A DNA stretch of 64,000 nucleotides from NCBI GenBank assembly GCA_944320495.1, contig CALUHR010000003.1, positions 96,001-160,000 of the forward strand, in the 5' to 3' direction. The position numbers and the translations under genes were made by a program. Positions 1 through 64,000 of the stretch are shown one piece after another; within the stretch, counting starts at the first letter, position 1, and each line of letters starts with the position of its first letter. The stretch comes from Candidatus Methanomethylophilaceae archaeon. Lineage in GTDB: Archaea > Thermoplasmatota > Thermoplasmata > Methanomassiliicoccales > Methanomethylophilaceae. The notes beneath the pieces are model-generated. The model searched no databases, had not been told where the DNA came from, and saw only the letters and a program-made list of their open reading frames with translations.

Positions 1-748
1 TGTCCCCCGATTCGAGCAGCGCGTCCGCCCTGCCCAGGGCGGAGTCCATCTCGTCGGCCTCGACCTGGGACGGTGTGGCAGCCAGCCTCTCCAAGCGCTC
101 CTCCAGCGGCTCGCGCTCGCCACCGTCGAGCTCGGAGAGCACCGCGTTCCAGCAGAGGATGCACTTGTCGTAGCCCATGTCCACGCCGTACTTGTACCAC
201 CTGGCTGCCTCGACGTCGTTGCTCCTGACCCCGTCGAGACCATACTCGCAGTACATCCCGATCTTCAGGAACATGTCGGCGCTCCCCGTGATGCCGGCAG
301 AGGAGAACCACACCTCCGCGTCGGAGGGGGACCTCTCGACGCCGATCCCGTACGAGTACATGTACCCGACCACGAACTTGGAGAGGGAGTGCCCTTGCTC
401 GGCGGCCTTGCGGTACCATGCGAATGCCTGGGCGGTGTCCTTCGGAAGGATGTCGCCGTGGGCGTACGCACCCCCGAGCTCCGCCTGGGCCAGGACGCTC
501 CCGAACTCCGCGGCAGTGACCAGATGCCTGACCATCTCGTCGTGGGTGCCGTCCACGACGCCCTCGGAGATCATCCTGTAGAGCTCCCAGTGGGCGCGGG
601 CGCAGCCGAGGCTGGCCGCCCTCTCGTACCAACGGACTGCGCGTCCGATGTCGGGATCCAGCTCCTTGCCGGTCTGATAGTAGTATGCGAGGGCGAGGCA
701 CGCGTACGGGTCGCCGCCCTCGGCGTCGCGGAAGAGGTTGTCCGTCAT
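1..748 (-). CDS. Sel1-like repeat protein (runs off window start)
   Basis: Own translation from ATG 748 (ATGA overlap with upstream stop): MTDNLFRDAEGGDPYACLALAYYYQTGKE...AVRWYERAA...AFAWYRKAAEQGH; open to base 1. Confidence 0.85.
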   Translation of the reverse strand, partial: MTDNLFRDAEGGDPYACLALAYYYQTGKELDPDIGRAVRWYERAASLGCARAHWELYRMISEGVVDGTHDEMVRHLVTAAEFGSVLAQAELGGAYAHGDILPKDTAQAFAWYRKAAEQGHSLSKFVVGYMYSYGIGVERSPSDAEVWFSSAGITGSADMFLKIGMYCEYGLDGVRSNDVEAARWYKYGVDMGYDKCILCWNAVLSELDGGEREPLEERLERLAATPSQVEADEMDSALGRADALLESGD

Positions 749-2211
749 CTCGACCTCTCTGACCTGATCCGCTCGAGCAGCTCGGCGGCGTCCGGGTCGC
801 CCTGGCGGGCGGCCAGGCCGAGCAGCTTCTTCGCACGGGGGATGTTCCTCTTGACGATCTCCCCCTCGTAGTAGATCTTGCCCAGGTAGTACTGGGCCTC
901 GTAGTATCCGGCGTCGGCGACCTCGTTGAGGATCTCCAGCCCGCCCTCGACATCCTTCTCCACGCCGGACCCGGTTATCTTCATCATGGCGAACATGGAC
1001 TTGGCGCCGGGGTGACTCTGGTCGGCCGCCTGATCCAGCCACATCGCCGCCTTCTCCGGGTCGCGCTCGCATCCGCGGCCCTCGTAGTACATGCATCCGA
1101 GGCAGTACTGGGAGTTGGGCTCGCTGCCCTCCGCCGCGTTACTGAACCATTTGAAGGACTCCTCGTCGTCCCTCTCGAAGTAGTATCCGGAGCCGTACAT
1201 GCATCCGAGGGCGTACTGCGCGTATCCGTTGCACATGTTCGCCGCCTCGGTGAACCATTTCGCGGCCTTGGCGAGGTCCTTGGGCAGTACCTGCCCCTCG
1301 AATGACATGTTGGCGAGGTCCACCATGGCCTGCTGGTAACCGTTCTCGCAGGACTTCTCCAGCCAGTAGAGCGCCCTGGACGGGTCCCTCTGGACGCCCT
1401 GCCCGTAGGCGAGCATCATGCCCAGCTGGTACTGGGCCTCGTCATGGCCCTGCTCGGCGGCCTTCTCGAACATCTCGGCCGCCTTCTGGTCGCTGGTCCA
1501 CCTGGTCTTGGGTATCGAGTGGATGCAGCCCATGGCGAACTGGGCGTCCCTGTCGCCGGCAGCGGCGGCCTTCTCGTACCACTGGACCGCGGTCTTCAGG
1601 TCGGGGTCGGCATCGCCGGTTCCCTCGTCGTACATCTGACCGAGACGGTACATGGCGTTGGCGTCGCCGTTGTCGGCGGCCGCCTTCAGCCATCTCACGG
1701 CCAGCTGGGGGTTCTTCGGGATCCCCTTCCCCTTGAGATGCATGAACCCGATGACGCGCTGCGCCACCGGGTCGTCGTTCTCGGCGCAGACGGTGTAGAA
1801 CCTGACGGCCTCCGCATGGCTCTTCCTGACGCATTCGGAGCCGTTGTCGTACAGCTCGAAGAGCCTCGCGCAGGCGGCGGTGTCCCTCTCCTCGCCCCTG
1901 AGCCTGAGTGCCATAATCCTCCTCTGGACGTCGGGCTCGTTGCGCTTCAGCTCGGCGGAGACGATCGACGCGGGCATGTGGCCCTCGGCCTCCGCCAGGG
2001 AGAACATCTCGGCCGCCGTGGCGGGGTCCGCGATGGCTCCGCCCTCGCCGAGGTAGAGGAATAGGCCGTGGAGGTAGCGGGCGTCCGGGTTGCCCTCCGA
2101 CGCACCCTGCTCCGCCAGGGCCTCGGCCCTCTTGGGATCGAAATCCGGGGATGCGCAGTCCATGTACCTGCGGGAGGGTTCGTACAGCCACTCGCTTCCA
2201 TTCTGCTCCAT
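745..2211 (-). CDS. Sel1-like repeat protein
   Basis: Many A.YxLG.xY..G.G....AxxW+.KAA repeats; TATA-like CTTTATAA (2242-2235) lies 24-31 nt upstream of ATG 2211, fitting a leaderless start at MEQNGSEW. Confidence 0.88.
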   Translation of the reverse strand: MEQNGSEWLYEPSRRYMDCASPDFDPKRAEALAEQGASEGNPDARYLHGLFLYLGEGGAIADPATAAEMFSLAEAEGHMPASIVSAELKRNEPDVQRRIMALRLRGEERDTAACARLFELYDNGSECVRKSHAEAVRFYTVCAENDDPVAQRVIGFMHLKGKGIPKNPQLAVRWLKAAADNGDANAMYRLGQMYDEGTGDADPDLKTAVQWYEKAAAAGDRDAQFAMGCIHSIPKTRWTSDQKAAEMFEKAAEQGHDEAQYQLGMMLAYGQGVQRDPSRALYWLEKSCENGYQQAMVDLANMSFEGQVLPKDLAKAAKWFTEAANMCNGYAQYALGCMYGSGYYFERDDEESFKWFSNAAEGSEPNSQYCLGCMYYEGRGCERDPEKAAMWLDQAADQSHPGAKSMFAMMKITGSGVEKDVEGGLEILNEVADAGYYEAQYYLGKIYYEGEIVKRNIPRAKKLLGLAARQGDPDAAELLERIRSERSR

Positions 2212-2253
2212 AAACGCCCCCATGCGCGCGCCCCTTATAAAGGCAGTCCGGCC

Positions 2254-2814
2254 TCGGATCAGGTCCAGGAAGTACCTGTGGACCGTGGCGTCCCCGGTGA
2301 GCTCCAGGTGGAACGCCGTGGCGATCTGCCTGCCGTTGCGCACCGCGACCGGGATCCCGTCGAGGGAGCACAGCGCCTCGGTGCCCTCCCCCAGAGAGAC
2401 GACCGAGGGGGCGCGGATGAACCTGAGGGGCACCTCTCCGAGACCGGCGAAGTCCGCACTGGAGCTGAAGCTCCCGAGCTGCCTCCCGTAAGCGTTGCGC
2501 CTCACCGTCATGGGCAGGGTGCCGAGGCAGGGCTCCCCTCCCTCGACCCGGGAGGCCAGCAGGATCATCCCCGCGCAGGTCCCCAGCACGGGCATGCCGC
2601 CGGAGACCGTCCCACGGATGCGGTCGGTCATGCCCATGTCCCCGAGGAGTTTTGCCATGACCGTGCTCTCGCCCCCCGGGATCACGAGGGCGTCCGGGTT
2701 CCTGTCGAGGTCGGAGGGCTTGCGGATCTCGAAGCATTCGGCACCCAGGTCCGAAAGCACCCTCTCGTGCTCTGCGAATGCCCCCTGGACGGCGAGAACG
2801 CCTATGCGGCTCAT
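2254..2814 (-). CDS. pdxT: PLP synthase glutaminase subunit PdxT (ends at CGA 2256-2254)
   Basis: [24 protein letters not shown] nucleophile, [12 protein letters not shown]; 186 aa then CGA; ATGA overlap with pdxS. Confidence 0.93.
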
Positions 2815-3707
2815 ATGCCGCGCTCCGCCATGCGGATTCCCTCGAGCCTCTCGATCTCGTCCTTGTTGATTCCCACCATGGCCTCGCCCAGACCAGCTGA
2901 TACCTCCGCCAGGATCTTCGGGTTGTCGTAGTTGGTGACCGCCTTCACTATGGCCGCGGCCCTCCTCTCCGGGTTCCCGGACTTGAAGATGCCAGAGCCG
3001 ACGAATACGCCCTCGGCGCCGAACTGCATCATGAGCGCCGCGTCCGCGGGCGTGGCGATGCCGCCGGCGGCGAAGTTGACGACGGGGAGCCTGCCCGTCT
3101 CGTGCACCTGGAACGCCAGGTCCAGCGGGACCTGCAGGGACTTGGCGTACTCGTAGACCTCGTCGTCCGCCAGCGCCCTCAGCTCCCTGATCTGCCTGTT
3201 CATGGTGCGCATGTGCGAGACCGCCTGGATCACGTCGCCGGTGCCGGGCTCGCCCTTGGTCCTGATCATGGATGCGCCCTCGCCTATGCGCCTGAGGGCC
3301 TCTCCGAGATCCCTGGCCCCGCATACGAAGGGCACGTCGAACCTGCGCTTGTCTATGTGGTGGACATCGTCCGCCGGGGAGAGCACCTCGCTCTCGTCGA
3401 TGTAGTCGATCTCGATCGCCTGGAGGATCTGGGCCTCCGCGAAGTGACCTATCCTGCACTTAGCCATCACGGGGATGGAAACCGCGTCCTGGATCCCCCT
3501 TATCATCTGCGGGTCGGACATCCTCGACACGCCGCCAGCGGCGCGTATGTCCGCCGGGATCCTCTCCAATGCCATGACCGCACACGCCCCAGCCTCCTCG
3601 GCTATGCGGGCCTGCTCCGGGGTGGTGACGTCCATGATAACCCCTCCCTTGAGCATCTGCGCGAGTTCCTTGTTCAGCTGATAGCGGTCCTTCCCTTCCT
3701 CAGACAT
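2811..3707 (-). CDS. pdxS: PLP synthase lyase subunit PdxS
   Basis: [63 protein letters not shown]. Confidence 0.97.
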
Positions 3708-3889
3708 CGTTGCGTCTCCTGTCCGGATAGACCCCGATGCCTATAATGGCGAACTATTTACACTTTTGTCTATTTTACATCAGCCATATACATTTATAAT
3801 CACCCTCATCTCTGCCGATTCTTTATCGACGGAACGCATCCTGATCCGCACGGGAACGGCATTCGCCGGCCCCGACTGGAGTGTTCAGA

Positions 3890-4324
3890 ATGGCGGATGA
3901 CGACATCAACGACAGGGCGTACGAAACGCTGAGGGAGACCTTCGGATCGAAGGGATGGGAATACGAAACGGTCCCGGAGAACCGCGGGATCATGTCGTCC
4001 TTCCAGGGGAACGACCTAGTGATAGGCTTCCACGCGTTCGTGAGCGACGGGATGATCCGCATGGCGGCGATCCTTTCCTTCAAGGTCCCCGCCGAGAGGA
4101 TGCGCGACTTCGTCTGGGGCCTGAACGCCATCAACTCCGACCTCCCCTTCGGGAGCTTCGCCATGAATCCCGCCGACGGATACGTGACGTTCGACTACGC
4201 CCTCGTGTACAGGCGCTCCGTCCCCCCGGCCGATCTCATGGCCGATGTGGTGGTCACTATGATCAACACGGCCGACAGGTTCGACGGCAGCCTCAAGGGG
4301 CTATCCGAGGGACGGAACGAGCGA
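3890..4324 (+). CDS. YbjN-like domain protein (ends at CGA 4322-4324)
   Basis: 144-aa ORF with LNAINSDLPFGSFAMNPADGYVTFDY; CGA sits 3 nt before the stop of the convergent MFS gene. Confidence 0.7.
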
Positions 4325-4327
4325 TCG

Positions 4328-5650
4328 TCAGCGCGACGACCCCGCCTCTCTCACGGCCTCCACCCCGAACAGGCCGTCCCCGGGACCCTTCTCCCTGGAC
4401 ACGAGCAGGAGGACCACCGCGAGGACCGAGGTGGCGGTCATCAGACCCCAGACGAGGGAGAAGTTCTCCAGCGTGTACGAGGTCCCGATTATCCACCCGG
4501 ACACCGTGGTGAACACGCTGGCGCCGAGGAACAGGAACACGTTCGCCGCGGACACGGAGGTCCCGGCCACCGCTATTGGGTACCACTCCTTAATCTGCGA
4601 GAACGAGAGGGTCATGAACCCGCCGAAGAACCCGAACAGGAAGCTCGTCAGGAACCAGAACCAGTAGCTGTCGATGCTCCCGGCGAACACGAAGATGACC
4701 GCCCACACGACGACGAATGCGGAGGTCCCCCAGACCATGGCGGCCCTCTTCGAGGTGATGATGCCGCGTGATGTCAGCGCACCGACCGCGACGGTCGTCA
4801 TTATCTTCCCGATACCGAGCGCGGTGACCATCCACGCCGAGGACAGGGCGAAGGCGTAGACGGAATCGAAGTAGGTCACGGCCCAGGTCCCCTGGAACAC
4901 CATGATCGAACCGTAGACGAGGAAGTACGCCAGCGCGCACGGCCAGAACCTCCTGCCTCCGGACATGACGATGTGAAGCCCGGTGAGGATCGGCACCCTT
5001 GCGGCCGACGGGTCGTCGGATCCCAGGCCCTCGGTCTCCTCCACCGACGGGAGGCCCCTGTGGCTGGGGTGGTCGCGTATCACGAACGCGCATGCCGCCG
5101 CGAGGACGAGGGTGATCACACCCAGGACGAGGAACACCTCCCTCCACCCGAGCGCGTCTGCCAGCATGCTAAGGGGTCCAGACGCCGCTATCGCGCCGAC
5201 GTTGCCGACGGCGATGACTATGCCGCTGAGAACCGCGAAGTCCGACTTGGGGAACCACACGGAGATGAGCTTCATGAGCGGGACGTAGACCACCGCCATA
5301 CCGGCGGCGATCATCATCTTGCCGAGCACCATCATCCAGAACTCGTCGCCCGCGAAAGTCAGCAGCGAACCGGCTGACGCCAGCAGCAGGAACGCGGTGG
5401 AGGACATCCTCGGGCCGAACCTGTCTGTCAGCAGCCCGCAGGGAATCTGCATCGCCGTGTATGTCCAGAAGTAGACGCTGCTGAGGATGCCGATGGTCCC
5501 TCCGACCTCCTCCACCATCTCCTGCCCGACAACGCTGACGGACATCCTGTGGAAGTAGACGAAGAAGTAGCCTATGGCCAGTACGGTGAATATCGCCCAT
5601 CTGTGCCTCCACAGCCTGCGGAGGATGGGATCGGTGGTCTCGCCGGTCAC
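4328..5650 (-). CDS. MFS transporter
   Basis: About 12 hydrophobic segments; motif-A-like GLLTDRFGPR. Confidence 0.9.
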   Translation of the reverse strand: MTGETTDPILRRLWRHRWAIFTVLAIGYFFVYFHRMSVSVVGQEMVEEVGGTIGILSSVYFWTYTAMQIPCGLLTDRFGPRMSSTAFLLLASAGSLLTFAGDEFWMMVLGKMMIAAGMAVVYVPLMKLISVWFPKSDFAVLSGIVIAVGNVGAIAASGPLSMLADALGWREVFLVLGVITLVLAAACAFVIRDHPSHRGLPSVEETEGLGSDDPSAARVPILTGLHIVMSGGRRFWPCALAYFLVYGSIMVFQGTWAVTYFDSVYAFALSSAWMVTALGIGKIMTTVAVGALTSRGIITSKRAAMVWGTSAFVVVWAVIFVFAGSIDSYWFWFLTSFLFGFFGGFMTLSFSQIKEWYPIAVAGTSVSAANVFLFLGASVFTTVSGWIIGTSYTLENFSLVWGLMTATSVLAVVLLLVSREKGPGDGLFGVEAVREAGSSR

Positions 5651-5714
5651 GCCACCCCGTGCCGGTCATCGTATAAAACCATACCCCGGGGGACACCCCG
5701 TGATCCTATGCCGG

Positions 5715-7121
5715 TTATCCCTTCCCGGGGACGTCCCTGCGCCTGCGGTCCCTCACGAGGACGGCGGCGATCAATCCGATCGCGGCGAGCAGCACACCGC
5801 CCCATAGCATGGCGAATCCCATCCCGTCCATGAACGCCTCCGGGGTGAGGTTCTCGATCGAGACCCCGGCGGAACCGCTACCGATAGTCAGCAGCGATGC
5901 GAACAGCGCCGTCCCGACGGTCCCGCCCATATAGTTCATGAAGTTCATCATGGAGGATCCGATGGCCTTGGACCCCTCCGGTATGTTGTCCACCACGCGT
6001 CCGGTGCACGCCGACCCGCTGAATCCCCACACTATGCCCATCGTCAGGGATGCCACGACCAGCGGGAGGAGGCCCATCTCCGGCTCCATCAGGAAGAACA
6101 TGACGTTGTACACCAGCGTGAAGAAAGACGCGGCTATGGCGCAGGACCTGCGGCCCCTGTGGTCGGTGTAGTTGCCGACAGGGATGCTCATTATGATCAC
6201 GAGGACCGAGGGCAGCAGGAGGATGAACCCGCTCATGACGGAGCTGAGGCCCAGCTCTATGTCCATGTAGAACGGCAGCACATAGAGCACGCCCATGTAC
6301 ACCAGGTTCAGGAGCAGGTATGCGATCAGAGCCAGGTCCATGTCCCTGAGCCTGAACAGACTGAGGTCGAACAGCGGACGTGAGGCGTGGGTGCTCTCCC
6401 TGACGTATCCCACGAGGAACAGCACGGCCACGACACCGGCTATGGCGGCGATCCACATCTCGTCGGGGTCGGAGATCGACTCCACGGCGATGACCATCGC
6501 CGCGACTGTGACGAACAGCAGGAACGATCCGCGCACGTCCAGCGCCCCCTTGGAGACCTCCTCCCTCGGCAGGGAGGCCCTCCCCAGGAGTATGCATGCG
6601 ATGCCCAGCGGGATGTTGATCAGGAAGATCCAGTGCCACGAGAGGTACTGCACGAGCACACCTCCCAGCGCCGGACCCAGCGCGAAGCCTGTGGACGACG
6701 CGATCGCCATTATCCCGAGGGACCTGCCGAGATGCTCCCTCGGCAGGAGCTTCACGCAGATCATCGGGGCCACCGCCACGATCGCTGCCGCCCCCACGCC
6801 CTGGAATATCCTCGACACGACGAGGAGCGAGAGCGAGGTGGACATGGCGCAGAACACGGAGAACAGCGTGAACACGGCGAACCCCGTGATGAACACGACC
6901 CTTATCCTCCCGGCGTCGGCGATCCTGCCGAAGGGAATGATGAGGCCGGCCATCATCAGGGAGTATGCGATGGACACCCACGACACGGAGCTCGTGTCCG
7001 TGTGGAAGTCGGCCGCGATGGTCGGCAGGGCGACGTTCACTATGCTCGCATCGATGTTGTCCATGAGGACACCGAGAACCATCGTCAGAATCAGCAGACC
7101 CACGGTACCCTTCGCAGACAT
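5715..7121 (-). CDS. MFS drug:H+ antiporter (DHA2-like)
   Basis: MDNIDASIVNVALPTIA, GRIADAGRIR, SRIFQGVGAA, GPALGG, WIFLINIPLG. Confidence 0.9.
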   Translation of the reverse strand: MSAKGTVGLLILTMVLGVLMDNIDASIVNVALPTIAADFHTDTSSVSWVSIAYSLMMAGLIIPFGRIADAGRIRVVFITGFAVFTLFSVFCAMSTSLSLLVVSRIFQGVGAAAIVAVAPMICVKLLPREHLGRSLGIMAIASSTGFALGPALGGVLVQYLSWHWIFLINIPLGIACILLGRASLPREEVSKGALDVRGSFLLFVTVAAMVIAVESISDPDEMWIAAIAGVVAVLFLVGYVRESTHASRPLFDLSLFRLRDMDLALIAYLLLNLVYMGVLYVLPFYMDIELGLSSVMSGFILLLPSVLVIIMSIPVGNYTDHRGRRSCAIAASFFTLVYNVMFFLMEPEMGLLPLVVASLTMGIVWGFSGSACTGRVVDNIPEGSKAIGSSMMNFMNYMGGTVGTALFASLLTIGSGSAGVSIENLTPEAFMDGMGFAMLWGGVLLAAIGLIAAVLVRDRRRRDVPGKG

Positions 7122-7219
7122 GCCAGACTAATCTGGATGTCCTTTGAAAAACCCTTCTGGCCAGCGGTTTCGGGGGAGTCTGAGACTGTATTATAAATGA
7201 CAATGCGATTCCCACCCGC

Positions 7220-7903
7220 ATGGCAGGTGTGGACAGGAGCATGGACCCGATGGAATGGGCCAAATTCGTCATCCGCAACAGGGACGAGAGGAACTACGTC
7301 GAGGCCTACTCCATCTTCATCCGCGAGTCCAAGACGGACAATCCGGAGGCGGAGTACTGCCTCGGACTCATGTACGCCCGCGGACAGGGGATCTCCAAGG
7401 ATCACGCCGCCGCCCTCAACTGGTTCCTGAAGGCGTACGACCACGGATACACCCGCTCAGGCTACTTCATCGGCAGGATGTACCTGTCTGGCCTGGGGAC
7501 CGAGAAGGACGTCCAGAAGGCCATCAGATACCTGGAGTCCGTCTCGAAGGAGGACGCCCGGGCCATGTACGAGCTCGGCCTGATCCACTTCGAGGACCGC
7601 GACGTGCCCCGCGACCTCCACAAGTCCGCCGAATGGATGCTCAGGGCGGCCAACGCGGGCAACGCGGAGGCCCAGTTCGTCCTGGGACAGTTCTACAAGG
7701 CCGGTGCCGGATTCCAGAAGGACATCGACAAGGCGGTCCACTGGCTCACATCAGCGGCGCTGAACAGGCACAAGGGCGCCCAGATCCTCCTCGGTAACAT
7801 GTACCGCACAGGGGACGGCGTCAAGGTGGACCTGGACGAGTCCGACCGCTGGTACGACATGGCCGACGGCATCAGCAACGTCCAGCCAGACGAGAAGAGT
7901 CGA
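7220..7903 (+). CDS. Sel1-like repeat protein (ends at CGA 7901-7903)
   Basis: AEYCLGLMYARGQG, AQFVLGQFYKAGAG, AQILLGNMYRTGDG; standard-code stop only at 7957. Confidence 0.85.
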
Positions 7904-7983
7904 ACTGACACCACCGGCCCCCAGGACCGGCGATCAGACCGATTATTGAGAATGTAAGGCCGGGGTCTCCCCCGGCGTTTTGA

Positions 7984-9654
7984 TCACTTGAGTCCGACGA
8001 TCCTGCCGTCCTCGAGGAGGTCCATCCTCATGGCGGCGGGGACCTTCGGGAGACCGGGCATGAGGGTCAGGGTTCCGCAGACGGGGACGATGAACCCTGC
8101 TCCGGCGGAGAGTGTGACCTCCCTGACGCTGAGGGTCCATCCCCTCGGGGCCCCCTTGACCTTGGAGTCGTCCGTCAGGGACGCCTGGGTCTTGGCGATG
8201 CACACCGGGAGGTTCCCGTATCCGTCGGCCTCCATCTGGGCGATGGCCTTGTCGGCCTCCTTGGAATAGACCACGGATCCGGCGCCGTAGATGTTGGTGG
8301 CGACGGCCTCGATCTTGTCCTTGATCGGGGAGTCGGTCTGGTACAGGAAGTGGAAGTCGGGCTTCACGGTGTCCAGGACGTCGAGGACGGTGTTGGCCAG
8401 CTCGACGGCCCCCTCGCCTCCCTTGGAGAAGGCCTCGGAGAACGCGCACCTGACGCCGATCTCCCTGCAGTGGTCCATGATGATGTTCATCTGCTCGGGG
8501 GTGTCGTGCTGGAACCTGTTGACGGCCACGACGACGGGGACGCCGTAGGAGGACATGTTCTCGATGTGCTTGTCCAGGTTGCAGAGGCCGAACCTCAGGG
8601 CGTCGTCCGTCAGGGTGGACTCGTCCTCGAGCCTGGCGCCGCCGTGGGTCATGAGGGCGCGGATGGATGCGACGAGGACGACGCAGTCGGGCCTCATTCC
8701 GGACTCCCTGCAGACGATGTCCATGAACTTCTCCCCTCCGAGGTCGGAGGCGAAACCCGCCTCGGTGATGACATAGTCACCGAGGGAGAGCGCGGCCTTG
8801 GTGGCGATGACGCTGTTGGTGCCGTGGGCGATGTTGGCGAACGGGAAGCCGTGGACGAACACGGGCTGCCCCTCGAGGGTCTGGACGAGGTTGGGGTTGA
8901 TGGCGTCCTTGAGGAGTACCATCATGGCGCCGACGCATCCCAGATCCTTCACGGTGACGGGCTTGTTGTCGTAGGTGTATGCGACGACCATCCTCTCGAG
9001 CCTCCTGCGGAGGTCGGCCCTGTCGTTGGAGAGGGCGAGGATGGCGGAGATCTCGGAGGCGGATGTGATGAGGAAACCCGCCTCGTGGGGCACACCTCCG
9101 AGGATCCTGTCCCTTCCGAGCCCGGTGACGATGTTCCTCAGCTCGCGGGCGTTGATGTCCATGGCCTTCTTGAGGACGACGCGGGTGGGGTCGATGTTGT
9201 GGACGTTGTCCCTCACGAGCTCGTTGTCCACGATGGCGGACAGGAGGTTGTGCGCCGCGGTGACCGCGTGGATGTCACCGGTGAAGTGGAGATCGATGTC
9301 CCACATGGGGTAGACCTGGGAGTAGCCGCCTCCGGTGGCGCCTCCCTTGATTCCGAAGGTGGGTCCGATGGAGGGCTCCCTGAGGGCTCCGACGACCTTC
9401 TTCCCGAGTCTGCCAAGACCCTGGATGAGTCCGATGGTGGTGACGGTCTTCCCCTCGCCGGCGGGCGTGGGGGTGATGGCGGAGACCATCACGAGCTTAC
9501 CCTTCTTGTCGCCCATCTTGGCGAGCCTGTCGTAGGGGATCTTCGCGATGTACTTGCCGTAGGGCTCGATGTCATCCTCGGTGAGTCCTATGGTCGCTGC
9601 GACCTCCTTGATCGGCTTGACTTTCGCATTCTGGGCGATCTCGATGTCATCCAT
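7984..9654 (-). CDS. fhs: Formate--tetrahydrofolate ligase
   Basis: ITPTPAGEGKT, LREPSIGPTFGIKGGATGGG, DLHFTGDIHA, GFPFANIAHG, CIAKTQ, MPGLP. Confidence 0.97.
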   Translation of the reverse strand: MDDIEIAQNAKVKPIKEVAATIGLTEDDIEPYGKYIAKIPYDRLAKMGDKKGKLVMVSAITPTPAGEGKTVTTIGLIQGLGRLGKKVVGALREPSIGPTFGIKGGATGGGYSQVYPMWDIDLHFTGDIHAVTAAHNLLSAIVDNELVRDNVHNIDPTRVVLKKAMDINARELRNIVTGLGRDRILGGVPHEAGFLITSASEISAILALSNDRADLRRRLERMVVAYTYDNKPVTVKDLGCVGAMMVLLKDAINPNLVQTLEGQPVFVHGFPFANIAHGTNSVIATKAALSLGDYVITEAGFASDLGGEKFMDIVCRESGMRPDCVVLVASIRALMTHGGARLEDESTLTDDALRFGLCNLDKHIENMSSYGVPVVVAVNRFQHDTPEQMNIIMDHCREIGVRCAFSEAFSKGGEGAVELANTVLDVLDTVKPDFHFLYQTDSPIKDKIEAVATNIYGAGSVVYSKEADKAIAQMEADGYGNLPVCIAKTQASLTDDSKVKGAPRGWTLSVREVTLSAGAGFIVPVCGTLTLMPGLPKVPAAMRMDLLEDGRIVGLK

Positions 9655-9890
9655 GAGCAGATGTTACCAGTTCGCCCACTTAAAGGTTGACGCCGGTTAA
9701 AAATCCGGGACGCCGTAGGACGCCGCGGGATGCATGCCGTTCCCCGGGATCGTCCAGCATCCGACGGGTGCTCCCAGGTCTTTTAAAATAAGCGAAATTT
9801 GTTTAATCATACCATATATAATTTTAATCATTCCATTCATTTTTTTAGGAATTACTAACTATTAAATACATTTAGGATATCCGAACAGAC

Positions 9891-10196
9891 ATGAATCCAG
9901 CATCACCTTGTGTGACCGCCACTGCAGCGCCATGCAGCGAACAGAAGCTCGGGTGCTCCATGGGCGTCCCTGGTGTCCCGATTTCCATGATGAGGGTCGG
10001 GGAGGTCGGGACCGTCGTCAGCATCTCCGGCAAGGAGGACGTGAGGAGGTTCCTGAACGAGCTCGGGTTCACACCGGGCACGGAAGTCAGGGCCGTGAGC
10101 CAGGCCGGAGGCAACATCATCCTCGAGGTCAAGGACTCGAAGATTGCCATCGACCGCCACATGGCCAACAGGATTCTGTTCTGCCCCGCGAGATGA
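9891..10196 (+). CDS. feoA: FeoA family protein (start uncertain)
   Basis: RRFLNELGFTPGTEV...IILEVKDSKIAIDRHMANRI. Confidence 0.85.
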   Translation: MNPASPCVTATAAPCSEQKLGCSMGVPGVPISMMRVGEVGTVVSISGKEDVRRFLNELGFTPGTEVRAVSQAGGNIILEVKDSKIAIDRHMANRILFCPAR

Positions 10197-10200
10197 TAGC

Positions 10201-10422
10201 ATGAAGACACTGAGAGACGCCGATGTCGGCTCCACCGTCACCGTGGTGAGGCTGCACGGCGAGGGCGCTCTCAAGAGGCACATCATGGACATGGGCATCA
10301 CCAAAGGATGCCAGATCTATGTGCGCAAGGTCGCCCCGCTCGGGGATCCCGTGGAGATCACCGTGCGCGGCTACGAGCTGAGCCTCAGGAAGAGCGACGC
10401 GGAGAGCATCGAGATCGCCTGA
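10201..10422 (+). CDS. feoA: FeoA family protein
   Basis: KRHIMDMGITKG...APLGDPVEITVRGYELSLRK. Confidence 0.93.
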   Translation: MKTLRDADVGSTVTVVRLHGEGALKRHIMDMGITKGCQIYVRKVAPLGDPVEITVRGYELSLRKSDAESIEIA

Positions 10423-10472
10423 CGATCCTCTGGCCCCGTCCCCCATGCGCGGGCCGTTCTGGAGTGAGAACA

Positions 10473-12683
10473 ATGAGTCTTACAATTGCTTTGGCCGGAA
10501 ATCCAAACAGCGGGAAGACCACCCTCTTCAACAAGCTGACGGGTGCTAACCAGCGCGTGGGGAACTGGCCGGGGGTAACCATCGACAAGAAGACCGGGAA
10601 GGTCCGCGGCCACGACATCGAGGTCGTCGACCTGCCCGGGATCTACTCGCTGTCGCCGTACTCCCCGGAGGAGCTGGTGTCCAGGAACTACCTTCTCAAG
10701 GAGACCCCGGACGCCATCATCAACATCGTGGATGCGACCAACCTCGAGAGGAACCTCTTCCTCACGCTTCAGATCCTCGACCTGGGAATCCCCACGGTCG
10801 TCGCCCTGAACATGATGGACCAGGTGGAGAAGCTCGGGGACAGGGTCGACGTCGGGAAGCTGTCCAAGGAGCTGGGATGCCCGGTAGTGCCGATATCGGC
10901 CATCAAGAACCAGGGCATCCAGGACCTGATCGAAAGGATAGAGAAGGCCGGCGGATCCGGGGAGGTCCCGGAACCCGTCCTCTTCGACGGGGACATGGAG
11001 GGCCTCATCGCCGAGGCCAGAGATGCCCTCGGGTCCAAGGTCCCTGCGGACCGCTCCCGCTTCTACGCCGTCAAGCTGGTCGAGAACGACCACCAGATCT
11101 GCACCGAGTTCGCATCCGAGAAGGAGTCCATCGCCGCCTCGGTATCCGAGGTCGAGAGGAAGAGGGACGACGAGATCGACTCGATCGTCGCCGACTCCCG
11201 CTACAACCGCATCTCGGACATCGTCGGGGACTGCGTCAAGAGGGCACCCCGCGACGAGAGGGGCACGCTCTCAGACAGGATCGACAGGGTCGTCACCAGC
11301 AGGATCTGGGGAATCCCGATCTTCCTCGGAGTTCTCGCCGTCGTGTTCCTCGGCATCATCGGGTTCGCCTGGGGCGACTTCGAGGTCGTAGGAATCGGGA
11401 CATGGTGCACGGACTGGCTCAACGGGTTCATCGAGGACCCCATCCAGTCCACCGTGGCCGACTGGTGCGCCGACAACGGCGTCAGCGACGCCATGACGGG
11501 CCTGCTCGTCGACGGCATCATCGGAGGAGTGGGGGCCGTCATCGGATTCCTGCCCCAGATGCTCATCCTATTCCTCGCCCTGTGCATACTCGAGGACATC
11601 GGGTACATGTCGAGGATCGCCTTCGTCATGGACCGCGTGTTCAGGCACTTCGGGCTCTCCGGCAAGTCCCTCATCCCCGTCCTCGTGGGAACCGGATGCG
11701 GCGTCCCCGGGATCATGGCCTCCCGCACCATCGAGAGCGAGAGGGACCGCAGGATCACCGCGATGACCACCACGTTCATCCCCTGCGGAGCCAAGCTGCC
11801 CGTCATCGCCATGCTGACCTCCGCCGTCTTCGGCGGCAACGGACTCGTCGCCGTCGGATGCTACGTCATGGGGATAATCTGCATCCTCATCTCCGGAATC
11901 ATCCTCAAGAAGTTCAGGAGCCTCTCCGGAGCCGCGACCCCGTTCATCATGGAGCTGCCCCCCTACCACATCCCGTCCGCCTCCAACATCGTCAAGGGGA
12001 CCCTCGACAGGGGCTGGGCGTTCGTGAAGAAGGCCGGTACCATCATCCTGCTCGCGTGCATCCTGATCTGGTTCCTCTCCAACTTCACCTGGGGCCTGGA
12101 GTTCAACGGCGGAGAGACCGGGAACTCCATCCTGGCGTCCATCGGAGAGGTGCTCATGTACGTCTTCATGCCCCTCGGCTGGGGCGACAACTGGGAGCTC
12201 ACCGTGGGATCCATCACCGGGCTCATCGCCAAGGAGAACATCGTCGGAACGTTCGGCACCCTGTTCGGCGTCGAGGCGGGAGAGAACGGCGAGGGTCTCG
12301 AGGCCGTCCTCGGGTCCATGCTGTCCACCGCCTCCGGCTGGTCGTTCCTCGCCTTCAACCTGATCTGCGCCCCGTGCTTCGCCGCCATCGGAGCCATGCA
12401 CAGGGAGCTCGGGTCCTGGAAGGACACGGGCATCGCCGTCGCCTACCAGTGCATCCTGGCGTACTGCGTCGGGCTGGTCCTCTACGGCATCCTCGGATGC
12501 GTCGGAGGATGGAACACCGTCGTGATCGACGGCGTGACCGTGGACAACGGCGTGCCGATCGGAAGCACCATCGCCGCCATCGTCGTGATAGCCGCGTTCG
12601 TCTACATCCTGTGGGCCAAGGACCCGTTCCGCCAGCTCGCCGGCAGGGACGAGTACGACGCGGAGGACGAGGTGAAGGCATGA
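10473..12683 (+). CDS. feoB: Ferrous iron transporter FeoB
   Basis: GNPNSGKTT, VGNWPGVT, DLPGIYSL, DATNLERNL, NMMD, FIPCGAKLP, multi-TM C-terminus. Confidence 0.97.
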   Translation: MSLTIALAGNPNSGKTTLFNKLTGANQRVGNWPGVTIDKKTGKVRGHDIEVVDLPGIYSLSPYSPEELVSRNYLLKETPDAIINIVDATNLERNLFLTLQILDLGIPTVVALNMMDQVEKLGDRVDVGKLSKELGCPVVPISAIKNQGIQDLIERIEKAGGSGEVPEPVLFDGDMEGLIAEARDALGSKVPADRSRFYAVKLVENDHQICTEFASEKESIAASVSEVERKRDDEIDSIVADSRYNRISDIVGDCVKRAPRDERGTLSDRIDRVVTSRIWGIPIFLGVLAVVFLGIIGFAWGDFEVVGIGTWCTDWLNGFIEDPIQSTVADWCADNGVSDAMTGLLVDGIIGGVGAVIGFLPQMLILFLALCILEDIGYMSRIAFVMDRVFRHFGLSGKSLIPVLVGTGCGVPGIMASRTIESERDRRITAMTTTFIPCGAKLPVIAMLTSAVFGGNGLVAVGCYVMGIICILISGIILKKFRSLSGAATPFIMELPPYHIPSASNIVKGTLDRGWAFVKKAGTIILLACILIWFLSNFTWGLEFNGGETGNSILASIGEVLMYVFMPLGWGDNWELTVGSITGLIAKENIVGTFGTLFGVEAGENGEGLEAVLGSMLSTASGWSFLAFNLICAPCFAAIGAMHRELGSWKDTGIAVAYQCILAYCVGLVLYGILGCVGGWNTVVIDGVTVDNGVPIGSTIAAIVVIAAFVYILWAKDPFRQLAGRDEYDAEDEVKA

Positions 12684-12856
12684 ACGGGAACCTCGTCGTC
12701 GGAGCGATCGTCATAGCGGTCGTCGCGGCCTCCCTGGCATACCTGGTATGGCAGAGAAGGAGGGGCAGATGCAGCTGCGGCATGGACTGCAGCTGCAGGA
12801 AGCCCGCCGGCAAGGACGACGGGGAGACCTGCGACTGCTGCAGGAAGGACCGATGA
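12680..12856 (+). CDS. FeoB-associated Cys-rich small membrane protein (ends CGA-TGA)
   Basis: ATGA overlap with feoB; TM helix, RRRGRCSCGMDCSC; last codons GAC CGA TGA. Confidence 0.8.
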   Translation: MNGNLVVGAIVIAVVAASLAYLVWQRRRGRCSCGMDCSCRKPAGKDDGETCDCCRKDR

Positions 12857-12936
12857 CCGCAGGGGGCCCAGGCCCCCGAACAAACGGCCCGGCCGGGTGC
12901 CGGGCCATCAACCCAATACATCGCGAGGTCGGAGAA

Positions 12937-13128
12937 ATGGACATGAACATCGTCGTGGGCGGCGTGATCGCACTGATCGTAATAGCCGACGTGGCCTATC
13001 TCATCAGGAAGAGGCGCAGGGGCGAGAACTGCTGCGGCTGCACCGGATGCTCCGGCCGCGGATGCGGATCCTGCCACGGCCCATCGCTCGTCATGGTCGA
13101 AACGGAAGGGCCCGACAAGGATAACCGA
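12937..13128 (+). CDS. Second FeoB-associated Cys-rich small membrane protein (ends at CGA 13126-13128)
   Basis: [47 protein letters not shown]. Confidence 0.78.
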
Positions 13129-13187
13129 TGTACGGAACGAAGCTTCCGACCGCATGTTTTATTATAAAGACCCAGGATGCTGACGAC

Positions 13188-13322
13188 ATGAAATACCGTT
13201 GCCCCCTGTGCGGGTACATCTACGACGAGGAGAAGGAGGGCGTCAAGTTCGCCGACCTCCCCGACGACTGGTGCTGCCCCGTCTGCGGAGAGCCCAAAGA
13301 GGAATTCGTCCCGATGGAATGA
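13188..13322 (+). CDS. Rubredoxin
   Basis: [10 protein letters not shown]...[20 protein letters not shown]; TATA-like TTTTATTATAAA upstream. Confidence 0.93.
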
Positions 13323-13325
13323 TCC

Positions 13326-14252
13326 TCAGGTCCCGTCGATGCGGATGAGCTGCGAGTTCTGACGGCGGCGGATGTCCTGCACGAGCTGCAGGGCTATCTG
13401 ACTGCCCGCCGCGGCCGCCCTCGACAGGAGTTCGAAACCCTTTACCTCATCCTTATCCGTGCCCAGCCCCTCGAACATCATCCTACCGACCATGAACATG
13501 GCGTCTGGATCCTCGTCCATGATGGACTGGTACATACCGAACGCCGCCGACAGGTCCCTGGTCACACCCTCGCCCTGGTAGAGCATGGTGGCCAGCCTCA
13601 TCCTGGCCGGCACGAAGCCCGCGTCCGCCGCCGACCTGCACCAGTTGTACGCGGCGGCCTTCCCGCCATCCGCCTTCCCGGACGAGCACAGCTCGGACAT
13701 CTTCAGCATGGCCTCCGGCACTCCCGACGCCGCTGACATCCTGAACATGCGGATCGCCTCGGCATCGTCCCTCTCGCATCCTATCCCCTCGGACAGCATG
13801 TACCCGGCCTTGAACATCGAGAGGGAGTCCCCGGCGTCCGCCGCCCTGCGGTACCAGCCGAGCGCCCCTGTCGGATCCGCATCCGTCCCGTATCCGTACA
13901 GGAGGATCCCGGCGATCTCAGGATACGCGGGAGGGAACCCGGCATCCGCAGCCCTCCGGAACCAGTCCGCTGCACGCGAAGGGTCCTCCGGATGCTCCAT
14001 GGCGCCTGCCCACAGCATACCCAGCCTGTACATCGACGGAGGGTGTCCCGCATCGGCCGCGACCTCGTAGAGCCTCTCGGCGCCCTCGGGGTCCCTCTCC
14101 GTGCCCCTGCCGGACATCTTCATCTCGGCCATGCCGAAGACCCCGTTCGGATGCCCCGCGGACGCGGCCTCCTGGAACATCCCGTATGCGGACTCGGGGT
14201 CCTCTCCGACCATCTCCGCGGCGCGTGCGCAAAGCTCCTCCGGATCGCTCAT
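13326..14252 (-). CDS. Sel1-like repeat protein
   Basis: SMYRLGML, ALGWYRRAADAG, AMFMVGRMMFEGLG repeats. Confidence 0.88.
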   Translation of the reverse strand: MSDPEELCARAAEMVGEDPESAYGMFQEAASAGHPNGVFGMAEMKMSGRGTERDPEGAERLYEVAADAGHPPSMYRLGMLWAGAMEHPEDPSRAADWFRRAADAGFPPAYPEIAGILLYGYGTDADPTGALGWYRRAADAGDSLSMFKAGYMLSEGIGCERDDAEAIRMFRMSAASGVPEAMLKMSELCSSGKADGGKAAAYNWCRSAADAGFVPARMRLATMLYQGEGVTRDLSAAFGMYQSIMDEDPDAMFMVGRMMFEGLGTDKDEVKGFELLSRAAAAGSQIALQLVQDIRRRQNSQLIRIDGT

Positions 14253-14306
14253 GGCCGAGCCAGTGCCGTGCATCTTATTTTTAATTTGTAGGCCGGTTCA
14301 CGGGTC

Positions 14307-14495
14307 ATGATCAAAGGCCCGCTGGTGTATGCAGCAGTCGCCCTGGCATTCATCCTCATCGCGATGTCGTTCGTCATCGCCGCCTTCCCCGATATGATCG
14401 AGACCCTCGGCATCATAACCGCGGTGGTGGCCGTCCTCGTCGTCATAGTCCTCGTCGGCATCCTGATCAAGACCAGGAGGGGTTCCGGCGAGCGA
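14307..14495 (+). CDS. Small two-helix membrane protein (ends at CGA 14493-14495)
   Basis: 62 aa, two hydrophobic helices then KTRRG; standard code would run it through the whole arsR gene. Confidence 0.65.
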
Positions 14496-14838
14496 GGACG
14501 TCTGCGACGTCCCCGAGATACACGGGGACCGCGTCACCAGAGCCAGATCCTCCATGCCCAGCCCCGAGATGGTCGAGGGGCTGGCAGACTTCTTCAGCAT
14601 TTTCGGCGACAGCACCCGCGTCAGGATCCTCCTGGCCCTCGACACCGGCGAGATGTGCGTCTGCGACATCAGCGAGACACTTGGCATGTCCATGTCCGCC
14701 ACATCGCACCAGCTCAGGATGCTGCGCGAGGCCCATCTGGTCTCCTCCCGCAGGGAGGGGAAGAACATATTCTACTCGCTCTGCGACGACCATGTCAGGG
14801 TCGTGCTAGAGACTGCCGTCGAACATCTCAGTGAATGA
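14488..14838 (+). CDS. ArsR/SmtB (CadC-like) metal-sensing regulator; start uncertain (GCG 14488 or ATG 14554)
   Basis: FFSIFGDSTRVRIL, EMCVCDIS, SATSHQLRMLR, RREGKNIFYSLCDDHV; in-frame SEDVCDVPEIH upstream of ATG 14554, behind AGGAGG. Confidence 0.88.
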   Translation, partial: ASEDVCDVPEIHGDRVTRARSSMPSPEMVEGLADFFSIFGDSTRVRILLALDTGEMCVCDISETLGMSMSATSHQLRMLREAHLVSSRREGKNIFYSLCDDHVRVVLETAVEHLSE

Positions 14839-14982
14839 TGCGACTGCGGATTCCGCAGCGCACATCCCATGTCGGTGCATGGGTCCCGTCCCATGAAACA
14901 CGACTACGGATTTCGTAGCGGTCCGACACTGCCACTGGCTCTTCCTTTAATATAATGCTCGCGATACGGAATCCGATGGGAC

Positions 14983-17067
14983 ATGAAGGTTGGGATAGAC
15001 CTCGGCACAACGTACTCTGCAGTCGCAAGATATGACACCAAGAATAGCAAACCCGTGATAATCCCGAACGCGTTCGGCAAGGAGATCACGCCGTCCGTCA
15101 TCTGCTTCCTGGATGACGGGGACATCCTCGTTGGAGAGGACGCCAAGGACATGCAGTCCAACGGAACCGGGGTCAATGCCGCCGCGTTCAAGAGGAACAT
15201 GGGCGACGGGTCCATCGCTGTGAGCTTCAACGGCAAGGACTACACCTCGGAGGACCTCAGCGCCATGCTGCTCAAGCATCTGATCCAGGATGCCGAGCGC
15301 GCCACTGGCGAGAAGGTCGACGAGGCCGTCATCACGGTGCCCGCCTACTTCAACGACTTCCAGAGGACCGCGACCATCAGGGCCGGCGAATCCTGCGGCG
15401 TGAAGGTTCCTAAGATCATCAATGAACCGACCGCGGCCGCGATCTCGTACGGGTACAAGCACTCCAACGACAAGACGCTCATGGTCTACGACCTCGGAGG
15501 CGGGACCTTCGACGTCACCATCGTCAGGATCAGCAAGGGCAACATCGAGGTCATCGGTACGGACGGTAACCACATCCTCGGAGGAAAGGACTGGGACGCG
15601 GCCATCGTCAAGTACGTCTGCGACCAGTTCATCGACGAGTATGACGTCGACCCCAGGGACGACCTCCCCACCAAGAACGAGCTCATCGTCGCCGCGGAGG
15701 GGTACAAGAAGACCCTATCCATCGCCGAGAGCGTCACCATACCGATCAACTACGAGGGATACAGCGCCAAGTACACCCTCACCAGGGACGAGTTCGAATC
15801 CATGACCGAGCACCTCCTGGAGGCCACCAAGGAGGTCTGCCTGAACCTCATGGGCGACCTCGGCCTCGCCTGGACCGATATCGACGAGATCCTCCTCGTG
15901 GGAGGCTCCACCAGGATGCCCGCCGTCGCCAGATTCCTCAGGGACCTCACCGGCAGGGAGGTCATAGCCCACAGCGACACCGACCTGGCCGTCGCCAAGG
16001 GGGCCGCCATCGTCAGCGAGCTCTACAACAGCAAGGCCACCGGCCTCAGGGCCGAGATGACCGTCATCGACGTCACCGCCCACTCCCTCGGAGCCCTCTC
16101 GGTCTCCCCGGACGGATCCAAGTTCGTCAACGAGATCATCATCAAGAAGAACTCCAAGGTCCCGTGCACCGCCAGCAGGCAGTTCACCATCAAGAAGGGC
16201 AACATGACCGATAGGATCGAGGTCTACACCCTGCAGGGCGAGTCCAGGATGCCTTTGGACTGCAACGTCCTCGCCAAGGTGGTCATCACCGGGTTCTACA
16301 ACAACGGCCAGGGCCTCAACGTCGACATCGAGTACAACTACGATCAGAACGGCGTGGTCAACATCGCCGCCTACCAGGACGGGGAACCCCTCACCGTGGA
16401 GGCCCAGCCGATAGACGAGGACATCAGGTGGATGGGCGGAAGCCCCAAGAACAGGCGCAGCGACGAGTGCATCCTCAAGAACATCGCCATCTGCGTCGAC
16501 CTGTCCAGGAGCATGGACGGCGAGCCCATCGAGCGCGCCAAGGCCTCCATCCGCGATTTCGTCAACACCCTGCAGAACGATGACACCTACTTCTCGCTCA
16601 TCGGGTTCGGGGACAAGATCAAGGTCGTCCAGGACCTCAGCAACGACCCCCGCGCCGTGCTCGCGTCCATCGACGAGCTCAAGGTCAAGATGGTCGGCAG
16701 GGGAACCGACGCCAGCCCCCTCGACACCGCCCGCTCCATGCTCGGCTCGAAGCCGGGTGTCGGCATCATAGTCGTCCTCACCGACGGCATATGGGGAAAG
16801 AGGGACCGCGCGGTCGAGCAGGCCATCGGATGCAGGAACGACAACATCACGATCATCGCCGTCGGTCTCGGAGAGGCGGACACGTCCTTCCTCAGGCAGA
16901 TCGCCACCGTCGACGACGGAGCGCTGTTCACCACCATCGACAGGCTCGGGGACACCTTCGGAACCATCGCCACCGCGATCTCCTCCGGCAGCATGGGCCT
17001 GTCCGTCCGCGAGGGCGGAACCGGGCTCGCCGTGAGGCAGTCCACCAGGATGCAGTCCCGCGAATGA
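14983..17067 (+). CDS. Hsp70-family protein fused to a C-terminal vWA domain
   Basis: GIDLGTTYS, ITVPAYF, INEPTAAA, YDLGGGTFDV, LVGGSTRMP; then CVDLSRSMDG (MIDAS DxSxS), LTDG, IIAVGLG. Confidence 0.9.
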   Translation: MKVGIDLGTTYSAVARYDTKNSKPVIIPNAFGKEITPSVICFLDDGDILVGEDAKDMQSNGTGVNAAAFKRNMGDGSIAVSFNGKDYTSEDLSAMLLKHLIQDAERATGEKVDEAVITVPAYFNDFQRTATIRAGESCGVKVPKIINEPTAAAISYGYKHSNDKTLMVYDLGGGTFDVTIVRISKGNIEVIGTDGNHILGGKDWDAAIVKYVCDQFIDEYDVDPRDDLPTKNELIVAAEGYKKTLSIAESVTIPINYEGYSAKYTLTRDEFESMTEHLLEATKEVCLNLMGDLGLAWTDIDEILLVGGSTRMPAVARFLRDLTGREVIAHSDTDLAVAKGAAIVSELYNSKATGLRAEMTVIDVTAHSLGALSVSPDGSKFVNEIIIKKNSKVPCTASRQFTIKKGNMTDRIEVYTLQGESRMPLDCNVLAKVVITGFYNNGQGLNVDIEYNYDQNGVVNIAAYQDGEPLTVEAQPIDEDIRWMGGSPKNRRSDECILKNIAICVDLSRSMDGEPIERAKASIRDFVNTLQNDDTYFSLIGFGDKIKVVQDLSNDPRAVLASIDELKVKMVGRGTDASPLDTARSMLGSKPGVGIIVVLTDGIWGKRDRAVEQAIGCRNDNITIIAVGLGEADTSFLRQIATVDDGALFTTIDRLGDTFGTIATAISSGSMGLSVREGGTGLAVRQSTRMQSRE

Positions 17068-20000
17068 GGTTGAGGGAATTGGCTTCAAGACAGAACTACT
17101 GCCAGCTGCTCGGGCTCAACCCGCTGAAGGAGTCCTCCTACAGCACCGAGTCCATCCTCAAGAAGATAGAGGCGAAGCGCGGCAAGTGGGCCAACGACAG
17201 CAGGAACAAGCAGAACGACACCGAGCAGCGCTTCAAATCCGAGCGCCTGGTCGAGATGACCTCCGACATGGAGGAGGTCTTCAAGGACCCCAGGCGCAGG
17301 CGCGACGAGTTCAGCAAGGGCCAGGAGGTCCTCAAGGGCAAGGTGCAGAAACTCAGGATGGACTGCGTCATCCTGTCGGACGGGACGTACATCGCCCTGC
17401 CCGGCGCCGCCGACGCGTACACGAAGAAGCTGCACTGGGAGGGCGTCGCCAAGGCCGACGTCCTCAGGCTCGCCGGCATCAAGGACGGGACCCCGCCCAA
17501 GCCGGTCAGCGACAAGGTGCTCAACGCCTACAAGGGACTACGCGCCGTCGACACCTACACGCCGGTCGAGATGCTGAACGCCCTCATCAACCACCCCAAC
17601 CTGGAGATCGACGTCCCGCCGCTCACAGAGGGCAGCTCCTACTCCCAGATCCGCAACGCCTTCGACGTCTGCGAGAAGAGGGTCAACAGCGTCCGCCCGG
17701 ACGTCCTCCCGGAGCAGGACTCCTACATCCAGTCCATGAGGGGCGTCAAGCTCGTCCTGGAGCCGGACAGGGAGCTCGCCACGCTGATATCCTACGGTAA
17801 GTGCAACCGCGCCCTGGTCCCGGTGATGGAGACCCTCGAGCAGGAGTACTCGTCCCAGTTCAACAGGCAGTACATAGACCAGCTGCTGGGAGCGCACCTG
17901 ACGCGCGACGTCGACAGCGGCATGGCGATCCAGATCCTCCAACAGTTCTGCTACAAGAAGAAGATCGCGGCCAACTTCTCCGACACCGAGAGCAGCATGA
18001 TCCGCTGCTCCGAGTGCGGTCAGATGGTCCCCGCCGGACCGAACACCGTGTTCTGCCCGGCGTGCGGGAAGAACTTCAAGACCGTGTGCCCCGCGTGCGG
18101 CACCTCCCAGCAGTCCAAGAACACCGTCTGCATCAAGTGCGGGTTCAACTTCAAGGAGGGTCAGCAGAAGGCCGACCGCCTATCGATCGACTTCCGCATG
18201 AGCATGCAGGCCGGCAAGGTCGCCAAGGCGGAGAAGGCCCTCACCCAGCTCAAGGCCACGTTCCCGAGCTTCGCGGGCATCTCCACCATGGAGCTCGACC
18301 TGAAGCGCGCCCAGGACGAGATAGCGGCATCCCGCAAGTACGTCATGGACTCGTACAACCGCAACAGGTTCTACGAGGCCAAGACCTCGGCGGAGGCGCT
18401 CGCCGCCAAGTACCCGGACGCCCTGGAATCCGACCTGGAGCTGAAGCAGAAGGCCGCGGACGCCAACAACAGATACAACGCCGCGGAGGTCTACTGCAAG
18501 AAGGCCGTGACGGCCGAGTCCAGACAGGCCCGCATGGCCCAGTACGTCGCCGCCGCGGAGATCTGCCCCGACCACCCGGTCGCCAGGAGCAAGCTCAGGG
18601 AGAGCCCGCCGTCCGGACCCGCCGACCCCGTCGGCACCATGAACGACCGCTCGTTCACCATCAAGTTCGAGCCGCCAGCAGAGGCTACCGGAGTCACATA
18701 CTGCATCTACAGGGAGAGGAACTCGCTCCCCGTCGTCAACGAGGACGCCCGCCCCCTGGCGGAGATCCCCACCACGGTCTACGTGGACAAGACGCTGGAC
18801 CCCGGAATCGAGTACTACTACTCGATCCACTCCAAGCGCTGGGGCATCCTCTCGAAGGAGGGCGCCCACATCGGTCCCGTGATGACCATCTCGGAGGTCG
18901 ACAAGGTCAACATAGAGCCCATCGACGGCGGCCTGCGCATCATGTACGAGAAGCCCCGCGGGGCCTCACGCGTGAGGCTCTGGAGGTCGGACGGGAAGGA
19001 CTCGTCCTCCGTGGGCACCGAGATCGCCCTCAACGGCCAGACCGTCTACGACGACATCGGCCTCGTCGGGGGCAAGAAGTACTACTACCTGTTCGTCGCG
19101 GAGTACGAGGGTCGCAACAAGGTCGAGCGCTCCCAGGGAGTGGTGTTCAGCGAGACCACCGTCGACGCCCCCAAGCCCGTCCGCGACATGAAGATCAAGT
19201 GGAACAAGACGGACGGCACCTACACCGCCAAGTGGAGCACTACCGAGCGCGTCCTCCTCTACTCGTCCCCCAAGAAGATCGCCATTTCCGGCAGCATGGT
19301 CAGCATGGAGGACGTGAAGGCCTGGATGACCGAGATCAAGCCGATCGCGGAGTACTCCGACGGGGTCAAGTTCGCTCTCCCCGACGGCGCCGTGCAGTAC
19401 ATCTACCCGATCATCCCGCGCGGCCGCGTCGGCATCCGCGGGACCGAGACCCTGGTGGCCAACCTGAAGCCCTTCAGGGACGTGGAGTGCGTCCTGAGCA
19501 ACAAGGACTGCGTCATCACCATGGGATGGCCGGCGGACGCCGTGGAGGCCAAGCTCGTCATATCCAACGGCACCGAGGCCAGGAGCCTCGACGACATCGA
19601 CGCCGAGATCGTCACCGTGCGCCGCGAGGAGTACATGGAGGACAAGCAGATCCGCATCCCGATGGGCAAGGCCCGCAAGAAGTGCATCAACATCTTCGCG
19701 GTGTACATGCTCGGCAACGAGATGCGCCCATCCAGGGGCATCGTCGTGGACATCAACTCCGGTGACAGCAAGAAGGTCCGCTACACCGCCAAGCGCGTGC
19801 GCGGCGGCGCTGACATCGAGGTGTCCACCGAGCCCGGCGTCTACGAGCTCCCGGCGATGATGCTCGTGCAGACATCCACTGGGATACCGCTGAAGCGCAC
19901 CGACGGGGAGGTCGTCTGGAGGTCCGGGGGACCGGTGCCTCTGCAGAACGGCCGCGGCGTGATCGAGGCCCGCGGGGATATCGAGGACGTGAAGAGGTGC

Positions 20001-20072
20001 AGGCTGTTCCTGGAGAACGACGCCGACTACTTCGACTACAGGTTCGTGCACCCGCTCTACAGGGAGGGATGA
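17064..20072 (+). CDS. Large multidomain protein: J-like N-terminus, double zinc ribbon, helical region, FN3-like repeats
   Basis: NYCQLLGLNP; CSEC/CPAC/CPAC/CIKC; YVDKTLDPGIEYYYSI and YDDIGLVGGKKYYYLF beta-strand signatures. Confidence 0.75.
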   Translation: MRLRELASRQNYCQLLGLNPLKESSYSTESILKKIEAKRGKWANDSRNKQNDTEQRFKSERLVEMTSDMEEVFKDPRRRRDEFSKGQEVLKGKVQKLRMDCVILSDGTYIALPGAADAYTKKLHWEGVAKADVLRLAGIKDGTPPKPVSDKVLNAYKGLRAVDTYTPVEMLNALINHPNLEIDVPPLTEGSSYSQIRNAFDVCEKRVNSVRPDVLPEQDSYIQSMRGVKLVLEPDRELATLISYGKCNRALVPVMETLEQEYSSQFNRQYIDQLLGAHLTRDVDSGMAIQILQQFCYKKKIAANFSDTESSMIRCSECGQMVPAGPNTVFCPACGKNFKTVCPACGTSQQSKNTVCIKCGFNFKEGQQKADRLSIDFRMSMQAGKVAKAEKALTQLKATFPSFAGISTMELDLKRAQDEIAASRKYVMDSYNRNRFYEAKTSAEALAAKYPDALESDLELKQKAADANNRYNAAEVYCKKAVTAESRQARMAQYVAAAEICPDHPVARSKLRESPPSGPADPVGTMNDRSFTIKFEPPAEATGVTYCIYRERNSLPVVNEDARPLAEIPTTVYVDKTLDPGIEYYYSIHSKRWGILSKEGAHIGPVMTISEVDKVNIEPIDGGLRIMYEKPRGASRVRLWRSDGKDSSSVGTEIALNGQTVYDDIGLVGGKKYYYLFVAEYEGRNKVERSQGVVFSETTVDAPKPVRDMKIKWNKTDGTYTAKWSTTERVLLYSSPKKIAISGSMVSMEDVKAWMTEIKPIAEYSDGVKFALPDGAVQYIYPIIPRGRVGIRGTETLVANLKPFRDVECVLSNKDCVITMGWPADAVEAKLVISNGTEARSLDDIDAEIVTVRREEYMEDKQIRIPMGKARKKCINIFAVYMLGNEMRPSRGIVVDINSGDSKKVRYTAKRVRGGADIEVSTEPGVYELPAMMLVQTSTGIPLKRTDGEVVWRSGGPVPLQNGRGVIEARGDIEDVKRCRLFLENDADYFDYRFVHPLYREG

Positions 20073-20073
20073 G

Positions 20074-21339
20074 ATGGCCAGGAAACAGAAGGAGACTTCC
20101 AGGGAACCGTCCAAGGAGTACATCTGCCCGTACTGCTTCGCCAAGGTGGACCTGTCGCAGGTCCACTACATCTGCTCGGGACAGACCTGCGCGAGGACCT
20201 TCGCCGCCACAGCGTCCAGCACCAGGAGCGCGGACGCCGCGAAGTACGTCACCGCGGACGGCCAGAACGAGATAGACTACGAGAAGAGCCTGTTCTACGG
20301 GAGGGACCCACGCGGACCCCAGGCCGTGATCGCAAAGAACCACATCATCAGGAACTCCTCCGGGGTCTGCGACGTGTGCAGGCGCCCGGTGTACACCCGC
20401 GTGTGCCCCGTGTGCCACAACCCCATACCTCCCGGCGCCGAGGAGGAGGGCAACAAGATCTTCGTCATCCTCGGACCCAAGAGCGTTGGCAAGAGCCATT
20501 ACATCGCGGTCCTGATCAACCAGCTCAAGAACTACGTCTCGACGGAGTTCAACGGCGTCCTCAACGCCGCCACTGACAAGACCACCCTGAAGTACCGCGA
20601 CATGTACTACAGGCGCCTCTTCGAGGAGAAGCGCAAGCTCCCGGCCACCAAGTCATACGATGTCTCAGACGACAGCAGGGAGCCTCTGATCTACTACCTG
20701 AGGCTGTTCGACTCCGAACGCCCGAAGGTCTTCACCTTCGCGTTCTTCGACACCGCGGGAGAGGACCTTGTGTCCTCCGACAAGATGATGTCCCTGAGCA
20801 TCAACTCGTTCATCTCCAAGGCCGCGGGCATAGTCTACCTGGTGGACCCGCTCCAGATCCGCTACATCAACCAGAGGATCCATGTCGACGGGAAGCCGCC
20901 GGTGGGACCCGACGTGTCGGATGTCCTGAACAACATCTGCCAGATAATCAGGACCAACAACAAGCTCAGCCCCAAGGCCAAGATCGACATCCCACTCGCC
21001 GTCGTCCTGACGAAGGCGGATGTCCTGCTCAAGAACCCCGAGGACGAGGAGGAGGACAAGGTGCTGTTCGGACAGTGCTCGTCCATCCACATCCCCAGGG
21101 AGCACGGGAAGGTCGACAACGAGAACTTCGAGCAGATCGACGCCGAGCTGACCGAGTACCTGCACAGGTGCCTCGGCGACAACTTCATCCAGACCGTGGG
21201 AGGCTTCGAGGACCACTGCTACTTCGCCGTGTCCGCCCTCGGATGCAATCCCGTGGGGAGCAGCCTGCCCAGGGGCGTAACGCCCATGAGGGTGGAGGAC
21301 CCGTTCATCTGGCTGCTCAGCAAGGAGGGACTCCAGTGA
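20074..21339 (+). CDS. TRAFAC-class GTPase with N-terminal zinc ribbons
   Basis: CPYC, CDVC, CPVC; G1 GPKSVGKS, G3 DTAG, G4 TKAD, G5 VSAL. Confidence 0.85.
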   Translation: MARKQKETSREPSKEYICPYCFAKVDLSQVHYICSGQTCARTFAATASSTRSADAAKYVTADGQNEIDYEKSLFYGRDPRGPQAVIAKNHIIRNSSGVCDVCRRPVYTRVCPVCHNPIPPGAEEEGNKIFVILGPKSVGKSHYIAVLINQLKNYVSTEFNGVLNAATDKTTLKYRDMYYRRLFEEKRKLPATKSYDVSDDSREPLIYYLRLFDSERPKVFTFAFFDTAGEDLVSSDKMMSLSINSFISKAAGIVYLVDPLQIRYINQRIHVDGKPPVGPDVSDVLNNICQIIRTNNKLSPKAKIDIPLAVVLTKADVLLKNPEDEEEDKVLFGQCSSIHIPREHGKVDNENFEQIDAELTEYLHRCLGDNFIQTVGGFEDHCYFAVSALGCNPVGSSLPRGVTPMRVEDPFIWLLSKEGLQ

Positions 21340-22157
21340 ACGATAACACCAACAACCGTCTCAAGAACTTCCTGATCTACGGGCCGCAGGTGCCCCTCCC
21401 GAGGGAGAGCCCCGAGCCTGAGACCGTCATCACGGAGGAGACCTCCATGGAGCAGGCCGAGATGCCCGTCCGCGAGGAGGTCCCGGCCCAAGCGCCGGAG
21501 GCCCCCGCCTTCGACGGCGCCGTCCTCGAGTCCCTGGAGTCGCAGCTCGCGGAGATCCGCGGGATGCTCGAGGAGCTCGGCTCCCGCCCGACGGTCCCGG
21601 ACCTGACTCCCTACATGACCACTAGGGAGCAGCAGAAGGCCCTCTCGGCCACTATCTCCAAGATCGAGACCTCATCGAGCAACAAATCCCTGGTCAAGGC
21701 CATGGAGCAGATCAGCACCATGAGGGAGGACTTCCTGAGGCTATGCAAGGACATGCGCCCCCGCATCTCGGAGATGGACCCGGAGATGGTCCTCTCGAGC
21801 TTCGAGGCGTACTGCGTCGACATGGAGAACATCCTGACGGACGTCGGAGTCTACATCGGGAGGTTCGAGTTCGACAAGCTCAACACACTCCACCAGCGTA
21901 TCGTCGGTGTCGTGCCGACCGGCGAGAAGGAGAAGGACGGCACTATAGCCGAGAGGCAGTCCGACGGTTACAAGCTGGGCGACAAGGTCCTCCTCAAGGA
22001 GAGGGTCTCTGTCTACAAGTACGATCCAAGCTTTGGCACTCCGGATGCCCCAGAGGTAGAAACCCCTTCAGAAACCGCAGAAACCGCTTCCGAAACGTCT
22101 TGCGATGGCGGGGACGGCCCCGAAGGCTCGCCCGTCACAACGGAGGAAAAGGAATGA
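21336..22157 (+). CDS. GrpE-like nucleotide exchange factor
   Basis: GTGA overlap; coiled-coil then FDKLNTLHQRIVGVVPT...GTIAERQSDGYKLGDKVLLKERVSVYK, resembling the GrpE beta domain. Confidence 0.75.
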   Translation: MNDNTNNRLKNFLIYGPQVPLPRESPEPETVITEETSMEQAEMPVREEVPAQAPEAPAFDGAVLESLESQLAEIRGMLEELGSRPTVPDLTPYMTTREQQKALSATISKIETSSSNKSLVKAMEQISTMREDFLRLCKDMRPRISEMDPEMVLSSFEAYCVDMENILTDVGVYIGRFEFDKLNTLHQRIVGVVPTGEKEKDGTIAERQSDGYKLGDKVLLKERVSVYKYDPSFGTPDAPEVETPSETAETASETSCDGGDGPEGSPVTTEEKE

Positions 22158-23719
22158 CAGACTATAGCATCGGCATAGACCTGGGCACGACCTACTCGTG
22201 CCTTGCCTATATCGACGAGGATGGGGACCCGGTCGTTGAGAAGAACTTCGAGCAGGAGGACACAACGCCGTCCGTCATCCTATTCAACGAGAACGGGGAG
22301 ATCATCGTCGGATCCCCCGCCAAAGACATGGCAATGATGTATCCCCCCGAGAGGGTCATCACCTCGATCAAGAGGCAGATGGGAACCGACTACGAGGTGG
22401 ACATCGACGGGGAGAAGTACAACCCCATCATGCTGTCCGCGGTCATCCTCAGGAAGATGATCAACGACTTCAACGAGAACCACGGATGCGACGTCAAGAG
22501 GGCCGTCATCACCTGCCCCGCCTACTTCGGACAGAACGAGAGGGACACCACCAAGACCGCCGGCACCATCGCCGGACTCGACGACGTCACCGTGATCAAC
22601 GAGCCCACCGCCGCCGCCATCTCCTTCGGATTCGGCAACGCCGGCGAGGGCAAGAAGAGGGTCCTCGTATACGACCTCGGAGGAGGAACCTTCGATGTAA
22701 CCATCCTCGAGATCGACGGCACCGCGTTCACCGCCGTCGCCACCGACGGAGAGAGGCTCCTGGGAGGAAAGGACTGGGACGCGGCCATCTCCAAGATCAT
22801 CAAGGAGAAGGTCGCAGAGGAGATCGGCGTCGACGTCGAGTCCATCGACGAGGACGAGGAGGTCAGGCAGGCCCTGATCAACGACTCCGAGACCATCAAG
22901 AAGAGGCTCTCCACCGCCGAGTCCACCAAGGGAACCCTCACCGTCAACGGTCAGAAGGTGGTCTTCACCGTCACCAGGGACGAGTTCGAGGCCGCCTCCG
23001 CCAGCCTGATCCAGACCACAGTCGAGATCATCGAGCGCGTCCTCGCGTCCAAGGAGTTCGCGATGTCCGACATCGACGACGTCATCCTCGTCGGTGGATC
23101 CTCCAGGATGCCCCAGGTCAAGAACGCCATCGCCGCCAAGTGGCCCGACGCCCAGATCAAGGTCTTCGACCCCGACCAGTCCGTCGCCAAGGGTGCCGCC
23201 ATCTTCGCGCAGTCCAACGCCGCCGAGCCCGTCGTCAACCCCACCACCGGGGCCGTCGAGCCTCCCGCGGAGGGTGTCCTGAGCGTCCACAACGTCCTGA
23301 GCAAGACCTTCGGAATCAAGGCCATGTATGAGGACGGAACCGAGATGATCTCCAACATCATCTTCAGGAACGAGGTCCTGCCCATCGAGTCCGTCAAGAC
23401 CTACTACCCCGTCGATGACGGACAGACCACCATCAAGGTCGAGATTTACGAGGACGCCGCCATGAACAACGAGGAGGGCAAGAAGACCGCCGTCATCGAC
23501 GCCGCCCCCGTCGGAGAGTTCATGATGGACCTTCCCTCGCAGGTCACCAAGAACACCCCGATCACCGTGAAGTTCACCGCCACCGACGAGGGTATCCTCA
23601 TCGCCTCGGTCGACTGCATGGACCAGCACACCGACTATCAGATCGAGAACGACCTGAAGATGTCCGCCGACGACATCGCCAAGTCCCAGGGTCTGATGGA
23701 GAAGGTTACCAACGCCTGA
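22154..23719 (+). CDS. Hsp70-family protein (short, no C-terminal lid)
   Basis: GIDLGTTYSC, ITCPAYF, INEPTAAA, YDLGGGTFDV, LGGKDWD, LVGGSSRMP; 521 aa. Confidence 0.9.
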   Translation: MTDYSIGIDLGTTYSCLAYIDEDGDPVVEKNFEQEDTTPSVILFNENGEIIVGSPAKDMAMMYPPERVITSIKRQMGTDYEVDIDGEKYNPIMLSAVILRKMINDFNENHGCDVKRAVITCPAYFGQNERDTTKTAGTIAGLDDVTVINEPTAAAISFGFGNAGEGKKRVLVYDLGGGTFDVTILEIDGTAFTAVATDGERLLGGKDWDAAISKIIKEKVAEEIGVDVESIDEDEEVRQALINDSETIKKRLSTAESTKGTLTVNGQKVVFTVTRDEFEAASASLIQTTVEIIERVLASKEFAMSDIDDVILVGGSSRMPQVKNAIAAKWPDAQIKVFDPDQSVAKGAAIFAQSNAAEPVVNPTTGAVEPPAEGVLSVHNVLSKTFGIKAMYEDGTEMISNIIFRNEVLPIESVKTYYPVDDGQTTIKVEIYEDAAMNNEEGKKTAVIDAAPVGEFMMDLPSQVTKNTPITVKFTATDEGILIASVDCMDQHTDYQIENDLKMSADDIAKSQGLMEKVTNA

Positions 23720-23725
23720 TCATCC

Positions 23726-23774
23726 CCGGGCCTTCGGGCCCGGCAAACACCTTACCCGGACGAAGACGTCCGGG
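23726..23774 (+). terminator. Two GC-rich hairpins after the Hsp70 operon
   Basis: CCGGGCC-TTCG-GGCCCGG (23726-23743) and CCCGGACG-AAGA-CGTCCGGG (23755-23774). Confidence 0.55.
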
Positions 23775-24220
23775 ACACATCTTTTGATAATTCATGACTG
23801 CAAGGCCGCATCCGAAGATCCGAGGCCATGGATCGTGATCGACACTGATGCCGGATTGTTCCGAATTCGGTTGAAACAATCCTTGGTGGAGGGTGACAGC
23901 CGACCGGGAACCCGCTGATGAGGCGGGTCCTTCAGACGGTGATAAGATGATGGGCTTTTTTGAAGCCTAATACCGATCGGCCGTCTGGCACTGTATCGAA
24001 CTGTGGTATAAGAACTTCATTCTGAGGTGTCGACAACGATTACGAAGAAACTCGGAAACCTTGAATAATGAGGACGATAACTGGTATAGTTCTATCCATA
24101 TTGACCACATTATGGACTATGTTTTGAGGGGTTCAGACCTTCGCCGGGATTTGTCTGGCACATGCTGATTCAAACATCAATGAGCCCAACGAGGCCATCT
24201 TACATCCGAGAATGGGTCGA

Positions 24221-24628
24221 TCACTCGGAGCTGCCGGATACGACGATGACGGTGCAGTTGGCGTTCTTGACCACATACGTGGAGACACTGCCCATCAGAA
24301 GCCTGTCCAGGGACGATCTGTTGGACTTTCCGACGATGATGGTGTCACAATCATACCTGTCTGCGACATCCAGGACGGTCTCATCCGGCCTGCCAGTCAT
24401 GATGATCGTATGGGCCAACGCTCCGGCATCTACGGCCATGTCGCGGGCGTTCTCCATGTACTGGCGGATGCTCTCATCGACATCGTCTGGGTCGACCTGA
24501 TCCTCCTTGACAACGGTGAGGATGTAGAGCGGCTGCTCGTACCTCACAGAGTGCTCTATGGCGTAATCCAGCGCACGCTGGCTCATAGGCTTCCCATCAT
24601 ATGCCAGAAGGATGGACATCGCCGACAA
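24221..24628 (-). CDS. Universal stress protein
   Basis: ILLAYDG..SQRALDYA, IIVGKSNRSSLDRLLMGSVSTYVVKNANCTVIVV. Confidence 0.92.
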   Translation of the reverse strand: MSAMSILLAYDGKPMSQRALDYAIEHSVRYEQPLYILTVVKEDQVDPDDVDESIRQYMENARDMAVDAGALAHTIIMTGRPDETVLDVADRYDCDTIIVGKSNRSSLDRLLMGSVSTYVVKNANCTVIVVSGSSE

Positions 24629-24726
24629 TATCCCATCACGCGAATAAAATCATTCGCACAAATGTGCCAGTAGTCATAAAAGTGCCCGACGGGCATTGCC
24701 CGTCGGTAAGGGGTTTAGAGAAAGAC

Positions 24727-26130
24727 TCAGAGCCCGTAGTTCTTGGGGTTGTACCTGGGAACGGACTCCTGGAACTCCTTGGTGCAGTACTCGACGAACT
24801 TGTCGGTGTCGTCGGGGAGCTCCTCGAGCTTCTTGATGATGTCGTTGAGGACCTCGAGCTGCTTGTTGGTGAGAGCGAGCTCCTTGGAGTCGTATCCCTG
24901 CTTGAGGATCTTGGCACCGCAGAGACCAGCGGCCTTGGCCCTCATGTAGAGGTCGTTGCCGTTCTCGGCGATGGCCTGTCCGATCATGTAAGCGTGGTCG
25001 TAGGCGAGCACGTAGGCCTCGGGGCCTCTGAACCTGTCGGAGTACATGTACAGGTCCCTGAGGGTCTTCTCCTGTCCCAGCTGGATAGCGGTGTTCATCA
25101 GGGAAGCCTCGTATCCGAGGGAACCGGCCCAGCACTGGACGGAGGTTCCTCCGAACTCGGGGTGGTACTCGACGGACTCGTTGGACCAGAGGTCGCAGCA
25201 CTGGGCGATCAGGTTACCCTGGAGGTCGCAATGGGCACACTGGCAGTTCTTACCCTCCTGAGCGGTGGGCTTTCCGGTGATAGCCTTGACGATGGGTCCC
25301 TCGTATCCGCAGTCCTTGTCAGGTCCGACGGCGCCGGCCTCGCAAGCGGCGAGGGTCCTGGCGGCGGAGATGCACCTGGTGACAGCGGAGAAGGTCCTCT
25401 GGACGTCGTTGTCGAGGTATCCACCGGCCATGAACATGGCGACGTTAGCTCCCGAGCAGTTGGTGTCTCCTCCGGGGATGGTCTTGTGCTTCTTGCAGAT
25501 GTCGACGCACTGCTCCCAGATGTAGGTCATGTCGATGGCACCGAGGTATCCGACACCGAAGAGGAAGGCGACGATGTCACCGTTGGTGACGGCGTAGTCG
25601 GCGAACTCTTTTCCTCCGACGGACTCGACGGAGAAGACATCGGCACCGTTCTCGCAGGCGAACTCGGCGCACTCGAAGAACTTGTGGGCGTAGGCGTGCT
25701 CGGACTTGTCGACCTCGGGCCTGAGTCCCTCGTCAGCCTCACGCTGGTCGGGGATGGTCTGCCTGACGGCGCAGTTCAGTCCGTACTCCTCGTGGAACTT
25801 CTCGCAGATGGCCTTCTGACCGGCGACGACGGGGGCGCACAGCTTCTCCTGGTTCATCTGGGAGACCCACTCGGTCTCGAGCTGGACGTTGGGGAATCCG
25901 GCGGTGACACACCTGTTGAGGATGTCCTTGGAGATGTAGTCGACGTACTCCTTCCTCAGCTTCTCGGGATCCTTCTCGGTTCCGGGCCTGGGGGCGTAGT
26001 TGACCTCGGGGATAACGTATCCGGCTCCGACCTTCAGTCCGAAGCCGTAGGACACGGGGTGCTGGGACGATCCGAAGATCATGTCGTCAGCGTTCTCATA
26101 AGCCATTTTGGTGCATCTAGTAACTGCCAT
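24727..26130 (-). CDS. mtaB: Methanol:corrinoid methyltransferase MtaB (copy 2)
   Basis: PEVNYAPRPG, VESVGGKE, PGGDTNCS, GPDKDCGYEG, QEGKNCQCAHCDLQGNL, DLWSNESVEY. Confidence 0.93.
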   Translation of the reverse strand: MAVTRCTKMAYENADDMIFGSSQHPVSYGFGLKVGAGYVIPEVNYAPRPGTEKDPEKLRKEYVDYISKDILNRCVTAGFPNVQLETEWVSQMNQEKLCAPVVAGQKAICEKFHEEYGLNCAVRQTIPDQREADEGLRPEVDKSEHAYAHKFFECAEFACENGADVFSVESVGGKEFADYAVTNGDIVAFLFGVGYLGAIDMTYIWEQCVDICKKHKTIPGGDTNCSGANVAMFMAGGYLDNDVQRTFSAVTRCISAARTLAACEAGAVGPDKDCGYEGPIVKAITGKPTAQEGKNCQCAHCDLQGNLIAQCCDLWSNESVEYHPEFGGTSVQCWAGSLGYEASLMNTAIQLGQEKTLRDLYMYSDRFRGPEAYVLAYDHAYMIGQAIAENGNDLYMRAKAAGLCGAKILKQGYDSKELALTNKQLEVLNDIIKKLEELPDDTDKFVEYCTKEFQESVPRYNPKNYGL

Positions 26131-26136
26131 TCTACC

Positions 26137-26919
26137 TCACTCTCCGTTGACGATGTTGTCCCACTCATCCCTGATCTTCTTCCAGTCATAGCCGTCGAGC
26201 AGCTTCTGGGCGATCAGAGGGGTCTGGGGGGCCTTCTCGGAGTAGATTCCGAGGTCGTAGGAGTTGGCGAACTCCCTGTTGACGGCGCCTCCGCATCCCA
26301 TGACAGGGGTGTTGTATCCCTTCTCCTGGAGGATCTTGGCCTCGGCGGGGAAGGCGGTCATGGTGGTGGTCATCAGAGCGGTTCCGGAGATGAAGAGGGG
26401 CTTGACCTCCTCGACCTTGGCGACGGCGTCGACGATCGGGACGTCGCGTCCCATGTCGATGACGTTGTATCCGGAAGCCCTCATCATGACGGCGGCGATG
26501 TTCTTTCCGATGTCGTGGGGGTCTCCCTCGGCGGCGTGCATGACGACGGTGGCCTTGGGGGTGAGTCCTCCGGGGACCTGCTTCTCGGCGAGAGCGATTC
26601 CGATCTCCATGGTCTTGGCGGCCATCATGATCTCGGGCAGGTAGTAGACGTGCTCCGCATACAGCTTGGCGACGACTTCCATTCCAGCAACAAGACCGTT
26701 GTTGATGATGTCGAGGGGGTCCCTCTCCTTCAGGGCCTGCATGACGGTGGGCCCGACGGTCTTGAACCTCATGTACATGACCTCCTCAGCGACCTTGTGG
26801 AAAACAGGGTCGGTCGGGAGGAGCTTCTTCGCCATCTCCTCAGGCGTGACCTCGACCTGCATGTCGACGTCGTAGCGCTTGAGGACTTTGCTGAAGTCTG
26901 CACCTTCGCAACTAAGCAT
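26137..26919 (-). CDS. mtaC: Methanol corrinoid protein MtaC (copy 2)
   Basis: B12-binding EGDPHDIGKNI, SGTALMTTTM, GGAV; SD GGAGGA before ATG 26919. Confidence 0.93.
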   Translation of the reverse strand: MLSCEGADFSKVLKRYDVDMQVEVTPEEMAKKLLPTDPVFHKVAEEVMYMRFKTVGPTVMQALKERDPLDIINNGLVAGMEVVAKLYAEHVYYLPEIMMAAKTMEIGIALAEKQVPGGLTPKATVVMHAAEGDPHDIGKNIAAVMMRASGYNVIDMGRDVPIVDAVAKVEEVKPLFISGTALMTTTMTAFPAEAKILQEKGYNTPVMGCGGAVNREFANSYDLGIYSEKAPQTPLIAQKLLDGYDWKKIRDEWDNIVNGE

Positions 26920-27456
26920 TTTATTCCTCCGCAGGGGAAAAACCCCTACGGAGCGAAGATTCGACAAACAGTATTTTTAGACTTTGTTGGATGTTTGTAA
27001 TATCCATACATTAATTGGATGCAATTTATAAATTAACACCGTTTAAAATAATCCAACATCTGGGTTAACTAATTCATATATATTCATTTTCAAAGATTGG
27101 AAGTTCATACATCCAATGAATCGAGTTCGGATGTAGACGAATGAGCCACGTTTTCACTCATAATGAGATGATTAATGGGAAAGAGTGCTGTTAATAATCG
27201 CAACATTTCCGCAGAAACACAAGATGACGATGGACGAATCGCTCATTTCCTCAGATTTCGAGCCGAATCCCACGATTAACTGGGTCTGATCCAGCAATAT
27301 TCCTGATTGTATAATTATGCGAGAATTTCAGGCGAGAATTATCCTGAAATTCAAAATTAGTTAACATGGGGCGTTGGATGGAAATCCGCGCCGGAGACGG
27401 AAAAAATAAGAAGGGTGGGGGCCGAAGCCCCCTGGAGGTTTAACTCGAAGTTACGA

Positions 27457-28857
27457 TCAGAGACCGTAGTTCTTCTTGTTGTACAGAGGCACGAGCTCGG
27501 AGTACTTCTTGTCGGCGTACTCGAAGAACTTCGCCTCATCGTCGGGCAGCTCGCCGAGCTCCTTGATGATGGTGTTGAGGACCTCGAGCTGCTTGTTGGT
27601 GAGAGCGAGCTCCTTGTTGTCGTAGCCCCTCTTGATGATCTTGGCGGCGGTCTCTCCTGCGGCCTTGGCCCTCAGGTAGATGTTGTCACCGTTGTCGGCG
27701 ATGGCCTTTCCGATCTCGTAGGCGTTGTCGTAGGCGAGGATGTATCCCTCGGGGCCACGAGCCCTGTCGGAGATCATGTACAGGTCCCTCAGAGTCTTCT
27801 CCTGGCCGCACTGGATGGCGGTGTTCATCAGGGAAGCCTCGTATCCGATGGATCCGAGCCAGCACTGGACGGAGGTTCCTCCGAACTCGGGGTGGTACTC
27901 GACGGACTCGTTGGACCAGAGGTCGCAGCACTGGGCGATCAGGTTACCCTGGAGGTCGCAGTGGGCGCACTGGCAGTTCTTACCCTCCTGGGCAGCGGGC
28001 TTTCCAGTGATGGCCTTGACGATGGGTCCCTCGTATCCGCAGTCCTTGTCGGGTCCGGTGGCACCGCACTCGGGGGCCACAAGGGTCCTGGCAGCGGAGA
28101 TGGCACGGGTCACAGCGGAGAAGGTCCTCTGGACATCGTTGTCGAGGTATCCTCCAGCCATGAACATCGAGGTGTTGGCTCCGGAGCAGTTCGTGTCTCC
28201 TCCAGCGACGACCTTGTTCTTCTTGCAGATGTCGACGAACTGGGACCAGACATACTCCATGTCGATGGATCCGAGGTATCCGACACCGAACAGGAAGGCG
28301 ACAATGTCTCCGTTGGTGACAGCGAAGTCAGCGAGCTCTTTTCCGCCGAGGGTCTCGCAGCTCAGGACATCGGCACCGTTCTCGCAGGCGATCTCGGCGC
28401 AGTTGAACAGAGCCTCGGGGTAGGCGTGCTTTCCGCCCATGCCAGGCCTGTATCCCTCCTCAGCCTCACGCTGGTCGGGGATGGTCTGCCTGACGGCGCA
28501 GTTGATGCCGTACTCCTCGTAGTATTTCTCGCAGATGGCCTTCTGTCCCTCGACGACGGGGGTCGCCATCTTGGGGTTACCCATCTGGGAGACCCACTCG
28601 GTCTCGAGCTGGACATCGGGGAATCCGACGGTGACAGCCCTGTTGAGGATGTCCTTGGAGATGTAGTCGACGTACTCCTTCCTGAGGGACTCGGGGTCCT
28701 TCTCCTTTCCGGGCCTGGGTCCGTAGTTGATCTCAGGGATGACGCGGCCAGCTCCGACTTTCATTCCGAAGCCGTAGGAGATGGGGTATTTGGCGGTTCC
28801 AAAGACCATCTCGTCCGCGTTGCTGTATGCCATCTTGGTGTATCTAGTTGCTGCCAT
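27457..28857 (-). CDS. mtaB: Methanol:corrinoid methyltransferase MtaB (copy 1)
   Basis: Same motifs as copy 2; highly similar paralog. Confidence 0.93.
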   Translation of the reverse strand: MAATRYTKMAYSNADEMVFGTAKYPISYGFGMKVGAGRVIPEINYGPRPGKEKDPESLRKEYVDYISKDILNRAVTVGFPDVQLETEWVSQMGNPKMATPVVEGQKAICEKYYEEYGINCAVRQTIPDQREAEEGYRPGMGGKHAYPEALFNCAEIACENGADVLSCETLGGKELADFAVTNGDIVAFLFGVGYLGSIDMEYVWSQFVDICKKNKVVAGGDTNCSGANTSMFMAGGYLDNDVQRTFSAVTRAISAARTLVAPECGATGPDKDCGYEGPIVKAITGKPAAQEGKNCQCAHCDLQGNLIAQCCDLWSNESVEYHPEFGGTSVQCWLGSIGYEASLMNTAIQCGQEKTLRDLYMISDRARGPEGYILAYDNAYEIGKAIADNGDNIYLRAKAAGETAAKIIKRGYDNKELALTNKQLEVLNTIIKELGELPDDEAKFFEYADKKYSELVPLYNKKNYGL

Positions 28858-28862
28858 TTTAA

Positions 28863-29648
28863 TCACTCCTCTCCACCGACGATCTGATCCCACTCGTCCC
28901 TGACTCTCTTCCAGTCGTATCCGGCGAGGACCTTGTCCGCAATCGGCGGGGTCTGGGGAGCCTTCTCGGAGTAGATTCCAAGCGGGAAGGACTCGGCGAA
29001 GTCCCTGTTCACAGCGCCTCCGGCGGCCATGAAGGGGATGTTGACGCCATCGGCGACCAGTTTCTCGGCAGCCCTGGGGAAGGCGGTCATGGTGGTGGTC
29101 ATCAGAGCGGTTCCGGTAACCATCAGGGGCTTGACCTCCTCGACCTTGGCGACGACATCGACGACAGCGACGTCCTTACCCATGTCGATGACAGTGTATC
29201 CAGAGGACCTCAGCATGACAGCGGCGATGTTCTTTCCGATGTCGTGGGGGTCTCCCTCGGCAGCGTGCATGACGATGGTAGCTTTGGTCTCCCTTCCGCC
29301 GGGGATCTGCTTCTCGGCGATAGCGATTCCAATCTCCATGGTCTTGGCGGCCATCATGATCTCGGGCAGGTAGTAGATGTGCTCGGCGTACAGCTTGGCG
29401 ACGCACTCCATACCAACGACGAGTCCGTTGTTGATGATGTCAAGGGGCTGCTTGGAGGACAGAGCCTTGGTAGTGACCGGTCCGACTTCCTTGAACTTCA
29501 TGTAGAGGACGCACTCCGCAACCTCCTTAAGAACGGGGTCGGAAGGCAGCATCTTCTTGGCGACGGCCTCAGGGGTGGTCTCGTTCTGAGACTCAACGTC
29601 GTAGCGTTTGAGGATCTTAGCGAAGTCCACCTTCTTGTAGTCAATCAT
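28863..29648 (-). CDS. mtaC: Methanol corrinoid protein MtaC (copy 1)
   Basis: EGDPHDIGKNI, TGTALMTTTM, AAGGAVN. Confidence 0.93.
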   Translation of the reverse strand: MIDYKKVDFAKILKRYDVESQNETTPEAVAKKMLPSDPVLKEVAECVLYMKFKEVGPVTTKALSSKQPLDIINNGLVVGMECVAKLYAEHIYYLPEIMMAAKTMEIGIAIAEKQIPGGRETKATIVMHAAEGDPHDIGKNIAAVMLRSSGYTVIDMGKDVAVVDVVAKVEEVKPLMVTGTALMTTTMTAFPRAAEKLVADGVNIPFMAAGGAVNRDFAESFPLGIYSEKAPQTPPIADKVLAGYDWKRVRDEWDQIVGGEE

Positions 29649-30154
29649 TCGTTTTCCTCCTATCGCCTTGTCCGGTGTTACCCGAACTCAGCAATACATC
29701 CAACCCATGGCGGTTATTTAACCCAAATCGAGGATGGATGTTTTGACCATAATTTATATACTACAAACAAAGATTTAAATAATAGTTTACATAACTTTCC
29801 TATTTTGAAGACGAATTCAATATTTTGTTTAAATATCATTATTTAAAGAATCTCGATTTATTTAAAAAGAAGATTTGATTATTTCTTTTAGGATTTTATT
29901 ATCAAATATTTCCTTTTGAGATAATATTGAGCCATCAATACAATGGATTCGGACGGACTACGGCACGGAGACTGATGCAAGAGCATACATCCAACCACCA
30001 TCCATCCAAGTTCCGTCCGAAGAAACCACTTTCCTACTCTATACAAAAAGTATATAGATGGTAGGATTGGGAAATCCATCCATCGCGATAAAGCCTCATT
30101 AAAAAAGGGAGTAAGATTGGAAACCGTTTTAATCAGAAAAACATCGGACCAATC

Positions 30155-30742
30155 ATGTACGTATACATACTGGGCGGCTTCCTCGGAAGCGGGAAGACCA
30201 CCCTTCTCATGAAACTGGCATCCATGTACACCAAACGCGGCGAGAAGACCGCGCTCCTCGTGAACGAATCCGGGGAGATCGGTGTGGACGGGGCCACTCT
30301 GAAGGCACAGGGTTACGACGCCATCGAGCTGCCGAACGGATGCATCTGCTGCTCCCTCTCCGGTACCCTGCAGTCCGCCCTCAAGAACATCAAGAAGGAC
30401 ATCGACCCCGACATAATCATCATCGAGCCCACCGGACTCGCCCTCCCCCACAAGGTCAGGGAGCTCGTCAAGGTATCCATGATCGACCCGGACGACATCT
30501 TCATCATCGGAGTCGCCGACGTCCAGAGGTTCGACGACCTCGTCAAGAAGAAGGAGCAGTTCTTCAAGATGCAGATGTCCAACGCCGACTTCATCCTGAT
30601 CAACAAGAAGGACCTGGCCAGGCCCGGACAGATCGAGGAGGTCACCGGATGGCTCAACAAGGAGTTCCCCGGCAAGCCCGTGGAAGCCATCTCCGCCAAG
30701 ACCGACGAGAACATCGACAAGCTCTACGAGATGATGAGATGA
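30155..30742 (+). CDS. CobW/HypB/UreG-family metal-chaperone GTPase
   Basis: GGFLGSGKTT, VNESGEIGVDG, LPNGCICC, IIEPTG, NKKD. Confidence 0.9.
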   Translation: MYVYILGGFLGSGKTTLLMKLASMYTKRGEKTALLVNESGEIGVDGATLKAQGYDAIELPNGCICCSLSGTLQSALKNIKKDIDPDIIIIEPTGLALPHKVRELVKVSMIDPDDIFIIGVADVQRFDDLVKKKEQFFKMQMSNADFILINKKDLARPGQIEEVTGWLNKEFPGKPVEAISAKTDENIDKLYEMMR

Positions 30743-31365
30743 GCGGACACGACGAGGAATGCCACTGCCACGATCACGACCATGAGCACGAGCACACCTC
30801 GCTCGACGACGCGAGCGGATGCGCGGTCGGGCTGCAGGGTAGCATCGTCGGCTGGAACGCCGATGCCGAGGCAAGGATGGCGAACGCCCTCCTGACCGTC
30901 GGGAAATGGGTCGCCCAGGAGTCCGGCTGCCTCCTCGGGCACATCAAGGCCGCCGTCGTCGACGAGAACGGCGCCGGCGTGACCCTGAACCTCACCGACC
31001 TCGACAACGGGGTCGAGCACCACGGTACCCTAGAGCCCATGGAGAAGGTGCGCTTCGCATTCATGTGCGCCGTCGTCGACGTCGACGAGCACGAGCTCAG
31101 GCACAGGATGTTCCACGCCATCGACGACACCGGCCTCGACTACGAGCTGGACGAGCACGTGGAATGCCACTGCCACGATCACGACCATGAGCATCACCAC
31201 CACGACGGGGAGTGCCACTGCCATGACCATGAGCACGAGCACGGACACGAGCACCATCATGATGGCGAGTGCCACTGCCACGATCACGATGACAAGGGCT
31301 GCTGCGAGCAGAAGCCCGCGAAGGAGGAGAAGAAATCCTTCTGGAGCAAACTCAGGAGGAAGTGA
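30739..31365 (+). CDS. His/Cys-rich putative metal-binding protein
   Basis: ATGA overlap; ECHCHDHDHEH repeats at both ends around an LLGHIKAAV core. Confidence 0.8.
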   Translation: MSGHDEECHCHDHDHEHEHTSLDDASGCAVGLQGSIVGWNADAEARMANALLTVGKWVAQESGCLLGHIKAAVVDENGAGVTLNLTDLDNGVEHHGTLEPMEKVRFAFMCAVVDVDEHELRHRMFHAIDDTGLDYELDEHVECHCHDHDHEHHHHDGECHCHDHEHEHGHEHHHDGECHCHDHDDKGCCEQKPAKEEKKSFWSKLRRK

Positions 31366-31411
31366 GCCCTCGGGACACGTCTTCCGAACCAAACCTTAGG
31401 AGGAAAATAGA

Positions 31412-33028
31412 ATGGCTTATGGAATATCGATTGACATCGGCACCAGCGGGAGCAGGGCGCACGCGGTCGACCTGGACAGCGGGAAGATCCTGTCCACCTC
31501 GGTCACCGAGTGCCACCCCCTCCCCGGCGCGAACATCATGGACCATCTCACGTTCTGCATCAACGTGGGGACCGAGGTGGCCCACAAGATCCTCATCGAC
31601 ACCGAGAACAAACTGATCAAGACCCTCGGCATCGACCTCAAACAGGTCGAGAAGGTCAGCATCTGCGGTAACCCCATCCAGCTCTCCCTGTTCCAGGGAA
31701 TCCCCGTGGACGACCTCGCCTTCGCCGGCGAGAACGCCCACAAGGCCAGAGGCATCACCGCGCAGAAGAGGGATGCGGGAGTGTTCTCCGCGGTCGACGT
31801 CGGACTCGAGGTCAAGGACGGCTGCGAGCTCTACGTCCCCCCTGCGATCAGGCACGAGATCGGGGCCGACGCACTCGCCATGATGTACAAGAGCGGATTC
31901 CTCGAGGACAAGCGCAACTGCCTCGTCACCGACTACGGAACCAACGCCGAGATGGCCCTGAAGATCGGGGACGACATCTATACGGGGTCCGCCGCGGCCG
32001 GACCCGCCATGGAGGGACAGTCCATCCAGTGCGGGATGCTCGCCGGACCCGGAGCCATCTCCGACCTGACCTACGACTTCCAGTGGGTCTGCCAGGTCCT
32101 GGACGACGACATCATCCCCAAGGAAGGGGACAAGGTCGACTTCGGCCTCGAGACTGTCATCCCCAACGGACCCATGCACGGCAAGGCCACCGGAATCACC
32201 GGAACCGGTGTCATCGCGGCCGTCGCGGCCGCCCTCGACCAGCACCTCTGGAGGAAGGGCAAGCTCACCACCAGCGACGGTAAGCTCCACCTCCAGGACG
32301 GCGTCTACATCGACTCCCACGACATCTCCGAGGCCATGAAGGCCATCGGAGCCATGCGCGCCGGGCACTTCACACTGCTCGAGCACGCCGGTATCAAGTT
32401 CGACGAGATGAGGGTCATGTACATGGCCGGAGCATCCGGAACCTACGTCGACGCCGTCAAGGCCAGGGACGTCGGTCTCCTCCCGCCCTCCTGCGACACG
32501 ATCTACCAGTGGGGCAACACCTCGCTCGCCATGGCCACGGACATCCTCAAGGACCCCGAGCTCCTCGACAAGCTCCAGGACATCGCCAACGGAATCAGGG
32601 CCAACCACATCATGTTCGCCGGCGACAAGATTTTCGAGCAGATCTACACCCAGGAGCTGGCCGTCTGCGACGAGGGCATGCCCATGGACATGTACAACCA
32701 GAATAACGCCATCTACGGCATCCAGGCGCTGCCCAAGCCCAGGGGGACCCCCGAGGTCCACCGCATGGTCCAGCGTGACATCCCAGATCTCGGAGAGCGC
32801 GGACTGTACATCCTCCACGACATCGGCACCGAGCTCCGCGGCCACATGGAGGGCTGCACCGGATGCAAGAAGTGCGAGAGGGAGTGCCCCGAGAACGCGC
32901 TCAAGGTCACCGACGACAAGGAGATCATCGTCCAGACCAAGAACTGCCTGGGTACCGCCTGCTACAGGTGCCAGTTCTCCTGCCCGAGCAAGGTCTACAA
33001 GTACGACAACCTCAAGCTGACCTTCTGA
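31412..33028 (+). CDS. ramA: RamA-type corrinoid protein reductive activase
   Basis: ISIDIGTSG, PLPGANIMDHL, VTDYGTNAEMAL, SAAAGPAMEGQ, MAGASGTY, C-terminal CTGCKKCERECP and CLGTACYRC. Confidence 0.9.
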   Translation: MAYGISIDIGTSGSRAHAVDLDSGKILSTSVTECHPLPGANIMDHLTFCINVGTEVAHKILIDTENKLIKTLGIDLKQVEKVSICGNPIQLSLFQGIPVDDLAFAGENAHKARGITAQKRDAGVFSAVDVGLEVKDGCELYVPPAIRHEIGADALAMMYKSGFLEDKRNCLVTDYGTNAEMALKIGDDIYTGSAAAGPAMEGQSIQCGMLAGPGAISDLTYDFQWVCQVLDDDIIPKEGDKVDFGLETVIPNGPMHGKATGITGTGVIAAVAAALDQHLWRKGKLTTSDGKLHLQDGVYIDSHDISEAMKAIGAMRAGHFTLLEHAGIKFDEMRVMYMAGASGTYVDAVKARDVGLLPPSCDTIYQWGNTSLAMATDILKDPELLDKLQDIANGIRANHIMFAGDKIFEQIYTQELAVCDEGMPMDMYNQNNAIYGIQALPKPRGTPEVHRMVQRDIPDLGERGLYILHDIGTELRGHMEGCTGCKKCERECPENALKVTDDKEIIVQTKNCLGTACYRCQFSCPSKVYKYDNLKLTF

Positions 33029-33209
33029 GGTCGCATTGAGAAACAGGGCCTCCGGGCCCGTCTTCCTTTATTATAATATTCAAGAATCGACAGGGACCCA
33101 TGGCGCGTGTGTCCCCCTGACATCACGGATAGAAGGAGCCCCGCCGTCCCAAAGACGGCAGGGGTAAAATCGTTTGGACCCCTCGCGTTGATCGGGAGGG
33201 GCGGGAGCC

Positions 33210-34055
33210 TCACTCCAGGACGTTCTCCTTCTCCAGCTCTTCGAGGATCCTCTTGCGGAGCGCGGTGAACTCGGGGGAGGCGCGGTCCCTGGGACGGGGC
33301 CAGCCGATCTCCACGACCTCCTTGATGGTAGCCGGGCGCTTGGTCAGGATGACGATCCTGTCCGACAGGTAGACCGCCTCGTCGACCGAGTGGGTGATGA
33401 AGATGATCGTCTGATCGGTCTTGTCCAGGATCTTCAGCAGGCCGGCCTGCATCAGGTTCCTGGTCTGGGCATCGAGAGCGCCGAACGGCTCATCCATCAG
33501 GATGACGTCGGGGTTTGTGACCATCGCCCTTGCGATGGCGACGCGCTGCTTCATCCCTCCTGAGAGCTCGTGTACCCTGTGGTCGGCGAACTTCTCCAGA
33601 CCGACGATCTTCAGGTACTTCTCGGCGCGCTCGCGGCGCTCCTCCTTGGGCATGCCGGCGATCTCGAGGCCGAACTCTACGTTCTTCCTGACGGATCTCC
33701 AGGGGAACAGGGCGAAGTCCTGGAAGACCATGCCCCTGTCCGAACCTGGTCCGGTGCACTCGCGGTCCCCGATCAGGATCTTCCCCGAGGACGGGGGGAT
33801 CAGGCCCGCCAGCATCCTCAGTATGGTCGTCTTCCCGCATCCGGAGGGGCCGACGATCGTTATGAGCTCGCCCTTGCGGATATCGAGGGAGAAGTCCTCC
33901 AGGACCACAGTCTCGGAATCCTCGGTGACGTACGTCTTGCTCAGATTCCGAATGTGAATCTGGTCCTCCCCCTCCTTGATCTCCTCGGAGGGCACGAAGG
34001 TGTCGCTCTCCACTGCTGTGCCGGCGGTTACACCGGGTTCGATCTCCTCAGACAT
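33210..34055 (-). CDS. ABC transporter ATP-binding subunit (nitrate/sulfonate/taurine type)
   Basis: GPSGCGKTT, LSGGMKQR, LMDEPFGALD, ITHSVDEAV. Confidence 0.93.
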   Translation of the reverse strand: MSEEIEPGVTAGTAVESDTFVPSEEIKEGEDQIHIRNLSKTYVTEDSETVVLEDFSLDIRKGELITIVGPSGCGKTTILRMLAGLIPPSSGKILIGDRECTGPGSDRGMVFQDFALFPWRSVRKNVEFGLEIAGMPKEERRERAEKYLKIVGLEKFADHRVHELSGGMKQRVAIARAMVTNPDVILMDEPFGALDAQTRNLMQAGLLKILDKTDQTIIFITHSVDEAVYLSDRIVILTKRPATIKEVVEIGWPRPRDRASPEFTALRKRILEELEKENVLE

Positions 34056-34872
34056 TGGACATCCCCATCCTCTTCGTAATGATCTTGTGGACGTACTCCG
34101 CGAGGCCCGTGGTGAGTATACCCAGTATCGCGATGATCACGATCGCCGCGAAGGCGTTGGGCCACAGGCCGTTGGTCGCCATGGTCGAGAGGTAGTATCC
34201 GATTCCTCCCAGCTGAGGCGCGTAGAGCTCCGCGGCCACGATACACATCCATCCTACCCCGAGACCGACCTTGACACCGTTCATCAGGTACGGGATGGCG
34301 CTCGGGACCATAACCTTGTAGAACACCTGGACCGACGACGCCCCCATCGTCCTGGCGGCGTCCATCAGGTTGGGATCGATCTTCTGCACACCGAACACCA
34401 CGTTCGTGAGCACCGGGAAGAATATGCCGATGAACACGACGAGTATGGGTCCGATGGTGTAGTCGATGGCCAGGATGAATATGGGCGCCCATGCGATCGG
34501 GGCGATAGGCCTCAGGACCTCAATTACCGGGTTGGCGAACTCCCTCACGGTCTTCGAATATCCTATGATGAGACCGAGGGGAACGGCCACGACGAGGGCC
34601 AGGAGGAATCCCAGCAGGAACGTCTTGAGACTCGATCCGATGTACTGCCAGACCGTGCGTCCGCTGGTGACCGAATCGCCGTTGACCACGAGGTCGACCA
34701 GGGCGTTCCACGTCTCCAGCGGGGTCGGGATGGCTGTCGAGTTCAGGAGGAGGGACACGTCCCACCAGGCGAACACGAAGCACACCAGCGACGTGATGGC
34801 TATCACTGCGGTCCTGAACCAGCGATGGTAGCGGTTGTTCTCATCGTAGGTCCAGTTCAATATGGTCGCCAT
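34048..34872 (-). CDS. ABC transporter permease (SsuC/TauC type)
   Basis: LRPIAPIAWAP, LMDAARTMGAS (EAA loop), WMCIVAAEL. Confidence 0.92.
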   Translation of the reverse strand: MATILNWTYDENNRYHRWFRTAVIAITSLVCFVFAWWDVSLLLNSTAIPTPLETWNALVDLVVNGDSVTSGRTVWQYIGSSLKTFLLGFLLALVVAVPLGLIIGYSKTVREFANPVIEVLRPIAPIAWAPIFILAIDYTIGPILVVFIGIFFPVLTNVVFGVQKIDPNLMDAARTMGASSVQVFYKVMVPSAIPYLMNGVKVGLGVGWMCIVAAELYAPQLGGIGYYLSTMATNGLWPNAFAAIVIIAILGILTTGLAEYVHKIITKRMGMSNV

Positions 34873-34882
34873 TATGCCACCT

Positions 34883-36085
34883 TCAGCTCGGGATCAGGGA
34901 ACCGTTGATGACAGCGGTCGTTATGGGTGGGGCTCCGACGAATCCGAACACGACCTCTCCGTTCTGCAGGGAGGTCGCCACGCCGCCGCCGTTGGAGGCG
35001 CTGCTGACCTCGACGTTGATGCCGTACTCCTCGTAGAATCCCTTCTCTATGCCAAGGTGGATGGCGATCTGGTGGATATCTCCGGCGATGACTCCGACCC
35101 TGACGGTGGACATCGAGTACCCGGACTCACTCTTCTCGTAGTCCAAGGCCTTGGCGAGATATCCGCCATTGACGTACCTCTGCGCGAACTCGTACGTGTC
35201 GCTGAATCCCTGCCTCTCGACGGAACCGGCGAGTCCGAGGTTGTCTACGAGATCCGCCACGGCGTCCTCGAGGCTGGCAAGGGGCTTGTCCGCGGTGTCC
35301 CCGAGGGACGCGTCGTTCCCGTACACGTAGTTCACGGAATCCAGGGACGCCTCGATGACGGCGCGGTTGGAGATCCCGGTCCTGTCCATGGCGAGCTGCA
35401 CCAGCTCGGCGTACTCCTCGGAGGACTTGTCGGCGATGGCGTTGTTGACCCAGTCGACGGACTTGATGTATCCGGCGAGGAACCTGACGGTTATGTCGGA
35501 GTTGGAGGTTATGAACTCATGGGAAGCGCCGATGACGCAGCAGGTGTGTCCGGGGTCGTAGTCGGCGGAGGTCATGAGGGACACGCATGGACGGACGGTG
35601 CTCTCGAGCATCGCCTGGTACTGGGGCTGCCAGATGATCCCTCCGTCGAGCTGGGGGGAGTTCTCGAAGGCCGCGGCGTTGGTGATGCTGTCGTTGTAAT
35701 AGACGATGCCGCATCCCGGGGAGGTGTTGGCCCCGGTGGTGTACAGCATGAAACGGAGGCCCATGCTCTCGACTATGCTCTTCAGTTGAACGTGTTGGAT
35801 GGTCGTCGGTCCGGGGGTGCCGAAGATCTTGCCCTCCCAGAAATCAGGATGGTACGTGATCGTGCCGTCCTCGCCGATCAGCGGGGTCCCGTCGCTGTCG
35901 ACATCGATGAAGTCGCTTGCGCTGTACTTGTCGTCGATATAGATTCCAGACCCTTCCGTGTTGACACGGGCTATGAGGTTGATCTCCTTGTCATCGTTAT
36001 CCTGATTGTAGAACATGACCAGGATGGAAGAGGAGAGCAGGAACGCGACCACGATGGCCGCAGTGAGTACTACCTTCTTGTCCAG
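34883..36085 (-). CDS. ABC transporter substrate-binding protein, membrane-anchored (probable CTG start)
   Basis: AAGGAGGATACC-CTG-GAC-AAG-AAG then a TM helix; IIWQPQ, HTCCVIGA, GDIHQIA, FGFVGAPP. Confidence 0.8.
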   Translation of the reverse strand: MDKKVVLTAAIVVAFLLSSSILVMFYNQDNDDKEINLIARVNTEGSGIYIDDKYSASDFIDVDSDGTPLIGEDGTITYHPDFWEGKIFGTPGPTTIQHVQLKSIVESMGLRFMLYTTGANTSPGCGIVYYNDSITNAAAFENSPQLDGGIIWQPQYQAMLESTVRPCVSLMTSADYDPGHTCCVIGASHEFITSNSDITVRFLAGYIKSVDWVNNAIADKSSEEYAELVQLAMDRTGISNRAVIEASLDSVNYVYGNDASLGDTADKPLASLEDAVADLVDNLGLAGSVERQGFSDTYEFAQRYVNGGYLAKALDYEKSESGYSMSTVRVGVIAGDIHQIAIHLGIEKGFYEEYGINVEVSSASNGGGVATSLQNGEVVFGFVGAPPITTAVINGSLIPS

Positions 36086-36366
36086 GGTATCCTCCTTCTG
36101 GAAGTAAACAAACGTTGTTTGATATTTAACCATTAGAGGAATTGATTTTACAATCAGGATAATTCAATATTCGTGATGTCCCCTTCCGATTGAACATCCA
36201 GAGGTGATCGGATGTGGACGGGGACATCGGCATGAGGTCCGGGAGATATGACCGCATTCCGCGTGCGATTCCTGATTGGGTGAAATCCGGATGTGGATAA
36301 CGGTCGGGATGACAGGAACTTGTGGAAGCTGTATGACGGGGCCTTACGGCCCCTGTTTCAGCGGGA

Positions 36367-36792
36367 TCAGATGTCCCTGAAGAGCGTCGCGTACTGCATG
36401 CGCTCGGCGCCGAAGTACTCCTTGCAATACTCCGCCGTGGCCTCCGGAGGAAACTCCCTGCAGGAGAACACGTCTATGAACGCCCGGTCCGTGTCCTCGG
36501 CGAAGTGCCCTGCTATGCAGGACGTCTCGATCAGCTGCACCAGGGAGTAGCCCTCGACCTTCGGCTCCGCACCGAACCTGACGACGACGGGGTCTCCGAA
36601 GCGCTTCATCCTGATGTGATCCGCGAGGTCGATGGCGAACTGCCTGATGTAGTCGCCGTCGCAGATCTTCTGGTGGTCGCACCCGCCAAGATCAACGGCC
36701 ACGTGGAGACCCCAGTGGTTCTCATCGCCGTATTTCCTGATGGACTCCTCATCCGTGAGGAGTGGTCCCGAATAGGGGCTCATGCTGTACAT
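36367..36792 (-). CDS. S-adenosylmethionine decarboxylase proenzyme family
   Basis: WGLHVAVDLGGCD, GYSLVQLIETSCIAGHF, FIDVFSC. Confidence 0.8.
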   Translation of the reverse strand: MYSMSPYSGPLLTDEESIRKYGDENHWGLHVAVDLGGCDHQKICDGDYIRQFAIDLADHIRMKRFGDPVVVRFGAEPKVEGYSLVQLIETSCIAGHFAEDTDRAFIDVFSCREFPPEATAEYCKEYFGAERMQYATLFRDI

Positions 36793-36991
36793 GTCAAACA
36801 CCTGCGGTTTAACCGCGGATGGACGAACGGGGAACCCTACTTGAAACCGACCCTACCCCATGTCTCGTAAGAGATAATCGGAGGCCAGTGTTGTCTCCCA
36901 CGTGTCATCCGTTCGGTCCAGGAGACAGCCCGACGGACATCCCGCCGGGCGGGAGCGAACCGTAATATCGGGATATCCAGTTGACTATGGT

Positions 36992-38104
36992 ATGAATCCC
37001 CCGAAGGTCTACTACACATCCATGCGGTGCGAGGTCGGAGACAGCCTCCTGGACAAGCTGGAGAGACTGGTCCGCGCGGCCGGCATCGAGGACATCGACA
37101 TGGACCGCAAGTTCGTGGCCATCAAGACCCATTTCGGCGAGTACGGCAACCTCTCGTACCTCAGGCCGAACTACGCCAAGACCATAGCGGACATCGTGAA
37201 ACTCCAGGGGGGCATACCTTTCCTCACTGACTGCAACACCCTGTACGTGGGCAAGAGGAAGAACGCCATCGAGCACATGGACACCGCCAACCTCAACGGG
37301 TTCTCCCCGATGTCCACGGGATGCCAGATTGTGATCGCCGACGGCCTGAAGGGCGACGATGACGTCGAGATTCCCATCGACGGGGAGTACGTGAAGAACG
37401 CCAAGATCGGACGCGCCATCGCCGATTCCGACGTCATCATCACTCTCAGCCACTTCAAGTGCCACGAGCAGACCGGGTTCGGCGGCGCCCTCAAGAACCT
37501 GGCCATGGGGTGCGGATCCCGCAGGGGGAAGATGGAGATGCACTCCGCCGGGAAGCCGTGCGTCGATGCCGAGAAGTGCAGGGGCTGCGGGAAGTGCATG
37601 CAGTTCTGCGCCGCCGATGCCATAGAGATGGTCGACCGCAAGGCGGAGATCGTCGAGGACAGGTGCGTCGGGTGCGGGAGATGCGTGAGCGCCTGCCCGT
37701 TCGACGCCGTGGAGGCGTTCATGGACCAGAAGTTCGACATAGTGAACGCCAAGATCGTCGAGTACGCCATGGCCGCGACCAAGGGGAAGGAATGCTTCCA
37801 CATCAGCGTCATCTGCGACGTGTCCCCGTTCTGCGACTGCCACGGCGAGAACGACGTGCCAGTGGTTCCGGACGTGGGCATACTCGCATCCACGGACCCC
37901 GTGGCCCTCGACAGGGCGAGCGTCGATCTGGTGCAAAAGCAGCAGATCATTCCCGGGTCCCGCCTCTGGGACAACTGCAGCGGGAGGAGGCCATCGGACC
38001 TCCTGACGTGCAACCAGCCCGCCACCAACTGGATGTCCACCTTCGAGCACGCCGCAAAGATGGGATTCGGCAGCTCCGAGTACGAGCTCGTGGAAGTGAG
38101 ATGA
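36992..38104 (+). CDS. DUF362-like Fe-S protein with 2[4Fe-4S] ferredoxin domain
   Basis: VAIKTHFGEYGN, SHFKCH, FGGALKNLAMG, CRGCGKCMQFC, CVGCGRCVSACP, CDCH. Confidence 0.85.
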   Translation: MNPPKVYYTSMRCEVGDSLLDKLERLVRAAGIEDIDMDRKFVAIKTHFGEYGNLSYLRPNYAKTIADIVKLQGGIPFLTDCNTLYVGKRKNAIEHMDTANLNGFSPMSTGCQIVIADGLKGDDDVEIPIDGEYVKNAKIGRAIADSDVIITLSHFKCHEQTGFGGALKNLAMGCGSRRGKMEMHSAGKPCVDAEKCRGCGKCMQFCAADAIEMVDRKAEIVEDRCVGCGRCVSACPFDAVEAFMDQKFDIVNAKIVEYAMAATKGKECFHISVICDVSPFCDCHGENDVPVVPDVGILASTDPVALDRASVDLVQKQQIIPGSRLWDNCSGRRPSDLLTCNQPATNWMSTFEHAAKMGFGSSEYELVEVR

Positions 38105-38394
38105 TGGAGGCCATGATCTCGGACCTGTTCGAGATCCTGATGCTGCTCGGCTTCGCCGCAGCCTGGCCCTTCAACATCATCCGCGCATGGCGCGCCCGCA
38201 CCGCCGTCGGCACCAGCCCTTACTTCATGATCGTCATCGAGTTCGCATACCTCTGCGGCATGATCAGCAAGGCCGTCGTCGCCGACTGGTGGCCGGTGTT
38301 CCCGTTCTACGTGCTCGACTTCTGTCTCGTCGCGGTGGCCCTGATGATATACGTCAGGAACAGGCGGATGGATGCCGCCAAAGGCAGGCCGCGA
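38101..38394 (+). CDS. Small PQ-loop-like membrane protein (ends at CGA 38392-38394)
   Basis: 97 aa, three hydrophobic helices, FAAAWPFNIIRAWRART; ATGA overlap with upstream gene. Confidence 0.72.
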
Positions 38395-38433
38395 GACGAG
38401 AAACGACAGTGCCAGCACATCGACGGGACGGAG

Positions 38434-38450
38434 GGGCCCCTTCGGGGCCC
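38434..38450 (+). terminator. GC hairpin downstream of the CGA-terminated gene
   Basis: GGGCCCC-TTC-GGGGCCC. Confidence 0.45.
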
Positions 38451-38492
38451 TATCCCCTCCCTTTAAGTTCAGAAGCACGTTGACTACGCCCG

Positions 38493-40292
38493 ATGGAACC
38501 CATTGAGGATATCATATCCAAGGCCGAGGCAGGGGACGTGCAGTCCTGCTTCGAGCTTGGGCAGAGGTTCGCACTCGGCCAGGGCGTCGATGCGGACGAG
38601 TCTGCCGCCTTCGGTTGGTACGTCCGCGCAGCCAAAGGGGGTCATCCCGGGGCCCAGTTCGTCGTAGGCCACTGCCACGCCTACGGCCTGACGGTCCCAG
38701 CTGACCCTGCGGAGGGCTGCATGTGGATGTTCCGCGCATGCATGGAGGGCAACGCGGAGGCGCACAGATGGCTGTCCGACTATTACCAGTCGCACGAGAC
38801 GCCGAAAGACGGCGTCGTCTTCGAATACTTCAGGCAGAGGGCGGGCGCGGAGGATCCCGACGCGTCCTACGTTCTGGGCAGGCTGAAGGAGCTCGCCGTG
38901 GGCACGGAGTTCGACCCGGCGGGCGCTTTCGCGGATTACACCGCGGCCGCCGAGGCAGGTCACAACGCCGCGCGCTGCATGAGGGCCATCTGCGTCCTCA
39001 ACGGCATGGGCACCAGCCGCGACAGGAACCGCGGGGCCGCCATGCTCCAGGAGCAGGCCGAGGCGGGATACGCACCGGCCGCCGAGGAGCTCGGCAGGTG
39101 CTACGAGTACGGCTACGGAGTGGCCAGGGACCGCAGCAAGGCATTCGCGATCTACAGGGAGCTCGCCGATGCGGGAGACGCATCGGGAATGTACAACCTG
39201 GGAAGGGCGTACATGGACGGCATCGGCGTCGAGAAGGACGGACCGGCCGCATACGCATGGTACTCGGCAGCCGCCGGCAGGGGATCCATCTCCGCCGTGT
39301 ACGGGCTCGCCAGGTGCCACATCGGAGCCGTGGGGACCGAGAAGAACCGCGACCTGGGACTGAAGCTGCTCGAGGAGGCCGCCTCCTTCGGACAGACCGA
39401 CGCCATGGTCATGCTCGGACAGCTCAACGCCCGCGGCAAACAGGTCAAGAAGAACACCCAGCTCTCCGCTGCCTGGTTCAAGAGGGCCGCCGACCTGGGC
39501 GACGGATACGCCCAGCTGGTCACCGGCGACAACTACGCCAACGGCACCGGCCTCAAGAAGGACAACAAGATGGCCATCAGGTACTACCTGATGTCCGCCG
39601 CCCACGGCAACGACGTGGCCTGCTTCAACGTCGGCAACGCCTACGCCCTCGGACGCGGAGTCCCGAGGAACGACGAGCAGGCCTTCATCTGGCTCAACAG
39701 GGCCGCCGAGGACAACTACATGAAGGCCCAGTACTCCGTCGCGGAGGCCTACTCCAAGGGACGCGGAGTGAAGAAGGACCTCGCCAAGTCGTTCGCCATC
39801 CACAAGCAGCTCGCGGAGAACGGGTTCGCCAAGTCCCAGTACCATGTCGCCTACGGCTACATGGAGGGAGAGGGCACCGAGAAGGACCCTGCGACGGCCT
39901 ACGGATGGTTCGTCAAGGGAGCCGAGGGTGACGATCCAGTGTGCCTCTACTACGCCGGATACTGCTGCCAGAACGGCCTCGGTACCGAGAAGGACATGGA
40001 CAAGGCCGTCGAGTGGTACACCCGCGCGGCTCAGCTCGGACACATCATGTCCAGGGACATCGTCGAGCGCCTGACCGGAGAGAGGGTCCAGATCAAGGAG
40101 AAGGAGTCCCCGTTCCAGGCCTACCTCAGGTCCGCCGAGAAGGGAGACCCCGACGCCATGTTCATCGTCGGACGCTGCTACCAGGACGGAGTAGGCACCG
40201 AGAAGGACATGGACAAGGCCATGGAGTGGCTCAAGAAGGCCGCTGACAAGGGCAACGCCGCAGCCAAGAGGATGCTGCAGCCCAAGCAGTGA
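38493..40292 (+). CDS. Sel1-like repeat protein
   Basis: Many repeats (GMYNLGRAYMDGIG, AQYSVAEAYSKGRG, AMFIVGRCYQDGVG). Confidence 0.92.
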   Translation: MEPIEDIISKAEAGDVQSCFELGQRFALGQGVDADESAAFGWYVRAAKGGHPGAQFVVGHCHAYGLTVPADPAEGCMWMFRACMEGNAEAHRWLSDYYQSHETPKDGVVFEYFRQRAGAEDPDASYVLGRLKELAVGTEFDPAGAFADYTAAAEAGHNAARCMRAICVLNGMGTSRDRNRGAAMLQEQAEAGYAPAAEELGRCYEYGYGVARDRSKAFAIYRELADAGDASGMYNLGRAYMDGIGVEKDGPAAYAWYSAAAGRGSISAVYGLARCHIGAVGTEKNRDLGLKLLEEAASFGQTDAMVMLGQLNARGKQVKKNTQLSAAWFKRAADLGDGYAQLVTGDNYANGTGLKKDNKMAIRYYLMSAAHGNDVACFNVGNAYALGRGVPRNDEQAFIWLNRAAEDNYMKAQYSVAEAYSKGRGVKKDLAKSFAIHKQLAENGFAKSQYHVAYGYMEGEGTEKDPATAYGWFVKGAEGDDPVCLYYAGYCCQNGLGTEKDMDKAVEWYTRAAQLGHIMSRDIVERLTGERVQIKEKESPFQAYLRSAEKGDPDAMFIVGRCYQDGVGTEKDMDKAMEWLKKAADKGNAAAKRMLQPKQ

Positions 40293-40411
40293 TGAAACTC
40301 CAGACGGGGGTCTGCCCCCGTCATCTTTCCACTTTTACAGATACGGATGGGTTCATCCGGAAGAAGATGTGATCCGGGAGCCCCTCGCGGCGGCCCCCGA
40401 GGATGTTTGGT

Positions 40412-40516
40412 TCAGCTCCAGAGAGCCATGACGACGCCGACGGCCACGAGGATGACCAGGCTGATCGCGGGGAGCGCGTTGACGCACCTGTCCTGTTTGG
40501 AAATCTTGTGCTCCAT
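40412..40516 (-). CDS. 34-aa single-TM peptide (below ORF-track cutoff)
   Basis: MEHKISKQDRCVNALPAISLVILVAVGVVMALWS-TGA; TTTATAG upstream. Confidence 0.5.
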   Translation of the reverse strand: MEHKISKQDRCVNALPAISLVILVAVGVVMALWS

Positions 40517-40588
40517 GGGGGCGAATCCACGTATTCTCTATAAAGTAAATCCCCAACCTAGATATCCGCGACCGCGATAACCCTGGCC

Positions 40589-41068
40589 GTGATCGGGAGA
40601 ATAAGAGTTATGTTCGTATGCTACGGCAACATATGCCGCAGCCCCATGGCCGAGTTCGTCTTCAGGGACCTGCTGTCCCGCGAGGGGCTCGCCGAGAGAT
40701 TCGTCGTCGCATCGTCCGGCACCAGCGGGGAGCACATAGGCGACCCTCCGGACCCGAGGACCGTGAGGGAGCTCTCGCTCCACGGGATCGGCGCCTCCGG
40801 GAAGACGTCCAGGAGGCTCCTGCGCTCGGACTTCCTGGACTACGACTACATCGTCTGCATGGACTCGTCCAACCTCGGATACGCCAACAGGGTCGCGCCC
40901 TACGAGAAGGTGGCCGAGATCTCCAAGCTCATGGACTTCGCCGGAGGTGGGGACGTGGCCGACCCGTACTACACGGGCGACTTCGGCAAGGCTTACCGCG
41001 ACATCCTCCGCGGATGCGAGGGGCTCCTTGAGCACATCAGGGCGCAGCATCCGGAGCTGGGCGCATGA
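40589..41068 (+). CDS. Low-molecular-weight protein-tyrosine phosphatase family
   Basis: FVCYGNICRSPMAE, YIVCMD, DVADPYY. Confidence 0.93.
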   Translation: MIGRIRVMFVCYGNICRSPMAEFVFRDLLSREGLAERFVVASSGTSGEHIGDPPDPRTVRELSLHGIGASGKTSRRLLRSDFLDYDYIVCMDSSNLGYANRVAPYEKVAEISKLMDFAGGGDVADPYYTGDFGKAYRDILRGCEGLLEHIRAQHPELGA

Positions 41069-41604
41069 TCAGGACCTTCGTGTCCATACCGGTCCCGGAC
41101 AACTCGGAGATGGATTCCCTCAGGAGGGAGCTCAGGGTCGCCGGCATCCGCCCCAGCCCTCCGGAGCAGACCCACATCACCCTGAGGTTCATCGGCGACG
41201 TCCAGGAGTCCAAGGTGAAGAGGATAGCGGCATGCGTCGAGCGCGCTTCTCAGGGCATCGCGCCCTTCGAGCTTCGCGTCTCCGGGATCGGTGCGTTCCC
41301 GAACGAGAACAGGCCATCGGTCATATGGCTGGGGGCCGAGCCCGCCGGCACACTCCGCACACTCGCGGACCGCCTAGCCGAGGAACTCAGGAAAGAGGGC
41401 ATCGGATTCGACGCGAAGCCCTTCAGGGCCCATGTCACCGTGGCAAGGTCCCGTGACGGGGACGTTCCCCTCAGGATCTTCGATTCCCATCGCGACACCC
41501 TGTTCTCAGAATCGCAGGTCCGGGAGATCCTCGTCATGAGGAGCGACCTCGGTCCGGGCGGGGCGAAGCACACCGTCCTGGCCCGCGTGCCACTCCTGAA
41601 ATGA
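41065..41604 (+). CDS. thpR: RNA 2',3'-cyclic phosphodiesterase (2H family)
   Basis: HITLRFIG and HVTVAR, GAFP, VIWLG. Confidence 0.9.
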   Translation: MIRTFVSIPVPDNSEMDSLRRELRVAGIRPSPPEQTHITLRFIGDVQESKVKRIAACVERASQGIAPFELRVSGIGAFPNENRPSVIWLGAEPAGTLRTLADRLAEELRKEGIGFDAKPFRAHVTVARSRDGDVPLRIFDSHRDTLFSESQVREILVMRSDLGPGGAKHTVLARVPLLK

Positions 41605-41690
41605 TTATACATATCTAAAATCGTGCATGTATACTTGCACTGACGTCTGCCCTTTAAATCACGTGTGAGCGAACCACCGTCCCGAGTGAC

Positions 41691-42152
41691 ATGCAACTCA
41701 GGAACGGAAAGGATGAATCGGGAGGCATAGAGGGCCTCCCGCTCCAGCTCATGATCATCATACTGGTGGCGACCATGGGGGCCGCCATACTCGTGGGCTG
41801 GATGGGGAACATAGAGGCGCCCCATTCGATAGGAGATGTCGATGTGGATCCGGACAGCGTCGAGGCCGGTGCCGACGGTACAATCGTCGAAGCCGTCACC
41901 ATCACCGTCACCGACCAGGACGGGAACCTGCTGGAGGGCGCGACAGTCGTCCTCGAGGGTCTCAACGTGAGAGTCTCCGACGACGACGGCTACGAGACCG
42001 CGTATCTCGTCACCGACTCGGAAGGCAAGGTGACGTTCAAAAACCTGAACGTCAGACAGCCTGGGAACACGTCCGTGGGATTCATAGACGTACTGGTGAC
42101 GAAGTCCGGATACGGCGAGAGCAGCGACTGCAGGATCACGGTGGTATTTTGA
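41691..42152 (+). CDS. Type IV pilin-like protein
   Basis: KDESG/GIEGLPLQLMIIILVATMG, class III signal-peptide-like. Confidence 0.6.
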   Translation: MQLRNGKDESGGIEGLPLQLMIIILVATMGAAILVGWMGNIEAPHSIGDVDVDPDSVEAGADGTIVEAVTITVTDQDGNLLEGATVVLEGLNVRVSDDDGYETAYLVTDSEGKVTFKNLNVRQPGNTSVGFIDVLVTKSGYGESSDCRITVVF

Positions 42153-42571
42153 GGTCCGACGACCGCGGCGTGCTGGACATGCCGGTGAGGCTCGCGGTCG
42201 CCATCCTCATCATAGCCACTGTGACACCTGTACTGATGGGGATGGTCGGTACGGCCGAGGACGTCATGTCGTCATCGGAGGCGGAGGTCGAGGCCGACAG
42301 GCTCTGCGACGGCATTTCAAGGGCATACTACGGCGGCGAGGGTACGATGGTCTCCGTCGAGCTCTCGATCCCACCGGGACAAGCCCTGGAAATGGGCGGG
42401 GACGAGGAATACGTCATCCGCATCCTGGACGGCGGGAGGGAGATCGACAGGGTCTACATCGAGCGCCCCGCCGTCCCCGTGCTCGAACCGGTGAAGATCG
42501 CCGGTAGGACGGTCGTCACGATCCAGAGCGGCGTCTCCGATGGCGACTACGGGGTCTGGGTGTCCGCATGA
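42149..42571 (+). CDS. Pilin-like membrane-anchored protein
   Basis: TTGA overlap; DDRG/VLDMPVRLAVAILII. Confidence 0.55.
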   Translation: MRSDDRGVLDMPVRLAVAILIIATVTPVLMGMVGTAEDVMSSSEAEVEADRLCDGISRAYYGGEGTMVSVELSIPPGQALEMGGDEEYVIRILDGGREIDRVYIERPAVPVLEPVKIAGRTVVTIQSGVSDGDYGVWVSA

Positions 42572-43128
42572 TCGAGTTCACCCTCTCCCGCGTCGTCATG
42601 TGCGTGTGCGGGATCGCGCTGCTCGCCGCCGTCACCGGGATTCTGGGCGCCGTCAACGACGATTCCGAGAACGGGATGATGGACGGGCTCGCCGAGTCGG
42701 TGGCGGACGTCCTGGATAGGTTCGAGGACTCTGAGACGGACGAGCTGACACTGCGCGGAGTGGAGCTGCTGCCGTCCGATGATCATGTCCTGACGGTGTC
42801 CGGACATGTCGTCACCATAACCTGCGGCGACAGGACGTCCAAGGCTGCCACGTCCTACGGCGGGGAGTTCGAGCTCCGCCGTTCGACCGCGGTCACGCTG
42901 TCGAGATCGGTTCCCGAAGGTCTCGGCGATGTGCCTGACGGCATCGGTGAACACGTCGATCTCCTCGGGCGTGTTGTATATGTACGTGGAGGCGCGGGCG
43001 CTGCCGTCGATCCCGCGGGAGACGTAGAAGGGATGTGCGCAGTGCATGCCGGAGCGGATCATCACGCCGGCCATGCTGTCGAGCATCATGCCGATGTCGT
43101 GGGCGCCGAGGCCGTCGATGTTGAACGA
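42568..43128 (+). CDS. Membrane-anchored hypothetical protein; 3' end unresolved (first CGA 43126-43128, first standard stop 44283)
   Basis: ATGA overlap, MIEFTLSRVVMCVCGIALL; coding-like to about 42900, then antisense to the desulfurase gene. Confidence 0.45.
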
Positions 43129-44112
43129 GAACACGCCTCCCCTCAGACGGGGCTCCTCGGGACCGACGACATGCAGGCCGCGGACATCCTCGAGGGACGA
43201 GCATATGCGCTCCATGAGCATGAGGTCCCACCTCTCGACCTCGTCCATGCCTATCTTCGACAGGTATTCCAAGGCCGCCTTGGTGCCGATGATGCCGGCG
43301 TAGTCCTGCAGACCCGCCTCGAACCTGTCCGGTATCGGGGCAAGGTTGACGGAGTCGTAGGTGGCCAGTCCGACGGTGCCGCCTCCGAGCTCCAGCGGGC
43401 GCATCCTCTCCAGGACCTCGCGCCTGCCGTACATCACGCCCATGCCGGACGGCCCGAGCATCTTGTGGACGGACATGCAGTAGACGTCCGCCCCAAGATC
43501 CTCGAGGTCTATCGGCATGTGCGGGGCGGCCTGGGCGCCGTCCACTATGACGATGGCACCGTAGTCGTGGGCGATCTCCGCGACCGCCTTCACCGGGACT
43601 GTGCATCCGGTGACGTTGCCCGCATGCTGAACGGAGACCACCTTCACATCATGGTCCATGCACCTGTGGAAAGATTCCAGGTCGAACGTGCCGTCGGCCC
43701 TCGACTTGGTCATGCGCCTCCTTATCCCCACCGTCTCCTGGAGACGGAGCCAGGGCACATGGTTGGAGTTGTGCTCGGTGTCGGTGGTGACCACCACATC
43801 CCCCCTCTTCAGCGGTACGCCGTATGCCGCCGTGTTGAGTGCGCCGGTGCAGTTGCGCGTGAACGCATAGCAGTCGGGATCCTTCGTGTGGAAGAAGCGG
43901 GCGAGGGTCTCGCGGGTCTCGTCGATGGCGATGGACACGCGTGTCGCCATGGAGTGGACGCTGCGGCCCCCGCAGGCGGGGTAGTCCTCGTAGTACTCGG
44001 TGATCGCACGTATGACGCTGTCCGGCCTGAGGGACTGGCATGCACTGTCCAGATAGATCCCCTTGCCCTTGCGGATGGTCGGGAAGTCCGCACGCACCGA
44101 GTCGACGTCCAT
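42907..44112 (-). CDS. SufS/CsdA-type cysteine desulfurase (ends at CGA 42909-42907)
   Basis: VRADFP, IYLDSA, EHNSNHVPW, VDGAQ, SVHKMLGPSG, RFEAG, IRSGMHCA, RASTYIYNT; 401 aa. Confidence 0.92.
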
Positions 44113-44206
44113 GACGGTACGATGGGCTTCGCCGTAATAAGACCTGGGTATGCGCCGGAGCGCGGAGTTCGCCATCTTTATAGTCGCGCCATCCATCATC
44201 TCGGAC

Positions 44207-45112
44207 ATGGCATCGCTGAAAACCCGCGTCGGGACGCTGGACCTCGAGAGGCCCGGCATGGTCGCGTCCGGGATCATGGATGAGACCGGACCGTCGCTGG
44301 TGCGCATGATGGAATGCGGCTGCGGTGCGGTTGTCACTAAATCGATAGGGCTGCAGCCCAACCAGGGCCACGCCAATCCCTGCTTCACCGAGGTGGACGG
44401 CGGATACGTGAACGCCATGGGGCTCCCCAACCCGGGAATCGAGGAGTTCGCCTCCGAGATGGAGGTCGCTGTGAGGGCGGGGCCCGTCATCGGATCGATA
44501 TACGGAGCCGGACCAGGGGACTTCTCCGAACTCGCCGGCAGGATGGAGGACTACGGTGCCAGCGCCGTGGAGCTGAACCTCTCCTGCCCCCACGCCAAGG
44601 GATTCGGCATGGAGGTCGGGACCGACCCGGCCATGGTCGGATCCATCGTCTCCGCCGTGAAGTCGGCGGTATCCATACCCGTATGGGCCAAGCTCACGCC
44701 CAACACCCACATCCTGCAGGACATCGGACGTGCGGTGCAGGACGCCGGCGGTGACGCAATCGTCGCGATCAACACCTTGAAGGCCATGGTCATCGAGCCG
44801 GAGTTCGCCAGGCCGCTCCTGAGCAACAGGTTCGGCGGGCTCTCGGGGAAGTGCCTCCTGCCGGTCGGCGTCAGGGCGATCTACGACCTGAGAACGGCCG
44901 TCGACATCCCTCTGGTGGGTGTCGGAGGCATCGAGACCTGGAGGGACGCGGCCCAGTACATCATGGCCGGCGCATCCGCGTTCCAGATCGGCAGCGCCGT
45001 CGGGACGATAGGGCCGGAGGTCTTCTCCTTGATAAACGACGACCTTTCGGCATTCATGGACGAGTACGGCTACGGCCACATCTCCGACATGGTGGGGGTG
45101 GCCCATGACTGA
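44207..45112 (+). CDS. pyrD: Dihydroorotate dehydrogenase, catalytic subunit
   Basis: VVTKSIG, NAMGLPNPG, ELNLSCPH, WAKLTPN, INTLKAM, GGLSG, VGVGGI. Confidence 0.95.
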   Translation: MASLKTRVGTLDLERPGMVASGIMDETGPSLVRMMECGCGAVVTKSIGLQPNQGHANPCFTEVDGGYVNAMGLPNPGIEEFASEMEVAVRAGPVIGSIYGAGPGDFSELAGRMEDYGASAVELNLSCPHAKGFGMEVGTDPAMVGSIVSAVKSAVSIPVWAKLTPNTHILQDIGRAVQDAGGDAIVAINTLKAMVIEPEFARPLLSNRFGGLSGKCLLPVGVRAIYDLRTAVDIPLVGVGGIETWRDAAQYIMAGASAFQIGSAVGTIGPEVFSLINDDLSAFMDEYGYGHISDMVGVAHD

Positions 45113-45869
45113 CGTCGTGAGGATCGTCGATGTCGTGGACGAATGCTACGACACTAAGACGTTCGTCTTCGAGTGGGGCGCCGAGGTCAGGCCTGGACAG
45201 TTCGTCATGGTCTGGGTCCCCGGCGTGGACGAGATCCCCATGTCCGTCTCGGGCATCGACGGGAACAGGAAGAGCATTACCGTCAAGGCGATCGGAGAGG
45301 CCACCAGGGCCATACACCAGCTCAAGGCAGGCGACCACCTGAGGATCCGCGGGCCCTTCGGCAACGGGTTCGACCTCGGTTGCGGGGAGATGCTGATCAT
45401 CGGCGGAGGCGTGGGCACCGCCGCCATCATGCCCGCAGTGAAGGCCACCGGAGCGGACACGATCATCGCCGCGCGCTCGGACAGGGACGTCATCATGGAA
45501 TCCGTAGCATCCGGCAGCGCCGGGAGCCTCTGGATCGCCACCGACGACGGCAGCCGCGGGTTCCACGGCAACGCCGTCCAGCTCATGAGGGAGCGCATCG
45601 CCGAGAAGCACTACGACTGCGTGCTCGCCTGCGGACCCGAGGTCATGCTCTGGTTCACCTACAAGGCTTGCGAGGAGCTCGGCGTGGACTGCCAGCTCTC
45701 ATTGGAGAGGTACATGAAATGCGGCGCCGGCGTCTGCGGCTGCTGTGTGATGGACGACTCCCGCGTCTGCAGGGACGGACCGGTCTTCACCAGGGACCAG
45801 CTCTCGAAACTCACCGAATTCGGGAAGTCCAAGAGGGACGCCTGCGGACGCGTCGTGAGCTTCAGATGA
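45105..45869 (+). CDS. pyrK: Dihydroorotate dehydrogenase electron-transfer subunit
   Basis: PGQFVMVW, IRGPFGNGF, GGGVG, ACGPEVM, LERYMKCGAGVCGCC. Confidence 0.94.
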   Translation: MTDVVRIVDVVDECYDTKTFVFEWGAEVRPGQFVMVWVPGVDEIPMSVSGIDGNRKSITVKAIGEATRAIHQLKAGDHLRIRGPFGNGFDLGCGEMLIIGGGVGTAAIMPAVKATGADTIIAARSDRDVIMESVASGSAGSLWIATDDGSRGFHGNAVQLMRERIAEKHYDCVLACGPEVMLWFTYKACEELGVDCQLSLERYMKCGAGVCGCCVMDDSRVCRDGPVFTRDQLSKLTEFGKSKRDACGRVVSFR

Positions 45870-46300
45870 CTCAGGCGGGCCACATCACGGTGGTCCACGG
45901 GAACCTCACCGTGGACGTCCCCCGCAGGCTGTTCAGGGGACCGGACTGCGAGATAGACGAGGAGGCCGCCAGACCATTCAGGGACATGGTCAGGGCCAGG
46001 TACCCGTGGGTCTCCGAGAGCTCCATGGACGTCCTGATGAGCAAGGCCCGCAAGGAGATGATCCGCGTCATCGACGAGGAGACCGGAGGCAGGAGCCACA
46101 GCTCCAACCTCGCCCAGCAGGGCAAGCTCGACGAGGCGATTGCCCACATGAGGCTCCACATAGAGCAGGACCCAGAGGATGCGGACTCGTGGTACGCCCT
46201 CGGGAACCTGCTCTGCCAGGCCGGAAGGACCGACGAGGGATACAGGGCGTTCAACAGGGGACGCGAGCTCGCTCAGAAGGCCCAGAGAAGAGGTCGTTGA
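45866..46300 (+). CDS. TPR-containing protein
   Basis: ATGA overlap; GKLDEAI...DPEDADSWYALGNLLCQAGRTDEG. Confidence 0.8.
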   Translation: MTQAGHITVVHGNLTVDVPRRLFRGPDCEIDEEAARPFRDMVRARYPWVSESSMDVLMSKARKEMIRVIDEETGGRSHSSNLAQQGKLDEAIAHMRLHIEQDPEDADSWYALGNLLCQAGRTDEGYRAFNRGRELAQKAQRRGR

Positions 46301-47111
46301 TCGCTTCGACGACCTCCGGGACCGTGGCGCCCCACGGAACGCGCACGACGTCTCCGTCGCGCTCGTGACCCTGCTTCACCTTGCAGCATTTCACTATCGT
46401 CCTCTCCCCCGGAACGACGTAGTCCGCAGGGCAGACGTTTATGAACACGGGAACGTCGGAGCCGTACAGCTCACGGTAGATCCTGCGGGACAGATGGCAT
46501 CCTATCAGCGTGACCTCGCCGTCGACCTCGGGCGCATCGTCCAGGAAGAGGAACGGACGGTCCGCGGTGAGATGGGAGACCCTGCACGGGAACATGACGA
46601 TGGGCGTGAACACATCCGACACACGGTCGGCCATGTCTATGATGCGGTCCTCGGGGATTATTGGATGCTCCACGAAACCGGATGCGAGCGCCCTGCGGAC
46701 GAGAACCCCGAGCTTCGAGGGCGACGGGGGCACGTTGTCCACCACGACGAGGCTCTGCGGCTCCAGGTCCTTCACGTAGCTTATGTGCGAGAACATCCCG
46801 CGGACCACCACGGCCTTGCCCGGATGCCTCGCCTGCACCTCGGCCATGGCCGGGAGGTTGAGGACATCCAGGTCCGGGATCTCCTCGAAAACCGTGTCTT
46901 CGGGCATTGACACGATCTCATAGCCGTCCAGATCCCTGAAGAGACCTGTGCCGGGATGCTTGCGGAGCTCCACCACGGCGTATTCGTCCCCGTTCCTGAG
47001 GACAAGAGCCTCCGTGCGGACGTATGACCTCCAGCCGTCCATCAGGGACGCAACGGATTCGCGGGTCAGCGGCACATCCACATCCTTCATGGAGACATCC
47101 TTGCAGTGCAT
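46269..47111 (-). CDS. Conserved hypothetical Cys-containing protein (ends at CGA 46271-46269)
   Basis: 280 aa, MHCKDVSMKDV, MFPC, IGCHLS, INVCP, VKCCKV. Confidence 0.7.
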
Positions 47112-47186
47112 CAGCCCTCGATGCGGGAGCCAGTATAAAGGGGTGGCCTCAACGATTATATAGAACTGATGAATCGGGTGATTCAA

Positions 47187-47260
47187 GTCGGGGTACCACA
47201 GCGGCCATGGGGCGGACTGCAGATCCGTTTATGGGGGTTCAACTCCCTCCCCCGACTCCA
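47187..47260 (+). tRNA. tRNA-Cys (GCA)
   Basis: Acceptor GTCGGGG/CCCCGAC, U73 discriminator, encoded CCA, anticodon arm GCGGA-CTGCAGA-TCCGT, T arm GGGGG-TTCAACT-CCCTC. Confidence 0.95.
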
Positions 47261-47316
47261 TACAATTTATGAGAATTGGTGTTTCGTTCCCGGTCCTATT
47301 GGACCGGGAGTTGGGT

Positions 47317-47802
47317 TCAGTCCTCGCCCTCCTCGTCGTCCTCGCCGAGCATCAGACGGACCATGAACTCGTCCGATGTCTCACCGAAGGCCTCTATGAG
47401 GGCGTCGTCCTCCACATACATGCCGTAGGCGGTGCCGTCGTAGGACACGAACACGGAGGCGGCGAAGGGCTCGCCGTCGTACTCCTTGTCGAGATACTCG
47501 TCTATCTCGTCGTTACGGTCGTCGATGGCCTCGTAGACCTCGTCCATGCACTCCTCCTCGAACATCTCCTCCAGGGGGTAGGCCCCCGGATCGACGTAGA
47601 AGTCGTCGAACTCTGGATAGTCGTACTGGACCATGAGCGCCCTGGACCCTACTGCATCCGCGAACTTCAGCACCGAGTAGATGTCGTTGGAACCGACCTG
47701 CACCGGTCCGGTCATCGGTTCGAGGGCACCAGCCACCTCGAACACCGGGATGTCCGCTCTCGCCCTGATATCCTCCATCGTCGGTATGACGCTCTGCTTC
47801 AT
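47317..47802 (-). CDS. Acidic hypothetical protein
   Basis: 161-aa D/E-rich ORF with coding-like codon usage. Confidence 0.7.
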   Translation of the reverse strand: MKQSVIPTMEDIRARADIPVFEVAGALEPMTGPVQVGSNDIYSVLKFADAVGSRALMVQYDYPEFDDFYVDPGAYPLEEMFEEECMDEVYEAIDDRNDEIDEYLDKEYDGEPFAASVFVSYDGTAYGMYVEDDALIEAFGETSDEFMVRLMLGEDDEEGED

Positions 47803-47971
47803 GGATTTGGAATCTCATCCCAGACGTATAATTGTACCCTCTATGGGCCAGCCACAAGACACCTGGCATGTGCCAGACGTACGATTCCCGATGCTTGCGC
47901 CCTGTGACCGGACATACGCGGCGAAGCAAAGCTATATAAAAGGCATTTAAATAGCCCGATTCGGTGCTTAG

Positions 47972-48520
47972 ATGGCAAAGATGAACATCGAGAATGTGGT
48001 CGCCTCTACCTATCTCGGCCAGGAGCTCGACCTCAACAGGATTGAGGAGGCTCTGGAGGGCGCCGAATACAACCCTCAGCAGTTCCCCGGACTCGTCTAC
48101 AGGCTCAAGGAGCCCAAGACCGCTACCCTGATCTTCAGGAGCGGAAAGGTCGTCTGCACGGGAGCCAAGTGCAGGGACGACGTCAAGGTCGCAATCTCGA
48201 AGGTGGCCAAGGATCTCGAGAAGGCCGATGTCCACATCACCATCGAACCCAAGATCGAGGTGCAGAACATCGTCGCATCCTCCGACCTCGAGCAGGAGAT
48301 CAACCTCAACACGGTCGCCATCACACTCGGTCTGGAGAAGGTCGAGTACGAGCCCGAGCAGTTCCCCGGACTCGTCTACAGGCTGGACGACCCCAAGGTC
48401 GTCGTCCTGCTCTTCGGATCCGGCAAGATGGTCTGCACCGGCGCGAAGGTCCCCGAGGACGTCACCCGCGCCGTAGACAAGATCGCCGCGGAGCTCAGGG
48501 CCGCCAGCCTGATGAGCTGA
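47972..48520 (+). CDS. tbp: TATA-box binding protein
   Basis: IENVVAS, EYNPQQFPGLVYRL, IFRSGKVVCTGAK; second repeat EYEPEQFPGLVYRL, LFGSGKMVCTGAK. Confidence 0.97.
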   Translation: MAKMNIENVVASTYLGQELDLNRIEEALEGAEYNPQQFPGLVYRLKEPKTATLIFRSGKVVCTGAKCRDDVKVAISKVAKDLEKADVHITIEPKIEVQNIVASSDLEQEINLNTVAITLGLEKVEYEPEQFPGLVYRLDDPKVVVLLFGSGKMVCTGAKVPEDVTRAVDKIAAELRAASLMS

Positions 48521-48558
48521 ACCGAGGGCGCCGGAAGGCGTCCTCCGGGAAAACACCC

Positions 48559-48963
48559 TTACTCCTTCTTCCCAACTATCGCTTCAGGATCCGTCCACGC
48601 ATATCCCGAATCATGCAGGATGTGCAGGGATTCACCGAACCTCCCCTCCTTGACGAGGACGTAGTCAGTGTCGTAAGTCGAGACGACGAAGATCGCTATG
48701 CCGGCATCCGCGAGGACGCGCGATATCCCCGCCAGGACTCCGACCATCGAGAATTCGAGCTGTCCCGCAATCCTGAACGCCCTCCATCCGTCGTCGCGCT
48801 CCACTGTATTTCCAGGAACCATGTCGGTTGGACAGACCACTGAGGTCTCGTCGTCCGTCCTGCCGATGAACAGCGGCTCCGAATCCGGATCCACCTGCGA
48901 CAGGTCCGCGACCTTGCACACCGAGAGGGCCTGAGGCAGAGGCTGGATGGTCAGACCAGTCAT
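48559..48963 (-). CDS. Tandem ACT-domain protein
   Basis: IGRTDDETSVVC, GQLEFSMVGVLAGIS, IFVVSTYDTDYVLV. Confidence 0.88.
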   Translation of the reverse strand: MTGLTIQPLPQALSVCKVADLSQVDPDSEPLFIGRTDDETSVVCPTDMVPGNTVERDDGWRAFRIAGQLEFSMVGVLAGISRVLADAGIAIFVVSTYDTDYVLVKEGRFGESLHILHDSGYAWTDPEAIVGKKE

Positions 48964-49343
48964 TGGATCACGACGACGGTGTCTGCGATCGCCCTCTTGA
49001 GCTCCTTGAGGGCCTGATGGGTGACCTTCTCCTCCTTGACGGAGGGGCCGATCTCCCGGAGGTACTTCGCGTAGAGCTTCGGCGATATGTCCTTGGCGGA
49101 GGCCAGCACGAGCAGATCCTCCTCGTCCCCCGTGTCCAGGGAGTCGATGTCCCCACCGTAATAGGCAGCGGCCATCCTGTAGAAGCGTATGTCGGTGTTG
49201 AGGAACTCCGCGATGTCCAGGAAATCCGCCGAGTTATCCGGCTCCTCGAAGGCACGCATTATGAACTTCTCGCGCTCGGAGAGCTTCCGGTCCGCCCCTG
49301 TGGAAAATCTATCGGCCAAATCCCTCCTCTCTACTCTTATCAT
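48960..49343 (-). CDS. Hypothetical protein (ATG 49343 preferred over GTG 49409)
   Basis: MIRVERRDLADRFSTGADRK...; the ORF-track extension upstream contains an in-frame CGA. Confidence 0.65.
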   Translation of the reverse strand: MIRVERRDLADRFSTGADRKLSEREKFIMRAFEEPDNSADFLDIAEFLNTDIRFYRMAAAYYGGDIDSLDTGDEEDLLVLASAKDISPKLYAKYLREIGPSVKEEKVTHQALKELKRAIADTVVVIQ

Positions 49344-49405
49344 GGTATCACACTGAATCTTCGATCCATTCCATCGGTGAATGTCTATCCGCATCCTCCG
49401 ACCGA

Positions 49406-50173
49406 TCACGTCTTGAGAGCATCCGCAAAATCAGCCCTCTTCGACCAACTCACAGGATTCATGCCATACTCCTCAGAGGCTTTGGTGAACTCCTTCACCC
49501 TATTCTTCGATTCCGTATCATCTATCAAAAGATACAGTTCTACATCCTGCCTCTTCTGGAGATCCTGGAAGACCAACAATTGATCCGCGAACTTCGATTT
49601 CGTCGGTTGGACCACCAGCTGTATGATCCGACGGGGTTCCTTTGATGACCTCTCCGACAGGATGAAATCCACATGATGAGTGAAACTGCCACCCTGTAGC
49701 AAGACATTGCTGCTATGAGGTATTCCAGCACCACAGAGCCAATCAGAGACATCGTAGAAGAACAGATTCGCCACATGATCCCTGGAGGTATAATACAGAT
49801 CATCGATGGCCTGCATGGATTGAACAAGATTGTGTTTCTTCGATGGGAAATCATCTGCATTGCTGTAAACACAGATGCAGTCTCCATTCAACATCGTTCC
49901 ATAACCATTGAGGATCGAACTAACGAATTTTTCCCTCTTGCCAGAAAGAACGTCACATCCTGATGACCTGAGATCACGTATCGTGTGACCATCGTCGGTT
50001 AGTAGATATCCTCCATCCTCCTCCTTGACATAAATCTCGAAATTATCATTGTGCCTATCAAGGAAAGGGGTTGTTATCGAGAACCAACCGTCAGACTCCG
50101 CCTGAATCAAAATATTGTCACGAAGCCACCTGACATAGCTGTCCGTCAGACTGTCAATATCTGCCCTGGTCAT
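49406..50173 (-). CDS. DUF1828/DUF1829-like protein
   Basis: ITTPFLDRHNDNFEIYV, LTDDGHTIRDL, KHNLVQSMQAIDDL, GGSFTHHVDF; visibly AT-richer than flanks. Confidence 0.75.
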   Translation of the reverse strand: MTRADIDSLTDSYVRWLRDNILIQAESDGWFSITTPFLDRHNDNFEIYVKEEDGGYLLTDDGHTIRDLRSSGCDVLSGKREKFVSSILNGYGTMLNGDCICVYSNADDFPSKKHNLVQSMQAIDDLYYTSRDHVANLFFYDVSDWLCGAGIPHSSNVLLQGGSFTHHVDFILSERSSKEPRRIIQLVVQPTKSKFADQLLVFQDLQKRQDVELYLLIDDTESKNRVKEFTKASEEYGMNPVSWSKRADFADALKT

Positions 50174-50678
50174 CGAATGTCCCCTGAATCGGAATGCTAT
50201 CTATATTACAGAACCCCAGGAACTTGAAAAACACTTGTCCCATATCCTCGTAGGAATCAATATCCAATAGATCCTTGGGACGATATGCCCACTTGTCTTC
50301 GAATCCCTCACGGTATATGTGGATGTGAGGTTCTTTGATAAAACGGCGACCCGCGTATCCTGGCTGAATATCCTTCAGCCAATCTCCGTCGCCAAGCTCC
50401 AATTCCACAGGAGGATTCGTATGTGAACCGCCAACATCCAGCCTTACAAGACTGTATGTCTTTGAATATCTGGTCTGGAAAGTGTACTTTAGAATCACCC
50501 TCCCACGTTCCACATCCAAAGTAAAGATATCATGGAGATTGCTCGTGTAGAGATCTATGTGTCTATCTGTTCCTGGGCTGATAACGACACTGCGACAATC
50601 AGAGAACTTCTTTCTGGATATCAGCTCGAATACCTGCTCTTGAGAAAGATTTGGGTGGGCCGTAGCATCAGAATCCAT
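50154..50678 (-). CDS. DUF6978-like hypothetical protein
   Basis: LVRLDVGGSHTNP, PHIHIYREG, KFLGFCNI; AT-richer. Confidence 0.65.
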   Translation of the reverse strand: MDSDATAHPNLSQEQVFELISRKKFSDCRSVVISPGTDRHIDLYTSNLHDIFTLDVERGRVILKYTFQTRYSKTYSLVRLDVGGSHTNPPVELELGDGDWLKDIQPGYAGRRFIKEPHIHIYREGFEDKWAYRPKDLLDIDSYEDMGQVFFKFLGFCNIDSIPIQGTFDDQGRY

Positions 50679-50726
50679 ACGAATCCTGATAGATATGCGA
50701 ATATATATGAGTATTCGATTGCTTAT

Positions 50727-51386
50727 TCACATCCTCTTGCAGCCGCGGAGCAGCCACTCGCCAATGGACTTGACACCGTACTTCAGCGTGGCCTTCATGT
50801 GGCGGCTGTGACTGCAGACGATGGGCGCGTCGTTGTGCATGATGTACTCGACGACCTCCTGCCATGTGGTGAGGTCGTCGGGGACCTCCACGTAGCCCTC
50901 GCCTATGTGGCGGGGCGTATGGGCGTCGCTGCCGGCAGTCATCGGCTTGCCGATCCTCCTGGCCAGCTTCTCCGAGCGCCTGTTGCCCCTCGGGGTGGAG
51001 CGCCCGTTGCGGGCCTCGATCCCGTCGAAGGGATACGCCAGGGTGTTCTTCTCCCCGAGGCCGGACCACCATCTGTAGGGATGGGCGGCGAACGCGTAAC
51101 CGCCGGCCTCGTGGATCCTGTCTATGGTCTCCTGGATGGAGAGGTCCCGCGGGATCAGCCTGTCGATGCCGAGGGCGACTATGTGGCCCTCGGCCGACGA
51201 GACCTCTTCCGCGGGTATGATTATGACGCGGCCGTTGTCCTTGAGGCGCTCGTACGCCTCGAACTGGTTGTGGTCGGTCACGGCGATGCAGCCGATCCCC
51301 ATGCGCTCCGCGTATTCCAGCAGCTCCTCCAGCGTGGTCTTGCCGTCGTTGGAGTACAGCGTGTGCACATGGAGATCCGCCTTCAT
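50727..51386 (-). CDS. PHP-domain metal-dependent phosphoesterase
   Basis: DLHVHTLYSNDG, AVTDHN, AEEVS, AAHPYR, AGSDAH. Confidence 0.9.
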   Translation of the reverse strand: MKADLHVHTLYSNDGKTTLEELLEYAERMGIGCIAVTDHNQFEAYERLKDNGRVIIIPAEEVSSAEGHIVALGIDRLIPRDLSIQETIDRIHEAGGYAFAAHPYRWWSGLGEKNTLAYPFDGIEARNGRSTPRGNRRSEKLARRIGKPMTAGSDAHTPRHIGEGYVEVPDDLTTWQEVVEYIMHNDAPIVCSHSRHMKATLKYGVKSIGEWLLRGCKRM

Positions 51387-53632
51387 CTGACCCTCGCCCC
51401 GTCGATGAAGTCGTTGTCGTCGACGGTGATGAAGCATCCCTTGCCGTCTCCCATGGGGACGCGGATGTCTCCGTCGTAGACGAACGCGGCGGTGTCCGGA
51501 CACTCCTCCGGGACGTTCTCCCCGAGGACCTTGCCGTCGGTCATCTTGCCGACGCGGATGTCGACCTTCTCGCAGTGCTTGACCTCTATCCTCGAGGACG
51601 AGCACTCCAGACCGCAGTCGATCCTGGTGCCGTCGGGGACGTCGGCCGAGGGCTTCAGCAGCTTGATCGCATGTCCACCGAGGTCCTCGTCGTCCAGCGC
51701 CATGAGCATTCCGTCTGACTTCACGCCGCGGAACTTGGCCGGCTTGAGGTTGGAGATGACGAGCAGCCTCCTGCCCTCCATCTGCTCCCTCGGGTAGACG
51801 GTCTTGAGGTTGGTGACTATCTGCCTGGGCTCGGCCTCGCCGAGGCTGATCTTCAGAACGTAGAGCTTCTCCGCGTCCGGGTGGTCGGCGACCTCCACGA
51901 CGGTGCCGACGCGGATGTCCATCCTCCTGAAGTCGGCGAACGGTCCCGCCGGCGCCTGCTGCTGCGTCTCCTTGGGCTTCTCCTGCTTCTCCTCCATCTT
52001 CGGTTCCTCCTTCTGGACCTCGACCTTCTTGTATACCGGTACGGGCTCCCCGAGCTCCTGTCCGGCGACGACGGGCCTCAGGGCCTCGTCGAGTCCCGCG
52101 TCCTCGGGCGTGCCCTGGTATCCCAGGTACTGCCACACCCTCTCGGACGAGCGGGGCATGAACGGCCACATCATTATGCTGAGGGCCTTGGCTATGCGGA
52201 GGGCGGTGTTCATCGCGGCTCCGCAGGCCTCCCTGTCCTCCTTGATGAGGGCCCAGGGCTTCATCGAATCGAAGAACCTGTTCCCGTAGCGGGCCAGGTC
52301 CATGACAAGTTTGATGCCGCGCTTGAGCTCGCACGCGCCCATGAGATCGCGGTACTCGGCGACGGTCCTCTCGATCTCGGCGACCGTCTCCGGGTCGGTC
52401 TCGCCTGCGGGGATGGCGCCGAAGTTCTTCTTGGTGAAGCTCAGGCACCTGTGGTAGTAGTTGCCGAGGGTGGCGACCAGGTCGTTGTTGATCTTGGTGT
52501 CCAGATCCTCCCAGGTGAACTCGGTGTCGTGGGAATCGGGCATGTTGATCGATAGGTAGAACCTGATCGCGTCCGCATCGTACCTGGACAGGACGCTGGG
52601 GATGTCGATCGCCCCTCCGCGGCTGCGGCTCTTGGAGAGCTTCCCACCGCCGATCATGAGGTACTCGTTGGCGGGGATGTCGTACGGCAGGTCGAGTCCG
52701 CCCTCGCCCATGAGGATCGCCGGCCATATGATCGAATGGAACGGGATGTTGTCCTTCCCGATGAAGTAGTAGTGCCTCGCCTCGGGGTCCTTCCAGAACG
52801 CCTCCCAGTAATCGGGCTTCCCAATCATCCTGGAGTACTCCACCGATGCGCTCAGGTATCCGATGACGGCCTCGAACCACACGTAGATGACCTTGTCGTC
52901 CCATCCCTCGACGGGGATCGGGACGCCCCAGGACATGTCCCTGGTGATGGCCCTGTCGTGAAGGCCGTCCTCCAGCCAGTTCCTGGTGAAGGCCTTGACG
53001 TTGGCCCTCCATCCCTCCTTGCCCTCGAGGTATTTGAGCAGGGGCTCCCTGAACGCGCTCAGCTTCAGGAAGAAGTGCTCGGTCTTGCGGATCTCCGGGG
53101 TGCCGTTGCACAGGGTACAGTACGGCCTGAGGAGGTCCCCGGGCTCGAACGTCATGCCGCACGCGTCGCACTGGTCGCTGCGGGTCTTCTCGGCACCGCA
53201 GTTGGGGCAGACTCCCTCGACGTACCTGTCGGGGAGGAACCTGGCGCAGTGGGGGCAGTAGTACTGGTCCGTCTCCTTGGTGTAGACGTACCCCTTGTCC
53301 CTGAGGTCGTTGAACAGTCTCTGGACGACCTCGAAGTGGGTCGGGCAGTGGGTCTTGTTGTACAGGGTGTACTCGATGCCCATGTCCTCGATGGCCTTCT
53401 TGTTGATCTCGTGGAACTTGTCAGCGTACTGCTCCGGCGTCATGCCCGCCTTCTCGGCGGAGACGGTGATGGGGGTGCCGTGCTGGTCGGAGCCGCCGAC
53501 CATGAGGACCTCGTTGCCGATGACGCGGTTGTACCTGCTGAATATGTCCGCCGGCAGTAGGGACCCGGCGAGATGTCCCAGATGGATGGCGCCGTTGGCG
53601 TACGGCCAGGCGACGTTGACAACTACCTTCAT
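51383..53632 (-). CDS. metG: Methionine--tRNA ligase with C-terminal tRNA-binding domain
   Basis: AWPYANGAIHLGH, GSDQHGTPI, CxxC knuckles, SWGVPIP, GKDNIPFH, KLSKS, DIRVG OB domain. Confidence 0.97.
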   Translation of the reverse strand: MKVVVNVAWPYANGAIHLGHLAGSLLPADIFSRYNRVIGNEVLMVGGSDQHGTPITVSAEKAGMTPEQYADKFHEINKKAIEDMGIEYTLYNKTHCPTHFEVVQRLFNDLRDKGYVYTKETDQYYCPHCARFLPDRYVEGVCPNCGAEKTRSDQCDACGMTFEPGDLLRPYCTLCNGTPEIRKTEHFFLKLSAFREPLLKYLEGKEGWRANVKAFTRNWLEDGLHDRAITRDMSWGVPIPVEGWDDKVIYVWFEAVIGYLSASVEYSRMIGKPDYWEAFWKDPEARHYYFIGKDNIPFHSIIWPAILMGEGGLDLPYDIPANEYLMIGGGKLSKSRSRGGAIDIPSVLSRYDADAIRFYLSINMPDSHDTEFTWEDLDTKINNDLVATLGNYYHRCLSFTKKNFGAIPAGETDPETVAEIERTVAEYRDLMGACELKRGIKLVMDLARYGNRFFDSMKPWALIKEDREACGAAMNTALRIAKALSIMMWPFMPRSSERVWQYLGYQGTPEDAGLDEALRPVVAGQELGEPVPVYKKVEVQKEEPKMEEKQEKPKETQQQAPAGPFADFRRMDIRVGTVVEVADHPDAEKLYVLKISLGEAEPRQIVTNLKTVYPREQMEGRRLLVISNLKPAKFRGVKSDGMLMALDDEDLGGHAIKLLKPSADVPDGTRIDCGLECSSSRIEVKHCEKVDIRVGKMTDGKVLGENVPEECPDTAAFVYDGDIRVPMGDGKGCFITVDDNDFIDGARVR

Positions 53633-53699
53633 GATAACATCCCCCGGAGGGAGGGTTGCAGACTTATATTCATCGTCCGGAAGGGAATGTGGCGGGAGT

Positions 53700-55085
53700 T
53701 CACTCGGCCCCAGCACGCGGATCGGCGACGGATTCCTCGTGCTCGACCCTGCGGAGGACAATGCGTGCATGGGCGTACATCATCAGACCTCCGAGGATCT
53801 CCGCGATGGCCGTTGCCCACCAGAGCGATGTGAGCGTACCGATGGCGACCATGGCGGCGTACATGCCCGCACTGAGGATTATGTTCCTGGCCAGCGAGTT
53901 GATCATCCCGCCCGTCGCCCTGTTTATGGACTGCATGAGCGAGGATCCCGTGTACACCAGTGACATCACGGGAAGGAACAGGGCGAAGATCATCAGCATC
54001 TCGGTCATGTCGCCGTGCAGGTAGGCCAGGTCGTCGGACATGGTGAACACCGACGACAGGGGACCTGCCGCCAGCGCAAGGACGACGGAGAGCGCGGCGG
54101 TCATCAGCACCGATGTGACGACGGAGTATCTGAATGCGGTACGTATGAGATCGAACCTCCGCATACCGTATTCGGCGGCACACACGGCCACCATAGCGCC
54201 TCCCATGGCCTGGCCGACGATCATGATGAAGTTGGCGATCCTCCAGCCGGTGGAGTACAGGCCGACCATGTCCGTGCCCCCGACCTCGATGACGACGTAG
54301 TTCAGGAAGATGTTGAACAGGTACATGATCGAGAGCTCGAGGGCCTCGGGACCCCCGACGGACATTATGCCCCTCCATACGCGGGCATCGGGCCTGTAGT
54401 CCGACCTGGTGATGGAGATGTACATGCTCTTGTCGCGGAGGTACCAGTACGCCGCGATGGCGCAGGAGACGACGAACGCTATCACCGTCGCCCATGCGGC
54501 TCCGGCCACGCCCATGTCCAGGGTGTAGATCATGATCGGGTCTAGGACGATGTTGACCAGGGCGCCGATGACCTGTATGGCCATGGAGCGCTTGGCGGCG
54601 CCCTCCCCGCGCAGCATGCCGGACATCACGCCGCTGAGGATGATGAAGAACGTCGACAGATAGAGGGGATTGGCATATGCCAGGCAGTCCCCGACGGTGT
54701 CGCCTGCCCCCATGATCACCATCAGCGGCTCCGCCGTCAGCAGCAGGAACGGTGTGAGTATGAGGCTCACTACCAGCGTTATCACTATGCCCTGTGCGGC
54801 GGACCTGTTGGCATCAGCGTGATTGCGATGCCCGATGTCCCTGGCTATCGCGGCCCCGACACCGATGCCCAGGCCGTTCCCGATCCCGATGAGGATTGTG
54901 TAGATCGGGTAGACGATTCCGAGCGCTCCCATGGCGGAGCCCCCGAGCCCGGCGACCCAGAGGCTGTCGACGATGTTGTTCAGCTGCTGGAAGAAGAGCG
55001 CCACTCCTATCGGTATCGCTAACGCGATGACCCCCTTGCGCGGGTCGCCCAGCAGGGTCCTCGTCCCGACGGTGCTCTCCTCCAT
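53700..55085 (-). CDS. MATE efflux transporter
   Basis: LNNIVDSLWVAGLG, LRGEGAAK, NIVLDPI, GVAGAAWAT. Confidence 0.92.
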   Translation of the reverse strand: MEESTVGTRTLLGDPRKGVIALAIPIGVALFFQQLNNIVDSLWVAGLGGSAMGALGIVYPIYTILIGIGNGLGIGVGAAIARDIGHRNHADANRSAAQGIVITLVVSLILTPFLLLTAEPLMVIMGAGDTVGDCLAYANPLYLSTFFIILSGVMSGMLRGEGAAKRSMAIQVIGALVNIVLDPIMIYTLDMGVAGAAWATVIAFVVSCAIAAYWYLRDKSMYISITRSDYRPDARVWRGIMSVGGPEALELSIMYLFNIFLNYVVIEVGGTDMVGLYSTGWRIANFIMIVGQAMGGAMVAVCAAEYGMRRFDLIRTAFRYSVVTSVLMTAALSVVLALAAGPLSSVFTMSDDLAYLHGDMTEMLMIFALFLPVMSLVYTGSSLMQSINRATGGMINSLARNIILSAGMYAAMVAIGTLTSLWWATAIAEILGGLMMYAHARIVLRRVEHEESVADPRAGAE

Positions 55086-55147
55086 GACCGCGTCACCTGA
55101 TGTCCTCGTTATAATGACTGCGAAAGGGACGCCCCGACCATGGTCCG

Positions 55148-56032
55148 TCAGGGACCCATGGACGTTATCGGAACGACGCAGACGCCGTCCGGACGCCTGT
55201 ACGCGTACCTGGTCATGCCGCATACCACACACAGGACCGACGGCGGGGTTCTCTCCTTCCTGAAGAACTCCTCCATCCTTTTCAGGTTCTCCGCCGCAGC
55301 ATCGATCTGCCCCGCCCCGAGTTTGATCTCGAATGCGCCCCATCTGCCGTCCTCGGCCTCCACCACCGCATCGATCTCCCTCCCACGGCCGTCGCGGTAA
55401 TGGAAGAGCCTGCCGCCCTCATGTTCCGCGTATATCTGGAGGTCATGTTCGCAGAGTGCCTCGAACAGGAATCTCGTGGTTCTGAGGTCGTTCCTGAGCA
55501 TCTGGGCGTTGAGCCTCATGGCCGCCACAGCAAGTGACACGTCTGTCAGATGACGCTTCGACTCTTCCCGATGCGGGCATCGGACCTCACATTCGGACTG
55601 AAACTGGGCATATCATCGATGAGATGCATCCTGTACAGGCAGTTCATGTAGTCCGCGAACGTGTCGTTCGAGATGCTCTCGTTCTCGTACTCCCTCATAT
55701 CCGATTTGATCTTCGAGTTCGAAGCCAAGGTGCTCTCGTTGCGGGCCAGCGAGCGGATCAGCATCGACATCTTCCGTTCGTCACGGCTCCTGCCGTCCAT
55801 ACGGGCCGCGTCCTCCGTAGCATTGTCCACGTACGCTCTGGCCAACATGGAGGGATACCCTCGGGATCCAAGTGCACCGGGCCAGCCCCCGCGAATCGGC
55901 ATGGTTCTCTGCGGTCCATGTCTTACCGCACCAGCGTGGATTCTCGATCGATATTGCCCCGAACGCCTCGAGCATCTCCTCCATCTCCTCGTCGAGAAGT
56001 CTGGGTCTGTTTCCTTTAGGAGTCGGGGTCAT
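55148..56032 (-). pseudogene. Degraded AAA_14/DUF4143-type ATPase
   Basis: N-terminal RPRLLD...PRWCGKTWTA, then out-of-frame RGGWP...LARNES, a 1-nt frameshift near 55560 (KS[P]KRHLTD), C-terminal GREIDAVV...FEIKLG; large internal deletion. Confidence 0.8.
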
Positions 56033-56247
56033 GGTACCCGGATGACCTCTAATCATGATACATCTATGGATTTCCTTCCACCGACTAGAAGGATTTCCAA
56101 GTTCGGTCGATAGTATGTCTTGGACCCCCGATGACGATAAGGGGACGTGTCCTCCACACGGATCATGCCAGATGCCGTCCCTGGAGTCGCACCAGCGGAT
56201 CGGACCCTCGTGCGAGTCTATTTAACAGATAAGGAAATGGAACTCGC

Positions 56248-58020
56248 ATGCGGATAGCGGCGGTACTGAACGACAGATGCCAGAACAAGAAATGCAACCA
56301 GGAGTGCGCCAAGTTCTGTCCCCTGAACAGGACGGGAGTGGAGTGCGTCACCTTCGGCGAGAGGGGGAAGCCCATCATCTCCGAGACCCTGTGCCAGGGA
56401 TGCGGCATCTGCGTGAACAAGTGCCAGTTCGAGGCCGTCAAGATCATCGGCCTCGCCGACGAGCTGAAGGAGGATCTCATGCACCAGTACGGTCTGAACT
56501 CCTTCCGCCTGTACCGCCTTCCCGTGCCCAAGAAGGGCATCGTCACCGGAATCCTGGGTCCGAACGGTATCGGTAAGACCACCGCCATCAAGATGCTCTG
56601 CGGCATCGAGGTCCCCAACCTGGGCAACTACGAGAACCCCCCGACCAAGGAGGAGGTCCTCGCCAGCTTCGCCGGCACCGAGCTCCACGACTACCTCGAG
56701 AACCTGTACGCCGGCAAGATCAAGACCGCCATGAAGCCGCAGTACGTCGACAAGCTCCCCAAGGCCACCCAGGGAGTGGTCAGGGACCTGCTGTCCAAGG
56801 TCCAGGAGCGCATGACCCTGGAGGAGGCCGCCGAGACCTTCGAGCTCACCGAGGTCCTCGACAGGGAGCTCTCCAAGCTCTCCGGAGGGGAGCTGCAGAG
56901 GGTCGCCATGGCCGCGACCATGATGAAGGACGCGGACGTCTACTTCTTCGACGAGCCCACCTCCTACCTCGACATCTACCAGAGGGTCAAGATGGCCCGC
57001 CTGATCAAGGAGCTCGCAGCCGAGAAGCAGGTCATGGTCATCGAGCACGACCTGGCCATCCTGGACTTCCTGGCGGACAACGTCAACGTCGTCTACGGTT
57101 CCGAGGGGGCGTACGGAGTCTTCACCCTTGCCCGCCAGGTCAGGACCGCCATCAACGTCTACCTGGACGGATACCTCCCCGAGGAGAACATCAGGTTCAG
57201 GGACAGACCCATCGAGTTCGAGGCCTCGCCTCCCCGCGGAGACTGGCAGACCGGGGACCTGATATCGTTCAAGGCCCTGCACAAGGATTTCGGCGAGTTT
57301 AAGCTGGACGTCACCGGCGGGGCCGTCAAGATCGGTGAGTCCGTCGGAATCGTCGGACCCAACGCCACCGGTAAGACCACCCTGGTCAAGATGCTGGCCG
57401 GGATCATCGACCCCGACTCGGGAGAGATGGACAACAAGGTCAAGGTGTCCTACAAGCCCCAGTACATCACCGGGGACTTCGACGGCACCGTGCAGGAGCT
57501 CCTCTACGCCAAGGCCTACGAGACCGTCACATCCAGCTTCTTCACCGGCGAGGTCATCGAGCCCCTCGGCATCAAGTACCTGATGGACAAGGATGTTGCC
57601 AAGCTCTCCGGAGGTGAGCTGCAGAGGGTCGCCATAACGCTGTGCCTCGCCACCGACGCGGACATCTACCTCTTCGACGAGCCGTCGGCCTACCTCGATT
57701 CCAATCAGAGGATGAATGCCGCCAAGACCATCCGCCGCATGATGGAGAAGTCCGGGCGCAGCGCCATGGTCGTCGACCACGACATCTACTTCCTTGACAT
57801 GGTCTCCGACTCCATGATGGTGTTCGGAGGCGAGCCCGGCCACCATGGAATCGGCGACGGTCCGTTCGACATGCGCGAGGGCATGAACAGGTTCCTCTCC
57901 GCCGTGGACATCACGTTCCGCAGGGACGCGGACACCCACAGGCCCAGGATCAACAAGCCCGACTCCAGGCTGGACAGGGAGCAGAAGTCCAAGGGCGAGT
58001 ACTACTACGCCAGCTCCTGA
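56248..58020 (+). CDS. ABCE1/RLI ribosome-recycling ATPase
   Basis: N-terminal CxxxxCxxxCxxxCP and CQGCGICVNKC Fe-S motifs; two ABC domains (GPNGIGKTT, GPNATGKTT, LSGGELQR, DEP). Confidence 0.96.
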   Translation: MRIAAVLNDRCQNKKCNQECAKFCPLNRTGVECVTFGERGKPIISETLCQGCGICVNKCQFEAVKIIGLADELKEDLMHQYGLNSFRLYRLPVPKKGIVTGILGPNGIGKTTAIKMLCGIEVPNLGNYENPPTKEEVLASFAGTELHDYLENLYAGKIKTAMKPQYVDKLPKATQGVVRDLLSKVQERMTLEEAAETFELTEVLDRELSKLSGGELQRVAMAATMMKDADVYFFDEPTSYLDIYQRVKMARLIKELAAEKQVMVIEHDLAILDFLADNVNVVYGSEGAYGVFTLARQVRTAINVYLDGYLPEENIRFRDRPIEFEASPPRGDWQTGDLISFKALHKDFGEFKLDVTGGAVKIGESVGIVGPNATGKTTLVKMLAGIIDPDSGEMDNKVKVSYKPQYITGDFDGTVQELLYAKAYETVTSSFFTGEVIEPLGIKYLMDKDVAKLSGGELQRVAITLCLATDADIYLFDEPSAYLDSNQRMNAAKTIRRMMEKSGRSAMVVDHDIYFLDMVSDSMMVFGGEPGHHGIGDGPFDMREGMNRFLSAVDITFRRDADTHRPRINKPDSRLDREQKSKGEYYYASS

Positions 58021-58088
58021 GCTGCCCTCCGCATCGGTCGAAGTGTTCGGGAGAACTCTAAAAATACACGAAAGGATGCGTTATCCCG

Positions 58089-59144
58089 ATGGGAAAAGCC
58101 GATACCCATGTCCATACCGAATTCTCGGGGTTCCAGAAGCTCGGGGTGATCAAGTTCCCCGAGTCGGTCGCGCAACCCGAGACGCAGGTGGACAGGGCCC
58201 GCGACAACGGCATGGACGTCTTGTGCATCACGGACCACGACGAGGTCCACGGCGCGATGATCGCCCAGAAGTACGCGCATCAGAAGTACGACGACATCGA
58301 GGTAGTGGTCGGCGAGGAGGTCACCACCAGGGACGGCGAGATCATCGGCCTGTTCCTGACCGAGAGGGTGCCTGACATGCTGTCCGTCGAGGAGACCGTC
58401 GATATCATAAGGGAGCAGGGCGGCCTCGTCATCGCCCCGCATCCGTTCAGCTTCCACGTGCCGGGCCTGAAGGAAAGGATCCTCGACCTGGACATAGACG
58501 GCTTCGAGGTCATCAACGGCGGTCATCCGGACGCCTACACCAACATGTTCGCCAGGCTGGTCATGGACCGCTATCCCGGCAGATGGTGCGAGACCTCCGG
58601 GAGCGACGCTCACTCCGTCTACACCACGGGATACAACTGGACCGAGTTCCCCGGCAGGACCGCGGACGACCTGCGCCGGGCCATACTCGATAAGACCACC
58701 AAGGCCTGCGGAACGGCGGCCCCGGTCTTCGGACAGGTCCAGTGGAGCGTGGACGTCGTCATCGGCGGACAGAAGCTCATGTACAGGTCACTCAAGGGGA
58801 GACTCAAGAACGTCCCGAAGGACCACCTCGTCGAGAAGATCAACAGTATAAGCGACCTGAAGAAGGCCACCGGGATCTTCGCCGGGATGCTCTACGTCAT
58901 CCCGCCGCTGTCCTTCATCGCCACCGTCGCCAGCACTTCGTTCCTGAGGAAGGGGGCCGAGAGGATGACCATGGGGATTCCCGACAGGCTTGAGTTCATC
59001 GACTCCGTCATAAGGGAGGTCGACGCCAACGGCGGCCCCGGCCACCACCGCCCGGCATACCTGGACGAGAGGGACGAGAGCCCGCTCGCCGCATACAAGG
59101 GCCTTCCGTTCAAACTGCCCTTCGACGTCGCCCGCAACAAATGA
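58089..59144 (+). CDS. PHP-domain protein
   Basis: DTHVHT, ITDHD, GEEVTT, APHPF, GSDAH. Confidence 0.88.
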   Translation: MGKADTHVHTEFSGFQKLGVIKFPESVAQPETQVDRARDNGMDVLCITDHDEVHGAMIAQKYAHQKYDDIEVVVGEEVTTRDGEIIGLFLTERVPDMLSVEETVDIIREQGGLVIAPHPFSFHVPGLKERILDLDIDGFEVINGGHPDAYTNMFARLVMDRYPGRWCETSGSDAHSVYTTGYNWTEFPGRTADDLRRAILDKTTKACGTAAPVFGQVQWSVDVVIGGQKLMYRSLKGRLKNVPKDHLVEKINSISDLKKATGIFAGMLYVIPPLSFIATVASTSFLRKGAERMTMGIPDRLEFIDSVIREVDANGGPGHHRPAYLDERDESPLAAYKGLPFKLPFDVARNK

Positions 59145-59169
59145 TATCCGCCGACGCGTTCCACCCCCG

Positions 59170-59514
59170 ATGGAAGCATACAAGATCGGCGTCACGGTGC
59201 CTCTCGGCACCGAGCATGAGATGATGGACACCCTCGACGGATACTTCTCCCCGCTCTATCCCGGATACGACCACGTTTACTCGTGGTGGGAGACCGAGGG
59301 GAGCTGGAGACCCCTGGAGGGGTCGCACCCGCACCAGGGGGAGATCGGCAGGATCGAACGCGCCCGCGAGGTGCGCATAGAGTTCGCGGTACATGCCCGG
59401 GACGCGCCCGCGGTGGTCCGCCGCATCGCGGAGGTCCATCCCTTCGAGGAACCCGCGATAGACGTGATCCCGCTGATCCCGTGGAAGGACGTCGCTGTGC
59501 TGGACGGTAGTTGA
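59170..59514 (+). CDS. Small NIF3/YqfO-like protein
   Basis: WRPLEGSHPHQG, EVRIEF, HPFEEPAIDVIPL. Confidence 0.75.
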   Translation: MEAYKIGVTVPLGTEHEMMDTLDGYFSPLYPGYDHVYSWWETEGSWRPLEGSHPHQGEIGRIERAREVRIEFAVHARDAPAVVRRIAEVHPFEEPAIDVIPLIPWKDVAVLDGS

Positions 59515-60052
59515 ACAGGTTGTCGAAGGACTTCTGCATCCTGTGGATCTTGAGGCTCTGCTTCCTGTACGCGAGCTCCCCGTCGTCGATCAGTCCCATG
59601 GCGTTGTACCTGTCCAGGACCGCGAAGGCACCGTCGTAGTCGCCGTCGACGCCGACCATGATGTCGATTAGCCTGTTCCTGCATGAGAGCCTGCCCTCGG
59701 GCGGGAACGATGCGGAGACGGCTGGATACAGATCCAGATTCCTCAGGCACATGGCCTTGGCGTCGGCGAACCTGTCGGAGCCGAAGAGGCCCTCGATGAG
59801 ACCCTCCGTCGCCCTGAACCTGGAGACGTCGTCGAGCTCGGCTGCCTCGAGGAACTCCCCAGCTGTCACGGCGAGTTTGTAGTTGTGGTCGTCGACCGCG
59901 CGGGACATCAGGTCCGTGAGGAATCCGAGCTGGGAGGACGTGTCTATGCCGTCAACGTACCTGCGAACCCTGACCCTGTCCTGGGAGGACAGGCCGGAGT
60001 ACCATCCGTCAAGCCCCGCCTGGGTGACCTGAGAGGGGATCTCATCTGCCAT
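59492..60052 (-). CDS. Helical hypothetical protein (ends at CGA 59494-59492)
   Basis: 186 aa to NLFNYRPAQ; standard code adds 100 aa antisense to the neighbouring gene. Confidence 0.7.
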
Positions 60053-60076
60053 GGGACCGGAATCGTCGCATCTGGT

Positions 60077-61093
60077 TTAAACCTCGGCTTCGTCCGTCTC
60101 CCTCTCCACGGGTGATGTCATGGACTCGGTGGTCCACTCGATCCTCCCCTCGAACTCGACGGTGCGGGTGAAGCAGTTCCTCTCGCACACCCTGCAGTAT
60201 CCCTCGGTGCAGGGGACGGGTGTGATGGAGACCTCGATGGAATCGCCGTACTTGTCGCAGACCGCCTCGTTGATCTCGTCCTCCTCCCTTCCGACCTCCT
60301 CGACCGTCATGCAGCGGGGGAAGACCACCTTCATGTCGGCGTAGATCCTGGGGCCGTACTTTATCAGACGGAGGTTGCGGACGTCGATCCAGTCGTCATG
60401 GCGGTATCCGCGGATGGTTCCGGCCACCTCCTCCAGGAGGCCCGCGTCGGCGGTGTCCATGATGTCGTCCATGGCCCTCTTGATGACCTTGATTCCCGTG
60501 ACGACGATGATCACGCCGAACACCGCCGCGATCGATGAGTCCAGCCACCTGGCGTCGTACCCCATGCTCTCTGCGATGTAGACGACGACCAGACCGATCA
60601 GGATACCGATCGAGGAATATGTGTCGGAGCAGAGGTGCCTGCCGCTGGCCTCCAGGGCGGGGGACCTGTTCCTCCTTCCCTTGACGATGGCCGCGCGTCC
60701 GACAGCGAAATTCGCCACGGCGGCTATCGCGACGAGTATCAGACCGATGTCCAACTCGTCGGTGATCTCCCCCGGGTTGATGAAGGACTGGACGGTCTCG
60801 TAGAGGATCAGGAGACCGGCTGCCATGATCATCGTTCCCTCGATCGCCGAGGAGATGATCTCGATCTTCCCGTGGCCGAACGGATGGTTCCTGTCGGCCG
60901 GCTTCGCCGACAGGTAGAGCGCGTAGATGCCGATGCACGCGGCGACCACATTGACGATGGACTCGGTAGCATCGGTAAAGATGGCGACGGATCCCGTGAG
61001 GAAGTATGCCACATACTTGATGATCAGGAGTGTGAAACCGAGGACCACGATGATCTTCTGGAACTCGAAGTTCTCATCCGCCGCTTTCGACAT
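60077..61093 (-). CDS. Cation diffusion facilitator (FieF-like)
   Basis: SVAIFTDATES, KPADRNHPFGHGKIE, HLCSD, LDSSIA. Confidence 0.93.
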   Translation of the reverse strand: MSKAADENFEFQKIIVVLGFTLLIIKYVAYFLTGSVAIFTDATESIVNVVAACIGIYALYLSAKPADRNHPFGHGKIEIISSAIEGTMIMAAGLLILYETVQSFINPGEITDELDIGLILVAIAAVANFAVGRAAIVKGRRNRSPALEASGRHLCSDTYSSIGILIGLVVVYIAESMGYDARWLDSSIAAVFGVIIVVTGIKVIKRAMDDIMDTADAGLLEEVAGTIRGYRHDDWIDVRNLRLIKYGPRIYADMKVVFPRCMTVEEVGREEDEINEAVCDKYGDSIEVSITPVPCTEGYCRVCERNCFTRTVEFEGRIEWTTESMTSPVERETDEAEV

Positions 61094-61217
61094 ACATCTA
61101 GGAAAACCGCACCAGATATATGCTTATTCGATTAGAAACGCCTAATCCTATCACAAATGTGATAATCAAACTGGTTCCGAGACTCTTTAGATTAGACGGC
61201 ATCCCTTTAAGTGAACC

Positions 61218-62612
61218 TCATTCGGAGTACGCGGAGGTCTCCCTCCCCCTGAGGAAGGATGCGAACGTCCCCACGATGCACATGCCGAGGCACACGGCGA
61301 AGGAGATGTGTATCACGTCGAGGAACGAATCATAGTTCTCCGGCACGAGATTGTCCGACCCTCCCATTATCACCGAGATGAACAGCATCGCGATGCCCAT
61401 GCTGACCATCATGCCGGATTGGCGCATGACCGCCACCATGGCGGAGGCCTCCCCGGTCTCCTCAGGCCTGACAGAGCCCATGACGACCGACGTGTTGGGT
61501 GCGGAGAACATCCCCATGCCGAACCCGACCACGAGCATGGTGGCGATGACGAGCGTGTAGTCGACCTCTAGCCCGTAGAACAGGAAGAACGAGACACCTA
61601 CGCCTGTGATGATCATCCCGGTGGTCGGCAGGATGCGTTTGTCCTCGACGCGATCGGACAGACGGCCGAAAAGCGGTGTCACGACGGCCTGCAAGGCGGC
61701 CTGCACGAGCATGAGGATTCCAGCCTCCGTGGCGGAGATGGCGCCGATGCTCTGGAGATAGAGCGCCAGGAAGTAGGATATGGAGTAGGACGCGGCATAG
61801 TTGAGGAACGTGGCGAGACAGGACCCGGCGAAGACCTTGGTCCTGAACAGCCCCACGTTCAGCAGATGGTCGGGCGTCCTGGATTCCCATCTGGCGAACA
61901 GAGCGATGACGACCACCCCGATGACGAGCATCGCGACCGCCCAGAGCTCGGGCATGTTGATCACACCGCCCATGGCGAGCATGATGCCCACCCCGTACAG
62001 CACGCTCCCCCTACCGTCGAAACGGTGTCCGGCGGACGGGGATATCTCATGCCTGAACGAGAGCATGCATATCGCCGATACGATGGCGAGCGGGACCACG
62101 AACAGAAACAGGGCGTGCCATCCAATCAGATCGTTGAGGGTCCCTCCCAGCGGGGGTCCCAGGGACAGGCCGATGTAGACGCACATGGTCTGCATGCCGA
62201 TCGCGCCTCCCCTGGACTCGCGGGGATAGACGTCGGTGATGAGCGACACGCTGGTGGTCACGAGCGCGGCGGAGCCGAACCCCATGATGACCCTGCATCC
62301 TATGAGCCACCAGAACGTGGGCGACACAGCGCCCAGCAGGCAGGCGACAGCGATCGCGGTCAGCCCTATGAGATACATCCTCTTCTTGCCGATGATGTCC
62401 CCGGCGCGGGCCAGCGGGACCATGAACACGACCGACGATAGCAGGAACGCGGTGTTCACGTAGGCGAGCTGATGCGAACCCACGCCGAAGCTGTCCCCGA
62501 TGTTGACCAGGGAGAGGTTCATCATCGTGCTCAGCAGCGGCGTGACAAGGCCGGAGATGCAGCAGGCGAGCAGGACGATGCCCCTCTCCCTCTTGCTGAA
62601 TCCCTCCCCCAT
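61218..62612 (-). CDS. MFS transporter (DHA2-like)
   Basis: ARAGDIIGKKR, CRVIMGFG, GPPLGG, GRLSDR, FSAPNT. Confidence 0.9.
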   Translation of the reverse strand: MGEGFSKRERGIVLLACCISGLVTPLLSTMMNLSLVNIGDSFGVGSHQLAYVNTAFLLSSVVFMVPLARAGDIIGKKRMYLIGLTAIAVACLLGAVSPTFWWLIGCRVIMGFGSAALVTTSVSLITDVYPRESRGGAIGMQTMCVYIGLSLGPPLGGTLNDLIGWHALFLFVVPLAIVSAICMLSFRHEISPSAGHRFDGRGSVLYGVGIMLAMGGVINMPELWAVAMLVIGVVVIALFARWESRTPDHLLNVGLFRTKVFAGSCLATFLNYAASYSISYFLALYLQSIGAISATEAGILMLVQAALQAVVTPLFGRLSDRVEDKRILPTTGMIITGVGVSFFLFYGLEVDYTLVIATMLVVGFGMGMFSAPNTSVVMGSVRPEETGEASAMVAVMRQSGMMVSMGIAMLFISVIMGGSDNLVPENYDSFLDVIHISFAVCLGMCIVGTFASFLRGRETSAYSE

Positions 62613-62684
62613 GTCCGTCACATCTCCAATCGAATGACCCGGCGGTCCCTCCAATGAAAGGGACCGCCGATAAAACCATTTTTC

Positions 62685-63905
62685 TCAGGCGGCGGGACCG
62701 GCTGACGAGAACCTGCGGTCCTTCGCGCAGTAGAGGATGAACAGGACCGCGACAACGACCGCCAGCGAACCCATGACACCGAACAGGTCGGGTATGCTGT
62801 CGTTGACGGCGGCGAGCAGAGGGACGCTGACGAGGGAGATCGAGAACTGGCCGAAGTTGAGGAAGGTGGAGTACCCTCCCATGATCTTCCCCGATGTGGA
62901 TCCGGTGGCCTCACCGGCGAGGACGTTCGTCACCGCCGGGCAGATCATCCCGATGCCGAGGCCGGCAAGCACCATCGTGAAGAACGCGGTTACGACGGCC
63001 GGATGGGTCATGATGATGACCATCCCCACGCCCATGATGAGGAACCCGACCCCCATGATCATGAACGGCCTTATGCGGTCGGCCAGACGCCTATAGAACA
63101 GCGCCATGACGGCGTTGCTGATCCCGTTCACACCCAGGAACAGACCCACCACGGATGCGCTGAGATGACCCGGGAGCTCCGGATCCTCGAGGAATGTGGG
63201 CATCTTTGTGGGGAGGAGGAACGACATGGTCTGGCACACGAAGATGGCGACATAGCAGATCACGATGAGGCGGGTGTTGGCCTTCTTCGCCGGACGCTCC
63301 GCGGGCGTCGCCTCCCTGGCGGGCTCGCGGGACGGCTCCCTCATCGATGCGATGCAGAGAAGCAGGATCGGTATGCCGATCAGATAGACGAGGAACGGCT
63401 CATGCCAGCTGAACGCCGCGAGCGAACCGCCGGTGTACTCCAGGATGAGTACACCGAGACCCATGGCGGCGGACTGGTAGCTCAGGACCTTTACCCTCGA
63501 CACGCCGGTGTAGTACTCGGCCATCAGGGCGGTCACGGCGGCCGATATGCCGGCGATGCCGACACCGACCAGGAACCTCATGGCGAGGATGACCATCAGA
63601 TCCTCGAGGAAGAAGCTGGCCACACCTGCGGCGGTGAACAGCACCAGCGCGACGCAAAGTGTGCGGACCTTCCCGAATTTGTCGGCAAGCGATCCGATGA
63701 CCAGACCCAGGAGACCGACGGCGAGCGATGGGAGGGTGATGACCAGCGAGACCGCGAAGTCCTGGCCGGGGAACGCCTCGTTTATGAGCGGCAGAGCGGG
63801 TGCGACCGCGGCGCCTCCCATCAACATGAGCATGGATGCGAGAAGCATTGCGACGAGCGTGAGCCTCGTCGGAACGAACGGCTTCCCGTCGTTCTTCGTT
63901 TGCAT
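62685..63905 (-). CDS. MFS transporter
   Basis: VAPALPLI, GSLADKFGK, MRFLVGVG, SWHEPFLVY. Confidence 0.9.
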   Translation of the reverse strand: MQTKNDGKPFVPTRLTLVAMLLASMLMLMGGAAVAPALPLINEAFPGQDFAVSLVITLPSLAVGLLGLVIGSLADKFGKVRTLCVALVLFTAAGVASFFLEDLMVILAMRFLVGVGIAGISAAVTALMAEYYTGVSRVKVLSYQSAAMGLGVLILEYTGGSLAAFSWHEPFLVYLIGIPILLLCIASMREPSREPAREATPAERPAKKANTRLIVICYVAIFVCQTMSFLLPTKMPTFLEDPELPGHLSASVVGLFLGVNGISNAVMALFYRRLADRIRPFMIMGVGFLIMGVGMVIIMTHPAVVTAFFTMVLAGLGIGMICPAVTNVLAGEATGSTSGKIMGGYSTFLNFGQFSISLVSVPLLAAVNDSIPDLFGVMGSLAVVVAVLFILYCAKDRRFSSAGPAA

Positions 63906-64000
63906 GGCCTGCCTAGAATCGGCATCCGATTTAACGGTTTACAGAATCCCCCTCGCGCGACTATATATCATATCTCTGCATCGCAACGGCCATGGATGCC

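Follow-up and report, generated by a model that had tools for sequence, protein, structure and literature searches.

Does CGA, a sense codon in the standard code, mark the ends of genes in this methanogen? The question is raised by the window analysed here, a 64-kb stretch of DNA from a Methanomethylophilaceae archaeon, in which the first-pass annotation had listed ten genes with an in-frame CGA at the apparent end of the protein. All ten codons were found where, and on the strand on which, it had placed them. With a simple codon-bias gene caller (lower limit 60 codons), 62 ORFs were called in the window, eight of them terminated by CGA; the two small FeoB-associated genes were uncalled because they are below the limit of the caller. 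The ten genes are as follows.

2254..2814, minus strand: pdxT (186 aa), CGA 2256-2254, table-11 extension 502 codons, SNO profile matched over 1-184 of 188
3881..4324, plus strand: YbjN-like gene, CGA 4322-4324, table-11 extension 148 codons and antisense to the next gene, Pfam YbjN matched over 3-121 of 126
7229..7903, plus strand: Sel1-repeat gene, CGA 7901-7903, table-11 extension 17 codons
12680..12856, plus strand: small FeoB-associated Cys-rich membrane gene (57 codons, start inferred from translation), CGA 12851-12853 followed directly by TGA 12854-12856
12937..13128, plus strand: second small FeoB-associated Cys-rich membrane gene (63 codons, start inferred), CGA 13126-13128, next standard stop a TAA 12 codons on
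14307..14495, plus strand: small membrane gene (62 codons), CGA 14493-14495, table-11 extension 112 codons
38101..38394, plus strand: PQ-loop-like membrane gene, CGA 38392-38394, table-11 extension 23 codons, no Pfam match at E <= 0.001
42907..44277, minus strand: SufS-type cysteine desulfurase, CGA 42909-42907, table-11 extension 119 codons, Aminotran_5 matched over 1-371 of 371
46269..47111, minus strand: DUF7714 gene, CGA 46271-46269, table-11 extension 5 codons, profile matched over 6-277 of 280
59492..60052, minus strand: hypothetical gene (186 aa), CGA 59494-59492, table-11 extension 99 codons

As had been claimed, nine of the ten frames run on under table 11, the tenth being the FeoB-associated CGA at 12851-12853 with an extension of 0 codons. 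This site is either a back-up-TGA arrangement or a terminal Arg, and is uninformative on its own. The fusion of pdxT with the next gene under table 11 was also reproduced, the extended frame crossing a TTTATAA box into a Sel1 gene. It can be seen that the Pfam profiles of PdxT, DUF7714 and SufS run out where the CGA stands. In the hypothetical gene at 59492..60052, for which no orthologue was found among the sampled stretches, the coding signal stops at the CGA and the extension is rich in Arg, Pro and Gly.

Within the genus, orthologues of these genes show standard stops at or near the same places. The SufS and DUF7714 genes both end in TGA at exactly the same codon in species G043. For pdxT, TGA stands at the same codon in G002, G006 and G014, while CGA is used in G018 and G010, and in G004 one alignment column off. 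Orthologues of the Sel1-repeat gene have TGA within a few codons in G004, G009, G013, G014 and G002, and CGA in G010. In G013 and G010 the 62-codon membrane gene stops with TGA, 1-3 codons away from where the alignment ends, and the PQ-loop-like gene has TAA within a few codons in G043. The end codon of the YbjN-like gene is AGA in G018, where the gene stops four codons later with CGA TGA.

Gene content in this free-living archaeal genome is about 1,600. Over the whole 1.77-Mb genome of this chicken-gut methanogen, approximately 309-384 genes (~22%) are terminated by CGA; counted as first-terminal sites, there are 309 CGA, 1005 TGA and 43 TAA. In-frame codons were then classed genome-wide according to whether the next 40 codons are coding-like or not. 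CGA marks 352 coding-to-noncoding transitions and is found in only 4 coding-to-coding contexts, which resembles TGA (1039 and 37) and TAA (51 and 5), whereas rare sense codons lie mostly within coding sequence (coding-to-coding versus coding-to-noncoding: TTT 82/46, CAA 103/60, CGG 410/334). The pattern of CGA at gene ends far exceeds chance. ORFs ended by TAG show a coding signal that continues past the TAG, probably an antisense-frame artefact, TAG complementing the sense codon CTA.

Sequence past the terminal CGA has non-coding composition, and GC3 drops in parallel across CGA (0.86 to 0.55) and TGA (0.83 to 0.58). From the terminal CGA to the next standard stop the median distance is 26 codons, with a range of up to hundreds and the same distribution as that after TGA, which indicates that no hidden true stop lies just downstream. 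The ten sites had been said to share no flanking motif; this does not extend to the genome, where the +4 base is T after 56% of terminal CGA codons and after 30% of TGA codons. A second stop-like codon within 5 codons follows 40% of CGA ends compared with 23% of TGA ends (Fisher p = 2e-9), and the share of genes ended by CGA falls from 39% in the lowest fifth of codon bias to 5% in the highest. The scarcity of CGA stops in strongly codon-biased genes and the presence of back-up stops are signs of a weak stop.

We compared CGA-ended proteins with their orthologues across the order, using alignments that reach the C-terminus and counting an orthologue end when it lay within 12 codons of the end of the CGA-ended protein. 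There were 121 cases in which the orthologue ended at TGA, TAA or TAG (53 within the genus, 35 elsewhere in the family and 33 in other families) and 27 cases with CGA at the same or a near place, 24 of them within the genus. The extensions predicted under the standard code are absent from the orthologues, which have standard stops there, and TGA and CGA interchange among related genomes at exact sites (pdxT, SufS, DUF7714). The genus, which includes 'Ca. Methanoprimaticola sp. MG2' (Methanomethylophilaceae), also forms a graded series of species, from 0-2% up to more than 30% CGA stops.

Internal CGA was counted on homology-aligned codons; choosing the longest ORFs gives incorrect frames where genomes are GC-rich. 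Most of the 22 sampled species of the genus have 0-1 CGA per 2,000-22,000 homology-aligned codons, with 2 in G013 and 7 in G010, so that in-frame CGA is almost absent inside genes throughout the genus. A sense use of the seven codons of G010 was considered and rejected, as they lie at the ends or junctions of genes, ahead of starts or in a broken gene. In other families of the order there are 6-36 CGA per 1,600-5,500 aligned codons, mostly aligned to Arg; judged from these alignments, CGA is an ordinary Arg codon there. CGG is still used as sense, and has a dedicated tRNA-Arg(CCG). As far as comparison of sequences can show, then, CGA stands at some 22% of gene ends, the orthologues carry standard stops and in-frame CGA has been purged. 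The proposal that CGA is a termination signal is borne out by the coding statistics of the genome, by the C-termini of orthologues and by the TGA/CGA interchange among species.

The absence of internal CGA that had been noted by eye holds within the window, where none was found, but not for the genome as a whole, where the aRF1 gene (Arg78) and a Flavodoxin_4 gene are exceptions. Three of the 4 coding-to-coding CGA codons of the genome are gene junctions. In the Flavodoxin_4 gene (contig C8:55685) the internal CGA is spanned by the Pfam match, and at least this one ordinary gene counts against the explanation of CGA as a stop; C5:178733, with transmembrane helices after the CGA, is perhaps a second. 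The clearest internal CGA is that of the aRF1 gene, at the conserved Arg78.

Is the cognate tRNA still present? A tRNA-Arg(UCG) gene was found in all genus genomes examined. Pattern search and BLAST had suggested its loss in G008, G015 and G007; this was rejected when a covariance-model search recovered a 77-nt version. Within the genus the tRNA is conserved, with compensatory changes in four stem pairs. Its positions 31:39, however, are mismatched in all of 19 species, and position 33 is C in G008 and, by eye, in G015 and G007, whereas G116, from another genus of the family, and G024, from another family, have a canonical version. These features suggest that the anticodon arm is impaired and tRNA-Arg(UCG) weakened. 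The idea of CGA as an unassigned codon with its tRNA lost is contradicted by this retained tRNA with an abnormal anticodon arm, and CGA is therefore better termed leaky or dual-meaning. This counts against the explanation of CGA as a stop, since reassigned codons do not usually keep their cognate tRNA, and the two would be expected to compete wherever CGA ends a gene.

The decoding motifs of the release factor were inspected. The aRF1 of the genus retains NIKS and YxCxxxF intact, and has genus-specific residues beside both: Q53, T63 and M65 adjoining NIKS, and A119 before YxCxxxF. It also has Arg in the motif YRC, at the position equivalent to L123 of yeast eRF1, but this arginine is found as well in other families, which read CGA as Arg. 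As the YRC arginine is shared with those families and the motifs are kept, no single aRF1 residue explains the change. Every one of 37 genus species has a single CGA in its aRF1 gene, always at codon 78; the frame is continuous across it. The context NCT CGA CTN AAR is conserved while adjacent synonymous sites vary. In other families codon 78 is CGC, CGG, CGT, AGG or AGA and CGA is used elsewhere in the gene; in the rest of the family the aRF1 gene mostly contains one CGA, at Arg25, Arg11 or Arg78. A single codon is also found at other invariant Arg columns, such as CGT at Arg186 in 37 of 37 species, and the codon invariance of CGA78 is in itself weak evidence for that reason. A search for conserved RNA structure downstream of CGA78 gave a negative result: the RNAalifold energies there (-11 to -13) are within ~1.5 SD of those of other windows in the gene, which lends no support to a structure that stimulates readthrough. 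The feature tested for in the single aRF1 gene, a conserved stop-like in-frame codon early in the frame, is present, and aRF1 probably senses its own level via CGA78.

Three mechanisms had been offered: altered aRF1 specificity, stalling with rescue, and editing. Altered reading by aRF1 appears to be the best fit, because in-frame CGA is purged everywhere, aRF1 has changes beside its motifs, and CGA stands in the aRF1 gene itself. We consider it likely that aRF1 reads CGA as a fourth and leaky stop, for which a weakened tRNA competes, and that this goes together with drift from TGA and a sensor at CGA78. The single release factor aRF1 would recognise CGA as a near-relative of UGA and would outcompete the retained tRNA-Arg(UCG) with its presumably impaired anticodon arm. 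T-to-C drift under GC pressure would then replace TGA by CGA as the stop, chiefly where expression is weak. The conserved CGA78 of aRF1, with its C-following context, would act as the sensor: when aRF1 is plentiful the ribosome would terminate at CGA78, and when it is scarce the tRNA would read through, giving full-length aRF1. A wider version may be advanced only tentatively, as having somewhat less than an even chance of being right. It holds that CGA is contested across much of the Methanomethylophilaceae, with a CGA sensor in the aRF1 gene and TGA-to-CGA drift in the GC-rich Methanoprimaticola branch. The weakened tRNA-Arg(UCG) would keep low-level Arg decoding while aRF1 terminates; nearly every aRF1 gene of the family would have one CGA in the N-terminal domain setting the level of the release factor; and the drift would reach a quarter or more of gene ends.

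The abnormal anticodon arm of tRNA-Arg(UCG) and the avoidance of CGA in strongly codon-biased genes might also be expected if CGA were starved and barely decoded, the ribosome stalling and then being split by Pelota/ABCE1 with release by peptidyl-tRNA hydrolase, without codon recognition by aRF1. A putative Pelota-like paralogue in these genomes (weak second matches) points the same way. We regard this explanation as improbable. As the way to end one gene in five, such rescue would be slow and costly; it leaves the conserved CGA of aRF1 and the genus-specific changes adjoining the decoding motifs without a reason, and yeast eRF1 can itself act on CGA (PMC7379694).

Editing of the mRNA would need only one C-to-U change to turn CGA into UGA, so that the ribosome would meet a standard stop. 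Stop-creating CGA-to-UGA editing is known in plant organelles. Among the matches listed, RNA contigs from two metatranscriptome studies leave the CGA sites uncovered; DNA contigs show C. Site-specific editing does not require a genus-wide purge of in-frame CGA, and an enzyme that edits every CGA would have to act at hundreds of sites with no common motif except a T-rich +4 position. A PF00383 family search of the genomes of the order found no genus-specific cytidine deaminase: almost every genome, in and outside the genus, has one such gene, and a second copy is sporadic. The altered tRNA-Arg(UCG) and the conserved CGA of aRF1 would also be left unexplained, and we hold editing to be distinctly unlikely.

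That CGA is ordinary Arg, the pattern coming from assembly or base-calling errors at TGA or from truly extended proteins, is scarcely credible in spite of the tRNA-Arg(UCG) gene and the one or two genes with internal CGA, given that the same pattern recurs in independent assemblies of many species, from different pipelines and in contigs of separate studies, and that the extensions are non-coding in composition, distributed as after TGA and missing in orthologues. DNA contigs from two studies retain the CGA of pdxT, a contig of run X1 spanning 12613-13244 shows zero differences (CGA 13126-13128 included), and the trait is also seen in the RefSeq record of 'Ca. Methanoprimaticola sp. MG2'.

Sense-to-stop changes are known from organelles (NCBI tables 2, 22 and 23): AGA/AGG in vertebrate mitochondria, UCA in Scenedesmus mitochondria and UUA in Thraustochytrium mitochondria serve as stops. 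As in those codes, gene ends here are marked by a standard sense codon that conserved internal positions lack. Those are tiny genomes, however, with a handful of genes and the cognate tRNA usually lost, while here a free-living archaeon keeps the tRNA and uses CGA at ~22% of ends, graded across the genus. Bacterial RF2 (prfB) is autoregulated via an in-frame UGA with a +1 frameshift. An early in-frame stop-like codon in conserved context within a release-factor gene, with possible feedback on the factor's own level, is common to both; RF2 needs the frameshift, whereas the aRF1 frame is continuous, the Arg tRNA would read through, and the feedback is our inference. The CGA78 of aRF1 may share the logic of prfB by analogy, but it is not a member of the prfB mechanism. 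In methanogens, UAG is either stop or pyrrolysine. In trypanosomatids and ciliates, UGA is read by a tRNA-Trp with a 4-bp anticodon stem (PMC13092985). There too a release factor and a tRNA contend for one codon and a change in anticodon-stem length accompanies the change of code, but in those cases the direction is from stop to sense, and the altered tRNA is the better reader. Here the change would run from sense to stop, with an altered tRNA that presumably decodes its codon less well.

Yeast eRF1/eRF3 detectably misdecodes CGA as a stop, in competition with tRNA-Arg (Wada and Ito 2018, PMC7379694), and the UGA-biased eRF1 mutants L123R, L123F and L123Y raise this misreading (PMC7379694). 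The factor is homologous, CGA is again near UGA and tRNA-Arg again competes, and the Arg that enhances misreading corresponds to the Arg of the genus aRF1; yet in yeast it is a low-level side reaction in reporters, whereas here it is proposed as the routine, evolutionarily fixed end of hundreds of genes. Two archaeal assemblies from hydrothermal vents, with CGG read as Trp, have CGA as a candidate stop (Melnykov, bioRxiv 2026, 10.64898/2026.04.02.715157). There also recognisable protein domains lack CGA, and the author considers that it might be a stop. That lineage is a different one, in which tRNA-Arg(UCG) was not found, CGG is reassigned and the stop meaning is left as a possibility; here CGG is sense, tRNA-Arg(UCG) is still present, and the analysis tested the ends of genes.

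We found no publication describing CGA as a stop in the lineage of this Methanomethylophilaceae genus. In published accounts, cellular genomes reassign stop to sense or sense to sense, never sense to stop, and screens of the Codetta type cannot detect a new stop (PMC8629427; 10.64898/2026.04.02.715157). If the reading proposed here is true, it would be the first described sense-to-stop change outside organelles and a new class for free-living organisms; if CGA is contested as in the wider version, the aRF1 gene would be the first case of feedback by a release factor through a reassigned sense codon. Present annotations would then fuse or over-extend hundreds of proteins in genus genomes. The genus would also offer a natural system in which a factor of the eRF1 type widens its first-base recognition from U to C. 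The competition model lends itself to testing, thanks to the tRNA that was kept and the CGA within the aRF1 gene, and the ~420x coverage of the MG2 RefSeq assembly suggests that a culture or enrichment may exist. With its graded series of species, the genus would represent a change of the genetic code caught in progress.

The first-pass annotation had placed in-frame CGA triplets at the apparent ends of ten genes in the window, and all of them (10/10) are present in the sequence. Under table 11, the standard bacterial and archaeal code in which CGA is Arg, the ten frames, taken in order, run on for 502, 148, 17, 0, 12, 112, 23, 119, 5 and 99 codons. The clearest case is pdxT, where the usual C-terminus of the family is followed by CGA, then by ten codons containing TTTATAA, and then by the Met of a Sel1-repeat gene, so that table 11 would fuse two unrelated proteins, PdxT and the Sel1-repeat protein. 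At 2215-2256 of the window (minus strand), TTTATAA lies ~23 nt upstream of the second ATG of the Sel1 gene; this spacing would be compatible with the promoter of a leaderless transcript and supports separate pdxT and Sel1 genes. Three Pfam matches stop at CGA:

PdxT, SNO profile, positions 1-184 of 188
DUF7714 gene, profile positions 6-277 of 280
SufS, Aminotran_5 profile, positions 1-371 of 371

The analysis was extended to the whole assembly of the studied genome (G000; 1.77-Mb, 14 contigs, 61% GC), in which the window corresponds to C3:96001-160000. In long, GC3-rich stop-to-stop frames the CGA counts by decile were 632, 329, 102, 40, 5, 11, 22, 38, 70 and 216; that is, CGA is crowded at both frame ends and almost missing mid-frame, while other rare Arg codons hold a plateau. 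A codon log-odds score was trained on the mid-parts of long frames, and in-frame codons were classed by the 40 codons on either side as coding-to-coding or coding-to-noncoding. Across the genome these classes held 4 and 352 CGAs, 37 and 1039 TGAs, and 5 and 51 TAAs, respectively; the corresponding numbers for rare sense codons were 82 and 46 (TTT), 103 and 60 (CAA), and 410 and 334 (CGG). The drop in GC3 between adjacent five-codon bins is equally sharp at CGA (0.86 to 0.55) and at TGA (0.83 to 0.58). Since the next standard stop lies a median of 26 codons past CGA and 26 past TGA, there is no hidden stop close by. TAG stands immediately upstream of only 1 of 309 first-terminal CGAs. With CGA taken as a fourth stop, 1131 ORFs end at TGA, 384 at CGA, 70 at TAG and 55 at TAA. 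GC3 stays high past the TAG of TAG-ended ORFs genome-wide (e.g. 4431-4667 of the window, plus strand); these are probably mostly antisense-frame artefacts. A further junction was seen at C13:194145 (minus strand, locus L266), where GmhA (SIS domain) ends at CGA and a GmhB-like phosphatase opens in the same frame one codon later, at a Val codon that is a possible GTG start; by table 11 the two would form one fusion protein.

All proteins called in G000 were searched against ~1.5 Mb of sampled DNA of relatives, and CGA-ended proteins were counted when the alignment reached the C-terminus and the orthologue ended no more than 12 codons away. For the genus this gave 53 TGA or TAA ends and 24 CGA ends; TGA, TAA or TAG against CGA was 35 to 1 in other genera of the family and 33 to 2 in other families of the order. 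These counts indicate that the orthologues do not share the table-11 extensions, but carry standard stops or CGA at or near the CGA of G000. At the very codon of the pdxT CGA, for example, two species of the genus have CGA (G018, G010) and three have TGA (G002, G006, G014); the pdxT CGA is offset by one alignment column in G004 and lies two codons later in G013. SufS and DUF7714 of G043 have TGA at the identical codon, and in relatives the membrane, Sel1 and PQ-loop genes have TGA or TAA within a few codons. Taken together, coding statistics, orthologue C-termini and TGA/CGA interchange back the proposal that CGA is a termination signal.

Comparison of the single archaeal release factor aRF1 with named records assigned G000 to the Methanomethylophilaceae genus of 'Ca. 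Methanoprimaticola sp. MG2', and a run index gave chicken gut as the habitat in several independent DNA studies. In most of the 22 sampled species of this genus, CGA occurred 0-1 times per 2,000-22,000 homology-aligned codons (e.g. 0/18,561 in G008 and 1/22,258 in G015); G013 had 2, and the 7 aligned CGAs of G010 fell at the ends or junctions of genes or upstream of them. Other families had 6-36 CGAs per 1,600-5,500 aligned codons, mostly opposite Arg. Species of the genus form a graded series in the CGA share of their gene ends: ~37% in G010, ~22% in G000, 10-15% in G013, G018, G004 and G006, and 0-4% in G008, G015, G043, G007 and G011. Many other genera of the family also nearly lack sense CGA, yet show no CGA gene ends in the samples. 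The pattern is no assembly artefact, as it recurs in many species from different groups and pipelines. Assembly error at the window sites was likewise contradicted by DNA contigs: those of sequencing run X1 are identical to the window at 2235-2910, 12613-13244 and 13868-14710, and in X2, a separate study, a ~97%-similar strain differs at eight nearby positions but retains the CGA of pdxT. We found no description of the trait in literature on Methanoprimaticola, or on Methanomethylophilaceae with CGA and stop codon. A 2026 preprint (10.64898/2026.04.02.715157) reports that domains of two vent archaea lack CGA, but does not decide whether the codon is a stop there.

Termination at CGA would be leaky to some degree. 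A further stop-like codon follows within 5 codons at 125 of 309 CGA ends and at 228 of the 1005 ends in TGA (Fisher p = 2e-9). Ranked by codon bias, the fifth of genes with the lowest bias has CGA at 39% of ends and the fifth with the highest at 5% (Mann-Whitney p = 3e-29); some low-scoring ORFs are possibly false, but the trend persists through the top three fifths. At position +4, directly after a terminal CGA, T makes up 56% of cases and A 7%; at the aRF1 site this base is C. Two ordinary genes seem to require readthrough. The Flavodoxin_4 gene (C8:55277-55837; locus L265:78-638) has an in-frame CGA mid-domain at C8:55685, with a Pfam match across it; the gene either depends on readthrough or has recently become a pseudogene. 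At C5:178733 (locus L267), CGA lies between a soluble domain and a still coding-like stretch of two predicted transmembrane helices and an acidic tail; termination or readthrough might yield soluble and membrane-anchored forms.

The suggestion that CGA is an unassigned codon did not survive the tRNA search in the genome and the genus. ARAGORN found all five Arg tRNAs, including tRNA-Arg(UCG) at C13:413317-413390; tRNA-Pyl, tRNA-Trp and tRNA-Tyr were not found by it in the assembly, with introns or missing contigs as possible reasons. The sole tRNA of the window is tRNA-Cys(GCA), 47187-47260. Homologues with the UCG anticodon were aligned from 19 species of the genus. Four anticodon-stem pairs co-vary, and 31:39 is mismatched in all 19 (A.A, C.A or U.C), leaving an effective 4-bp anticodon stem. 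G008, G015 and G007 have a second, 77-nt version, and position 33 is C, not the near-universal U, in G008 and, by eye, also in G015 and G007. In another genus of the family (G116) and in another family (G024), tRNA-Arg(UCG) is of normal form, with five stem pairs and U33. It appears that tRNA-Arg(UCG) is kept on purpose but weakened.

The one aRF1 gene (C2:85936-87165, minus strand) has a single in-frame CGA, at codon 78 (CGA78; C2:86932-86934, minus strand; locus L012), in the context GCT CGA CTC AAA. It encodes a conserved Arg in the RLK segment that follows NIKS, human eRF1 R81 in a gap-free alignment. The genome has four coding-to-coding CGAs; CGA78 is the only clearly internal one, the other three being gene junctions. 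A lone CGA at codon 78 was found in 30/30 and then 37/37 species of the genus. This CGA always follows a rare T-ending codon (GCT or TCT) and always precedes CTN, then mostly AAA, while synonymous sites around this context vary freely; no conserved RNA structure was found after CGA78. Other invariant Arg columns likewise hold to one codon: Arg186, for instance, just past the GGQ motif, is the minor codon CGT in 37/37 species, a second invariant rare codon of aRF1. Codon invariance alone is therefore weak evidence for CGA78. In other families of the order codon 78 is CGC, CGG, CGT, AGG or AGA, with CGA scattered over other Arg positions. In the remaining genera of the family, aRF1 mostly carries a single CGA, at Arg25 (15 species), Arg11 (5) or Arg78 (4) or, in others, at Arg50 or Arg123 (loci L135-L154, L155-L234); in several 20-kb samples of these genera it is the lone CGA among 4,000-5,000 aligned codons.

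Altered aRF1 specificity, also put forward earlier, would fit best: genus-specific residues adjoin the decoding motifs (Q53, human F56; T63; M65, human R68; A119, human T122), but NIKS and YxCxxxF are intact. Residue 28 is Ser for the GTS-loop Gly in the closely related G000 and G018 (RST, not RGT), and Gly in all other sampled aRF1s. Yeast eRF1/eRF3 detectably decodes CGA as stop in competition with tRNA-Arg, more strongly in the UGA-biased eRF1 mutants L123R, L123F and L123Y (Wada and Ito, PMC7379694). The equivalent of L123 in G000 is Arg123 (motif YRC), which also occurs in other families and is thus at most a predisposition to CGA reading.

Ribosome stalling at CGA followed by rescue would account for the weak tRNA, but leaves both the conserved CGA of aRF1 and the changes beside its decoding motifs unaccounted for. 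C-to-U editing of mRNA from CGA to UGA is disfavoured, as in-frame CGA is purged globally and no genus-specific PF00383 deaminase was found. The best reading is that aRF1 itself would read CGA, in competition with the weakened tRNA-Arg(UCG), and we infer a loop in which the aRF1 gene would use CGA78 for feedback. The comparisons themselves establish the gene ends, the species sharing the trait and the condition of the tRNA and aRF1 genes, whereas the factor acting on CGA and the degree of leakiness are, like the loop, inferred. From its distribution among the sampled genera, the aRF1 CGA may be a family-wide device that predates CGA at gene ends.
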